Below are positions 1-41,611 of a stretch of 41,611 bases of DNA, piece after piece; position 1 is the stretch's first letter; the number at the start of each line of letters is the position of its first letter. This DNA comes from a virus. Both the position numbers and the translations under genes were made by a program. The notes under the pieces were generated by a model. It was not told where the DNA came from. It saw only the letters and a program-made list of their open reading frames with translations, and ran no database searches. The stretch lies in UHGV virus genome UHGV-0389583; one strand, written 5' to 3'.

Positions 1-2248
1 TTTTTCCGTGTCCGACAGTAATAGGGAATATATCGGAATGTATGTTGATTTTGCGCAAAATGACAGCGCAGACCCGACAAAATACGCATGGAGTAAGATC
101 AAAGGCACAGACGGGGCGATCGGAACACCCGGAAAGCCGGGAGCTGATGGAAAGACCCCGTATCTACATATCGCCTACGCAAACAGTGCAGATGGCAAGA
201 CGGGATTTTCCACCACGGATGGTACAAATAAGCTCTATATCGGGCAGTATACAGATTATACACAGGCAGATAGTACAGATGCTACGAAATATACATGGAC
301 AAAGATCAAAGGCGAACAGGGGGAACGTGGTCCTCAGGGAGTCCCGGGTTTGCAGGGAATACAAGGTCCTAAAGGTGAACAGGGAATACAGGGACCTCAA
401 GGAAATACAGGTGCTACTGGACCGCAGGGACCAGCCGGACAGTCCACCTATTTTCATATTAAGTATTCCTCAGTTGCGAATCCTACCTCAAGTAGCCAGA
501 TGACGGAAACGCCGTCTACATACATTGGTACTTACGTAGATTTTACGCAAGCAGATAGCGAAGATCCAAAGAAATATGCCTGGTCACGCTTCCAGGGAGT
601 GCAAGGACCACAGGGAACGCAGGGGATTCCGGGGACAAATGGCGCAAACGGCAAGACAAGCTATCTTCACATTAAATATTCTAATGATGGAGGAAAAACG
701 TTTACCGGAAACAGCGGAGAAGATGTGGGAACGTATATCGGTACTTGTGTGGATTACAATCAGTCCGATCCTGCAAGTGTTGGATCTTATAAGTGGGCGA
801 AGATTAAAGGAGAACAAGGTGCGACAGGACCACAAGGGCCTGCGGGGTCATCTGGAAGAGGGATAAAAACTATTACGGAATATTATTTGATTTCTTCCAC
901 AAAAACAGGAATTACAACGGAGTTAAGCGGTTGGAGTACATCAATTCCTACGATGACAGCAACAAATAAATACTTGTGGAACTATGAAAAATTTACGTTT
1001 ACAGATAATACGACAGCGACCACTACACCAAAAATAATCGGGATATACGGAGACAAAGGAGCAACAGGAGCTACCGGTCCACAAGGACCTCAAGGAAATG
1101 CAGGTGCAACAGGTCCCAAGGGGCCACAAGGAGCGACTGGCCCGAAAGGACCGCAGGGGGCAACTGGTGCAACGGGACCACAAGGGGTAACTGGAAACGG
1201 AATAAAATCTATCACGAATTATTATCTTGCAACGGCAAGCGGAAGCGGTGTGTCGGCGTCCACATCAGGATGGACTACAACTGTACAAGCAATAACGGCG
1301 TCAAAAAAATATCTGTGGAATTATGAAGTTGTTACCTATACAAATGGTAGCACGTATCAATCAGCACCATGTATCATCGGAGCATATGGTGATAAGGGAG
1401 CGACCGGTGCTACAGGAGCAACAGGACCAAGTGGCATAATTGTATCTTCTACGGCTCCGTCAAATCCTAAAGTTGGCCAGTTATGGCAAACGGCATCCGG
1501 TCAGCCGATCAAGCGGTGGGATGGAAGTAGGTGGGTGATCCATTATATTTCTGTTGATAACTTAAACGCACAGACTTTAAGTGCGATAGCGGCAGATCTT
1601 GGAACTGTAACTGCCGGACTTATTAAGGATAAGAATGGAACAATGCTTATCGATGTTACATCCGGAAAGATTATTAGCAAGAAAATCGTGCAAGGAGCAG
1701 TGGAAAATGTTGCGTCATTGAGTAATGCGTATTTGGCTTTCTCCGGTAAGGCTCCGACAACAGATCGAGCTACTATGAGCGTGAACTTGCAAAACATCAT
1801 GTTTACAAATGAAAATACAAGAAAAGCAACGACAATCCAGTTTGAGGATGAAATGATATATGCAAGAAATTCTGTATCCCCACGTATAAGCATATATGCG
1901 TATCGCAATTACGATTCCGGCACCGTGAAAGGTCCATATACAAGTGCAAACTCCAATAATAACATCCGCGTGGAACTAAAAAGAAGAGGATTTATGGTAA
2001 CATGCAAGATCACAATGCTTGCACAATTTCCAGGAAGTGGCGAACACGGGCCATTCAACGAGGTGAAAATTCCAGTAGGATATCGACCGGTTGTGGATTT
2101 CTTTGCTCCCTATAGTGAAGTTGTAGGACCTAACATATTTGGAACGGGAAGATACGGCATAGGAAAAGATGGGGGGATCAAGATTTATGTGGAGAATGCC
2201 GCATGGACAGAACGTCACGCAGCGTTTACGTGGATTACAGATGATTGA
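1..2248 (+). CDS. Tail fiber / receptor-binding protein, C-terminal portion. 5' partial: the frame is open to the window edge and continues in frame from the ORF at the window end. Collagen-like GXY tracts alternate with repeated ~55-aa modules (xYxHIxYxxxxGxxF...YIGxYxDxxQxDSxDxxKYxWxKIKG) and a second repeated module (IKxITxYYL...KYLWNYE...[12 protein letters not shown]).
   Basis: Long ORF (track 8..2248, frame open from nt 2). Gly-X-Y runs and internally repeated modules are visible in the translation. Position is after Dit/Tal at the end of the tail module and before the lysis cassette. Confidence 0.7.
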
Positions 2249-2276
2249 TTAAAGGAGCAAATATGGAGATAAGAGC

Positions 2277-2299
2277 AAGACCCTCACGGTCTTATTTTT
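2277..2299 (+). terminator. Rho-independent terminator after the tail fiber gene
   Basis: Stem aagacc/ggtctt with a 5-nt loop, followed by atttttata. Confidence 0.45.
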
Positions 2300-2326
2300 A
2301 TACTTAAAAATAAATGGAGGAAATAC

Positions 2327-2608
2327 ATGACAGAAAATGAAGTAGAAGTGAAACTTGCAGAGCACGGAAAAGAAATCGGCTCTCTAAAACACCGGATGAA
2401 AGAAGCGGAGGACGTTGTTAATGTGGTACATCAACTGGCGCAAGAAATGGTAGGGTTGACCAAGGAGGTTGGCTTTATGAACCAGACCCTTGTGCAGTTG
2501 ACCGCAAAAGTTACACATCTTGAGCAGACTCCGGCTAAACGGTGGGACGTAGTAGTAACTGCACTGATCGGAGCTGTGATTGGTGGAATAGTAGCAATGT
2601 ATTTGTAA
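2327..2608 (+). CDS. XhlA-like lysis-associated membrane protein (coiled-coil N-terminus, single C-terminal TM helix)
   Basis: 93 aa; architecture typical of XhlA-family proteins that precede the holin in Firmicutes phage lysis cassettes; RBS aaatggagg. Confidence 0.5.
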   Translation: MTENEVEVKLAEHGKEIGSLKHRMKEAEDVVNVVHQLAQEMVGLTKEVGFMNQTLVQLTAKVTHLEQTPAKRWDVVVTALIGAVIGGIVAMYL

Positions 2609-2614
2609 AGGAGA

Positions 2615-2869
2615 ATGAAAATGAAGAAGATTAACTGGATTGTAAGAATTAAAAACAAGGCTTTTTGGGTGGCACTGATCCCAGCAATCTTACTGTTGAT
2701 ACAGGCAATTGCGGCAGTGTTTGGTCTTACCATCGACCTTGGAGACCTTGGAGATAAGTTATTGACTGTAATCAATGCACTCTTTGCGATTCTGGCGATC
2801 CTTGGTGTAGTGGTAGACCCAACAACACCTGGAACAAGAGATTCAGAGAGGGCACTTACATATAAATAG
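2615..2869 (+). CDS. Holin (two TM segments, charged C-terminus)
   Basis: 84 aa with two hydrophobic helices (ALIPAILLLIQAIAAVFG, LFAILAILGVVV); lies between the XhlA-like gene and the amidase. Confidence 0.6.
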   Translation: MKMKKINWIVRIKNKAFWVALIPAILLLIQAIAAVFGLTIDLGDLGDKLLTVINALFAILAILGVVVDPTTPGTRDSERALTYK

Positions 2870-2932
2870 ATTCAGGAGAGCTTGGAAACAGGCTCTCTTT
2901 TGTTGTGCGACGTCGCACGAGGAGGTGAGAAC

Positions 2933-3022
2933 ATGAGCGAACAGAACGAATTTGGCAGAGTATCCGTAGAGGAGCTGGAAAAAGCATTTGAAACAGAAGA
3001 GCAGGAGGAAGAGAAAGAATGA
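2933..3022 (+). CDS. Tiny acidic ORF (29 aa, MSEQNEFGRVSVEELEKAFETEEQEEEKE); stop overlaps the amidase start (ATGA)
   Basis: RBS gaggaggtgag upstream; below the ORF-track threshold; speculative. Confidence 0.25.
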   Translation: MSEQNEFGRVSVEELEKAFETEEQEEEKE

Positions 3023-3822
3023 AAATTGGCTTAAGGGGAGGGCATTCCCCGAATTGTAAAGGTGCAATAGGTCTGATCGATGAGCAGGCAGAAGTGCGGA
3101 AGATCTACAATGAGCTTGCACCAATGTTGCAGGCTGTCGGTCATACTGTGGTTGATTGTAATTCCAATGCATCCAATGTGTCCAGCGAGTTATCTGACGG
3201 AACAAATAAGGCGAATAGTGCGGGATGTGATATCTATGTCACCTTGCACATGAATGCGGCAGGAGCGGCGTCAGCTGGCGGTACAGAGGTGTGGTTATAC
3301 GATGCATCTAACCAGACAATGAACACAATCGCAAGCAACATCTGTAATAATTTTGCAGGAAAAGGATTTACTAACCGTGGTGTAAAGTACAGTTCGGGAT
3401 ACCATGATCTGAATGCATCTAATATGCCTGGCATGATCGTAGAGACATTATTTTGCACCGGCACAGATGATGTAGCACGGTATCGGAATTTAGGCACAAA
3501 AGGAATTGCTGAGCTGATTGCAAAGGCGATCGACAGTAGAGCGTCTGCGGGAAGTGGACAGGGAAATAATCAGAATACAGGAGATCGGGAAGGAGAAGAG
3601 ACTATGCAGTGTATGTTTACGGTAGAGGGAAAAGGATGTGTATATTGGTATCATGATGATAAGATTACGGCTTTGGGACATCCGGACGAAATGAAGATTC
3701 TGATGGATATTTACAAAGCGAACAATGGAAGAGATATGCCGTCTTATCATTGGACAAAAAAAGCGCCGTGGCACGCAAGATTGCTTGCGGTTCTGAACAG
3801 AAAACCATCTACGTCTATCTAA
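3019..3822 (+). CDS. Endolysin: N-acetylmuramoyl-L-alanine amidase (Amidase_3-like catalytic domain) with a C-terminal putative cell-wall-binding domain
   Basis: Motifs GGHS...DIYVTLHMNAAG...GTEVWLY resemble Amidase_3; last gene of the lysis cassette. Confidence 0.75.
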   Translation: MKIGLRGGHSPNCKGAIGLIDEQAEVRKIYNELAPMLQAVGHTVVDCNSNASNVSSELSDGTNKANSAGCDIYVTLHMNAAGAASAGGTEVWLYDASNQTMNTIASNICNNFAGKGFTNRGVKYSSGYHDLNASNMPGMIVETLFCTGTDDVARYRNLGTKGIAELIAKAIDSRASAGSGQGNNQNTGDREGEETMQCMFTVEGKGCVYWYHDDKITALGHPDEMKILMDIYKANNGRDMPSYHWTKKAPWHARLLAVLNRKPSTSI

Positions 3823-3827
3823 TAAAA

Positions 3828-3854
3828 TCCCCTCGGAGATTAGCTCTCTGAGGG
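3828..3854. terminator. Bidirectional hairpin terminator between the lysis module and the minus-strand moron cassette
   Basis: 11-bp stem cccctcggaga/tctctgagggg (one G-U pair) with loop ttagc; A/T-rich flanks on both sides. Confidence 0.45.
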
Positions 3855-4045
3855 GTGAAATTTCCACGCAATTACTACTAATGTATTTACACACCCGTAC
3901 AAATGTGGTATTATAAAACTGTCCAATACAGATGATGCTCTGTATTGCGGAGACTGAGCAAATCACAGTTTCGCGGATTGAAATATTAGAAGTAGCTTTA
4001 AATAGCTAAAAGATAGGGATAGGCTTAATGCTTATCCTTTTCTTT

Positions 4046-4249
4046 TTATCTGATCAATTCCCGTACATCGCATTCCAGCGCATCTGCCAGAGCAATTGCG
4101 TTCCTGAGCATCATTTTTCCGGTATCGTACTCTCCGTACTCGTATTTCTGTATCTGCCGAATGTTAATACCAGTCTTATTGGCAAGTTCTTGTTGCGTTA
4201 GCCCTGTAGCCTTTCTTAATCTTTGCACGCTGCTTAAATGTTCCCTCAT
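4046..4249 (-). CDS. Small HTH_XRE-family DNA-binding protein (67 aa from MREHLSSVQRL...)
   Basis: LTQQELANKTGINIRQIQKYEYGE is a classic XRE helix-turn-helix; start codon placed 1 nt after the stop of the upstream gene; RBS agaggggtg. Confidence 0.6.
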   Translation of the reverse strand: MREHLSSVQRLRKATGLTQQELANKTGINIRQIQKYEYGEYDTGKMMLRNAIALADALECDVRELIR

Positions 4250-4250
4250 T

Positions 4251-4544
4251 CTATTCACCCCTCTTTCTCCCATCACTATAGCAATCATAAAAACTATCTA
4301 CTAATTCGGCAATCTCTTCCGGTGATAACTTATCGGCGATTTCTTGCGGCACTCTATTATAATTTTCGGCAAACGTACAACCGTATTTTCCGATTTTAGA
4401 TAATTTCTTAACCATTTCCAGCTTATACATGCGTCCAAGCTCTTCAGTTGTAATTTCCCCAGATTTAACTGCCTCCCTTCCTTCTCTCGTTAAAATCTTC
4501 ATTGCTTCTTCTTTTTTAATTGTTCCGATTCCATTGATTTTCAT
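4251..4544 (-). CDS. Hypothetical protein (97 aa from MKINGIGTIKKEE...), second gene of the minus-strand moron cassette
   Basis: ORF with RBS gaaagaggtag 8 nt upstream of ATG. Its leader (gggagaaagagg...) is almost identical to the leader of the downstream HTH gene. Confidence 0.45.
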   Translation of the reverse strand: MKINGIGTIKKEEAMKILTREGREAVKSGEITTEELGRMYKLEMVKKLSKIGKYGCTFAENYNRVPQEIADKLSPEEIAELVDSFYDCYSDGRKRGE

Positions 4545-4622
4545 TTTTCTACCTCTTTCTCCCCGTAGCCGATAGGTCAGCATATACATCACTTGCGTCT
4601 TGCTACAATGTCTTTCTTGTAA

Positions 4623-5048
4623 TTATTTTCCGTAAACTTCACTTAAAATTCTTCTGCACATTGTATTGCGTTCGTGTTTAAGATCAAACATAAGTCTCTG
4701 GTAGTATTTCATGTAAGCTGTTTCATTGTTCCACTTCAGCAGATCAATTACGAGTCCGGCATCAGATTCGGAAAGGATTCTGTTGTATTCTTCCTTGCGA
4801 GATTCCCACATGCTCACGCTTTCCGGATATTTTGCCTTACACTCTGCGATCAGAGCATCAAACTGCTCGTTCATTTTTTTGATCAGATCGTTTGCAAAAC
4901 TGATCTGTTTCTCTGTTCCTGTCATTTTTGTTCCTCCCATTTTCGCTTCTTTCCATGCTTTCTTTAAAGCTTCGGAGATTCCGAAGGATGTTTTCTTTAC
5001 CAGTTCCCATGCTCTTTTCATAATTTTTGATAAGTTGTATTTTTTCAT
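4623..5048 (-). CDS. Hypothetical protein (141 aa), first gene of the minus-strand moron cassette
   Basis: ORF with RBS aaaggagat 8 nt upstream; no family recognised. Confidence 0.5.
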   Translation of the reverse strand: MKKYNLSKIMKRAWELVKKTSFGISEALKKAWKEAKMGGTKMTGTEKQISFANDLIKKMNEQFDALIAECKAKYPESVSMWESRKEEYNRILSESDAGLVIDLLKWNNETAYMKYYQRLMFDLKHERNTMCRRILSEVYGK

Positions 5049-5143
5049 TTTTCGTATCTCCTTTGCTTTATCTTATGGCCTTATTATACGTCTTATAAGG
5101 CGTAAAGTCAATAGGAAAATGAAAAGTTTTTAAAATATTTTTA

Positions 5144-5152
5144 TGATATAAT
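5144..5152 (+). promoter_or_regulatory. Extended -10 promoter element (TGaTATAAT) upstream of the small gene at 5175
   Basis: tgatataat at 5144..5152, about 20 nt upstream of the RBS ggagggg. Confidence 0.4.
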
Positions 5153-5174
5153 GGAATAAATGGAGGGGATAGAT

Positions 5175-5354
5175 ATGGAATATCAAATCTACGAATCTTA
5201 CGATACGTTTTTACTATATCAAGAATTTTTAGAGATACCCGGAAATTCTTTTAAATTCCGGCTGCCAGAAGGGATGATCCTGACAACCGAAATGATGCAC
5301 ACCTTTCTGCGTGCGGCGTATATGAGTGTTGGACGGATGGATCTGCCGTCCTGA
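5175..5354 (+). CDS. Small hypothetical protein (59 aa from MEYQIYESY...)
   Basis: ORF with RBS ggagggga 7 nt upstream and its own extended -10 promoter; divergent from the moron cassette. Confidence 0.4.
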   Translation: MEYQIYESYDTFLLYQEFLEIPGNSFKFRLPEGMILTTEMMHTFLRAAYMSVGRMDLPS

Positions 5355-5423
5355 ATATTGTATCATTTATTTTGTACTAATTATACTACTCCAAATGGGG
5401 TTGAATACTTAGTACAAAACAGA

Positions 5424-6818
5424 TTATAAAAAATCTACAGCCTTAATCGTATTGTCATCATTTAGGTAAATCTCCTGTATCGTTGATCTCCAAAAAGAAC
5501 GCTTGTTTTCCGGAGACAGCGAATCATACATCTGGCGAAAGTCAGTTTTTAATAGTTCTTCTACATAATGAAGGTTTCTCGTCTCTTCTTCCTCTGGAAA
5601 ATCAGCAGAAACGGAATATTCTTTCTCTAATCTTTGGTACTCCTTATCGTAGTAATCGAAAGAAATCCTCCCCTTTTGAAATAACAAATTTAATCGTTCC
5701 ATTTCTTTTCTCAGCTTTTCTGGATCTTTTGCTTTCTTTTGCTTTTTTAGCTCTTCACCGATCTGGTTGCTGCGTACTTTATACTTTTCGTATTCTCTTT
5801 CGAGATTTTCGAGCAAATATTTTTCGACAAGGTTTTGGCTTACCCTATGCCTATACGTGCAAATATGATCGATAAGTGCTCTATTGCAACGGTAGTAGCA
5901 GTACGTCCTTTTTTCACGTGTTTTACGATCTATAATTGATGAGCATCCGGTACCGACTAATTTCTGTCCGCATACAGGACAGCGCATCAAACCCGTAAAC
6001 AGGTATATTCTACCAGACGGCGTGTTTTTAATATTTCTTTTCGATATAATTTGCATCTCATTCCATTCTTTTTCTGACAGGTATGCTGGACAATAAGGGT
6101 ACCCTCTGTACGTTCCTTTATAAAATTCACTGGATAACATTGTCCGTAACATGCTATAGCTAAAATCAATCCCGTAGGTTTCCTGCATGTACCGGATAGC
6201 ACCTTTTTTGGTGTTATGGTTTTTAAAGTATCTAAAAAAATCTTCCACCATGTGTTCTGTTTCCGGATCTTTAACCATGCATTTCTTCCCATCTACAATT
6301 CCAGTTTTATACCCTAATGGCATATTTGCATCTCCAAATATTAACTTTTTCTGCCGTATAGATGATTCGTTTACAAATTTAATACGCTCCGATGTGGTAT
6401 CTACTTCATTTTGCCCGATTGAGAGTACTACATTTAACTGCAATCGTCCATCCCGCGTCTCCATGTTTATACCAGGTTCGGATACAGATATCCAGCGCAC
6501 CCCATGCTCATCAAGTACATCTTGTACCTTATAAAAGTCTGACAAGTTTCGGAACCATCTATCCAATCTCCAGAATAGTATTACATCAATTCTATCCATT
6601 TTCACGTCCTCTACAAGAGCATGTATGGCCTTTCTTTTCTTCAGTTCTTTTCTTGCAGTCTTTCCCTCATCCGCATAGACACTTACTATAGACATGTTGT
6701 TGTCTGTTGCGTATTGTTCCAAACATTCTTTCTGGGCTTGTAAAGACTTACCATGTACACTCTGCTCAAATGTGGATACTCGGATATATATGGCGCACCG
6801 TAGTATTTTTTCTGGCAT
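5424..6818 (-). CDS. Large serine recombinase (phage integrase): resolvase-type catalytic domain, recombinase domain, zinc ribbon, coiled coil
   Basis: N-terminus AIYIRVSTFEQ carries the catalytic Ser; CPVCGQKL...YYRCN zinc ribbon; 464 aa; RBS aaaggagag. Confidence 0.85.
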   Translation of the reverse strand: MPEKILRCAIYIRVSTFEQSVHGKSLQAQKECLEQYATDNNMSIVSVYADEGKTARKELKKRKAIHALVEDVKMDRIDVILFWRLDRWFRNLSDFYKVQDVLDEHGVRWISVSEPGINMETRDGRLQLNVVLSIGQNEVDTTSERIKFVNESSIRQKKLIFGDANMPLGYKTGIVDGKKCMVKDPETEHMVEDFFRYFKNHNTKKGAIRYMQETYGIDFSYSMLRTMLSSEFYKGTYRGYPYCPAYLSEKEWNEMQIISKRNIKNTPSGRIYLFTGLMRCPVCGQKLVGTGCSSIIDRKTREKRTYCYYRCNRALIDHICTYRHRVSQNLVEKYLLENLEREYEKYKVRSNQIGEELKKQKKAKDPEKLRKEMERLNLLFQKGRISFDYYDKEYQRLEKEYSVSADFPEEEETRNLHYVEELLKTDFRQMYDSLSPENKRSFWRSTIQEIYLNDDNTIKAVDFL

Positions 6819-6903
6819 TCCGTATCACTCTCCTTTTGTAAAATATATTTAAAATTGGTACAAAAATAACAGCCAGCGCAAAACAAACGTTCCGCTTGCG
6901 TAG

Positions 6904-6958
6904 CTGCTCCGAAGATGATACAATATTCTTGAGCTTACTATTGCATTCTTCGGAGCGA
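6904..6958. other. Candidate attP: imperfect inverted repeat ctgctccgaagatg ... cattcttcggagcg flanking a ~30-bp core, about 85 bp upstream of the integrase start
   Basis: Arms gctccgaaga (6906..6915) and tcttcggagc (6947..6956) are exact reverse complements; size and position are typical of serine-integrase attP sites. Confidence 0.25.
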
Positions 6959-7034
6959 TAGTCTTATGGTGAGATACCCGTATTGATTACGGGTGCAAGG
7001 CTCGTTGGTAGCGTGTCTTGCGACATTTCCGTCT

Positions 7035-7067
7035 CAGTGCTGGTAACACTGGGGCGGTTTTTGTTTT
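7035..7067 (+). terminator. Hairpin plus T-run (cagtg ctggtaa cactg gggcggtttttgtttt) in the int-upstream region
   Basis: Seen directly; function unclear because no plus-strand gene is upstream. Confidence 0.3.
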
Positions 7068-7147
7068 ATTATCCTAAAGAATCGAGAGAATTCATCAGGT
7101 CTTCCGTACTCATGCCGGCAGCAGAGTCAGTGTACTTTTTGACGCGG

Positions 7148-8113
7148 TTATATTATTTTAGCTCCTTTTTTACGGTTGCAACGCCAACAAAGAGTCTGAA
7201 GATTATCTTCTGTTGTCAGCCCACCTTTAGAAATTGGAACTATATGGTCTATCTCAAGCAGTAAATTTGGTTCTTTCTCTACGGATGCACCGCAGTTTTT
7301 GCATGTAAATTCATCACGTTCTTTAATTTTCTGTCTCAGCTTACTTGTCATGAGTGCTCGTTGGCCGGCTGCGCTTTTATTGAATTTTATTTTTTCCGAA
7401 AGAAATATCACAAAACGATTCAGATTATCAATATCCATCACAACATCGCACTGAGTAGAAGCATTTCCACCAGGGCTTACATATTTAAAAATATACTTCG
7501 GAAAATACGCAGTCCCCATATCAATTTCGTCAAACCCGAGTTCTCTTTCAAGCTTTGCTTTACCTATTTTCCTTATAAGTAAGGGAACTTCACTCTGAAT
7601 ACTTTCAATTATTCCGTTTTTTTCCGTTTTTAGTTTAGTTTTTCCCTCTTCAGCAGCTTCAAAATTATTCAGAATATTTTCGAAAGCAGACAAATTTTCT
7701 TCAGTCGCCTTTATTCCGAAATATTTACATATATACTCAAACGGCTTTTTCTTTGCATTATTGCACACAGTACGAGAGCAGTCGTGGATGTTCGGCAAAT
7801 ACTCCTGATTATTTAAGTGTTTCCGCTTGTAGTTCCATTTACTCCTATCTCTATAAAGCGCGTCGCCATAGTCTGTTTGGGTCGAAACAAGTTGTGTATG
7901 TTTCAGACGTTCGATATGACTGTTCAATTCATTGCAATCATTTATGTATGACTCTATTCTGTCTTTTATTTGTAAAAACTTTCCACTTTTATAATAAAAT
8001 AGTTCATACATTTTCCATGCAATAAAAATAAGCGCCAATACTACAAAAACAGGCCATATTTTAATTGCGACTCCAATAAGTATTAATACAATAATAAAAC
8101 CTATAAATTGCAT
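7148..8113 (-). CDS. Membrane-anchored HNH endonuclease-domain protein (two N-terminal TM helices, central unknown domain, C-terminal HNH)
   Basis: N-terminus MQFIGFIIVLILIGVAIKIWPVFVVLALIFIAW; C-terminus CKNCG...EIDHIVPISKGG...NLQTLCWRCNRKKG is a canonical HNH motif. Start moved to the ATG with RBS agagggag, because the track start is a TTG with no RBS. Confidence 0.6.
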   Translation of the reverse strand: MQFIGFIIVLILIGVAIKIWPVFVVLALIFIAWKMYELFYYKSGKFLQIKDRIESYINDCNELNSHIERLKHTQLVSTQTDYGDALYRDRSKWNYKRKHLNNQEYLPNIHDCSRTVCNNAKKKPFEYICKYFGIKATEENLSAFENILNNFEAAEEGKTKLKTEKNGIIESIQSEVPLLIRKIGKAKLERELGFDEIDMGTAYFPKYIFKYVSPGGNASTQCDVVMDIDNLNRFVIFLSEKIKFNKSAAGQRALMTSKLRQKIKERDEFTCKNCGASVEKEPNLLLEIDHIVPISKGGLTTEDNLQTLCWRCNRKKGAKII

Positions 8114-8319
8114 TAGTCTCCCTCTTTTCTCCTGTACTTTTTCCCACAATTTATATATAAACGCCGAAGCGGTTATACCATATTAAATTAAAATCTGCCA
8201 TCAAGTCCTATAAAATATTAGAACAAATGTTCGAATAAATATTGATTTTTGTTCTCCCTGATAGTATTATATTACTAGGGATTTCGAACAAGTGTTTTTG
8301 CAGTTAGGGGGATGGCAAA

Positions 8320-8421
8320 ATGGATTACAAAAGCAAAATTATCGAACTTATCAACGGTATAAGTAATACTGCAAAATTAGAGTATCTTTATTATGTGATA
8401 AGATCGTTTCTTAAAGGGTAG
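8320..8421 (+). CDS. Tiny ORF (33 aa, MDYKSKIIELINGISNTAKLEYLYYVIRSFLKG)
   Basis: RBS ttaggggga upstream; the terminator follows immediately; speculative. Confidence 0.2.
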   Translation: MDYKSKIIELINGISNTAKLEYLYYVIRSFLKG

Positions 8422-8440
8422 GCTATTGCTTACCCTTTTT
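8414..8440. terminator. Bidirectional terminator between the tiny ORF and the 3' end of the repressor gene
   Basis: Stem aagggta/taccctt followed by ttttt. Confidence 0.45.
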
Positions 8441-8767
8441 AGAAAGCGATTCGATAAGATGCTTTATGGCTTTCTTGTCGGATTCGTCTAAAGAATAGTA
8501 ACAAGATATCATATTAATAATCTCTTGATCTTTCATTATCCGTCCAACTAATGTTCCACTTTCCTCTCTGGAATAATTTCCAAAAAAGTCGTTTGGTATC
8601 ATTTCAAGCACTTCACATAATCTTTCTATAGTATCAGCGTCTGGTTTATTCTTGTTGTTTTCCCAATCGCTTATTGAATTATGTTTTGCACCTATTAAAT
8701 TCGCAAGTTCTTTTTGAGTCATGTTTTTCTTTTTTCTGTATTCTTTTATTTTCTCTCCTAAACTCAT
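8423..8767 (-). CDS. CI-like lysogeny repressor (HTH_XRE N-terminal domain plus C-terminal domain)
   Basis: MSLGEKIKEYRKKKNMTQKELANLIGAKHNSISDWENNK; divergent from the cro-like gene; RBS aaggagg 8 nt upstream of ATG at 8767. Confidence 0.7.
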   Translation of the reverse strand: MSLGEKIKEYRKKKNMTQKELANLIGAKHNSISDWENNKNKPDADTIERLCEVLEMIPNDFFGNYSREESGTLVGRIMKDQEIINMISCYYSLDESDKKAIKHLIESLSKKGKQ

Positions 8768-8828
8768 TATGTTTCCTCCTTGCATCTTCTATATTAACAC
8801 ATGGAAATTATATTTTCAATAAAAAAAG

Positions 8829-8904
8829 TTCGAAAAAATCGAAATTTTAGTGTTGACATTCGAATATTTCGAAGTTATAATGAAATTAGTTCGAACGAAT
8901 CGAA
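8829..8904. promoter_or_regulatory. Lysogeny switch region: three operator sites of the form TTCGAA-N4-TCGAA (8829..8843, 8859..8873, 8890..8904) and a consensus sigma-A promoter (-35 ttgaca 8853..8858, 17-bp spacer, -10 tataat 8876..8881) driving the cro-like gene
   Basis: Repeats and promoter hexamers read directly. Operator 2 sits exactly in the promoter spacer. Isolated TTCGAA hexamers also occur at 8230 and 8283, beyond the repressor 3' end. Confidence 0.55.
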
Positions 8905-8926
8905 AAATGAAAGAGGTGATTACAGA

Positions 8927-9130
8927 ATGTGTGTAGGTGAAAGAATTAAGGCTTACATGGATGAAAAAGGAATTAAGCAGGTTTTTGTTTCACAAAAAAC
9001 AGGGATATCGAAAGAAAAGCTTTGTTCATCATTAAACGGAAATAGAAAATTGCAATTTGAAGAATACGAGTTGATCTGCGGAGCACTGGAAGTGAATACG
9101 GACAAGTTTATTAAACCGAAGAAATTGTAA
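8927..9130 (+). CDS. Cro-like HTH_XRE regulator (67 aa)
   Basis: MCVGERIKAYMDEKGIKQVFVSQKTGISKEKL; RBS aaagaggtga; divergent from the repressor. Confidence 0.6.
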   Translation: MCVGERIKAYMDEKGIKQVFVSQKTGISKEKLCSSLNGNRKLQFEEYELICGALEVNTDKFIKPKKL

Positions 9131-9141
9131 AGGAGAATCAA

Positions 9142-9918
9142 ATGAACAATTTAACAGTATTTGAACAAAACGGTCAGCTACTCACCGACAGTAGAGAAGT
9201 AGCAATGATGGTGCAGATGAACCATTCAGATTTAATAAGAAAAATCAAAGGGTACATGAAACATCTTAACGAAAGCAATTTTGCTTTGGTTGATTTCTTC
9301 ATCGAATCAGCTTACACGGATTCAAAGGGAGAAGTAAGACCATGTTACCTCTGCACAAAGAAAGGATGCGACATGATCGCCAACAAAATGACCGGAAAGA
9401 AAGGTGTCATTTTCACAGCTACATATATTGAAGCATTCGAGAAGATGAAAGATTTCATCGAAAAGGGAACACAGTACGTTGGCATTCCATTAAAAGAACA
9501 GGTGGAATCACTGGAAGTGGTAGCAAGCATGTTAAGAATGAACGATGCAAGCAAGTTGCTGATGCTGAAAGGGTTCTATGATTCTTACCATATTCCGACA
9601 GGATTCTTACCGAATTATGAGTTCAACGGCAATAGGGAAATGAAGTCACTCACAGCACTACTGAAAGAAAATAATCTCGGAATCAGTGCAGTGCAGTTCA
9701 ATAAGAAGCTTCTATCTGCCGGAATCTTGGAAGAAAAGGAACGCAAGTCCAGTAAGGGAATGGTGAAGAAGTTCAAATCACTGACGGAGAAAGGTTTGAA
9801 ATACGGCGAGAATGCAGTCAGTCCTCATAATCAGAAAGAAGTGCAGCCGTTGTATTACAGTGACACGTTTAATGAACTGTTTGATATGGTGATGACTGCT
9901 GACTTATCGGAATGGTAG
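9142..9918 (+). CDS. Phage regulatory protein, Rha-type antirepressor (N-terminal Rha domain plus C-terminal domain)
   Basis: N-terminus LTDSREVAMMVQMNHSDLIRKI resembles the Rha family signature; 258 aa. Confidence 0.55.
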   Translation: MNNLTVFEQNGQLLTDSREVAMMVQMNHSDLIRKIKGYMKHLNESNFALVDFFIESAYTDSKGEVRPCYLCTKKGCDMIANKMTGKKGVIFTATYIEAFEKMKDFIEKGTQYVGIPLKEQVESLEVVASMLRMNDASKLLMLKGFYDSYHIPTGFLPNYEFNGNREMKSLTALLKENNLGISAVQFNKKLLSAGILEEKERKSSKGMVKKFKSLTEKGLKYGENAVSPHNQKEVQPLYYSDTFNELFDMVMTADLSEW

Positions 9919-9950
9919 AGGGCAGAGTAGTAGGAAATGTGGTGATAAAA

Positions 9951-10157
9951 ATGGGAGCTACAAAGAGTTTAGCAAGGTATGTGCAAGAGAACTCAGTCAA
10001 TCTTTCGGCAATGTCAAGAGAAACTGGTATTCCGTACATGGCGTTGTATGACAGCCTTGCAAATAAAAAAAGAGCTCGTCTGCTATCGTTTGATGAAGCA
10101 CTTGTTATATGCAGATTTCTTGGAGTAAACCCGATGGATTTTGCGGAGGAAAAGTGA
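9951..10157 (+). CDS. Small HTH-type DNA-binding protein
   Basis: 68 aa from MGATKSLARY; helix-turn-helix-like segment SAMSRETGIPYMALYDSL; start uncertain. Confidence 0.4.
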   Translation: MGATKSLARYVQENSVNLSAMSRETGIPYMALYDSLANKKRARLLSFDEALVICRFLGVNPMDFAEEK

Positions 10158-10329
10158 AAAATGAAGATAGGCGTAGATACAGAAAACAGAGAAGAATATT
10201 TATTAAAAATTCTAAAAGAAGATATTCCGGTCAAGGAGATGGAAGAGCGTATTTTTAAAGAAATTGGAGAAAGACCTATTATAGATATGAACTGTGGGAT
10301 GGAACCAGGAGTTTCAGGAAAGCCAGAAT

Positions 10330-11100
10330 CTACTTTATAGATTCTGACAAACCGAAAATATTTGAAATTTCGATTAATGCGCTACGACATTCTGCAGCGG
10401 AAATGGATATCCATTCCAGTAAAGCATCCGACAAAGAACTTGTATCACTTATATTGCAGAGAAGTGGAACAGCACTCCAAGTATTCGGATGCGATTGAAA
10501 AATAGGAAGCAATCGGTTAGCTATATACGAATTCATATCTCGCAGATATGGATCAGAATCTAATTTTTTTGCAAGCTGTGTTTTTGGTGTTTTACAAAGC
10601 TGCGATATTTCAAATGGAATTGCTTTTTGCACATCATTTTCAACATAAGTTTTAAAACAAGGATAGTACAATTGTCCGTCTGCAGTCATTAGGTTAATGG
10701 CGGTATTTTGCCAATATTCGGAAAGTTTTGGTAAAAAATAGTATGACGAAAGTTCACAAATGGACTCTTCAAGCCATCGTAAATTCTGTTGTACTTTTCC
10801 ATGAATGACTGTGTGACACATTTCATGAGCAAGCTGATATGCAAGTCGTGACCACGAGGATGGATTTGAGTTCAAGATAATCAAATCTGACTCTTTAAAA
10901 CAAGCGGGGCATTCCCGTTCCTTCTGAATAGTTATTGTGGTTGAAACGCTTTGTATAGGGAGAACTTCGTTCATTACTCGAAGAAGCGTATCTATTACAA
11001 GCAACATATTTTCATCTGCTGTATCCGATTTACCGCAATTGAAATGAATTTGAGGAAAAGAATTAATAGAAATAAGCTTTCCCATTTTAAAAACCTCCAC
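10330..11100 (-). CDS. HExxH zinc-metallopeptidase-like protein (256 aa), reverse-strand moron inside the early region
   Basis: AHEMCHTV HExxH motif; this is the only minus-strand gene in this block; a perfect inverted-repeat operator lies 15 nt upstream of its start. Confidence 0.5.
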   Translation of the reverse strand: MEVFKMGKLISINSFPQIHFNCGKSDTADENMLLVIDTLLRVMNEVLPIQSVSTTITIQKERECPACFKESDLIILNSNPSSWSRLAYQLAHEMCHTVIHGKVQQNLRWLEESICELSSYYFLPKLSEYWQNTAINLMTADGQLYYPCFKTYVENDVQKAIPFEISQLCKTPKTQLAKKLDSDPYLRDMNSYIANRLLPIFQSHPNTWSAVPLLCNISDTSSLSDALLEWISISAAECRSALIEISNIFGLSESIK

Positions 11101-11114
11101 ATTAAATGATTATG

Positions 11115-11145
11115 AAAATATTTTAACATGAAGTTAAAATATTTT
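11115..11145. promoter_or_regulatory. Perfect 13-bp inverted repeat (aaaatattttaac-atgaa-gttaaaatatttt): candidate operator in the divergent promoter region
   Basis: Exact reverse-complement arms at 11115..11127 and 11133..11145. Confidence 0.5.
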
Positions 11146-11188
11146 CAAGTTTCAAAGGGAAACAAACCGATTTTAGAAAGGAGAAAAA

Positions 11189-11416
11189 ATGAAAACAAGA
11201 AAAGATTTTTTAACAGATGAACAGGTAGAACAGGAAATTGAAAGATTGAATCAATCTGATGCCGCACAGCTTTTTATATAGGAACAGCGCATTAAATATA
11301 AGAGGAGACAGTACCTGTATCAACTCAGATGCCATGAGAAGAGAGGAAAGCAGTTAATCCGTGACGGAGTGAAGATGGAACAGCTTGAGTTGATGGAAAA
11401 GGAGATGGAAGAGTGA
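11189..11416 (+). CDS. Small ORF interrupted by an in-frame TAG at 11279..11281. N-part MKTRKDFLTDEQVEQEIERLNQSDAAQLFI; C-part EQRIKYKRRQYLYQLRCHEKRGKQLIRDGVKMEQLELMEKEMEE has no start of its own
   Basis: Same frame across the TAG; RBS aaaggagaaaaaatg upstream; downstream part lacks ATG/RBS. Confidence 0.3.
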
Positions 11417-11533
11417 TGTTGGAAGTACTTGGAAGTATCGCTACTATTGCAGCAACAATAGTACAAGCTGTAAGCGTAGTGCGTCTTATGAAGATTGAAA
11501 AGGAACTGAATAAAATGTACAAAAGGAGATCAA

Positions 11534-12295
11534 ATGAACGAATTAAAAGTAATTGAAAATGAACTTGTCCCAGTATACGAGACAAGTACAGGAGAAAAAG
11601 TAGTATACGGTTCAGAACTGCATGAGGTTCTTGGAGTTAAAAGCAGATTTAACGATTGGGTTAAAAATAGACTTGGAGACGTAGATGCTTGCGAGAAAGA
11701 AGATTTTGATACGCTTACTAAAAATTTAGTAAACGGCGGAACGCAGAAGGAATACATAATCAAACTGGATACTGCCAAAGAAATGGCAATGCTTGAGCGG
11801 AACGAAAAAGGAAAGCAAGTACGCAGATATTTCATTCGGGTAGAAAAGAAATACAAAGCGGCATCTCTTGCCACACAAGAACTCTCACCGCAGTTACAGG
11901 TCATGATCAACTTGGAAATCGAGCAGAAGCGTCAGGCAGAGAAGCTTGAGCACGTGGAAGAACGGATTGAAAGCATCCGTGAGGTTGTTACAATCGATAC
12001 AACATCACGGAGAGAAGATACCGGAAGAATCTTGAGAAAAATTGGTATGGAGTGCGGAGACAGCAAGTCTTATCAAGATGTAAGAGGGGAATCCTATCAG
12101 TTGTTAGAAAAACGCATGGGAGTGAATGTGAAGCAGAGACTCACAAACAAGCGTAGGAGAATGGCAGATGAGGGTGTTTGCAAATCTAGAAGAGACAAAT
12201 TGAATTATCTTGATGTGATTGCTGATGATAAGAAACTGATTGAGGGATATACGGCTATTGTAAAAGAACTGGCTATTAAGTATGGAGTTGCATAG
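11534..12295 (+). CDS. Antirepressor, AntA/AntB family
   Basis: ELHEVLGVKSRFNDWVKNRL matches the AntA-domain signature; 253 aa; RBS aaaaggagat. Confidence 0.6.
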   Translation: MNELKVIENELVPVYETSTGEKVVYGSELHEVLGVKSRFNDWVKNRLGDVDACEKEDFDTLTKNLVNGGTQKEYIIKLDTAKEMAMLERNEKGKQVRRYFIRVEKKYKAASLATQELSPQLQVMINLEIEQKRQAEKLEHVEERIESIREVVTIDTTSRREDTGRILRKIGMECGDSKSYQDVRGESYQLLEKRMGVNVKQRLTNKRRRMADEGVCKSRRDKLNYLDVIADDKKLIEGYTAIVKELAIKYGVA

Positions 12296-12316
12296 AAGAA
12301 AAGGAGGAAGAAGAGA

Positions 12317-12679
12317 ATGTGTTGGAGTGGCAGTCCGGGGACACCGGGAGTGGATTCCGTTCAAGAAGCAGAAAAACGTACAGGAAAGATGTTTAATGCT
12401 CAATCGCAGAGGATGGATCGAATTGAGTTTAATTCGTTAAAAACAGAAGTAGAAGAACTTAAAACAGAAGTAGAGAGCTTAAAATGCAAGACCCTCTGCC
12501 TGCTTGTAACATTTGTTGTCTTTGTGATTTTTGCTTCATTTTCAGTTGTGAATATATCAAGACAGTACTCAACTATTCATGACTATTACATGGATTCTCG
12601 GAGTACTGATCAGGAGATAAGTCAATCTCTGAAAGAACTGATTCCGAAGATAGAAGTACTTCAGTCAGAATTTAAATAA
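12317..12679 (+). CDS. Hypothetical coiled-coil protein with one TM helix
   Basis: RBS aaggagg; TM segment LCLLVTFVVFVIFASFSVV. Confidence 0.4.
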   Translation: MCWSGSPGTPGVDSVQEAEKRTGKMFNAQSQRMDRIEFNSLKTEVEELKTEVESLKCKTLCLLVTFVVFVIFASFSVVNISRQYSTIHDYYMDSRSTDQEISQSLKELIPKIEVLQSEFK

Positions 12680-12693
12680 GGAGGAAAAAGACA

Positions 12694-13089
12694 ATGTTTA
12701 GCAACGTAAAAATCGACAATGGATTATTTTTAGACGGAAAGAAGCTCAACTGCGTGAAATCATACAGATTAGAGGAGAAAGAGGGAGATTGCGTCGCTGA
12801 TCTTACAGTAAATATGGATGTCCAGATTTTTGACGGCATCATTAAGACACCAGGTATTGTAGCCGGCAGTATTAAAGCTGAAAAACTGTCTGGATTGAGA
12901 TTGTCAGACTTGGCAAATTTAATTGCCGACGATGTACTCGTGAAAGTTGTATATCAAAAAGAAATGGGTACGGCAGTAAATATATATGAACCTGGAAGCA
13001 TTTCCGGAGAAGACCCAAAATTTTTGGAAAAACCTGTGAAAACAATAAGAACCCTTATTGACACGCTGGTTATAGAATTGGAGGACTAA
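12694..13089 (+). CDS. Hypothetical protein (131 aa)
   Basis: RBS aaggaggaaaaag; no family recognised. Confidence 0.45.
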   Translation: MFSNVKIDNGLFLDGKKLNCVKSYRLEEKEGDCVADLTVNMDVQIFDGIIKTPGIVAGSIKAEKLSGLRLSDLANLIADDVLVKVVYQKEMGTAVNIYEPGSISGEDPKFLEKPVKTIRTLIDTLVIELED

Positions 13090-13278
13090 CATGGAAATTG
13101 TAATAGCAAGCGTTATCTGCTCGATCATAACATCAATCGTTACAAGTCTTGTAGTGACACGGGAATCTATGAGCATTATCCAAAAAGCTGTTGATCATTT
13201 ACTTGATGTCAACATGGACTTTGTTACCTAGGTGGCAGACTTGATAATTGATAGGTTTGGAACTAAGCGCAAATAGGA

Positions 13279-13470
13279 TTGAATGGACAACATATCTCGG
13301 ACAATCCATCCGTCATACATATTAGAGAGGTGGTGCAAGTGACTATAAAAAACATCGTAGTAATTAACGGTAAAGAGGTGGAGATCAGAGACCTGCCGGA
13401 CGCTGAACTGTTTGCAGAAAAGCTAAACCGGAAAGTTCTGACCGAAAGAAACTATGAGGAAGATAGGTGA
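13279..13470 (+). CDS. Hypothetical small protein
   Basis: ORF only; start uncertain (possible internal GTG after agagagg). Confidence 0.3.
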   Translation: MNGQHISDNPSVIHIREVVQVTIKNIVVINGKEVEIRDLPDAELFAEKLNRKVLTERNYEEDR

Positions 13471-13610
13471 TGACATGAAACCAGATATGGAAAAAATCAT
13501 ACAAGTGTTGATATCTCTTATCGAAGAACAGGAACATGTGAAAATTGATTACACACTCGAAAAGAGGACAGAAGAGGAAACCGCCTAGGCGGTAGAAGGG
13601 AGGACAAGCT

Positions 13611-13796
13611 GTGAAAAGGCTGACAATCAATCATATTGAGAAATTCATCCAGACGCTGGAATCCACAGAAAGGGTTGGTTGGTATTCTGAGGAGCAAAAG
13701 TTGCACGCAATCGCCTGTTTAAACAATTACTGCAGGGAACTGGAGTATCAAGGAAGAAAATCCGTGAAATTAAAGGAGGAAGAACATGGAAATTAA
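13611..13796 (+). CDS. Hypothetical small protein (GTG start)
   Basis: RBS gaagggagg upstream of GTG. Confidence 0.35.
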   Translation: MKRLTINHIEKFIQTLESTERVGWYSEEQKLHAIACLNNYCRELEYQGRKSVKLKEEEHGN

Positions 13797-13974
13797 AGGA
13801 ACCTACCACTGCCAGACCACTCAGCAACCCAACACTTTAAATAGCTGGGATATCCGGTCAGTATCGGTAGATCTGCCGGAAGAAGAGGACAAGCCTTATT
13901 GGATCAGAGCTGGTGCGATGGTGATCGGGTTTATCTTGGTGCTACTGGCGTGGTATCTGGTGTTTGGGTATTAA
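13786..13974 (+). CDS. Hypothetical small membrane protein
   Basis: C-terminal TM helix MVIGFILVLLAWYLVFGY; RBS aaaggagg. Confidence 0.35.
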   Translation: MEIKGTYHCQTTQQPNTLNSWDIRSVSVDLPEEEDKPYWIRAGAMVIGFILVLLAWYLVFGY

Positions 13975-14061
13975 AAATGAGCACCTACAAAAAGGCTGGG
14001 GAGCCGTAGGTACTCTGACAAAAAATCAAGAATATAGTAACAGATTTTAGGAGGATAAGCA

Positions 14062-14328
14062 ATGGATAGAGAAAAAATACATAAACTTTTAGACTTAATT
14101 CTTGAGATTCAAGAGCGTGGAGAAGGTAGGAATGGGTATCCGTACGTAAACATTGAATTTTCGAACTACGGTAGCAGAATATTTTTAACCGCACAAGAAA
14201 ACGGATTTGTTACTGATGGAGATTACGATTTGTTTGACGGTATTGCAACAGATAAGCAACTAGATGATGCAATTATTTTAGTTGGGGTATTGCTGGAAAT
14301 GGCAGTGGACAAGACGGAGGACGAATGA
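14062..14328 (+). CDS. Hypothetical protein (88 aa)
   Basis: RBS ttaggagga. Confidence 0.4.
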   Translation: MDREKIHKLLDLILEIQERGEGRNGYPYVNIEFSNYGSRIFLTAQENGFVTDGDYDLFDGIATDKQLDDAIILVGVLLEMAVDKTEDE

Positions 14329-14540
14329 TGTATGTAGGTATCGGACCAGAGAAAGGAAAGAAAGTGCATGACGAAGATGCCTTTTCTTACGCCTGCGAAC
14401 GAATAAACAATGGTACGGAAAGAGAACAGGAAACATTTATGCAGATCATGAAAGAAGCTGAGAGTTTTTACATGGCGGTGGTCACAGTTGTGCTGTGGTA
14501 TTTTTCCGGAAATTGGGTGTACGAGGAGGTGGCTCTATGA
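14325..14540 (+). CDS. Hypothetical protein (71 aa)
   Basis: Start overlaps the previous stop (ATGA). Confidence 0.35.
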   Translation: MMYVGIGPEKGKKVHDEDAFSYACERINNGTEREQETFMQIMKEAESFYMAVVTVVLWYFSGNWVYEEVAL

Positions 14541-14698
14541 TTACGATGCAGCAGCGCAAGGAGAGAATTGAAGATCTATTGGATGAGCGTCTCGGGATGA
14601 TTGAGAATGGGGAGGTGAATACATATTACCAGACAAGGGATATAGCAAATCTGACGCAGGCACTTTTAAATATTACAAGGATCATGAAGGAGGAATGA
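14537..14698 (+). CDS. Hypothetical protein (53 aa from MITMQQRKE...)
   Basis: RBS gaggaggtg; ATGA overlap with the previous gene. Confidence 0.4.
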   Translation: MITMQQRKERIEDLLDERLGMIENGEVNTYYQTRDIANLTQALLNITRIMKEE

Positions 14699-14700
14699 AT

Positions 14701-15426
14701 ATGAATATATATCAAAAAATGAGTGCAATTACAGCAGAAATCACAGCTGTTGCGAAAAATCTGAATGTAGGTTGGGGGCAAAATTCTTACAAGGCCGTAG
14801 GCGAAGCAGATGTTCTGGCCGCTGTAAAACCAATCGAAGAAAAACACGGTGTTTACAGTTATCCTGTCAACCGACATATTATGGACACATCCGTTTTAAC
14901 TTCAGTCAATTCAAAGGGCAACGAAGTTAGACAGTTATTTATGAGAATCGAAACTACATATAGATTCGTTAATGCTGAAATGCCAGAAGAGTACATTGAC
15001 ATCAAAACGTATGGTGATGGAGTAGATTCACAGGATAAGGCACCGGGGAAAGCGATGACATATGCGGATAAATACGCATTGTTGAAAGCTTATAAGATTA
15101 TCACTGGTGATGATCCAGATCAGGAATGCAGCAAAGAACTGAAAGGAAAAGCAGCCAAACCTGCAAAATCATGTAAATCAGAAGCGACAGTAAGGCAATT
15201 AGAATCAAAAGAGTCCGGCGAGCAGTCAAAAAACACGAGTAATGAGCTATTAAGCAGCGCAGAACGCTCTGCTATTGAGAGTCGATGTAAGGAAGATGGG
15301 GTTGATGCAGATAAGTTATTATCTTTGTACAGCCTTAGCTCATTCGAAGGAATGAAATATAAACATTACGATAATATTTTGAAAAACTGGGAAAAAGTAA
15401 AAGAAAAATGCGGAGGTGCAAAATAA
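14701..15426 (+). CDS. Single-strand annealing protein (Erf/Sak/Rad52-like recombinase)
   Basis: N-terminus NIYQKMSAITAEITAVAKNL...SYKAVGEADVLAAVKPIEEKHGV resembles ERF/Sak family N-termini; it lies immediately upstream of SSB. Confidence 0.5.
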   Translation: MNIYQKMSAITAEITAVAKNLNVGWGQNSYKAVGEADVLAAVKPIEEKHGVYSYPVNRHIMDTSVLTSVNSKGNEVRQLFMRIETTYRFVNAEMPEEYIDIKTYGDGVDSQDKAPGKAMTYADKYALLKAYKIITGDDPDQECSKELKGKAAKPAKSCKSEATVRQLESKESGEQSKNTSNELLSSAERSAIESRCKEDGVDADKLLSLYSLSSFEGMKYKHYDNILKNWEKVKEKCGGAK

Positions 15427-15839
15427 TGAACAGCGTAAATTTAACAGGTAGATTAACCAGAGATCCAGAAATCAGATATACAGATGCAGGGCTTTCGATT
15501 GCAAGATTTTCCATTGCTGTAGACAGGAGATTTTATAAGGACGGTGAGCAATCAGCGGATTTTATAAACATCGTATCATTCGGAAAAACAGCAGAATTCA
15601 TTGAAAAGTGGTTTAAGAAAGGGACGAAAATTGAAGTATCCGGAAGAATTCAGACAGGATCATATGCAAACAATGACGGGGTAAAGGTTTATACAACAGA
15701 CGTTGTTGCGGAGCAAGTCGGTTTCGCAGAGAGTAAGAACTCGCAAAATTCAGGAGCTAACAGAGTATCAGAATCACATGATGATGGGTTCGTAAATATT
15801 CCGGACGGAGTAATCGACGAAGAAATGCCGTTTAATTAG
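15426..15839 (+). CDS. ssb: Single-stranded DNA-binding protein
   Basis: OB-fold motifs LTGRLTRDPEIRYT...FINIVSFGKTAEF and an acidic C-terminal tail DEEMPFN. Confidence 0.85.
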   Translation: MNSVNLTGRLTRDPEIRYTDAGLSIARFSIAVDRRFYKDGEQSADFINIVSFGKTAEFIEKWFKKGTKIEVSGRIQTGSYANNDGVKVYTTDVVAEQVGFAESKNSQNSGANRVSESHDDGFVNIPDGVIDEEMPFN

Positions 15840-15850
15840 GAGTGATTTTA

Positions 15851-16354
15851 TTGGTTATACAAATAGACAGTAGGGAAAAATCGAGAGCGATTAAAAAAAT
15901 CATAAAAACATTTGATGAGAAAGGCGTGAAGCATCCAGTATCTAAGTTAATGGTCGGAGATTATATGAACTATGACAACCCACGTCTTGTCGTTGACAGA
16001 AAACAGAATTTAACAGAGGTGTGCTGCAATGTTTGTCAAGACCACGAAAGATTCAGAAGAGAACTGGTGAAAGCAAATGAAAATGGAATTAAAATCATAT
16101 TTCTTGTTGAGCACGGAAAAGATATTGAAACTTTGGAAGATGTTATCTGGTGGGAAAATCCGAGGGGTGCGAAGCGGCAACGGAACAAAGAAACAGGGAA
16201 ATGGGAAACTGTTAAGACGAAAGCAATGACCGGAAGAACTCTGTACAAAGTCCTATGTACCATCCAGAGGAAGTATGAATGCGAATTCTTGTTTTGCGAG
16301 AAAAACGATACCGGAAAGAAGATTATTGAGTTATTGGACGAAAGACATGAATAA
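15851..16354 (+). CDS. ERCC4/XPF-type nuclease (recombination or junction-processing)
   Basis: IQIDSREK ... VGDY ... VVDRKQNLTE matches the ERCC4 VDxRE / GDY / ERK pattern; TTG start after RBS ttaggagtg. Confidence 0.5.
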   Translation: MVIQIDSREKSRAIKKIIKTFDEKGVKHPVSKLMVGDYMNYDNPRLVVDRKQNLTEVCCNVCQDHERFRRELVKANENGIKIIFLVEHGKDIETLEDVIWWENPRGAKRQRNKETGKWETVKTKAMTGRTLYKVLCTIQRKYECEFLFCEKNDTGKKIIELLDERHE

Positions 16355-16838
16355 AGAAGAGATTAAACATTCACACAGCATGAGAGAGATTGTGGAAAGA
16401 TATGGGTTCCATGTAAATCGGGCGGGGTTTATTCACTGCCCGTTCCACAAAGGAGACAAGGGAGCATCATTAAAAATCTACCCAGACAGCTTCCATTGTT
16501 TCGGATGCGGAACAAATGGAGATATCTTTACATTCGTGCAGCTAATTGATCATGTCGATTTCAAAGAAGCGTTCCAGAGTCTTGGTGGAACTTATGAAAA
16601 GCCGACATTCCAGTCGAAATTGGCGATATACAGGAGCCGGAAGAAGGCAGAACAGAGAAAGCGAGAAGAGGAAAAGCTTCGAAAAAAAAGAGAGCTGAAT
16701 AATGTTCTGATTGATGTGTACCGCGATTATATGAATAAATCAGAACCGTTCAGCGAGGTATGGTGCGATTGCTGCAATGCTCTGCAATATCAGTTGTACT
16801 TATACGAAATATTAAACGAGAAGGAGGCGAGAAAGTGA
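16348..16838 (+). CDS. DNA primase zinc-finger (CHC2) domain protein
   Basis: CPFHKGDKGASLKIY...FHCFGCGTNGDIFTF is the DnaG-type zf-CHC2 signature. Confidence 0.65.
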
Positions 16839-18694
16839 AAGAAATAAACGAATTTGATGCAGACAGCATATTGGATGATGAAGTTTTCATTGAATTATTT
16901 GAAATGGAAGATCCGATTCTCCGATCAAAAACAAAAGTGCAGCTTATCAGAAGAGCGAAACAGCTGGGCGTCAAGTCGGATTTTGAAGAGATTTTGAAAG
17001 GATACAATCAGGCTGACCGAGAAATGAAGAGACAGGAACGGGAAAACAGAACTGTTTGCACAGTAGATAACTATACGAATTTCACAGGACCTCACGATCG
17101 TATGTATTGCGGCGCCTGGATTGCGGATGATCGCGGCGTGTTCGCACAGAATTCCGGAAGGGTCGATGAAGTAGCTTGCTACCACCCGATCCTGCCAGTA
17201 GAGCGGCTGCGAAACTTGGAGACCGGGGAAGAGCAAATAAAACTGTCGTACAGGCGAAATAACCAGTGGCACGATATTGTGGTCCCCAAAACGATGATCA
17301 CATCAGCGAATAAGATCGTGGCATTATCCGGAAGAGGGATTGCAGTTACGTCAGAAAATGCAAAATTGCTAGTCAAGTATCTGGCTGACGTAGAAAATGG
17401 AAACGATGATTACATAGATGTGCAGTATTCCACTAGTAAACTTGGGTGGATTAATGATCAGTTTATCCCCTATGATACTGATATTATTTTTGATGGGGAC
17501 AATCGGTTTAAGCAGACCTTTGAAAGCGTGTCGGAGCATGGCAGTTTCGATGTGTGGTTGAATCACGTTCGAGAACTGAGGGAAACTGGAAGAATGGAGG
17601 TAAAATTCCTGTTGGCTGCATCATTCGCAAGTGTGCTGGTTTATATTCTGGGTGGACTCCCTTTCTTCGTGGATCTGTGGGGTGAAACTGAGGGCGGAAA
17701 GACAGTCTCTCTCATGGTAGCCGCATCTGTGTGGGCGAATCCAGACGAAAGCAGATATATTGGAGACTTTAAAACAACGGACGTTGCACTGGAAGCGAAA
17801 GCGGATATGCTGAATCATCTTCCGATGTTTCTGGACGATACGAGCAAAACATCCGCAAGAATCAGGGATAACTTCGAGGGAATTGTTTATGATCTGTGTT
17901 CCGGAAAAGGAAAGAGCCGGTCAAACAAAGACCTCGGAATCAATCGAGAGAATCGGTGGCGGAATGTAATGATCTGCAACGGTGAGAGACCGCTTAGCAG
18001 CTACGTCAGTCAGGGCGGTGCAATCAACAGAATTCTGGAGGTTGAGTGTGGTGAAAAGATTTATCAGGATCCGCAGAAGACAGCGGAGACGGTAAAACGG
18101 AATTACGGACATGCGGGCAAGAAGTTCGTGGAAATCATCAAAGAAATGGGAGAAGATGAAATTCGTTCTATCCAGAAAGAGTTTCAGAAGGAATTATTTA
18201 ACACGGATAAGATGCAGAAGCAGAGTATTTCACTTTCTATTGTTCTGACAGCCGATAAAATAGCCACAGATTTTATTTTTAAGGATGGGCAGTATATTTC
18301 AATGGACGAAGCGAAACAGGTGCTTATAGACCGAAATGAGCTGTCTGACAATGAGCGGTGCTATCACTTCATTCAGGACAAAGTAGCGATGAACGGTCAG
18401 AGATTTGATACAGTTACTAACTGTGAAAAATGGGGGATTCTTGAAAATGGATATGCTATTTTTTACAGTTCAGCCTTTGACCAAGTATGTAAAGACGGTG
18501 GATTTTCGAAGAAGTCTTTTCTTTCGTGGGCGGATAAAAAGGCATTGATACAAGTGCAGGCAGGACGGCAGACAAAAATAAAAAAAATAAATGGAACATC
18601 AGCGAGATGCGTCTGGTTGAAATTGGATGAAAGCATGGATTCTGACGGATTTGTAAAGGTTGAAGATGCGCAAGAAGAGCTTCCGTTTAAGTAA
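16835..18694 (+). CDS. Replication ATPase / primase-associated helicase-like protein (P-loop)
   Basis: GTG start overlapping the previous stop, with RBS aaggagg; Walker-A-like GETEGGKT; 619 aa. Confidence 0.5.
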   Translation: MKEINEFDADSILDDEVFIELFEMEDPILRSKTKVQLIRRAKQLGVKSDFEEILKGYNQADREMKRQERENRTVCTVDNYTNFTGPHDRMYCGAWIADDRGVFAQNSGRVDEVACYHPILPVERLRNLETGEEQIKLSYRRNNQWHDIVVPKTMITSANKIVALSGRGIAVTSENAKLLVKYLADVENGNDDYIDVQYSTSKLGWINDQFIPYDTDIIFDGDNRFKQTFESVSEHGSFDVWLNHVRELRETGRMEVKFLLAASFASVLVYILGGLPFFVDLWGETEGGKTVSLMVAASVWANPDESRYIGDFKTTDVALEAKADMLNHLPMFLDDTSKTSARIRDNFEGIVYDLCSGKGKSRSNKDLGINRENRWRNVMICNGERPLSSYVSQGGAINRILEVECGEKIYQDPQKTAETVKRNYGHAGKKFVEIIKEMGEDEIRSIQKEFQKELFNTDKMQKQSISLSIVLTADKIATDFIFKDGQYISMDEAKQVLIDRNELSDNERCYHFIQDKVAMNGQRFDTVTNCEKWGILENGYAIFYSSAFDQVCKDGGFSKKSFLSWADKKALIQVQAGRQTKIKKINGTSARCVWLKLDESMDSDGFVKVEDAQEELPFK

Positions 18695-18695
18695 A

Positions 18696-18896
18696 AGGTT
18701 ACCAGTTACCATGGTTACCATCGGTTTTCACTCACATATGTCTTTTATAAAAGTGGGAAATAAAACACATGAAGCACTCTATATAGGAAAAGTAGTGGTA
18801 ACTTGGTAACCATAGCTAGAAAATGCCTATAAACACAGTAAATACAAGGGTTTTAACGGTTACAAAAAAATGTAACTTTAAATTAATTTTGGTAAC
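18696..18896. repeat. Cluster of GGTTACC/GGTAACC half-site repeats in both orientations: three tandem GTTACCA at 18699..18720, two GGTAAC at 18797..18810, further copies at 18857, 18871 and 18891
   Basis: Read directly; non-coding interval between the replication module and the next gene block. Confidence 0.5.
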
Positions 18897-18908
18897 AAAG
18901 GAGCGAAT

Positions 18909-19112
18909 ATGCACGAAAAAATAACAGATATCCAGAATTTGTTCTGGAAAGCGTATAAAAATTATAAAGGTACCGGCTCAATGAGTCAATACAATGCAGA
19001 TGTCGATGGGATTATTGAGAAGTACAGGGATGATCATGTTATGTTGAATTTCTGCAAAAACTTGGCAATATCATGGGCACCGGTTATCAATGAAATGAAA
19101 GAAGATGATTAA
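18909..19112 (+). CDS. Hypothetical protein (67 aa)
   Basis: RBS aaaggagcg. Confidence 0.35.
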   Translation: MHEKITDIQNLFWKAYKNYKGTGSMSQYNADVDGIIEKYRDDHVMLNFCKNLAISWAPVINEMKEDD

Positions 19113-19448
19113 ATGCAGGAAAGAAAAAGAGATTTATACGAGCCGTATTTGGACGAAATAAAGCAAATGCTTAAAGAGGGGTGCATAATTACCCATATAT
19201 ACAAAGAAATTTCGAAAAAGAGCGGAATCGATGCCGATATCAGGACGATGAAGCGTTTTATGAAAGAAAGAGGATTGATTCAAGAATCGGAGTATGAAAA
19301 GACCGAAATCAATAAATTGATAAAGGATAAGTTTAAGGGAATCGGTGAATACATGGATTTTTATGAGCGCTGGGTAAAGCAGAGTTGCAGCATAAACCGC
19401 ACAATCCAGAATCCAAACCGGATATTGATGCGGAGGTATTTACAGTAA
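19113..19448 (+). CDS. Hypothetical protein, possibly HTH-containing
   Basis: ATGA overlap with the previous gene; ISKKSGIDADIRTMKRFMKERG is HTH-like. Confidence 0.4.
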   Translation: MQERKRDLYEPYLDEIKQMLKEGCIITHIYKEISKKSGIDADIRTMKRFMKERGLIQESEYEKTEINKLIKDKFKGIGEYMDFYERWVKQSCSINRTIQNPNRILMRRYLQ

Positions 19449-19594
19449 GCTATGAAAAAAAAAGAAAGAGAATCCGAAGAAAAATGAAGTACATATCTGT
19501 TCTTCCTGCGGACGGGAAATTATCGGAGATTTTGAGTATGTAAAGACAAAGAGAGGGACGGAATTGTATTTTTGTAAAGATATGAGGTGTAGAC

Positions 19595-19978
19595 ATGGGA
19601 AAAGTTGATGATTATACAGCAGGTAGATCACAGGGATTGATTCTGGCAAGGGAGATTGTAAAAAAAGACGGTATCGAGGGACTGGAAAAAGAAATCCAGT
19701 TTCGGAATATCACAGGAATCAACACAGCCTTAACCAGAAAAGAGCTGAACATTGCCTGCGAGAAGATTAAAAACATGACACTGGACACAATGATGGTGAT
19801 CGCAGTCGCAACGCTGCATGATGAGTTCGGTTTTGCTGGGAAACGGTGCAAGAGATTTATCGACAGAATGAACCTGAAAGCAGAGTGTCTGGTGGACGAT
19901 ATGGCAACATGGGATGAATATACGAGGATGATAAAAGATGAGATTGGAATTGAGATGACGATACGGAGGAATGACTAA
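19595..19978 (+). CDS. Hypothetical protein (127 aa)
   Basis: ORF; coding periodicity. Confidence 0.4.
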   Translation: MGKVDDYTAGRSQGLILAREIVKKDGIEGLEKEIQFRNITGINTALTRKELNIACEKIKNMTLDTMMVIAVATLHDEFGFAGKRCKRFIDRMNLKAECLVDDMATWDEYTRMIKDEIGIEMTIRRND

Positions 19979-20160
19979 TGCCAAAAGTGAAAGAAACGCG
20001 CTTGCGAAAAGGCGACACGATCAAATGCGCTGATGCAGAGGATTGCGTGAGGACAATGAATGAGTTGGCGGTCTGCGGGATAGAGACGGATTTCCTGTAT
20101 GAAAAAGATGGAGAGAGCGGTTTATGGTTGGAAATAACGGGAGGAAAATTAGATGGATGA
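19978..20160 (+). CDS. Hypothetical small protein
   Basis: Overlapping start/stop (TAATG). Confidence 0.3.
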   Translation: MPKVKETRLRKGDTIKCADAEDCVRTMNELAVCGIETDFLYEKDGESGLWLEITGGKLDG

Positions 20161-20470
20161 GAAGAAAGTTAGAGAAGCGATAGGAAGGCTTCAAGTTGAG
20201 ATTAATGCGAAAAGAGAAATGATAAAGCATAATAAAGCATTTTTCCAGAAACAAGATAACAGTTATTTGGAAAGTGATATTGAGGTTTATTGCACAGCAA
20301 TCGAAGCACTGGAAAAGCAGTTGCCGAAGAAAGTAGAAAACTGGAATGGACAAGCATCGTGTCCTGGATGCAAAAAACTTTTTGGAAATATGGCAGATAT
20401 AAAAATGCTTCGTTATTGGGATTTTGATTGCTGCAATCATTGCGGTCAGAGATTGGATTGGAGTGAATAG
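20153..20470 (+). CDS. Zinc-ribbon protein (CPGC...CCNHCGQ)
   Basis: Two CxxC-like pairs. Confidence 0.4.
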   Translation: MDEKKVREAIGRLQVEINAKREMIKHNKAFFQKQDNSYLESDIEVYCTAIEALEKQLPKKVENWNGQASCPGCKKLFGNMADIKMLRYWDFDCCNHCGQRLDWSE

Positions 20471-20471
20471 C

Positions 20472-20681
20472 ATGGAAGAATTGAAGAAATGTCCATTTTG
20501 TGGTTCCAACAGAGGGTATTACCAGATTGAAAGAGTACATAGGGCGTTGCTGTTTGATTTTGACGGCGAACCGATCGGAGGAACAGAAGATGTTACAGAT
20601 TATGCAGGACGCAGGAAACAGTGTATCGATTGTGGCAAGATACTCCCGAGGAAACTGTTTGAGGAAGTGATGGAAAAGTAA
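20472..20681 (+). CDS. Zinc-ribbon protein (CPFCGS...CIDCGK)
   Basis: Two CxxC pairs; 69 aa from MEELKKCPFCGS. Confidence 0.4.
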   Translation: MEELKKCPFCGSNRGYYQIERVHRALLFDFDGEPIGGTEDVTDYAGRRKQCIDCGKILPRKLFEEVMEK

Positions 20682-20744
20682 ATTATTATTCCAAATTTCA
20701 GAAGAGCATTTGGAAAAATATTTTGAACTGTTGGAGGTGGAGTG

Positions 20745-20933
20745 ATGAACGCATTAGAGAAGATTTTAGAAGAAATCGAATCCATGAAAAATGATGCCTA
20801 CGAAACGTTGAAAGAAGAAAAGCGAAAACACGGAGCGAGCAAAACAGCAGAAGAGCTGGAAAGCTATATTTACGGGCTGACTTGTGCAGTAGATGTCGTG
20901 GAGAAGTATGTGGATAAGGAGGATACGGAATGA
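20745..20933 (+). CDS. Hypothetical protein with N-terminus MNALEKILEEIES
   Basis: RBS ggaggtggagtg; N-terminus paralogous to the next gene. Confidence 0.35.
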   Translation: MNALEKILEEIESMKNDAYETLKEEKRKHGASKTAEELESYIYGLTCAVDVVEKYVDKEDTE

Positions 20934-21394
20934 ACGTACTAGAGAAGATTTTGGAAGAGATAGGAAATGCATCAATTAAAGTGTCTACTGTGGGATTACC
21001 GCATAAATACTTTAAAGCGATCGGAACTAAAAAGATCGAGGAAATCATCCATTCCCACATGGATGAAGTTCCAAATTGCGGGGAATGTAGCCGTAGAAAG
21101 TGGTATCAAAAAGGATACGAGGACGGAAAGAAAGACAATGACTGGATTCCGGTAAGTGAGAAATTGCCGGAAGATGATGATATGAGATTCTATATGTGTA
21201 TTGTCGAAAATCACGAAGAGGATTTGCCGATGTTCTGCCAGTATGATAGAGAATATGGATTTGGATTTTGGCGTGATATTTACGATTCGGCAACCTTAGG
21301 ATTTGTTGATACGGAGTTTAGTACAAATGATGAATTGGGGTATGAAAAGGTTGTAGCATGGCAGCCACTTCCAGAACCATACAAGGAGGAATAA
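20930..21394 (+). CDS. Hypothetical protein with N-terminus MNVLEKILEEIGN
   Basis: ATGA overlap with the previous gene; shares N-terminal 11 aa and about 85 percent nucleotide identity over the first 36 nt with that gene. Confidence 0.4.
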   Translation: MNVLEKILEEIGNASIKVSTVGLPHKYFKAIGTKKIEEIIHSHMDEVPNCGECSRRKWYQKGYEDGKKDNDWIPVSEKLPEDDDMRFYMCIVENHEEDLPMFCQYDREYGFGFWRDIYDSATLGFVDTEFSTNDELGYEKVVAWQPLPEPYKEE

Positions 21395-21395
21395 C

Positions 21396-21587
21396 ATGGA
21401 CATTTTAATCACAATCGCATTTTTGACCCTTTACTACATATTGGGACCGGGAACCGTGATTACTTTAAAGACAGGATTGGAAGAGGATGTAAAACTAGAA
21501 GGTGCGGATTACCTGATGGCTGCGGGATTCCCGATACTGCTATTTGTGGTGTTTTTGGATTGGATTGTGCGAAAGATAGTGAGGTAG
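21396..21587 (+). CDS. Small membrane protein (two TM helices)
   Basis: MDILITIAFLTLYYILGPG ... AAGFPILLFVVFLDWIV. Confidence 0.35.
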   Translation: MDILITIAFLTLYYILGPGTVITLKTGLEEDVKLEGADYLMAAGFPILLFVVFLDWIVRKIVR

Positions 21588-21591
21588 GAAG

Positions 21592-22188
21592 ATGAAAAAA
21601 TTTAATTGGAACGAATTTAAAAATAAAGACAATAAGATTGCGGTGTACTGTAAGACTGAGGAGGAAGCGGTAGACTTTTGTAAGCAGATGCACGAACATG
21701 GAATGAAGTGGTGTAACGGAGAAAGTTATTTGAAAAATACAAATTATATGCGCAACGAAGGAACGTGTTATTACGGAAGCGGAGAATATTCGACTCGTGA
21801 TTTTGCGGAAAAGTACAATTATAAAATCTTAGAATGGAGTGATTACATGGACAAAGAATTTACCAAGGCAGATCTGAGAGATGGGATGGTAGTTGAGCAA
21901 AGAAATGGTGAAATGTATCTTGTATTGGCCGGGATGGTAGTGAGAAGAGGCGGACGCAATCATATAGGCGGTTATGATAATGACTTGAAATGGGAAGGTT
22001 ATACAGGAGGAGACATCGTTAAAGTCTATAGGATTACTCCGGAATCACTCAGACGCATAGAAGATGTGTTTATTAAAAGCAACCTCGAACTCATCTGGGA
22101 GCGCAAAGAACCAAAGAAAATGACAGTGGAAGAAATGCGACAGAAGTTGGAAGAGCTGACAGGAGAGGAAATTGAGGTAACGGAATGA
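21592..22188 (+). CDS. Hypothetical protein (198 aa)
   Basis: RBS gtaggaag. Confidence 0.45.
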   Translation: MKKFNWNEFKNKDNKIAVYCKTEEEAVDFCKQMHEHGMKWCNGESYLKNTNYMRNEGTCYYGSGEYSTRDFAEKYNYKILEWSDYMDKEFTKADLRDGMVVEQRNGEMYLVLAGMVVRRGGRNHIGGYDNDLKWEGYTGGDIVKVYRITPESLRRIEDVFIKSNLELIWERKEPKKMTVEEMRQKLEELTGEEIEVTE

Positions 22189-22225
22189 ACAGGGAAACCA
22201 TGAGACGCAGGAAGGAGAAGAGAAA

Positions 22226-22669
22226 ATGCTAATCGAAGATAAAGTGCAGATAGAAGCAGTGAAGACAAGATCGTATATGATGGGCGAGATAGACGGAAAA
22301 GTGATGATTACGCAAGGTAGATATATTGTATTTGTGAAGAAAGAAGATTTCTTGCTCGACATAGATAAGCAGAAGAAATTGCCAGAAGATGGGGTGAAAC
22401 ATTTTTCCACAGAAAATATTCAGAGCCAAATGAGGGCGGCCAAGTTGTCAAACAGAATGCTTACAACTGGCAAAAGCATTCTGAGAGCAATAAGAGACGA
22501 GACAACAGGGGAATACGCTTGGTTTGATAATAAATATTTGAAAATGTTTGACGGATGCACGCCAAATCTTATTAAATACCAAGGAAACTCTGAATACTAC
22601 GATGCCGTGTTTACACGCTACGGAGAAATAATAGGCATCATACTTCCTGTGAGGGTGAGTGAATGGTGA
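22226..22669 (+). CDS. Hypothetical protein (147 aa)
   Basis: RBS aaggagaagag. Confidence 0.45.
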   Translation: MLIEDKVQIEAVKTRSYMMGEIDGKVMITQGRYIVFVKKEDFLLDIDKQKKLPEDGVKHFSTENIQSQMRAAKLSNRMLTTGKSILRAIRDETTGEYAWFDNKYLKMFDGCTPNLIKYQGNSEYYDAVFTRYGEIIGIILPVRVSEW

Positions 22670-22705
22670 TAATAAGCTAGATGCAGAAAGGAGACAGCGG
22701 ACATC

Positions 22706-22915
22706 ATGAAGAAAATAGAAGCATACACTATGGCAACGAGAAAGCCCTGTGAGACCGCTTTAAAGCAACAGGAGCATAAAGCCTTTGCCTGTGATTTTAA
22801 AAGCCGTGAGAGGACGAATAAGGACGCTGTGGAGTACATAGCAGAGAAATACAACATAAAAGATCCTGTTCCGGGAGGTGATAGAGTTGGACAAGAAAAC
22901 ACTGAAAAAGTATAG
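22706..22915 (+). CDS. Hypothetical small protein
   Basis: RBS aaaggagac. Confidence 0.3.
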   Translation: MKKIEAYTMATRKPCETALKQQEHKAFACDFKSRERTNKDAVEYIAEKYNIKDPVPGGDRVGQENTEKV

Positions 22916-23300
22916 ACCGAACAAAGATAGACTTATCCGGATTGAGAACCAGATACAAGAACTCAGTGAACGGGAATCGACTGTTGTCATGGGGAAGGTA
23001 ACGGGATCTAGCGCAGATTTTCCGTACACCGAAGTGAGAACATCTGTACAAATGTATGATCCTTACGAGGAAGAGAATATAAGACGTCAGATCAGAAGAA
23101 AAGAAGCGGACAGGCTGCGGATTCTGAAAGAGCAAAAAGAAGTCGAGGACTACATAAATGGGATTGATGATCCGGAGATTAAGGAGATATTCGAGTTGCA
23201 CTATCTTGAGGGGAAAACCCAGCAAAAAGTCGCAGATGAAATTGGATATACCCAGGCGCGAGTATCGCAGATTATAAGCGCACAGCTTAAAGATTTATAG
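22886..23300 (+). CDS. Late-gene transcriptional regulator, ArpU/sigma-70 region-4-like
   Basis: C-terminus LHYLEGKTQQKVADEIGYTQARVSQIISAQLKDL is a region-4-type HTH; TTG start after RBS ggaggtg; canonical position immediately upstream of the terminase small subunit. Confidence 0.55.
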
Positions 23301-23378
23301 CATTTATATTTTACTTATGCTATAATTATTCTAGAACGATTGTATATTGTTCTAAAACAATCTTTCCAAACATTCAGA

Positions 23379-23420
23379 ACACCGCCGGACTTTTACCCTT
23401 TCTTGTCTGGCGGTGTTTTT
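23379..23420 (+). terminator. Strong rho-independent terminator after the late regulator gene
   Basis: 12-bp stem acaccgccggac / gtctggcggtgt (one G-U) followed by ttttt. Confidence 0.6.
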
Positions 23421-23422
23421 AT

Positions 23423-23537
23423 GCCGTGGTCAGTTGGGACAAGCAGGTTCGATCCCTGCACACGGTTTTGTGATGTAAGGTTTGCGGCTTACCAGCTGGG
23501 GGTTGCTGTGGGAGTGCACACCGGCTTTACATCACAA
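23423..23537 (+). ncRNA. Structured non-coding stretch: tRNA-like minihelix (acceptor ccgtg/cacgg plus T-arm gcagg-ttcgatc-cctgc, 23423..23466) followed by a long hairpin with 10-bp stem tgtgatgtaa/ttacatcaca (23470..23537)
   Basis: Base pairing read directly; the T-loop TTCGATC is tRNA-like but there is no D-arm or anticodon arm. Lies just upstream of tRNA-Asn. Confidence 0.3.
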
Positions 23538-23660
23538 ATGGTACCAAAACGCAGATATCCGCAGATCTGCAAAACAAACAAAAATAGATTCAGCAATCTA
23601 TATTTAGTGTCAGTACCCGAGTGCGGATAGGGTAAAGGGTGTCAATAAAAGGCATCCTAC

Positions 23661-23733
23661 GGGTGTATAGCTCAATTGGTAGAGCAATCGGCTGTTAACC
23701 GATGTGTCGTAGGTTCGAGTCCTGCTATACCCG
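23661..23733 (+). tRNA. tRNA-Asn (anticodon GTT)
   Basis: Cloverleaf: acceptor GGGTGTA/TATACCC, D-stem GCTC/GAGC, anticodon stem ATCGG/CCGAT with loop CTGTTAA, T-arm GTAGG-TTCGAGT-CCTGC; 73 nt; no encoded CCA. Confidence 0.9.
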
Positions 23734-23894
23734 TTGTGGACTACTGCAAGTTACTCCTTTTTCCTATAAATTTTGATTGTGTACTTGGTTATTTTGGTTT
23801 TGTTGCTGTTATAATTCTTTCATTTTGCAGTAGTCCTAAATTCTTAGCATCCAGAGATGGGTGCTTTTATTATGCTTAAAAGGTGGTGAGTCCT

Positions 23895-24464
23895 ATGACA
23901 GAAAAACAGAAAATATTTGCAGATGAGTACTTGATTGATCTAAATGCCACACGGGCTTACCGCGCGGCGTATCCGAATTGCAAAAAAGATAGTTCGGCAG
24001 ATGCAGCAGCGAGAAAATTACTCGGAAATACTCGGATTCAAACATATATCACAGAACGAATGGAAGAACGGCAGAAACGAACGGAGATCACCCAGGACAT
24101 GGTGCTACAGGAACTAGCTGCGATTGCTTTTTCCAAGGCTTCTGACTACGCGAAAGTAGTTGAGAAACAGGCTACAGCAGAAGTAGATGGAAATATTATT
24201 CCACTCGTAGGAGAGGACGGAGAACCGATTCTGTATCGGACCGTAGAATTGGAACTTACAGATAACCTTACGGAGGAACAGCAGCGAGCCCTCGGAACGA
24301 TTAAAAAGGGGCGCGATGGATTGGAACAGAAGCCCTGCGACAAGGTAAAGGCGCTTGAGCTTCTCGGCAGACATTTAGGTATGTGGAATGACAAGCTGGA
24401 TGTAGCAGGAGATATGGACATGAAGATTGTAGTAGACTATGGTGATGAGGATGAAGAAAGTTAA
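23895..24464 (+). CDS. Terminase small subunit
   Basis: N-terminus KQKIFADEYLIDLNATRAYRAAYP typical of the terminase small subunit family; RBS aaaggtggtg. Confidence 0.75.
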   Translation: MTEKQKIFADEYLIDLNATRAYRAAYPNCKKDSSADAAARKLLGNTRIQTYITERMEERQKRTEITQDMVLQELAAIAFSKASDYAKVVEKQATAEVDGNIIPLVGEDGEPILYRTVELELTDNLTEEQQRALGTIKKGRDGLEQKPCDKVKALELLGRHLGMWNDKLDVAGDMDMKIVVDYGDEDEES

Positions 24465-25707
24465 TGTTGGATTTAACAGAAATTTCAAAGAGTTTAATGA
24501 GTGCAAGAAACGATATCGACTGGCAAAAGGCTCTGCCGGATCCGGAAAGTCGGTAAACATTGCACAGAATTTTATCATCAAACTTGGTGATCCGAAGTAC
24601 AAAGGTGCGAATCTTCTGTGCGTCCGGAAAGTAGACACAACAAACAAAGATAGTACTTATGCGGAGTTGAAGAGTGCAATATACAAGATATACGGGGATA
24701 AAGCGGGATTATTCTGGCAGATCAGAAGCAATCCAATGGAGCTGATCTCTAAAGTAACTGGAAATAAAGTGATTTTTCGAGGAATGAAAGACGATGGACA
24801 GCGAGAAAAAGTAAAGTCCATCACATTCGATGTCGGAAAATTAACATGGATATGGATTGAAGAAGCAACGGAGCTATATGAAGCGGATGTCGATATTCTC
24901 GATGACCGACTCAGAGGCGACTTGTCATTCAATCCATTTTTGTATTATCAGATCACGTTCAGCTTCAATCCGGTGTCAGCAACGCACTGGTTAAAAGCAA
25001 AATATTTCGACATAAAAAGTGATGATGTATACACACACCAGTCTACATACCTGCAGAACCGGTTCATAGACGAAGCGTATCACCGGCGCATGATGATGCG
25101 TAAAGAACGGGATCCTGATGGATATCGGATTTATGGACTCGGTGAATGGGGAGAAACTGGCGGTCTGATTCTTACAAATTATGTGGTCGAGGAATTCAAC
25201 ACATCTTCTGATCGATTTGATTACATGGTAAATTCACAGGATTTTGGATTCAACCATGCGAACTGTATCGGGGAGATTGGATTCAAGGATGGAGATATCT
25301 ACTTATGCCGGGAATTGTATGTATTTGAAAAAGATACGTCCGAAATCATACAGCTGGCTGAGGGAAAATTCCAGAAGCGAATTACCATGTATTGTGATTC
25401 TGCTGAGCCAGACAGGATTAAGATGTGGCAGAAAGCAGGATACAGAGCATGTCCGGTCAAGAAAGAGCCGAACAGTGTAAAAGCGCAGATTGATTACTTA
25501 AAGCAGCATACAATCCATATACATCCGTCTTGCGTAAATACGATTAAGGAGATCCAGCAATGGAAATGGCGAAAAGATGAGAAGACGAACACCTTCACAG
25601 ATGAGCCAGTGAATTTCTTTGATGATGCAATGGCAATGCTCAGATATTCTATTGAGCAGGAGAGAAAAGGCAAAGTGAAGTTAAAGACCTTTAGAGGAGG
25701 AATATAA
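24451..25707 (+). CDS. Terminase large subunit (ATPase plus nuclease)
   Basis: Walker A GSAGSGKS, then nuclease-domain aspartates; 419 aa. Confidence 0.85.
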   Translation: MKKVNVGFNRNFKEFNECKKRYRLAKGSAGSGKSVNIAQNFIIKLGDPKYKGANLLCVRKVDTTNKDSTYAELKSAIYKIYGDKAGLFWQIRSNPMELISKVTGNKVIFRGMKDDGQREKVKSITFDVGKLTWIWIEEATELYEADVDILDDRLRGDLSFNPFLYYQITFSFNPVSATHWLKAKYFDIKSDDVYTHQSTYLQNRFIDEAYHRRMMMRKERDPDGYRIYGLGEWGETGGLILTNYVVEEFNTSSDRFDYMVNSQDFGFNHANCIGEIGFKDGDIYLCRELYVFEKDTSEIIQLAEGKFQKRITMYCDSAEPDRIKMWQKAGYRACPVKKEPNSVKAQIDYLKQHTIHIHPSCVNTIKEIQQWKWRKDEKTNTFTDEPVNFFDDAMAMLRYSIEQERKGKVKLKTFRGGI

Positions 25708-25708
25708 A

Positions 25709-27067
25709 ATGAATGGGAAAAGACCATACAAACTGCCGGAACCGCTTTTATGTTCCGCCGACAAAGAAATCAATATGACATTAGTAGATGAGTATATTCG
25801 CAAGCACGAAGAACGAATGCCAAGGTACAGATACCTTGAGAATCTATACAAAGGATTTCACGATGTATTCCGTCTTCCGGAAAAGGAGTCATGGAAGCCG
25901 GATAACCGACTGGCGGTGAATTTCCCAAGGTATATCACAGAGACGTTTTTGGGATATGCTTATGGGATTCCGGTTAAAAAATCGCATCCGGACGAAAAAA
26001 TAAAAGATGCGATCCTTGAATTTGACCGTGATAATGATATTTCTGACCAGGAATACGAACTGGTGAAGAAATGTTGCATCTACGGACATGCATTTGAGTA
26101 TTTCTATCAAGACGAAGAAGCAAAGACAAAGACAGTAGTCTGCAATCCAAAAGAACTGTTTGTTGTCTACGATGATACCGTAAAGAGCCGCGCTCTATTT
26201 GCTGTCAGATATGGAAAAAAGGACGATAATGTTACAAGGTATGGTGAGATACTTACAAGGACAGAAATAATCCCATTCGATGGAGAAAAGATGCAGGAGA
26301 GTATACCGAATCCTTACGGGCGTATTAACTGCGTGGAATACGTGTTGAACGATGAGAGAATCGGTCTGTATGAAGAAGTTGCCGGCATGGTAGAAACATA
26401 CAACCGAGTGATCGGAGAAAAGGCGAATGATGTAGATTCTTTCGCAGAAGCGTATCTTGCAGTGCTGGGCGCCGAACTGGACGAGGAAGGCGTTTATAAA
26501 ATTCGCGACAACCGGATTATAAACCTTTATGGTACAGACAATGCAAAAGATATTATCGTGCAGTTTCTTGGCAAACCTACGGCAGACGGAACACAGGAAA
26601 ATCTTTTGAATCGGCTCGAGGATTTGATTTATCAGACAAGTATGGTAGCGAATATCTCAGACGAATCGTTTGGAAATGCCTCCGGAACTTCTCTCGCATA
26701 CAAATTACAGTCCATGAGCAATCTTGCACTAACATTTGACCGTAAAGTTGAAAAGTCCATGAGGAAACGATATAAGCTGTTTTGCTCCCTTGCAACGAAT
26801 GTGTCAGATCGGGACGCATGGAAAGATATTGATTTTACAATGAGCAGAAATATCCCGAAGAATCTCCTTGAAGAAGCGCAGACAGCACAGGCGCTTGAAA
26901 GCATCGTGTCCAAGGAAACGCAGCTGCAGGTCCTCTCGATCGTTAAGGATGTTTCAGAGGAGATAGATCGAATGGAGAAAGAGGAAGAAAAGAAGCAGCA
27001 AACAATCGTAGAGAAGCGGATGTTCGGAGGTGCGGCAGATGAGCAGCAGGACGTACTGGAAGAATAG
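25709..27067 (+). CDS. Portal protein (SPP1 gp6-like)
   Basis: 452 aa immediately after TerL; sequence character typical of the portal family. Confidence 0.75.
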   Translation: MNGKRPYKLPEPLLCSADKEINMTLVDEYIRKHEERMPRYRYLENLYKGFHDVFRLPEKESWKPDNRLAVNFPRYITETFLGYAYGIPVKKSHPDEKIKDAILEFDRDNDISDQEYELVKKCCIYGHAFEYFYQDEEAKTKTVVCNPKELFVVYDDTVKSRALFAVRYGKKDDNVTRYGEILTRTEIIPFDGEKMQESIPNPYGRINCVEYVLNDERIGLYEEVAGMVETYNRVIGEKANDVDSFAEAYLAVLGAELDEEGVYKIRDNRIINLYGTDNAKDIIVQFLGKPTADGTQENLLNRLEDLIYQTSMVANISDESFGNASGTSLAYKLQSMSNLALTFDRKVEKSMRKRYKLFCSLATNVSDRDAWKDIDFTMSRNIPKNLLEEAQTAQALESIVSKETQLQVLSIVKDVSEEIDRMEKEEEKKQQTIVEKRMFGGAADEQQDVLEE

Positions 27068-28319
27068 AGAGGAAGAACAGCGGAAGAAGAATATCAAGGA
27101 CGAAGCTGAATACGCGAAAGAGATTGAGAAGATCTATGCGAACATGATGGATGAAATCCAGAAAGAGATCAATGGATTTTACACGCGATATGCAAAAGCA
27201 GAGGGAATCACAATTGCAGAAGCGAAGAAGCGAGTATCCAAAATGGACATTGATGCGTACAGCCGGAAGGCGGAGCAGTATGTAAAGGATAAGGATTTTT
27301 CGAAGGAAGCCAATGAGGAAATGAGACTCTATAACGCAGCTATGAAGATTAACCGGCTTGAAATGCTGAAAGCAAATATCGGAATGCATCTTGTCGGTGG
27401 ATTTGATGAGCTTCAGAAGTATTTTGACCAGATCCTGACGGAGAAAACGCTGGAAGAATTTGAAAGGCAGGCTGGAATTCTTGGCAAATCCATTCAGAAC
27501 AATGCGAAGATGGCACATGCAATTGCAAATGCTTCATTCCACAATGCAAAATATTCGGACCGTATTTGGATGTATCAGGATATGCTTAAAGCCGAATTAT
27601 CGAAACTCTTACAAACAGGTCTGATACAGGGAAAGAATCCAAGAGTATTGGCAAAACATCTTACCAAACTGTTTGGAGTAAGCCGGGAAAATGCAGAGCG
27701 ACTGATGATAACGGAACTGTCAAGGGTGCAGGCAGAAGCGCAGAAACAGTCTTATATCCGCAATGGATTTGATGAGTATGAGTTTATCGCGGAGCCGACA
27801 GCCTGCCAGATCTGCAGGGCTTTAGACGGAAAACATTTCAAGGTATCGAAAATGATGCCCGGAGAAAATGCACATCCAATGCATCCACGCTGCCGGTGCA
27901 GTACAGCGGCATATACGGATGATAAAGAGTATCATGAGTGGCTGGACGGGTATTCTGAACATGGGATGAACTTTGAAACTTGGAAGAAGAGGGTTGAAAA
28001 GAAAACGGATTCTGGTATAATAAAGGCAGATAGAACAGTCAGCGGACATTCTGGTCCTCCTAAAATGGCAGAGGCGGGAATGGTAATAGATCACATTGGA
28101 AAAGATGGAAAAGTAGATGTAAGAGCTTTTTACGGAGAGTCAAAATTAAAATATAAAGATATCCATACAACTGCGCATGGGAATCCCAAGCAGCATCCTT
28201 ATGGAGAACATGGGGAACACGTACATGATTATACATGGGGAGATGATGGTAGACTGAAGAATAAGACAACTCGCGAATTAAGCAAAGAGGAAAGAAAGGA
28301 GAATGGCGATATATTATGA
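27039..28319 (+). CDS. Head morphogenesis protein (Mu F / SPP1 gp7-like) with C-terminal Cys/His-rich extension
   Basis: Conserved PTACQICRALDGKHF...HPRCRCS motif; follows the portal gene. Confidence 0.7.
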   Translation: MSSRTYWKNREEEQRKKNIKDEAEYAKEIEKIYANMMDEIQKEINGFYTRYAKAEGITIAEAKKRVSKMDIDAYSRKAEQYVKDKDFSKEANEEMRLYNAAMKINRLEMLKANIGMHLVGGFDELQKYFDQILTEKTLEEFERQAGILGKSIQNNAKMAHAIANASFHNAKYSDRIWMYQDMLKAELSKLLQTGLIQGKNPRVLAKHLTKLFGVSRENAERLMITELSRVQAEAQKQSYIRNGFDEYEFIAEPTACQICRALDGKHFKVSKMMPGENAHPMHPRCRCSTAAYTDDKEYHEWLDGYSEHGMNFETWKKRVEKKTDSGIIKADRTVSGHSGPPKMAEAGMVIDHIGKDGKVDVRAFYGESKLKYKDIHTTAHGNPKQHPYGEHGEHVHDYTWGDDGRLKNKTTRELSKEERKENGDIL

Positions 28320-28555
28320 ATAAAGATGAATTAAGACAAATTTTATCTGAGTGTTGCAATGATATTTCTTTCTTTTACAAAGGATTGGCATCGGGAGTGA
28401 CAGTTGAAGTCAGAGATTACATTCCAACGTATCAAGCGTGGCATGGTGATGATACGAAAGAGTATGATAATGTAGATGAGGTTATGAATGATAAATTTTA
28501 TAGCGGAAAATCATTAAACGATCTAGTAAAAGAAGCAGAAATTGATGCAATGTAA
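28316..28555 (+). CDS. Hypothetical protein (79 aa)
   Basis: ATGA overlap with the upstream gene. Confidence 0.4.
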   Translation: MNKDELRQILSECCNDISFFYKGLASGVTVEVRDYIPTYQAWHGDDTKEYDNVDEVMNDKFYSGKSLNDLVKEAEIDAM

Positions 28556-28619
28556 TACCATCGGTCGAGCGGGCTGGTGGTTTTTTATACCTATTTTTAA
28601 GGAAGGAAGCGTGAATGAT

Positions 28620-28928
28620 ATGAGCATACCAGAGAAAGTAAAAGTTTTATATAAAGAATATACAGTAGAAGAACAACAGAATCTACATGATGAAGAAGGC
28701 GATTTGTATGGGCTGATACAGTATCTCCCAGAGAAAATCGTCCTGAATGCAGATGCGTCAGAAGAACAGAAAAAATCGACTTTAGTACATGAATTGTTGC
28801 ATGCACTTGATGAAATGTACAGTATTGAACTGGAAGAGAAGCAGGTTGAGAAACTTGGAAATGCGTTGTATATGCTACATTGCGATAATCCACAATTGTT
28901 TCACGCCGAAGGGGGCGATAACGATTGA
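28620..28928 (+). CDS. Small HExxH (zincin-like) protein in the head module
   Basis: LVHELLHALDE motif; RBS aaggaaggaag. Confidence 0.4.
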   Translation: MSIPEKVKVLYKEYTVEEQQNLHDEEGDLYGLIQYLPEKIVLNADASEEQKKSTLVHELLHALDEMYSIELEEKQVEKLGNALYMLHCDNPQLFHAEGGDND

Positions 28929-29212
28929 TTGAGGTAAGAATTCGACCAGAGCGAATCGAAATCTCTGGACACGCCGGGCACGCAGAACCTGGAAAAGACA
29001 TTGTTTGTGCTGGCGTTACGGCGCTTACGCAGACGCTGATCCAGTCGATTGATGACTTAACGGATGATGAAATAGAATACAGAATATCTCCCGGAAAGGC
29101 TGAGATAGAATACAGGAATCTGTCAGAGAAATCAAAAACTCTGGTGGATTCCTTTTTCGTTGGCATTCGCTTGATTGCCGATGAGTTTCCGGATTATGTA
29201 GCAATTATGTAA
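28925..29212 (+). CDS. prp: Prp-family cysteine protease (L27-type N-terminal processing protease homologue)
   Basis: GHAGHAEPGKDIVCAGVTAL matches the Prp His/Cys catalytic dyad signature; sits immediately upstream of scaffold and capsid genes that carry the MLQLFA motif. Confidence 0.7.
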   Translation: MIEVRIRPERIEISGHAGHAEPGKDIVCAGVTALTQTLIQSIDDLTDDEIEYRISPGKAEIEYRNLSEKSKTLVDSFFVGIRLIADEFPDYVAIM

Positions 29213-29295
29213 TTCGCGCCCAAGTCTTGAAGGCGTAAAAAGCTAGGGGAAAGGACCATGAAGAATGTCATTAAACTTTTAGGAGGTAAAGAAAA

Positions 29296-29871
29296 ATGAA
29301 GAGCAGGATGTTTAGAATGCTGCAGTTATTTGCAGAAGAAACCGTAGATCACACAGCAGAACCTGATGCGGTGAAAGATAGTGTTAATCCGGAAAACACA
29401 TCTGATGATAGCGGGGAAGAAAAAAAGTACACAGACAAGGATGTGGATGCGATTGTAAACAAAAGATTCGCAAAATGGAAAACTGAGCAGGAACAGGCGG
29501 TAAAGAGTGCTAAGGAAGAGGCAGAAAAGCTGGCAAAAATGAATGCTGAGCAGAAACAGAATTACGAGATCGAGAAGTTGCAAAAAGAGAATGAAAAACT
29601 GAAGCAGGAGGCTGCAAAGGTTGAGCTTAGCAGAAGCGCCACAGGCATTCTTGCAGAAAAAGGAATTGAAGCAACGCAGGATGTTCTTGATTTTGTTGTA
29701 GGGAATGACGCTGATGATACGAATGCAAAAATTGATAAGCTTGTAAAAATCGTGGAATACCAGCTTAAGAAAGCCGAGATCGCCAGAGCAACCGGAACTA
29801 CACCAAAAACCATGACGAACTCAGGAAGCCAGTTGTCTGAATTTGAAAAGAGACTTGCAAAGTATAAATAA
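29296..29871 (+). CDS. Scaffolding protein (coiled-coil) with N-terminal Prp-type cleavage motif MLQLFA-EE
   Basis: Highly charged, helical, KEN/Q-rich; position upstream of the capsid gene; RBS taggaggtaaag. Confidence 0.65.
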   Translation: MKSRMFRMLQLFAEETVDHTAEPDAVKDSVNPENTSDDSGEEKKYTDKDVDAIVNKRFAKWKTEQEQAVKSAKEEAEKLAKMNAEQKQNYEIEKLQKENEKLKQEAAKVELSRSATGILAEKGIEATQDVLDFVVGNDADDTNAKIDKLVKIVEYQLKKAEIARATGTTPKTMTNSGSQLSEFEKRLAKYK

Positions 29872-29885
29872 GGAGAATGTGAAGA

Positions 29886-30802
29886 TGAAGAATAGAGAAT
29901 TTATGATGTTACAGTTATTTGCGGCAGGAGACAACAATGATATGCCGATAAGGAGCTACCAGCTTGAGTTTAAAAGTCTTTTGCAGGCAGTATTTAAAAA
30001 GATGTCCTATTTCGCGGATTTTTTCGGCGGCGAACTTGAGGCACTGGATGGAGTCAGAGAAAACGAAACAGCCTTTTATGTAAAAACATCAGACATTCCG
30101 GTTGTGGTTGGAACTGGGTACGATAAAACAGCTACGAAAGCTTTTGGAACGGGAACCGGTAATTCTAGCCGTTTCGGAGAAAGAACAGAGATTATTTACA
30201 CTAACACACCGGTTAATTACTCTTGGGGATGGAATTTCCATGAGGGGATTGACCGCCACACCGTAAATAATGATTTTGATGTTGCGGTAGCAGATCGCTT
30301 GGAACTGCAGTCTCGGGCAAAAACAAAGCAGTTTAATAAGCAGCATGGAAAATTTATTTCCACATCTGCCGGAAAAACTTTAAGCGTTGCTGATTATACG
30401 GCAGACAATGTTTTGAAGTTGTTCAATGAACTTTCTAAGTATTTCAATAATATTGAAGCAGTTGGAACGAAAAAAATTAAGGTTTGTTCCGATCTGTACA
30501 ATGCCGTTGTGGATCATCCTCTGAATACGACTGCTAAAAACTCTACTGTAAACATTGATGGCAATGAGGTTGTGAAGTTCAAGGGATTCCTTGTAGAGGA
30601 GATTCCGGATGAGCTCTTCCAGTCCAAAGAATGTGCCTATGCATATATTGCCGGAGTTGCAAAAGCATTTACTGGAATTAACACAGCGAGAACGATCGAA
30701 TCCGAGGATTTTGACGGTGTAGCTTTGCAGGGAGCTGGTAAGGCTGGAGAATTTATTCCGAATGACAACAAGAAAGCTGTAGTTAAAGTGTCGGTGGGGT
30801 AG
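29886..30802 (+). CDS. Major capsid protein with N-terminal Prp-type cleavage motif MMLQLFA-AG
   Basis: RBS aaggag 8 nt upstream of ATG 29886; 305 aa; position after the scaffold gene. Confidence 0.7.
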
Positions 30803-30873
30803 TACCCACTGACGATACCGCCTTGATTGGCAGTGGGAAGATCGGAAAGGCAAAAGTAGGAAAAGCGAAATAA
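30796..30873 (+). other. Putative programmed -1 frameshift cassette at the capsid 3' end. G_GGG run abutting the UAG stop, 5-nt spacer, stem cccactg/cagtggg with a 19-nt loop whose gcctt can pair with the downstream aaggc (H-type pseudoknot). The -1 frame is open for 24 codons: VVPTDDTALIGSGKIGKAKVGKAK
   Basis: Read directly; a second copy follows the major tail gene (34389..34466). Confidence 0.4.
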
Positions 30874-30892
30874 TATAACGGAGGTAGTAGAT

Positions 30893-31222
30893 ATGGCATA
30901 TACACCAACAACATGGAGCGATGGAGACGTTATTACAGCAGAGAAACTGAATAAGTTAGAGCAGGGCGTGAAGAATGAGCAGGTTGGACCGGCAGGACCA
31001 GCAGGAGCAGTAGGACCGAAAGGAGACAAGGGAGATCCGGGCGCACAGGGACCTGCGGGACCAAGTTACACTCTTCCAGCGGCGAATAAAACAACGCTCG
31101 GCGGTGTGAAACAGATGGCTTTGATTGCAGATTTGTCGACAGAAACAGCGACTGATCTGAAAAACAAAATCAATGCGATTCTTGCGGAGATGAAAAAACA
31201 GGGGATTATGGCGAATTCGTAA
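30893..31222 (+). CDS. Collagen-like repeat protein (8 GXY triplets), candidate head decoration or head fiber protein
   Basis: GPAGPAGAVGPKGDKGDPGAQGPAGP; lies between the capsid and connector genes; RBS ggaggtag. Confidence 0.5.
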   Translation: MAYTPTTWSDGDVITAEKLNKLEQGVKNEQVGPAGPAGAVGPKGDKGDPGAQGPAGPSYTLPAANKTTLGGVKQMALIADLSTETATDLKNKINAILAEMKKQGIMANS

Positions 31223-31236
31223 GGAGTTGAAATTGA

Positions 31237-31563
31237 ATGTTGGATGATTTAAAAATTCTTCTGGGAATTGACGTTTCCGATAGGGATTCCGATGAAAAGC
31301 TTTTACTGATTCTGGAATCTGTGCGAAATCGTTTGAAACTGCTTCTTGGTGGCATGGAAGTGCCATCGAGTATGCAGCATATCGTTACGGATGTGGCAGT
31401 GATCCGGTTTAACCGCATTGGCTCTGAGGGCATGTCCTCACATAGCGTGGCTGGAGAAAGTACTACGTACAATGAAAATGATTTTTCCGCCTATATGGAC
31501 GAAATACAAGCGTATCTTGACTCTGTAGACGGGGTAAAACGTGGGAGGGTGCGATTCCTATGA
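31237..31563 (+). CDS. Head-tail connector protein (gp6-like)
   Basis: N-terminus MLDDLKILLGIDVSDRDSDEKLLLILESV is typical of this family. Confidence 0.6.
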   Translation: MLDDLKILLGIDVSDRDSDEKLLLILESVRNRLKLLLGGMEVPSSMQHIVTDVAVIRFNRIGSEGMSSHSVAGESTTYNENDFSAYMDEIQAYLDSVDGVKRGRVRFL

Positions 31564-31874
31564 GGTATGATAAAGCTGTATATTTTCAGACGGTAGAACA
31601 TGGAGCGTACAATCCAGATACTGGTGATTACGCAGATGACCACGTGACGGAAGTGAAGAAGTACGGAAGCGTTTCAGATACCGGAACAGAAACGATGAAC
31701 CTGATTTATGGCAGCATTAAACAAGGAAGTCTTACAATTCAATTGCAGACTCATTATGCAGAAATATTCCACCGGATCAGAGTCGGAAGGAAAGTGTACG
31801 GAGTGGATTTTGAGCGGAAACTTCGAACAAAGCATGTGTTTGTAGTGTCGGAGGTGCAAAGTGGCAGAAATTAA
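31560..31874 (+). CDS. Head closure / head-tail adaptor protein
   Basis: Position and size (104 aa); ATGA overlap with the connector gene. Confidence 0.45.
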   Translation: MRYDKAVYFQTVEHGAYNPDTGDYADDHVTEVKKYGSVSDTGTETMNLIYGSIKQGSLTIQLQTHYAEIFHRIRVGRKVYGVDFERKLRTKHVFVVSEVQSGRN

Positions 31875-32100
31875 GTTTGAGGGAATTGTGAAGATGAGCA
31901 AAGGTTTAAAAAAGCGTATGGATATGAGTACAGTGAAGACCACCGTAAAATTGAACGGCTCTGAGATGCAAAAGAAAGCACAGAGGAAGGCTCCGGTAGA
32001 TACTAGCAATCTTAAGAACAACATCGGCTTGGAGATTTCAGACGGTGGAATGACTGCCACCGTAGAGTCAACAGCTGATTATTCTGTGTACGTGGAACTA

Positions 32101-33368
32101 GTATAGAATAAATTAAATTTCTACTATATATTTTAAGGATAATGTATGGTAAAATAGTGTTATCTAAGAAAGGATGAACACTATGAGAAAAACATATCTT
32201 CCTCTGTCAGATGAAGACAGAGATTACCTTAAAGCATTATCCAAAAAGAGAACCATTCAGGCACAAGTTGTGGACCGTGCCAGAATCCTTTTATATAAAG
32301 CCGATGGAATGACATTCCAGCAAATTGCTGATAAACTTGCCATTAGTACTGCAACGGTACGCCTTTGTATTTCGAAGTTTCAGAAAGGCGGTTTAGATGC
32401 TGCACTGTTTGATGTTCAGCGTCCTGGACGTCCATCGGAAATTACTGATGATGCAAAGGCATGGATGATTCATATTGCGTGTCAGAGACCGACAGAACTC
32501 GGTTATGCACAGGAATTGTGGACGTTGACCTCTCTCCACAAATACATTCAGAAACATGCAGAAGAAGCGGGATATCCAAGGCTTTCAACCGTTACCAAAC
32601 CGTATATCCAGAAATTTCTTAAGGAACAGGATATGAAACCCTTTAAAATCAAATATTACTGTGAAAAACGGGATCCTGATTTTGAATCAAAAATGCATGA
32701 GGTTCTGTTGGTTTATAAACAGATTGAAATGCAGTTTGATGAAAATGGTGATCTCATTGTTCCAGACGATTATAAACTGACGATTACGGTATCGTATGAT
32801 GAGAAGCCGGGCATTCAGGCAATCTCCAATACGGCACCGGATTTACGCCCGACATCAGAACATGGGGAAGTATATCGTGATGCAGAATACAAACGTCTGG
32901 GAACGCTCTCTTTACTGGCTGGCATTGATTTACTCACTGGAGAAGCAATTCCGTTAGTAAGTGAGACCCATAAGAGTTCTGATTTTATTGAGTTTTTAAA
33001 GATACTGGACAAAAAATATCCATCACAGGATACCATTCGGATCATCCTGGATAATCATTCTGCACATACTTCCAAAGAAACACGGCGCTTTCTGGATACT
33101 ATGCCAAAGGGACGTTTTAAATTTGTGTTTACACCAAAACATGGCTCATGGTTAAACATGATTGAAAGCTTCTTCAGCAAGATGACCAGACAGATGCTTC
33201 GAGGAATTCGTGTCAATACCAAACAGGAGTTGGAAGAACGAATTTACAAGTACTTTGACGAAGTGAATCGTGAACCCGTGGTTTATCACTGGAAGTATAA
33301 AATGGATGAAATCAGTGAAGAGGAAGCAGTATCAATTTAATATAGCAATTATTTAATATTCGTTATAC
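32101..33368 (+). mobile_element. IS630-family insertion sequence (1268 bp) flanked by a duplicated TA (32099..32100 and 33369..33370)
   Basis: Imperfect terminal inverted repeats (left gtatagaataaattaaatttctactatat versus right reverse-complement gtataacgaatattaaataattgctatat); single transposase ORF; TA target duplication characteristic of IS630/Tc1. Confidence 0.75.
32183..33340 (+). CDS. IS630-family DDE transposase
   Basis: N-terminal HTH (ARILLYKADGMTFQQIADKL), central DNHSAHT and C-terminal HGSWLNMIESFF DDE residues. Confidence 0.85.
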   Translation: MRKTYLPLSDEDRDYLKALSKKRTIQAQVVDRARILLYKADGMTFQQIADKLAISTATVRLCISKFQKGGLDAALFDVQRPGRPSEITDDAKAWMIHIACQRPTELGYAQELWTLTSLHKYIQKHAEEAGYPRLSTVTKPYIQKFLKEQDMKPFKIKYYCEKRDPDFESKMHEVLLVYKQIEMQFDENGDLIVPDDYKLTITVSYDEKPGIQAISNTAPDLRPTSEHGEVYRDAEYKRLGTLSLLAGIDLLTGEAIPLVSETHKSSDFIEFLKILDKKYPSQDTIRIILDNHSAHTSKETRRFLDTMPKGRFKFVFTPKHGSWLNMIESFFSKMTRQMLRGIRVNTKQELEERIYKYFDEVNREPVVYHWKYKMDEISEEEAVSI

Positions 33369-33469
33369 TAGGAACCCGCTTCATGGAAGCACAGCCATAT
33401 ATGAAGCCTGCATTTGAGGAGCAGAAGAAACAGTTTGAAAAAGATTTACAAAAGCTTGTGAGGTGAGAC

Positions 33470-33853
33470 ATGGATCCACAGCAAGAATTATTTACAGAAT
33501 TACTTACAGAGATCAAAGCATTAGGATGTGACGTATATGATGGCTTCTTACCGCCGGATGGTACGCCGTATCCTTTTGTTTATCTCGCAGATAGCCAACA
33601 GTCAGATGATGCCAATAAAACGGCTGTGTTTGGCAATGTGTATCAGACAATTCATGTCTGGCACAACAATCCAAGACAGAGGGGAACGGTGTCAAAAATG
33701 CTGCTGGCGATCAAAAGCGCATGCAGAAGACTGGATCATACCGAAAATTTTGCATGGAATGTCCGGAATGTAAACCAGAGGATACTTCCGGATACAACAA
33801 CAAAACAACCTTTATTGCACGGGGTGTTGGAAATTGAATTTAAGTTTAGTTAA
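33470..33853 (+). CDS. Tail component / tail completion protein
   Basis: 127 aa between the head-tail joining genes and the major tail protein. Confidence 0.45.
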   Translation: MDPQQELFTELLTEIKALGCDVYDGFLPPDGTPYPFVYLADSQQSDDANKTAVFGNVYQTIHVWHNNPRQRGTVSKMLLAIKSACRRLDHTENFAWNVRNVNQRILPDTTTKQPLLHGVLEIEFKFS

Positions 33854-33870
33854 CAGAGAGGAGAAAAAGC

Positions 33871-34398
33871 ATGTTTGAGACAGGATTACAGTTATTTGCA
33901 GAGGCGGTATCTGGCAAGAAAATTGTATATTTGTACCGCCTTGCAGAAAAAGCGAAACAGGAAGCAGCAAAGAATCTTGCGTTTACAACGGAGAATGGAA
34001 GAACCAAGAGTAAGGATGCAGATTCTACTGCAACGAAAGACGGTACAATCCGTACACCAGGAGCTGCGGAGACAGAAATTACAGCCACTGCGGTTTTGGC
34101 AAAAGGCGATAAATTGATCACAGAACTTGAGGACGCTATGGATTCCGATAAACTTCTTGAAATTTGGGAAGTAAACCTTGAAGAAGCAGCGGAAGCGGGT
34201 CCGAATAAATTTAAGGGAATGTATTTCCAAGGATATCTCACAGAAGTTGAGGTCACGTCTTCTGCAGATGAGAATGTGGAAGTATCCCTTACTTTTGGCA
34301 TCAACGGATCAGGTAAACGCGGAGATGTAACCGTGACAACGCAGCAGCAGGAAATCGCGAATTACGTGTTTAAGGACAGCGTGAAAGAGGGGGAATAA
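33871..34398 (+). CDS. Major tail (tube) protein with N-terminal Prp-type motif MFETGLQLFA-EA
   Basis: 175 aa immediately upstream of the tail chaperones and tape measure; RBS agaggagaaaaagc. Confidence 0.65.
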   Translation: MFETGLQLFAEAVSGKKIVYLYRLAEKAKQEAAKNLAFTTENGRTKSKDADSTATKDGTIRTPGAAETEITATAVLAKGDKLITELEDAMDSDKLLEIWEVNLEEAAEAGPNKFKGMYFQGYLTEVEVTSSADENVEVSLTFGINGSGKRGDVTVTTQQQEIANYVFKDSVKEGE

Positions 34399-34466
34399 TG
34401 CCCTCTGACGATGTAGCCTTAATCGGCAGAGGTAAAGTAGGAAAGGCAAAAGTAGGAAAAGAATAG
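34389..34466 (+). other. Second copy of the putative -1 frameshift cassette, at the major tail gene 3' end. GGGGG run, 7-nt spacer, stem ccctctg/cagagg with compensatory changes relative to copy 1, loop gcctt, downstream aaggc. The -1 frame encodes ...GIMPSDDVALIGRGKVGKAKVGKE; the ATG at 34398 overlaps the stop (TAATG)
   Basis: Read directly; peptide conserved with copy 1 and showing several synonymous third-position differences. Confidence 0.4.
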
Positions 34467-34520
34467 ATCATGTACATAGAGGGCGGCAAGACCGCTCTCT
34501 TTTTAATGGAGGAATAAAAA

Positions 34521-34919
34521 ATGATGGAATTAACAATTAACGGACAGGTGTACCAGTTTAACTTTGGAATGGGATTTTTGAGAGAGATAAACAAGCAGAC
34601 AAATGTGCCGATAGATGGAGCACCTGGAGTTAAAAAAGATGTGGGGTTCCGGTACGCGCTTATGAATTTGATGGATGGAGATCCAGAAGCTCTTGTGAAT
34701 ATTCTTGATGTTGCGAATAAAGGGCAGAACCCAAGAGTAACAAGAAATCTGCTCGATGGTTATATCGATGACGAGAATACAGATATCGATGAGCTTACAG
34801 ATACAGTAATGGGTTTCTTAAAGAGTGCGAATGCTACGAAGAGGACGACGAAAGAGTTGGTGGATGCTGTGGAGAAAGAGAAACAGAGGATAGAAGAGGA
34901 AGAAGCACGGAAAAGATAG
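34521..34919 (+). CDS. Tail assembly chaperone (gpG-like)
   Basis: Position immediately upstream of the tape measure; acidic C-terminus. Confidence 0.5.
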   Translation: MMELTINGQVYQFNFGMGFLREINKQTNVPIDGAPGVKKDVGFRYALMNLMDGDPEALVNILDVANKGQNPRVTRNLLDGYIDDENTDIDELTDTVMGFLKSANATKRTTKELVDAVEKEKQRIEEEEARKR

Positions 34920-34960
34920 TTGATGGTGTAGGGTTTGAAGAATACTACAAAGAAGCAGCT

Positions 34961-35269
34961 TTGAATTGTTTTCGGTATCTGGGTTTCAAGAGCTTTGAAG
35001 AAGTGGACAGGTTGACGATCCCGGAATACACCCTGCTTATGGAAGCTGTGCAGCTAAGAGAAGTAGATAAGGACTATCGAAATCATCTGCAGGCATTCTT
35101 AAATTTTGCTGTAAAAGCAGAGAAAAAGGTTGGAAAGAATAGGTCGAAACCAGTGTATCAGAGATTCAGAAAATTCTTTGATTACGAAAAAGAAGTAGAT
35201 CGTGTGAGGAACCGAAAGCAAAAAAATGAAAGATTGGACATAATCGGCAGAATGATGAAAGGAGAGTGA
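34961..35269 (+). CDS. Tail assembly chaperone T-like segment, in the -1 frame relative to the G gene; may be expressed as a G-T frameshift fusion
   Basis: The frame is open upstream back into the G-gene 3' end; the ORF-track start is a TTG; no canonical slippery heptamer identified. Confidence 0.4.
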   Translation: MNCFRYLGFKSFEEVDRLTIPEYTLLMEAVQLREVDKDYRNHLQAFLNFAVKAEKKVGKNRSKPVYQRFRKFFDYEKEVDRVRNRKQKNERLDIIGRMMKGE

Positions 35270-35273
35270 TGGC

Positions 35274-38200
35274 ATGGCAGAAAGTTTTTCCGTGAAGGCA
35301 ATATTGTCTGCACAGGATAAGGGATTTACGTCTGCTTTCAAATCCGCAATGGGTACCGTAAGCAATTTAAAAAGCACGCTCACGAGTGGAATCGGATTTG
35401 GAATCATGGCCGGAATTGGACAAAAGGCATTTGGTGCTGTCACATCCAGTATTGGTGGTATGGTGTCAGAGTTAAATTCTTCCAGCGCTGCATGGAAAAC
35501 ATTTAATGGAAACATGTCGATGGTTGGAAAAGGTGCTGACGAGATTGCATCTGTAAAAAAGGAATTGCAAGAGTTTGCAGAAGATACGATTTATAGTGCA
35601 TCTGATATGGCGAGTACTTATGCTCAGTTGAGTGCAGTTGGGATTAAAAGCACGAACAAGCTTGTAAAGGGATTCGGAGGGCTTGCTGCGGCGGCTGAGA
35701 ATCCAAAACAGGCAATGAAGACTTTAAGCCAGCAGGCTACACAGATGGCAGCAAAGCCAACAGTTGCATGGGCGGACTTTAAACTCATGATTGAGCAGAC
35801 TCCGGCTGGTATATCAGCAGTCGCAAAAGAAATGGGTATGACTACCACGGAGCTTGTACAGAATGTGCAGGACGGGAAAATCGCGACAGAAGATTTCTTC
35901 GATGCTATCGCAAAAGTCGGCACAAATGACGCGTTTACGAAGCTTGCAACAGAATATAAGACCGTAGATCAGGCGATGGACGGGTTGACTGAAACAGTAA
36001 GTAATAAACTTGCGCCATCATTCGATGTTTTATCTGGCCGAGCAATTAAGTCCTTGGACGGGATAATCAATAAAATTGGAGATCTTGATGGAGATGCAAT
36101 CGCAGGGAAATTAACTGGATTTCTCGATAAAGCAAGTGGATACTGGAATGTTTTAAAGACAGAGGTTTCCGAAATAAAGGCTGCTTTTGGAGATGCCTTT
36201 TCTGCAATCGGAGAAGATTTGGGGAAGATTACTGGTGCATTTGGCTCCACGGAAAGCATCAGTTCTTTTGCTGGTGTAATGGACTCTGCGAGTGGGGCAT
36301 TGCAAACATTTGCCGGATTCCTGAAAGAACATTCGGAGACCATCGCGAAAGTGATATCAAAACTCCCACAGCTTTTCGTTGCATATAAAGGCTTTAAGAT
36401 TGCGAAAAGTGTTGCTCCATTTGTAGGCACATTCACGAGTGCAATTGCCGGCCTTGCCGGAGCTGGAATAAGTAAAATCGCTGGGAAATTATTCGGAATT
36501 TCCAAAGGACAGAGAGCAGTTGAGGTATCGAGCAAGACGAGCGTAAAAGGAGTAACCTCTTTAAAAGAAGGCTTTAATTCACTTCAAAAAAGTGCTGGTA
36601 TTGCCTTAATAGTAAGCGCCTTAGCTGGTTTTGCACTTGCGGTAAAACCGCTGGCAGAATTAGGAACAACCGCTGTTGCTCCGCTTGCTGCATTCGGAGT
36701 TGTTGTCGGTGGTTTAGCAATCATACTTGGAACTATGGGAAAGAAACTGCAGGAAAGTGCAGTTGGCATTGCGGTGTTTGCTGGTGCGGTATCAGCAATG
36801 GCATTATCCATGACACCTCTTGCTAAAACTGGTACAGACGGAGCTGTTGCAATGGGAACATTCGGAGTTGTTATCGGTGGTTTGGTTGCAGTATTTGCGG
36901 TATTTGGGACGGCTCTGACAGCTGCTATACCAGCGATGCTTGCTTTCGGCGCAACCATCCTTATGGTTGGTGCTGGAATGTCTCTGGCAACGCCTTTTGT
37001 TGAAGCACTAGGAAGCGTAATTCAAATACTTGGAGATGTTGTTGTTCAAGTAATAGGGGTAATCACTGGTGCTATCGTAGCTATCTTCCCAGTATTCGGA
37101 AATTTTGTGTCAACTGTTTCTGATTCAGTTAGCCAAATAGTATCAGTTGTTGGCAATACACTTGTAAATATTTTTAAAACTGCCGGGGACATCATTACAG
37201 GTGTTATTGATTCATTAGGGGATGGGTTTAAAAAAGTCACAGACGGGATTTCGAAAGTTATAGATTCAATTAGTGGTGGATTTTCCAGTGTTTTGGATTC
37301 TGTTGCTGGAATCATTGACTCAATCGGAAACTCTGCCAAAAATGCTGGCAAAGGATTCGAGAGCGTAGCTGACGGTATCAACACGATTGCTAGTCTATCT
37401 ATTGTAGATATAGCAAAGGCACTCGGATCGGTAGCTATTGGTCTCGGAGAAATTTCTGCAAAAGGAAAAGGAATTGGTACCGTTGCAGATGGACTTAACG
37501 GAGTTATTGGAGCAATTACAATTGCATCGGTGCAGATTTCAATGTTTTCAGGAACTCTTACGCAACTAAATTCAACGGCCGTTCAAATTCCTACTAGCAT
37601 GGCTATGATTAGCGGAGCATTAGCAAGTTTTTCAATTCCTGTTATAGATACTGGCAGTATCATGGCAGCATTTGCTTCTATTAGTGCAGGTGCGGAAGCG
37701 CTGGTAGCACAACTGGATTCTTCGGCCGCGAAAGCCGGGGCGCAATTTTCAAAAGCGCTTACTAACGGTATGAATTCAGCTGCTAATTCCGTGCAGCGTG
37801 GTGTTTCTAAAATTACGTCATCTGCTAATAAACTTATTTCAATGCTGACGAATATTGCAACGCAGGCAATGAGCCAATTTAATTCCGCTCTATCCTCCGG
37901 TGCAAGTAGGGCAACTTCTACGGCGAGATCAATGTCAACGTCCATTTTGTCAGCACTTAACAGCACTTCATCTGGTGCTTATTCTTGCGGCGTGTATATT
38001 GGACAGGGACTTGCAAAAGGCATGGCATCTACACTTGGATATATCAGATCAGTTGCAGCGCAAATGGCTGCGGCTGCAGATGCGGCAGTCAGGGCAAAAG
38101 CGAAAATTCACAGTCCTTCAAGAGTATTTGCCGGGCTGGGTGTCTATGTAGGAGAGGGATTTGCACTTGGAATTGAGTCGATGTCCAGAAAGGTTGCAGA

Positions 38201-38447
38201 AGCTACGCAGAGCATTGTGGAGATCCCAACATTATACACAGATATGAGGATGCGAGCTTCAGGTGCTTTGGATTCTGAACTTTCCGGTGATTATTCCTAT
38301 AACAGAAATGTTACATACACAATCGTTGTGCCGGTTGAATATAACGGCAGAGAAGCAGCGCGTGTTACGGCGGAATTTACGCAGAAAGATCTGGAAAGAC
38401 GTGAGAGCATGAAGATGAGACTGAAAGGAGAAAGAAGCCATGTATGA
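35274..38447 (+). CDS. Tail tape measure protein
   Basis: 1057 aa, Ala/Gly-rich with repeated helical and TM segments; RBS aaaggagag. Confidence 0.85.
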   Translation: MAESFSVKAILSAQDKGFTSAFKSAMGTVSNLKSTLTSGIGFGIMAGIGQKAFGAVTSSIGGMVSELNSSSAAWKTFNGNMSMVGKGADEIASVKKELQEFAEDTIYSASDMASTYAQLSAVGIKSTNKLVKGFGGLAAAAENPKQAMKTLSQQATQMAAKPTVAWADFKLMIEQTPAGISAVAKEMGMTTTELVQNVQDGKIATEDFFDAIAKVGTNDAFTKLATEYKTVDQAMDGLTETVSNKLAPSFDVLSGRAIKSLDGIINKIGDLDGDAIAGKLTGFLDKASGYWNVLKTEVSEIKAAFGDAFSAIGEDLGKITGAFGSTESISSFAGVMDSASGALQTFAGFLKEHSETIAKVISKLPQLFVAYKGFKIAKSVAPFVGTFTSAIAGLAGAGISKIAGKLFGISKGQRAVEVSSKTSVKGVTSLKEGFNSLQKSAGIALIVSALAGFALAVKPLAELGTTAVAPLAAFGVVVGGLAIILGTMGKKLQESAVGIAVFAGAVSAMALSMTPLAKTGTDGAVAMGTFGVVIGGLVAVFAVFGTALTAAIPAMLAFGATILMVGAGMSLATPFVEALGSVIQILGDVVVQVIGVITGAIVAIFPVFGNFVSTVSDSVSQIVSVVGNTLVNIFKTAGDIITGVIDSLGDGFKKVTDGISKVIDSISGGFSSVLDSVAGIIDSIGNSAKNAGKGFESVADGINTIASLSIVDIAKALGSVAIGLGEISAKGKGIGTVADGLNGVIGAITIASVQISMFSGTLTQLNSTAVQIPTSMAMISGALASFSIPVIDTGSIMAAFASISAGAEALVAQLDSSAAKAGAQFSKALTNGMNSAANSVQRGVSKITSSANKLISMLTNIATQAMSQFNSALSSGASRATSTARSMSTSILSALNSTSSGAYSCGVYIGQGLAKGMASTLGYIRSVAAQMAAAADAAVRAKAKIHSPSRVFAGLGVYVGEGFALGIESMSRKVAEATQSIVEIPTLYTDMRMRASGALDSELSGDYSYNRNVTYTIVVPVEYNGREAARVTAEFTQKDLERRESMKMRLKGERSHV

Positions 38448-39972
38448 GTTTGTGGATACAAATAAGGCGGGGAGCAAGAGTTCCCTGCCGAGTGAGGCTC
38501 TGCAGATTGATGGGACATATATTGAAAATTTGATTGATGGATACAGAACTCTGTACGTGACCGGTCGTGAGCTTTTGGGATCGGAAATTTCGGAGAGAGA
38601 AATTGATCTTGTGGATGGGTCCGAGTATACGGGAAAGCGAGATACAACCAGAAGTATTACAGTTGGATACCAGTTGCTTTGCACATCTCCTAGAGAGTTT
38701 CAGGAAAAATTCAACAAACTCTCTGGAATCTTAAATAAGGAACAGGCAAAGCTGATTTTTGCAGATGAACCGGATAAATATTTTATCGGGACGAAATCAA
38801 GTGTAGGAGATGTGGAGCCAGGCAGATTGAACGTAAAAAGCGAATTTACTTTTTATTGTTGTGATCCACGGAAATATTCAGCAGCGGAAAAATCGTTTAC
38901 TGCCCATCAGGAAAGCGGATATCAGACGCTTACTATTGTAAATGGTGGTACAGAATCCGTTCCGGTAAGCTACGATATCACTCACAACCATGAAAATGGA
39001 TTTATTGGGATTGCCAGTAAATACGGTGCAATACAACTCGGCAAGATCGAAGAAGCAGACGGCGAAGACTATAAGGCGTCAGAGATACTGTCAGAGGGGT
39101 ATAGCCTGTTTCAAGACGATCACGGTACTTCTCATCAAAATCCGGAGAATACCACACAAGGAACGCTGGAAGTGCGGGACGTTGCCGGATACAGCGTAAT
39201 GGCTTTAAAGGGTGGGCAGGCTACGAACGGACACTGGAACGGCGGAATGAGAACACTTACTATCCCGGTTGACAGCGAGGGCAGACGTGGGGCAAAGAAC
39301 TTTTACTGTTACACGCAGCACTGGTTCGAGACTGGATTGATGGGACAGACGGGAGCACAGACTATTGCGTTTCTTACAGGGGAAAATGAAGTGATCTGCT
39401 CTATGTCTATTAACAAGAGTGATACGGTTGGTAATACGGCGCATGTGGACTGGTTCGCACCACAAAACAAGAAGATCAAGACACTGGATTTCCAGCCGAC
39501 AGCTTATGAGGGAAACCCGTTTAATTTAAAGATGGGTGGCGGTCATAATGATTTTTTAAAAGAGGGTGACAGGCTACGGATTTTTTGGTACGGTCAGTAT
39601 TATTATTTTACTATCCCGGAGATTAAAGACATGGCGTGTGAGAAGATACAGGTCTGGATCGGGCAGTGGGGAGACCGGAATCTCGGGAATCAGCTGGTTA
39701 CGCATAACTATCTTAAAAAAATCTGGTTCCGCAAAGATAACGTGGAAAAATACAGAGATGTGCCGAACCGGTATAAGTCCGGAGATGTGGTCTATATTGA
39801 TGGAAATGATACAGCGGTTTATGTAAACGGGATGAAGCGGATGGAAGATGAAATCCGAGGAAGTAAGCATTTTCTGGTACCGCCGGGAGAGACGGAGATC
39901 CAGTTCTCCTACTCGGCATTTAGCAGTCCGCCGCCAACGATTAAAGCAAAAATAAGGGAGGCATATTTATAA
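38440..39972 (+). CDS. Distal tail protein (Dit) with C-terminal extension
   Basis: 510 aa following the tape measure; N-terminal domain typical of siphovirus Dit. Confidence 0.7.
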   Translation: MYEFVDTNKAGSKSSLPSEALQIDGTYIENLIDGYRTLYVTGRELLGSEISEREIDLVDGSEYTGKRDTTRSITVGYQLLCTSPREFQEKFNKLSGILNKEQAKLIFADEPDKYFIGTKSSVGDVEPGRLNVKSEFTFYCCDPRKYSAAEKSFTAHQESGYQTLTIVNGGTESVPVSYDITHNHENGFIGIASKYGAIQLGKIEEADGEDYKASEILSEGYSLFQDDHGTSHQNPENTTQGTLEVRDVAGYSVMALKGGQATNGHWNGGMRTLTIPVDSEGRRGAKNFYCYTQHWFETGLMGQTGAQTIAFLTGENEVICSMSINKSDTVGNTAHVDWFAPQNKKIKTLDFQPTAYEGNPFNLKMGGGHNDFLKEGDRLRIFWYGQYYYFTIPEIKDMACEKIQVWIGQWGDRNLGNQLVTHNYLKKIWFRKDNVEKYRDVPNRYKSGDVVYIDGNDTAVYVNGMKRMEDEIRGSKHFLVPPGETEIQFSYSAFSSPPPTIKAKIREAYL

Positions 39973-41611
39973 TGAATGAAATCAGAATTGCCGTACTGAA
40001 TCCACATGACAGGGTGCTTGCATTTTTGGATAACACCCATCGAAACTCTATGCATTATTGGAACGATGAGCTCCATGAATATCTGCAGGGGACAGCGAAT
40101 ACATACGCATTTACGGTAAGTTCCAAACACGAGGATGCGGCGTATATCGTAGAAGGGAATAAAGTAGCCTTTGTATATAACGGAAAAGACTACTATCTGA
40201 ATATCGTACATGTGGAAAAGGATGAATTTACAGTTACTGCGACAGCATGGTCTTTAAGTTTCGAATTGATCAATGAGAATGTGGGTGCGTACAAATCTGA
40301 AAGCGCAATGAGCTTTGAGGAATATGTAACTGCCTTTGATCCGGAACGTACCGTGCGGATCGGGATCAATGAAGTGTCAGATAAGCGGATTTCAAACGAA
40401 TGGACAGGTGAGGCAACGGTACTGTCCCGTTTATTTTCCGTGGCGAATGTATTCGATGCGGAGATTGAGTTCCAGACTGTGTTAAATGATGATTATTCAC
40501 TGAAAGAAATTGTAATGAACGTGTATCGGGAACACTCAGACAATAACACGGGAGTTGGGGAGTTCCGGGGAGATATCAAACTGCGGTACGGGAAAAATGT
40601 TACCGGCATCCGGAAGGAATCCAGTATCGAAAATCTGTACACCGGTATCCGTCCAACAGGAAAGGATGGACTGACTATACAGGGAATTGAGAAAGAAGAG
40701 CTGGATGAGAACGGCGTAGTAGAGTTTTATACACAAGGTCCAGATATCCGGGCGCCGCAGGCAAGGGACAGATTTCCATCAAACCTGATAAACAAGGAAG
40801 ATGGATACATCTTTATGCCAAAATCCTACGATACGGATAACAAAGACAAACTGTACAGTATGGCGCTATCGGACTTGAGAACAGCATCTGAACCGGTCGT
40901 GACTTATGATGTGACGGGATACTTTGATACCGCTATCGGAGATACCGTGGAGATCGAAGATGAGGAGTACGTTCCTACCTTATACTTGAGTGCAAGAGTA
41001 TCGGAGCAGGTTCGCAGTTTCACGAATCCGCAAGCAAACAAGACAGTCTTTACCAATTTTAAAGAGCTGCAGTCGGAAATCTCGGAAGATTTGCTGCAGA
41101 AAGTAGAGGATCTGATTAACAAAACAAAGATTTACACCTGCTCCATTGCCACAAACAACGGCATCATCTTTAAAAATGGTATCGGCAGCACTACTCTGAC
41201 AGCTTACGCTTACGATAACGGCGTGGACGTCACGGGCAATCTGGAAATCCGGTGGAGTAAAGATGGGACAGAGTTTTACGTTGGCAAGAGTGTTACGGTA
41301 AATGCTACGGACGTGGATACAAAGGCGGTGTACTCATTTGAGGCTCTAGAAAATGGGATAAAACGTGGGTATTACGAGGTCACAATCACGGATGTAATGG
41401 ATGGAGAGGATGGAAAAGACGGGGAACAGGGTCCGCAAGGTGAGAAAGGAGAGCAAGGCGAACAGGGACCTCCGGGTCCACAAGGCGCTCCGGGATTGGA
41501 TGGTATACAGGGTCCAAAAGGGGATCAGGGAATTCCGGGAAAAGATGGGAAGGACGGAAAAACACAGTACACCCACATTGCTTATGCAAACAGCGCAGAC
41601 GGTAGGACAGA
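39972..41611 (+). CDS. Tail-associated protein (Tal, prophage-tail N-terminal domain) fused to the collagen-repeat fibre. 3' partial: continues in frame into the ORF at the window start
   Basis: Follows Dit; C-terminal GEQGPQGEKGEQGEQGPPGPQGAPG...[15 protein letters not shown] repeats the module seen at the window start. Confidence 0.75.
   Translation, partial: MNEIRIAVLNPHDRVLAFLDNTHRNSMHYWNDELHEYLQGTANTYAFTVSSKHEDAAYIVEGNKVAFVYNGKDYYLNIVHVEKDEFTVTATAWSLSFELINENVGAYKSESAMSFEEYVTAFDPERTVRIGINEVSDKRISNEWTGEATVLSRLFSVANVFDAEIEFQTVLNDDYSLKEIVMNVYREHSDNNTGVGEFRGDIKLRYGKNVTGIRKESSIENLYTGIRPTGKDGLTIQGIEKEELDENGVVEFYTQGPDIRAPQARDRFPSNLINKEDGYIFMPKSYDTDNKDKLYSMALSDLRTASEPVVTYDVTGYFDTAIGDTVEIEDEEYVPTLYLSARVSEQVRSFTNPQANKTVFTNFKELQSEISEDLLQKVEDLINKTKIYTCSIATNNGIIFKNGIGSTTLTAYAYDNGVDVTGNLEIRWSKDGTEFYVGKSVTVNATDVDTKAVYSFEALENGIKRGYYEVTITDVMDGEDGKDGEQGPQGEKGEQGEQGPPGPQGAPGLDGIQGPKGDQGIPGKDGKDGKTQYTHIAYANSADGRT

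Follow-up and report, generated by a model that had tools for sequence, protein, structure and literature searches.

A circularly closed temperate siphovirus genome, probably excised and related to phages of Ruminococcus gnavus, with an IS630-split tail-completion gene

The temperate siphophages of R. gnavus include phiRg507T2_3, phiRg507T2_2 and phiRgIBDN1 (MT980836-41) (Buttimer et al., Gut Microbes 2023, PMC10072058). The cultured phage phiRg507T2_3 (MT980837) has a complete circular record. Two contigs from uncultured human-gut viromes of Mexico (MT835606 and MT836489, deposited as UNVERIFIED Bacteriophage sp.) are fragments of 25.5 and 10.1 kb. The SPP1/SF6-type headful (pac) siphoviruses of Firmicutes use a packaging set composed of a Terminase_2 TerS related to SF6 G1P, a PBSX-family TerL, an SPP1 Gp6-like portal, and a Mu-F/gp7-like protein. 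The phages of the phiC31, A118 and SPbeta type carry large serine recombinases and integrate inside host genes.

The DNA analysed here is the virus genome UHGV-0389583, and its whole stretch of 41,611 bp is referred to as the window. It shares with the phiRg phages the gene order around the circle and the YxHIxY...KYxWxKIKG fibre modules, and with the SPP1/SF6 type the kind of packaging set. We consider, with a probability of about 0.93, that the window is one unit length of a circularly closed, excised temperate siphovirus genome, which was opened arbitrarily inside the Tal/fibre gene. Such an opening of a circular assembly is ordinary. The features are listed in Table 1.

Joining of the window ends in the fibre gene

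The earlier note had proposed that the window ends join in frame inside one Tal/fibre gene, and the joined sequence agrees with this. The last ORF, from the ATG at 39972, is open through 41611 with two bases (GA) left over; these and nt 1 (T) form GAT, which is followed by TTT TCC GTG in the frame of the ORF 8..2248. The segments 39972..41611 and 1..2248 compose a single ORF of 3888 nt, encoding 1295 aa and one stop, and stops are present in both other frames at the junction. The junction lies at residue 547, inside the first (aa 532-582) of four repeat modules of about 51 aa, which are set apart by collagen-like G-X-Y runs; the repeat module that had been read across the junction is thus the first of the series. 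Module 1 shares 64.7% identity with module 2 (aa 600-651), and 37-45% with modules 3 (696-746) and 4 (767-817). The 5' part of the gene gave a weak Prophage_tail match and a Collagen match; the 3' part holds the rest of module 1, modules 2-4, two GIKxI modules of about 73 aa, collagen runs, and a C-terminal domain of about 270 aa. Moreover, phrog_588 covers residues 15-654 in one stretch, across residue 547.

Independent contigs also span the join, and the agreement at the ends is far beyond chance. The Logan contig ERR8081760_12 (27,079 bp) corresponds to the window from 23339 through 41611 and on from 1 to 8806 (100.000% identity, 0 gaps), and the product of its called gene equals the joined ORF residue for residue. 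Scaffold_1210 of the ENA assembly ERZ28598358 is 100% identical from 40786 across the join to 5396. Among the relatives, phiRg507T2_3 showed a gap-free identity of 97.2% over 600 nt across the join, MT836489 spans it with 95.6% identity in an ungapped alignment of 3594 nt, and the full-length fibres of prophages on bacterial contigs of 85-618 kb align over residues 1-1295 at 86-94%. The identical junction was located only via exact-protein look-ups in the ENA and Logan assemblies; the exact junction 50-mer gave 0 matches in IMG/VR and 0 in the JGI metagenome contigs. The evidence for closure consists of identity with other assemblies, one of which may share a sample with the window. This comparison shows that, in the real molecule, base 1 comes directly after base 41611. 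The two identical assemblies and the two gap-free relatives leave no base missing or duplicated, which confirms that the ends are adjacent. Host genes beyond the ends had been named as evidence to the contrary; the independent contigs run instead from the window end into the window start.

The attP site and the excised configuration

The attP (Table 1) contains an 8-bp core, CTCCAAAT at 5389..5396, which is common to attB. The adjacent integrase matched Resolvase (91 bits) and Zn_ribbon_recom (33.8 bits) above the cut-off, and Recombinase (16.8 bits) below it; its domains and its length, within the range of about 450-700 aa, are those of a large serine recombinase. At least 10 bacterial contigs carry the identical integrase where prophage and host DNA meet. 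Two lysogen contigs with this integrase (L005 and L011) match the window from 16817 to 5389 at 99.97-99.98% identity and then continue into host DNA, so that the phage/host boundary lies at 5389, 35 bp past the integrase stop. Past attP, the window and ERR8081760_12 go on into phage cargo and lysis genes. In ERZ28598358 one phage scaffold ends at 5396 and another starts at 5389; the exact attP 50-mer also occurs in two viral contigs of IMG/VR. These sequence data indicate the excised configuration for the window, with an internal and intact attP.

The attB-like sequence is within orthologous host genes, and attB is inside coding sequence. From what is known of the family, the large serine recombinase would insert the genome into a gene for an NMT1-like substrate-binding lipoprotein. 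In a protein scan of species-representative genomes, the orthologues of this gene were at most 84% identical among the matches listed, which came from Mediterraneibacter, Faecalimonas and other Lachnospiraceae; the exact 28-mer of the host flank had 0 matches in the GTDB representative genomes. The host is probably Mediterraneibacter (Ruminococcus) gnavus or a close Lachnospiraceae relative. The search for attL via the 59-aa gene beside attP did not recover it, and returned phages with other integrases and other att sites, some of them adjoining Mn-catalase gene fragments.

Three other origins of the window (an incomplete fragment, false circularisation, and an integrated prophage) were considered and each was rejected. 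The assembly might have been circularised falsely through the fibre modules or collagen-like repeats, with a true number of modules that differs, or the contig might be an incomplete linear fragment. The break is inside a repetitive gene, and the fibre length among relatives varies from 1022 to 1674 aa; however, at the DNA level the repeats of this gene are only weakly similar, with at most 75.6% over 86 nt, and the window ends have no exact one. Self-alignment of the ends, a check that the earlier note had suggested, gave no terminal direct repeat of at least 8 nt. Since two other assemblies carry the identical contiguous 1295-aa gene, and the fibre aligns over its whole length with those of relatives that have four YxHIxY and two GIKxI modules, this explanation is very improbable. 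It is just as hard to credit that the window was cut from a chromosome as an integrated prophage, or that it is a single unit of a tandem array. The many lysogen contigs with the identical integrase are in its favour; however, their boundary is not at the window ends, attP is flanked by phage DNA on both sides, and the annotation searches revealed no host genes in the window. A tandem array, which a single unit would not reveal, would leave the unit sequence the same.

Gene content, packaging and the IS630 element

Table 1. Positions of the features in the window.
Feature	Position	Strand	Remarks
Tal/tail-fibre gene, 3' part	1..2248	+	last base of codon 547 to stop
93-aa protein	2327..2608	+	sole PHROG match is a family labelled hemolysin (phrog_937, phrog_10091 for 2327..2869)
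Holin	2615..2869	+	Phage_holin_1; PHROG (phrog_937, phrog_10091 for 2327..2869)
Endolysin, N-acetylmuramoyl-L-alanine amidase	3019..3822	+	Amidase_3, 82 bits
Cargo (moron-like) region	4046..5354		between lysis genes and attP
HTH_3 protein	4046..4249	-	cargo region
97-aa cargo protein	4251..4544	-	
141-aa cargo protein	4623..5048	-	
59-aa cargo protein	5175..5354	+	beside attP
attP	5370..5419		11-bp perfect inverted arms TTTTGTACTAA / TTAGTACAAAA around 28-bp centre
Large serine recombinase (integrase), 464 aa	5424..6818	-	Resolvase, Zn_ribbon_recom, weak Recombinase
HNH endonuclease	7148..8149	-	lysogeny module
CI-like repressor	8423..8785	-	genetic switch
Cro-like HTH	within 8801..9130	+	genetic switch
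pRha anti-repressor	9142..9918	+	genetic switch
Early/replication module	11534..18694	+	
AntA anti-repressor	11534..12295	+	
ERF	14695..15426	+	
SSB	15408..15839	+	
ERCC4 nuclease	15842..16354	+	
Primase Zn-ribbon protein	16275..16838	+	
Primase/helicase	16760..18694	+	
Sigma/RinA-like late transcriptional activator	22878..23300	+	phrog_36
tRNA-Asn (GTT)	23660..23734	+	
TerS	23883..24464	+	Terminase_2; related to SF6 small terminase
TerL, PBSX family	24439..25707	+	TIGR01547
SPP1-type portal	25709..27067	+	portal_SPP1
Mu-F-like minor head protein	27030..28319	+	
Prp-like peptidase	28925..29212	+	
Scaffold	29296..29871	+	
Major head protein	29843..30802	+	
Head fibre	30893..31222	+	
Head-tail adaptor	31237..31563	+	
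Minor head/connector protein	31560..31874	+	
Truncated HK97-gp10-like tail-completion gene	31861..32106	+	80 native codons, then IS-supplied Val and stop
IS630-family insertion sequence, 1268 bp	32101..33368	+	DDE_3; NF033545
388-aa DDE transposase of the IS	32174..33340	+	DDE_3, NF033545
Orphaned 3' remnant of HK97-gp10-like gene	33371..33466	+	31 codons; ORF restored on excision
Tail terminator	33470..33853	+	
Major tail protein	33871..34398	+	
Tail assembly chaperones	34521..34919 and 34961..35269	+	
Tape measure	35274..38447	+	
Dit	38440..39972	+	
Tal/tail-fibre gene, 5' part	39972..41611	+	codons 1-546 + 2 nt; Tal-like N-terminus, first collagen-like run

Modules for lysis, lysogeny, replication, packaging, head and tail were each annotated once, in an order colinear once around the circle with phiRg507T2_3; self-BLAST revealed no internal duplication in the window. 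The earlier claim that the gene complement is complete exactly once therefore stands for the modules; it had overlooked that the HK97-gp10-like gene is split by an IS630-family element. PADLOC and Pfam searches of the cargo genes gave only generic HTH matches.

The terminase and portal fall by homology in clades of known headful packagers. The TerL scored 164 bits against TIGR01547 (cut-off 105), and the portal 379 bits against portal_SPP1 (cut-off 166). The TerS matched the small terminase of SF6 (PDB 3ZQP/3ZQQ, E=1.4e-6), and the TerL the 'Gene 2 protein' of 4IFE/4IDH (E=3e-7), which we take to be the terminase of the Shigella phage Sf6. Together with the Mu-F-like protein, these homologies are consistent with the headful packaging that had been suggested from the TerL. 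By analogy with the family, a PBSX/SPP1-type headful terminase would package the genome, and the DNA in the virions would be circularly permuted with terminal redundancy. Such DNA is plausible on these gene matches, and would explain why the assembly closed into a circle.

The insertion sequence has the properties of the IS630 family. Its transposase scored 228 bits against NF033545 (cut-off 100), its ends are imperfect inverted repeats starting with GTATA, and it was inserted at CTAG with a TA duplication, so that the element sits between CTAG sequences. Ten other copies share 99.5-99.7% identity in unrelated contexts, and CTAG bounds every copy with readable flanks. The insertion is recent. 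Removal of 1270 bp in silico gave an ORF of 111 aa, as found intact in relatives. ERR8081760 and ERZ28598358 both carry this insertion with 100% identity, and the truncated ORF recurs in ERR12815843. The 36-mer of the left IS junction had 0 matches in IMG/VR, which shows that the window is not itself a contig of that database.

Because the element splits the tail-completion gene, 'complete' may not mean viable. The split gene argues against the exact sequence coming from infectious virions, and this copy may be able to excise and replicate but not to form infectious particles unaided. It is possible, though on balance rather unlikely, that the circle is the excised replicating form of an IS630-defective prophage and not virion DNA; the attP form would then be seen either because structural genes are dispensable for excision and replication, or because the missing protein comes from a related phage that is co-resident. 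This is favoured by the loss of 31 of the 111 codons of a gene that is intact in all of the 10 prophage relatives and in MT835606 (127 aa there). The recurrence of the insertion and of the truncated ORF in the other assemblies fits vertical inheritance in a lysogen lineage, and the two phage scaffolds of ERZ28598358 break off precisely at the attP core, which would be expected of coexisting integrated and excised forms. However, the 80 residues that are kept span positions 8-76 of the 78-position Pfam HK97-gp10_like model, and the protein may still work. Moreover, this explanation concerns the physical source only, and is compatible with the complete circular unit that we prefer. A more speculative and doubtful proposal is that the IS-interrupted phage, its tail-completion protein being without the C-terminal 28%, persists as an attP circle at 100% identity in at least two human-gut samples; either the truncated protein would be sufficient, or the spread would be helper-dependent, with the protein borrowed from co-resident prophages. 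If this is true, borrowing from related prophages might be an early stage of helper dependence.

Comparison with the known phages

For further use, the two terminal partial ORFs should be merged in the annotation into one host-recognition fibre of 1295 aa, and the contig, with its 41,611 bp (40,341 bp without the IS), is usable as a complete genome. The IS insertion is also an example that a closed circular assembly is no guarantee of a viable phage.

About 47% of window 1..25000 aligns with phiRg507T2_3 at about 93% nucleotide identity; whereas only about 14% of window 20001..41611 aligns. The alignment with the phiRg type covers the fibre gene in its middle and 3' part, the holins and the switch region, as well as the ERF, SSB, nuclease, primase and helicase genes, the late genes, and tRNA-Asn. 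The packaging, head and tail module reaches a nucleotide identity of 76-78% at most and is patchy; the window has the PBSX-type TerL, SPP1 portal and Mu-F-like protein, whereas the phiRg phages have a bIL285-like terminase. The integrases are also different, with the 464-aa serine recombinase in the window and a 384-aa integrase in phiRg507T2_3. The megablast output lists the gp21 integrase under a joined phiRg507T2_3 match; however, the blastn segments show no alignment over window 5352..7061. The phiRg genomes are 36.5-37.8 kb, compared with 41.6 kb for the window (40.3 kb without the IS), and the IS630 insertion is in the window. Identity at the level of the same genus or species does not extend over most of the genome. 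On sequence comparison, the window phage is a mosaic relative of the R. gnavus phiRg-type siphophages and not the same species.

The contigs MT835606 and MT836489 are 94-96% identical to the window over the packaging-to-Dit and Dit-fibre-lysis-integrase regions, and MT835606 is without the IS. The SPP1/SF6-type phages share distant sequence homology only, and the window phage is temperate. The phiC31, A118 and SPbeta type is similar in the Resolvase/Recombinase/Zn-ribbon integrase, in an attP of about 50 bp that has inverted arms and only a very short core in common with attB, and in the position of attB inside coding sequence; whereas the target of the window phage would be the NMT1-like lipoprotein gene. 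With this genome, the small number of characterised phages of R. gnavus, a gut species associated with IBD, gains a mosaic relative, in which early, lysis and fibre genes of the phiRg type are combined with a packaging and head module of the SPP1/PBSX type.

Closure of the genome through the fibre gene

The evidence supports the window as the complete genome of a temperate phage, closed into a circle and opened inside the fibre gene. The last ORF starts with ATG at 39972 and stays open up to the final base with GA left over; nt 1 turns this into GAT, and the frame carries on as that of ORF 8..2248. On translation, the joined ORF (3888 nt) gave 1295 aa and one terminal stop; stops are present in both alternative frames across the join. 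The join is located at residue 547, within the first of four modules of about 51 aa, and this junction-spanning module shares 64.7% identity with the second. The PHROG fibre profiles also run through residue 547 as a single stretch. An earlier note, made by a model from the sequence alone, had proposed that the ends join in frame inside one Tal/fibre gene and rebuild a repeat module; its description was accurate in all details. On self-comparison, the two window ends shared no direct repeat as long as 8 nt.

Independent sequences indicate that the window end adjoins the window start, exact to the base. With a junction-spanning query, unbroken matches were obtained to tail-fibre genes in one virome contig and in phages cultured on Ruminococcus gnavus. 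The R. gnavus phage phiRg507T2_3 (MT980837, a complete circular record) showed 97.2% identity, gap-free, over 600 nt centred on the join, and the human-gut virome contig MT836489 was aligned ungapped from 38433 to 415 (3594 nt, 95.6%). The Logan contig ERR8081760_12 (27,079 bp), located by exact-protein look-up, matches 23339 to 41611 and on from 1 to 8806 without a gap (100.000% identity), and the product of its called 1295-aa gene is that of the joined ORF. Scaffold_1210 of the ENA assembly ERZ28598358 is 100% identical from 40786 via the join to 5396. Contiguous fibres in prophage relatives (bacterial contigs of 85-618 kb) were aligned over residues 1-1295 at 86-94%. The break inside the fibre gene is an ordinary result of how circular contigs get linearised.

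Among the close relatives (phiRg507T2_3 and the prophages), the fibre length varies from 1022 to 1674 aa and the number of G-X-Y triplets from 48 to 77; the YxHIxY modules are missing in one relative and the GIKxI modules in another. Variation is thus concentrated in the repeat region.

Gene content, packaging and the split tail-completion gene

The window carries the gene set of a temperate siphovirus (see table). Every module is present once, self-BLAST of the window revealed no internal duplication, and the gene order is colinear with phiRg507T2_3 once around the circle. The full gene complement that the earlier note had counted exactly once stands, with one caveat that it missed, the tail-completion gene.

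Features of the window phage, in window positions
Feature	Position	Description
Tal/fibre	39972..2248	runs through the join
Fibre modules	aa 532-582, 600-651, 696-746, 767-817	about 51 aa each; collagen-like G-X-Y runs between
Lysis	3019..3822 (endolysin)	holins; Amidase_3 endolysin
Cargo	4046..5354	small cargo genes
attP	5370..5419	11-bp perfect inverted arms TTTTGTACTAA (5370..5380) and TTAGTACAAAA (5409..5419); 28-bp centre
Integration	5424..6818 (minus)	464-aa large serine recombinase
HNH endonuclease	7148..8149 (minus)	333 aa
Lysogeny		HNH endonuclease, CI/Cro-type switch, two anti-repressors
Replication		ERF, SSB, ERCC4 nuclease, primase/helicase
Late control	22878..23300	late activator
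tRNA-Asn (GTT)	23660..23734	sole tRNA there, upstream of TerS
Packaging		TerS, PBSX-family TerL, SPP1-type portal, Mu-F-like protein
Head and connector		Prp-like peptidase, scaffold, major head protein, head fibre, connector proteins
Prp-like cysteine peptidase	28925..29212	in head module
Head-fibre protein	30893..31222	109 aa, short collagen-like stretch
Tail-completion gene	31861..32106; 33371..33466	HK97-gp10-like; 81-codon ORF; 31-codon remnant
IS630-family element	32101..33368	1268 bp; imperfect inverted ends; between CTAG sequences, TA duplicated
Transposase	32174..33340	IS630-family DDE
Tail		tail terminator, major tail protein, chaperones, tape measure, Dit

The tail-completion gene is split by the IS630-family element, of which ten further copies (99.5-99.7% identity) occur in unrelated chromosomal and mobile-element settings; CTAG borders each of those with readable flanks (six at both ends, three at one). 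In-silico removal of 1270 bp restored a 111-aa protein identical to five intact relatives, and the gene is intact in all ten prophage relatives examined and in the human-gut virome contig MT835606. ERR8081760 and ERZ28598358 both have the identical insertion (100% identity), and ERR12815843 has the same truncated ORF. Function loss is likely, yet uncertain, because the retained part of the protein still spans 8-76 of the 78 positions in the Pfam model.

TerL and the portal scored above the curated cut-offs of TIGR01547 (PBSX family) and portal_SPP1, respectively. TerS, a member of Terminase_2, has a relative in PDB 3ZQP/3ZQQ, the small terminase of phage SF6, which is SPP1-like. For TerL the relative is the 'Gene 2 protein' of 4IFE/4IDH, the large terminase of Shigella phage Sf6. 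The packagers to which these proteins are related are headful. From this homology of TerL, TerS and portal, which supports the hint the earlier note took from TerL, we infer that the DNA in the virion is most likely circularly permuted and terminally redundant; such DNA would account for the circular closure of the assembly.

The HNH endonuclease, whose gene is flanked by those of the integrase and a CI-like repressor, co-occurs with the identical integrase in 10 of 10 lysogen contigs read. In PADLOC it resembled HNH domains (restriction, PtuB and ZorE) weakly. The cargo cassette between endolysin and attP encodes HTH_3, 97-aa and 141-aa proteins (minus strand) and a 59-aa protein (plus strand), with no family match other than HTH. 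The 59-aa gene is common to phages with other integrases.

Attachment sites and the excised form

Many bacterial contigs, NCBI GCA_026804945.1 among them, have the identical integrase where an integrated prophage borders on host DNA. Between 16817 and 5389 these lysogen contigs are 99.97-99.98% identical to the window, and past 5389 they continue into host genes (NMT1-like binding protein, DUF975, ABC transporter, xanthine-dehydrogenase-like); in place of host DNA, the window beyond 5389 has the phage cargo and lysis genes. The segment 5370..5419 is built like a serine-integrase attP. Uninterrupted orthologous host genes read ...GGATTTGGAGCCGACAAAAC... at the matching codons (G-F-G-A-D-K), and therefore the attP/attB common core is the 8 bp CTCCAAAT (5389..5396). 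The attB is inside an NMT1-like substrate-binding lipoprotein gene, so integration splits a coding sequence.

Judged from these boundaries, the window is the excised phage form. An integrated prophage is very unlikely, since the lysogens meet host DNA at 5389, where the window has phage DNA on both sides. The earlier note had named host genes beyond the window ends as counter-evidence; the finding is the opposite, with host DNA reached at attP and the window end running into its own start. The exact attP 50-mer was also found in two IMG/VR viral contigs. In ERZ28598358 the phage comprises two scaffolds, one beginning at 5389 and the other stopping at 5396, with the remaining ends in the IS; the ends at the core may represent an assembly-graph branch between integrated and excised forms.

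Two related phages with the same 59-aa gene carry Mn-catalase gene fragments after it (L019 6239..6490; L022 6272..6490), a pattern suggesting that in these relatives a Mn-catalase gene is the target of another type of integrase.

Relationship to Ruminococcus gnavus phages

The attP and attB, the split gene and the mosaic ancestry of the phage are additions to the earlier note. By sequence comparison, the window phage is a mosaic related to the temperate siphophages of R. gnavus, which is the host of the compared phages and a putative host of the window phage. The siphophages of Buttimer et al. have genomes of 36.5-37.8 kb (PMC10072058). They share about 93% nucleotide identity with the window over the middle and 3' part of the fibre, lysis, switch, replication and late genes. 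The window departs from them by its serine integrase and by a packaging and head module of the SPP1/PBSX type. phiRg507T2_3 matches the window at about 89-97% identity in the early, lysis and fibre regions; however, its packaging, head and tail genes are of another type, with patchy alignment to 23883..39972 at 76-78% only, whereas MT835606 is 94-96% identical over this module. phiRg507T2_3 also carries tRNA-Ala and tRNA-Asn at the site equivalent to the lone tRNA-Asn. In a later R. gnavus phage library, most phages have serine-type integrases, fibre and Dit genes are common to different clusters, and every genome assembles as a circle (PMC13435783).

What the first reader, a model, noticed from the sequence alone, without database searches (positions are those of the whole stretch)
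34387..34466. Second copy of the cassette after the major tail gene, with compensatory stem changes and a synonymous-substitution pattern in the -1 frame
After the major tail ORF (...GAG GGG GAA UAA) the -1 frame encodes GIMPSDDVALIGRGKVGKAKVGKE. Compared with the capsid copy, the peptide is conserved with four synonymous third-position differences (ttg/tta, att/atc, ggg/ggt, aag/aaa) and conservative replacements. That argues the frame is translated. The stem changes cccActg/cagTggg to cccTctg/cagAgg, an A-T to T-A compensatory swap. The loop gcctt and downstream aaggc are retained. That argues for a conserved RNA structure. An alternative here only: the ATG at 34398 overlaps the stop (TAATG) with GAGGGGG 4 nt upstream, so the peptide could be made by termination-reinitiation as a free 22-aa product. 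The capsid copy has no start codon in that frame, so frameshifting is the only explanation that fits both copies.
Basis: partly seen in the sequence, partly recalled or inferred. Interest (0 to 1): 0.8.

Follow-up and report, generated by a model that had tools for sequence, protein, structure and literature searches.

The report
Portable frameshift tag on virion proteins
A ~75-base cassette sits right after both the capsid gene and the tail-tube gene of this gut phage. It most likely makes some ribosomes slip back one base at the stop codon, so a fraction of both proteins gains the same 23-24-residue lysine-rich tail. The cassette is common in Lachnospiraceae phages, moves between unrelated capsid genes together with a small fibre gene, and is not annotated anywhere I looked.

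Summary
Window 34389-34466 (after tail tube gene 33871-34398) and 30793-30873 (after the capsid gene) are two copies of one cassette (73 nt, 78% identical).

Each copy contains:
- G + last sense codon (GAA or GGG) + stop;
- 2 nt further on, a 6-7 bp stem (CCCNCUG/CAGNGGG) with an inner helix;
- an apical GCCUU complementary to a downstream AAGGC (a pseudoknot);
- a 23-24 codon ORF in the -1 frame with no conserved start codon.

The cassette is in hundreds of gut-phage contigs and in six cultured R. gnavus phages. There it follows at least 8 unrelated major-head families and 2 tail-tube families.

Evidence across copies:
- Variation sits at third codon positions of the -1 frame (pN/pS 0.35, against 0.8-1.3 in the other frames).
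- Third positions inside the stems are frozen or covary. Five of 7 S1 pairs and 3 of 5 S2 pairs show compensatory changes.
- A different signal, A_AAA_AAG, leads to the same type of peptide in another capsid family.
- The peptide is almost never found in frame.

Programmed -1 frameshifting is therefore well supported, though no protein evidence exists.

The head copy is gained and lost together with a collagen-like fibre gene, so the tail may be a fibre anchor (inferred). This is a new variant of a known kind.

The parts
33871..34398 (+). Major tail (tube) protein gene, 175 aa. The 0-frame ends GAG GGG GAA TAA.
   Evidence: Pfam Phage_tail_2 2.1e-15. PHROG phrog_238 major tail protein 1.2e-51.
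34389..34398 (+). Proposed slip site of the tail copy, G GGG GAA TAA. A G precedes the last sense codon, which is followed at once by the 0-frame stop. A -1 shift re-pairs the tRNA on GGA or GGG.
   Evidence: Among 85 distinct copies the site is GGGGGAA|TAR in 74, GGTGGGG|TAR in 9, AGAGGGG|TAG in 1 and GGAGGAA|TAA in 1. Divergent copies use GAG, GGT or GGG as the last codon and also TGA as the stop. The stop lies 2 nt before the stem in the main type.
34395..34466 (+). -1 frame extension ORF of the tail copy: IMPSDDVALIGRGKVGKAKVGKE (23 codons) plus TAG.
   Evidence: The length is conserved, substitutions show 3-base periodicity, and pN/pS is 0.35.
34401..34433 (+). Hairpin S1 of the tail copy. 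CCCTCTG (34401-34407) pairs with CAGAGGT (34427-34433), giving 6 bp here. The inner helix is CGAT 34409-34412 with ATCG 34422-34425.
   Evidence: 98% of cells are paired, and the centre pair takes 4 Watson-Crick types (CG 21, UA 20, GC 6, AU 4). The inner pair is UA 21 / CG 17 / UG 14. Further compensatory pairs appear in divergent copies. The MFE fold predicts this hairpin.
34416..34447 (+). Pseudoknot stem S2: apical-loop GCCTT (34416-34420) pairs with AAGGC (34443-34447).
   Evidence: The two synonymous sites inside S2 never vary: GCC third position and AAG third position, both 82/82. Other Lys, Gly and Ala third positions do vary. Compensated versions occur at the same positions: GCTGT/ACAGC, GCCGT/ACGGC, GCTGC/GCAGC. 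In the shifted-window control, 100 of 112 copies are fully paired at shift 0 and at most 2 at any other shift.
34478..34505 (+). Intrinsic-terminator-like hairpin with a T-run, 12 nt after the extension ORF and before the tail assembly chaperone gene. It borders the cassette but is not part of it.
   Evidence: In relative L215, which lacks the cassette, the tail gene stop is followed directly by this terminator.
29885..30802 (+). Major capsid protein gene (likely start ATG 29885). The 0-frame ends TCG GTG GGG TAG.
   Evidence: PHROG phrog_840 major head protein 8.2e-119.
30796..30873 (+). First copy of the cassette. Slip site G GGG TAG (30796-30802). S1 is CCCACTG 30805-30811 with CAGTGGG 30831-30837. 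S2 is GCCTT 30820-30824 with AAGGC 30847-30851. The -1 ORF is VVPTDDTALIGSGKIGKAKVGKAK (30799-30870) plus TAA.
30893..31222 (+). Small collagen-like 'head fibre' gene (MAYTPTTW...), genetically linked to the head copy of the cassette.
   Evidence: Pfam Phage_head_fibr 2.7e-10 and Collagen. The head copy is followed by such a gene in all capsid families, with one exception, L032. Among close capsid homologues, 32 contexts have cassette plus fibre, 25 have neither, 1 has the cassette only and 0 have the fibre only.

Best explanation
The cassette is a self-contained signal for programmed -1 ribosomal frameshifting at the very end of the capsid and tail tube genes.

Proposed mechanism:
- The last sense codon (GAA/GAG Glu or GGG/GGT Gly) is always preceded by G and is followed at once by the stop codon.
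- An H-type pseudoknot starts 5 nt after the slip codon. It consists of S1 (6-7 bp plus an inner 2-4 bp helix) and S2 (apical GCCUU with downstream AAGGC).
- While the ribosome is held there, the tRNA re-pairs one base back, on GGA or GGG.
- Translation then runs through 23-24 codons of the -1 frame.
- A minority of capsid and tail tube subunits therefore carries a flexible C-terminal tail: P-x-D-D-x-A-L-[IV]-G-x-G-K-x-G-K-A-K-V-G-K, made of three x-K-[VI]-G-K pentapeptides.

What is shown: the anatomy; selection on the -1 frame at the protein level; selection on both stems at the RNA level; and the portability of the cassette.

What is inferred:
- that the shift happens, and how efficiently;
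- whether the slip is a P-site 'shifty stop' event or an A-site or tandem event;
- the function of the tail.

My preferred function is a portable docking tag, displayed on the outside of capsomers and tail rings, for the small collagen-like fibre encoded directly after the head copy. Frameshifting would set the stoichiometry. The fallback is a stand-alone polycationic surface tail.
For: A. The cassette is conserved.
- A 17-mer of the cassette is found in more than 115 IMG/VR contigs, often twice, about 2.2 kb apart.
- All six cultured R. gnavus phages carry it after both the capsid and the major tail genes.

B. The -1 frame is coding.
- It is open for 24-25 codons in 82 of 85 distinct copies.
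- Mean column entropy outside the stems is 0.91 at codon position 3, against 0.49 at position 1 and 0.23 at position 2.
- pN/pS is 0.345 in the -1 frame, against 0.81 in the 0 frame and 1.30 in the +1 frame.

C. There is no conserved start codon.

D. The RNA structure is under selection.
- S1 is 98% paired.
- Compensatory changes occur at rel 5/37, 8/34, 9/33, 10/32 and 11/31.
- The inner pair is 100% paired in three pair types.
- S2 is frozen at its synonymous sites.
- Four fully complementary S2 versions occur at the same positions.

E. Other recoding signals lead to the same type of peptide.
- GTA AAA AAA AAG GCC TAG contains A_AAA_AAG in frame, one codon before the stop. Its -1 frame reads GLDD(D)LAQVGTAKVGKAKVGK-K* in about 20 contigs of a phrog_267 capsid.
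- In L361 a CCC_TAA site with a related peptide in the +1 frame sits before a homologous fibre gene.

F. The peptide is almost never in frame. Only 3 tiny ORFs among 5.8 billion proteins contain it.

G. The cassette is portable. It follows major head proteins of phrog_840, phrog_422, an HK97-like family, phrog_29, phrog_544, phrog_10 and phrog_267, and a phrog_2729 protein. It also follows two tail tube families.

H. The head copy is linked to the fibre gene.
- 54 of 56 distinct metagenomic contexts of the fibre gene are preceded by a cassette.
- The DNA similarity between this window and the R. gnavus phages starts exactly at the cassette and runs through the fibre gene, while the capsid genes are unrelated.

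I. The kind is established. It is documented for phages A2, A118, A500, PSA and T3/T7 (PMC5009743).
Against: - There is no protein or ribosome-profiling evidence.
- The slip site is not a canonical X_XXY_YYZ heptamer. The Glu-tRNA would re-pair on GGA through a central G.U pair.
- No single spacing fits every variant. It is 5 nt in most copies. It is 8 nt in the diverged 'group 2' tail copies (CAG GAA TCG TAA) and in L166.
- The MFE of single copies is not better than shuffled sequence (z from -0.5 to -1.4).
- S2 is not evident at the homologous positions in the 'GLVGSG' clade.
- The copies are related by descent, so counts of copies overstate the number of independent events.

Against the anchor idea specifically:
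- L032 has both cassettes and no adjacent fibre gene.
- L122 has a canonical tail cassette and no head cassette or fibre gene.
- Peptide subtypes and fibre N-terminus subtypes mix freely.
Confidence: 0.8

Rival explanations
1. A free 22-aa peptide is made by termination-reinitiation (or ordinary coupling) from ATG 34398, which overlaps the TAA, using GAGGGGG as a Shine-Dalgarno sequence.
For: In the window's tail copy the TAATG overlap and the G-rich stretch 4 nt upstream exist. The same ATG is present in the closest tail relatives.
Against: The ATG is confined to one tail sub-lineage. The capsid copy and most other copies have ATT, ATC, GCA, ACA, GTA, GAA or GTT at that codon, and ATA or GTA before it, with a -1 frame stop a few codons upstream. 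The peptide is conserved equally well in those copies. The A_AAA_AAG variant has no start codon either.
Confidence: 0.03
2. The cassette is an RNA-only element, such as an mRNA-stabilising or processing hairpin or an attenuator after highly expressed genes. The open -1 frame would be incidental.
For: The stems covary and freeze synonymous sites. The element follows the two most highly expressed structural genes. The tail copy lies next to a terminator.
Against: Substitutions follow the codon periodicity of the -1 frame, with pN/pS 0.35 against 0.8-1.3 in the other frames. ORF length is conserved at 24-25 codons. The part after S2 (KVGK-K*) has no proposed pairing yet is conserved as protein. 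A variant without the stem (A9 run) encodes the same type of peptide. Stem covariation changes amino acids only within a permissive position (T/S/P/A with S/R).
Confidence: 0.07
3. The -1 ORF exists mainly to deliver ribosomes to the next gene. Frameshifted ribosomes would terminate 10-25 nt before the fibre start codon and couple fibre translation to capsid translation at a fixed ratio. The peptide would be a by-product.
For: The head copy always ends shortly before the RBS and ATG of the fibre gene. The cassette and the fibre gene are gained and lost together.
Against: The tail copy has no fibre gene downstream and ends before a terminator. The fibre gene has its own strong GGAGG RBS. Amino-acid conservation of the peptide is not needed for coupling.
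Confidence: 0.05
4. Transcriptional slippage by RNA polymerase on the G-run (or the A-run) produces mRNAs with one extra base. Ribosomal frameshifting would then not be involved.
For: The A9 variant is long enough for polymerase slippage. Contigs with A7 (in-frame fusion, L250) and A8 (L258) exist.
Against: The main type has only 4-5 G. Some functional-looking copies have GGTGGAG or GGAGGAA. A conserved downstream pseudoknot at 5 nt is the hallmark of ribosomal, not transcriptional, slippage.
Confidence: 0.03

Closest known systems
Lactobacillus casei phage A2 gp5A/gp5B (major head) and gp10A/gp10B (major tail): two -1 frameshifts (Garcia 2004; Rodriguez 2005; cited in PMC5009743)
   Same: A -1 ribosomal frameshift at the extreme 3' end of both the major head and the major tail gene of one siphophage, giving a minor C-terminally extended form of each virion protein.
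   Different: As I recall, unchecked here, A2 uses a C_CCA_AAA heptamer with a stem-loop. According to the review its extension is an Ig-like domain. Here the extension is 23-24 aa of pentapeptide repeats. The two sites share one homologous cassette, and the stimulator RNA lies inside the extension ORF.
Listeria phages PSA, A118, A500 cps/tsh recoding (Zimmer 2003; Dorscht 2009; PMC5009743)
   Same: Both the capsid and the tail shaft genes are recoded at their 3' ends. The stop codon next to the slip codon (CCC_UGA) and a pseudoknot act as stimulators. One divergent relative here (L361) has CCC_TAA with the peptide in the +1 frame.
   Different: In Listeria the tail shift is +1 on a Pro codon. 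The extensions there derive a second, longer product of each gene, and the capsid and tail signals are not copies of each other.
T7/T3 gene 10A/10B capsid -1 frameshift (PMC5009743)
   Same: A -1 shift near the end of the major capsid gene gives a minor capsid species. The T7 extension is not an Ig-like domain.
   Different: Different slip site and stimulator. There is no tail counterpart and no portability between capsid families.
'Shifty stop' P-site slippage and dnaX-type A_AAA_AAG -1 frameshifting (my knowledge of Weiss et al. and of dnaX; the review is PMC5009743)
   Same: A stop codon immediately 3' of a slip-prone codon promotes slippage of the peptidyl-tRNA. The A_AAA_AAG heptamer of the variant cassette is the classic bacterial -1 site.
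   Different: G_GAA_UAR and G_GGG_UAR are not described sites as far as I could find. The re-pairing of tRNA-Glu on GGA is my inference.
Enterococcus phage phiEf11 ORF10 (major head): proposed 21-aa extension by -1 shift on AAAAAAA before TAG (PMC5221750)
   Same: A short (~21 aa) extension of a major head protein by a -1 shift next to the stop codon, with a downstream stem-loop.
   Different: The authors call it speculative, and no extension peptides were found by MS. There is no evidence of a shared capsid and tail cassette. I did not compare the peptide sequences.
Frameshift-delivered Ig-like domains on phage virion proteins (Fraser et al. 2006, cited in PMC5009743)
   Same: The concept is the same. 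A mobile C-terminal module lands behind unrelated structural genes, in or out of frame, and is expressed by frameshifting when out of frame.
   Different: The module here is a 24-aa low-complexity tail carrying its own recoding signal, not a folded domain. It travels with a fibre gene.

Membership tests
Programmed -1 ribosomal frameshift signal | A slip site on which the tRNA(s) can re-pair in the -1 frame | tested here: inconclusive
   A G precedes GAA, GAG, GGG or GGT in every canonical copy, so the -1 codon is GGA or GGG. This is not a full X_XXY_YYZ heptamer in the GTG GGG, GTG GAG and GAG GAG GAA variants. Re-pairing of the Glu-tRNA needs a central G.U pair. A variant family has the canonical A_AAA_AAG.
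Programmed -1 ribosomal frameshift signal | A stimulatory RNA structure 5-9 nt downstream of the slip site, supported by covariation | tested here: met
   S1 starts 5 nt after the slip codon. Five of 7 S1 pairs and 3 of 5 S2 pairs show compensatory changes, and the slid and shuffled controls are far lower.
Programmed -1 ribosomal frameshift signal | A -1 frame ORF under protein-level selection with no initiation codon of its own | tested here: met
   pN/pS is 0.345 against 0.81 and 1.30. 82 of 85 copies are 24-25 codons long. There is no conserved start codon.
Programmed -1 ribosomal frameshift signal | The trans-frame protein product is detected | not testable with these tools
   No proteomics is available. 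The R. gnavus phage paper mentions neither frameshifting nor mass spectrometry.
Frameshift-extended major capsid and major tail proteins of siphophages (A2, PSA, A118, SPP1 type) | The recoding site lies at the 3' end of the major capsid and/or major tail gene | tested here: met
   The upstream genes are major head proteins (phrog_840, 422, 29, 544, 10, 267) and major tail proteins (phrog_238, Phage_tail_2).
Frameshift-extended major capsid and major tail proteins of siphophages (A2, PSA, A118, SPP1 type) | The extension is a folded Ig-like or FN3 domain of about 80-100 aa | tested here: not met
   The extension is 23-25 aa of low-complexity Gly/Lys pentapeptide repeats. One relative (L145) has a longer tail of about 60 aa.
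Tail assembly chaperone G/GT frameshift | A -1 shift inside the chaperone gene pair, between the tail tube and tape measure genes | tested here: not met
   The cassette lies upstream of the chaperone gene (Phage_TAC_12, 34521-34919) and belongs to the tail tube gene. A second copy follows the capsid gene.
Intrinsic terminator or 3' stabilising hairpin | A GC-rich hairpin followed by a U-run, with no coding constraint | tested here: not met
   No T-run follows S1. A separate terminator lies at 34478-34505. The cassette shows codon periodicity.
Any Rfam family | A match to a curated covariance model | tested here: not met
   At gathering threshold only a tRNA matched. The E-value scan of 34330-34530 gave only matches far below each family's gathering score, the best being 18.5 bits against 50.

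The most novel reading that the evidence does not exclude
The cassette plus the adjacent collagen-like fibre gene is a plug-and-play decoration module. The module brings its own docking peptide and grafts it, by frameshifting at a set low ratio, onto whatever capsid protein it lands behind. A second copy does the same for the tail tube. One small fibre could then decorate structurally unrelated capsids and tails without co-evolving a binding surface.
Probability: 0.35. Interest if true: 0.8.

Novelty: new variant of a known kind. Interest (0 to 1): 0.62.

Why it matters
Recoding at the 3' end of capsid and tail genes is known. Here the slip site, the stop, the pseudoknot and the whole extension are packed into about 75 nt that behave as a mobile unit behind at least 8 unrelated head-protein families and 2 tail-tube families in common human-gut phages.

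- For recoding research, it offers a compact, naturally replicated dual-coding pseudoknot with an unusual G_GRR_stop slip site and many natural compensatory variants.
- For phage structure, it predicts minor extended capsid and tail tube species that annotation and cryo-EM models of Lachnospiraceae phages currently miss.
- It also gives a testable route by which a fibre gene can move between phages and still attach.
- The six cultured R. gnavus phages carry it, so it can be tested directly.

Tried and rejected
- **Rfam.** Nothing matched at gathering or permissive thresholds.
- **Single-sequence folding.** The hairpin is predicted, but its energy is not better than shuffles. RNAalifold instead preferred pairing of the G-run with the CCCNC arm, which has weaker support.
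- **In-frame or annotated versions of the peptide.** A concatenated 50-aa query found only three tiny ORFs that look like indel artefacts.
- **Literature.**
  - The motif GKAKVGK appears in no paper of the library.
  - The R. gnavus phage paper does not mention frameshifting.
  - My search for the mycobacteriophage work on shared capsid and tail C-terminal extensions found nothing usable.
- **Phage tRNA.** I asked whether the phage's own tRNA could act on the slip codons. It is tRNA-Asn(GTT), so it is irrelevant.
- **Diverged tail cassettes and loss of the head module.** I asked whether diverged tail cassettes occur only where the head/fibre module is lost. This is a tendency only: canonical tail cassettes in 18 of 30 contigs with the module against 1 of 8 without it. 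Fisher p = 0.04, not corrected for phylogeny.
- **Peptide subtype against fibre N-terminus subtype.** They mix freely.
- **In-frame tails in L362, L363 and L367.** Tail-fibre-like proteins there end ..PDETAILGKALLGRARLEG.. just before related fibre genes. This is suggestive, but the stretch is too short to call homologous.
Full report
**1. What is in the window.**

The window is the structural module of a siphophage or prophage on the + strand. Pfam and PHROG hits identify the genes:

| Coordinates | Gene | Evidence |
|---|---|---|
| 29296-29871 | scaffold | DUF4355 |
| 29885-30802 | major capsid protein | phrog_840, 8e-119 |
| 30893-31222 | small collagen-like 'head fibre' protein | Pfam Phage_head_fibr and Collagen |
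| 32174-33340 | IS630-type transposase | DDE_3 |
| 33470-33853 | tail completion protein | Pfam |
| 33871-34398 | major tail (tube) protein | Phage_tail_2; phrog_238, 1e-51 |
| 34521-34919 | tail assembly chaperone | Phage_TAC_12 |
| 35274-38447 | long ORF (1057 aa) after the chaperone genes; tape measure protein by position |; not searched |

The finding lies between the tail tube stop codon and a terminator-like hairpin at 34478-34505.

**2.

- The tail tube gene ends GAG GGG GAA TAA.
- Its -1 frame reads IMPSDDVALIGRGKVGKAKVGKE and stops at 34464-34466.
- The capsid gene ends GTG GGG TAG.
- Its -1 frame reads VVPTDDTALIGSGKIGKAKVGKAK and stops at 30871-30873. It has no start codon.

The repeat finder returns the pair as 73 nt at 78% identity, with the stop codons in register. 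A 17-mer from the cassette occurs only at these two places in the window.

**3. The cassette is widespread and portable.**

Many contigs have two copies about 2.2 kb apart. A scan anchored on the 5' half gives a similar number.

In GenBank phages only seven records hold it: six cultured Ruminococcus gnavus phages and one uncultured phage. Each has two places, and none is annotated as a frameshift. In phiRgPS_6 the cassette follows capsid gp6 (...CCG GGG GAA TAA) and major tail gp12 (...TCG GGG GAA TAG). The paper describing these phages does not mention frameshifting.

Among species-representative genomes, only seven carry the pattern I searched, and all are Lachnospiraceae: Mediterraneibacter, Faecalimonas, Blautia and Lachnoclostridium.

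The upstream genes fall into BLAST-unrelated families:
- major head proteins of phrog_840, phrog_422, an HK97-like 390-430-aa family, phrog_29, phrog_544, phrog_10 and phrog_267;
- a phrog_2729 virion protein, on contigs of 110-160 kb;
- two tail tube families.

**4. The -1 frame is translated (inference from selection).**

I found 188 instances and 85 distinct copies. The -1 ORF is 24-25 codons long in 82 of the 85. Two copies have lost one G in a G-run, and one (L145) continues into a tail of about 60 aa.

Column by column, variation sits at the third positions of -1 frame codons. Outside the stems the mean entropies are 0.49, 0.23 and 0.91 for positions 1, 2 and 3. Summed pairwise pN/pS is 0.345 in the -1 frame, 0.81 in the 0 frame and 1.30 in the +1 frame.

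The codon that is ATG in the window's tail copy is ATT, ATC, GCA, ACA, GTA, GAA or GTT elsewhere. No independent initiation can therefore explain the family.

Only three tiny ORFs among 5.8 billion predicted proteins contain the peptide, and they look like indel artefacts. A sequence this common and this conserved is thus reachable almost only by recoding.

**5. Independent recoding signals lead to the same kind of peptide.**

In about 20 contigs a phrog_267 capsid gene ends GTT GTA AAA AAA AAG GCC TAG. This places the classic bacterial heptamer A_AAA_AAG in the correct frame, one codon before the stop. The CCCNCTG stem is absent. The -1 frame reads GLDD(D)LAQVGTAKVGKAKVGK-K*, again followed by the fibre gene. 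One contig has A7, which is an in-frame fusion, and one has A8.

In L361 a phrog_10 capsid gene ends GCA CCC TAA. A related short peptide (NAPQVGLAVVGESKL*) lies in the +1 frame before a homologous fibre gene. That arrangement matches the CCC_UGA +1 site of Listeria phage tail genes described in PMC5009743. The L361 case is suggestive only.

**6. The RNA structure.**

Positions are given relative to the T of the 0-frame stop (rel 0).
- S1 pairs rel 5-11 (CCCNCUG) with rel 31-37 (CAGNGGG).
- An inner helix pairs rel 15/27 and 16/26, plus 13/29 and 14/28, or 17/25, depending on subtype.
- S2 pairs the apical GCCUU (rel 20-24) with AAGGC (rel 47-51).

On 52 distinct sequences, 99% of S1+S2 cells are paired, against 34-59% when the 3' partners are slid by 1-3 columns. 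The centre pair of S1 takes four Watson-Crick types. The inner pair 16/26 is UA 21, CG 17, UG 14 and is never unpaired.

Adding divergent copies shows compensatory changes at five of the seven S1 pairs:

| S1 pair (rel) | Pair types seen |
|---|---|
| 5/37 | CG, UA |
| 8/34 | UA, CG, GC, AU |
| 9/33 | CG, UA |
| 10/32 | UA, CG |
| 11/31 | GC, GU, AU, UA |

S2 is invariant in the main clade. This holds even at its two synonymous sites: GCC and AAG are 82/82, while other Lys, Gly and Ala third positions vary freely.

I also sampled copies through homology of the fibre gene, which does not depend on the cassette sequence. Those copies show three further fully complementary S2 versions at the same positions: GCUGU/ACAGC, GCCGU/ACGGC and GCUGC/GCAGC. 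In total, 100 of 112 distinct copies are fully paired in register, against at most 2 at any shifted register.

In one higher-GC clade (..TGLVGSG..) S2 is not evident at these positions. Single-sequence folding energies are unremarkable.

**7. The slip site and the proposed mechanism.**

The stop codon lies 2 nt before S1 in the main type. The last sense codon is GAA (74 of 85), GGG (10 of 85), or GAG or GGT in divergent copies. It is always preceded by G. The tRNA can therefore re-pair one base back, on GGA or GGG.

Copies with the G-run broken (GAG GAG GAA TAA in L044; GTG GAG TAA in L155) still obey this rule. A rule that requires G_GGG fails for them.

Two readings fit.
- A P-site slip of the peptidyl-tRNA while the stop occupies the A site (a 'shifty stop').
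- An A-site or tandem slip, with the stop forming part of a canonical 5-nt spacer.

Junction peptides would tell them apart.

Diverged tail copies (CAG GAA TCG TAA) and L166 (GGG TAA TAA) put the G_GRR site 8 nt from S1. This step is inference.

**8. Gain, loss and the link to the fibre gene.**

*Tail tube homologues* (unbiased sample):
- Close relatives have the canonical cassette.
- A second group has a diverged version. Its stem is compensated to CCCUCUA/UAGAGGG and S2 is kept, but the second half of the peptide has drifted.
- One relative (L215) lacks the cassette precisely, so the stop is followed directly by the terminator.
- Homologues at 71-76% identity lack it.

*Capsid homologues*:
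- 32 distinct contexts have ...SVG(E)* plus the cassette plus a gene starting MAY[TES][PK]..W.
- 25 contexts have neither. Of these, the close relatives (94-96% identical) end ...TITG* and run straight into the next head gene, and the more distant homologues also lack both.
- One context has the cassette only. None has the fibre gene only.

Across all capsid families the head copy is followed by such a fibre gene (66-146 aa, with collagen-like repeats). L032 is the exception. Conversely, 54 of 56 distinct metagenomic contexts of the fibre gene are preceded by a cassette.

The nucleotide similarity between this window and the R. gnavus phages begins exactly at the cassette and runs through the fibre gene, although the capsid genes are unrelated.

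Head copies occur without tail copies in 20 of 45 informative cases. Tail copies lack a detected head copy in only 4 of 37 cases. One of those four, L109, turned out to have a divergent head copy that the regex missed.

In the window's own lineage, canonical tail cassettes are commoner where the head module is present: 18 of 30 contigs against 1 of 8. Fisher p = 0.04, not corrected for phylogeny.

**9. What the tail does (inferred).**

C-termini of HK97-fold capsid proteins can project from the centre of hexons. One example is the 17-residue extension that forms a turret in phage Jabs (10.64898/2026.07.24.740622). From my own knowledge, the frameshift extensions of tail tube proteins sit on the outside of the tube.

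The tight genetic linkage makes a docking tag for the fibre the most economical reading. Frameshifting would limit how many subunits carry the tag. I put this at about 0.35-0.4.

Counter-examples weaken it.
- L032 has both cassettes and no adjacent fibre gene.
- L122 has a canonical tail cassette and no head module.

The fallback is a surface-displayed polycationic tail acting on its own, for instance by weak binding to anionic wall polymers or mucin. That would be analogous to what has been proposed for Ig-like domains.

**10. Comparison with what is known.**

Recoding at the 3' end of major capsid and tail genes is established (PMC5009743):
- A2 uses -1 in both genes.
- A118 and A500 use -1 in the capsid gene and +1 in the tail gene.
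- PSA uses +1 in both.
- T3 and T7 have gene 10B.

A 21-aa extension was proposed, without MS support, for phiEf11 (PMC5221750).

This cassette works like those systems. It differs in four ways:
- it is one homologous unit of about 75 nt used at both genes;
- it carries its stimulatory pseudoknot inside the extension ORF;
- it encodes a short low-complexity tail rather than a domain;
- it moves between unrelated capsid genes together with a fibre gene.

I found no description of it. It is a new variant of a known kind, and no protein evidence exists yet.

Noticed in passing
window 29296-29340, 29885-29927, 33871-33904: The N-termini of the scaffold (MKSRMFRMLQLFAE), capsid (MKNREFMMLQLFAA) and tail tube (MFETGLQLFAE) proteins share an ..LQLFA motif. 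At the DNA level this is repeat family D1. From memory, it resembles the ribosomal protein L27 leader, which the host Prp protease cleaves and which S. aureus phage 80alpha capsid and scaffold proteins mimic. A tail tube protein with such a leader would be unusual.
   Followed up: no
window 32174-33340: An IS630-family transposase (DDE_3 plus HTH domains) is inserted among the head-tail joining genes. The 95.8%-identical phage MT835606 covers only 77% of the query, in 3 pieces. That fits an IS insertion specific to this copy.
   Followed up: partly
window 23660-23734: tRNA-Asn(GTT) lies inside the phage region, just upstream of the packaging genes. It is unrelated to the slip codons.
   Followed up: yes
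L114 ~7150-7240, L006 ~9615-9700; L250, L258: In a phrog_267 capsid family an A9 run (A_AAA_AAG, then GCC TAG) replaces the G-rich slip site and stem but leads to the same type of peptide. Single contigs have A7 (in-frame fusion) or A8. These could be sequencing errors, real polymorphism, or a sign of slippage on the run.
   Followed up: partly
L239, L241: The same junction, AAAAAAGGCCTAGATGA (..KKA* in the 0 frame, KKGLDE.. in the -1 frame), precedes long, unrelated -1 frame extensions in other contigs, some coiled-coil-like. The recoding junction may therefore be reused with different C-terminal modules.
   Followed up: no
L145 ~428-620: Here a phrog_2729-type virion protein has the normal slip site, S1 and GCCTT/AAGGC. 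Its -1 frame continues for about 60 codons (GGIIPPEDLALVNRGTDDKAVTFKVANEVEQTIVPKTK...), a longer Lys-rich extension.
   Followed up: no
L361 ~1380-1440: A phrog_10 capsid gene ends GCA CCC TAA. A related short peptide (NAPQVGLAVVGESKL*) lies in the +1 frame directly before a homologous MAY-fibre gene. This may be a CCC_UAA +1 version of the same arrangement.
   Followed up: partly
L362 893-1504, L367 105-1499: Tail-fibre-like proteins end in frame with ..EPDETAILGKALLGRARLEGRTV* and ..QPDNKTTARLSLAVLGRMILGRS*, immediately before collagen-like fibre genes whose N-terminus is related (M[TS]Y..QNF.DG..LTA..LNHME.G). They may be in-frame relatives of the anchor peptide, but the stretch is too short to prove it.
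   Followed up: partly
L176-L214 (tail tube homologues), e.g. L176 ~2010-2100: The 'group 2' tail cassettes end CAG GAA TCG TAA. Their stem is compensated to CCCTCTA/TAGAGGG and GCCTT/AAGGC is kept. The second half of the peptide has drifted (..GRGKKSKAKVDKQ*..SRGRICKAKNG*). Seven of the 8 contigs that lack the head/fibre module carry this type. Whether these copies are still active is unknown.
   Followed up: partly
window 34521-34919 and 34961-35269: The tail assembly chaperone gene (Phage_TAC_12) and the following 102-aa ORF are where the usual G/GT-type frameshift would be expected. I did not examine them.
   Followed up: no
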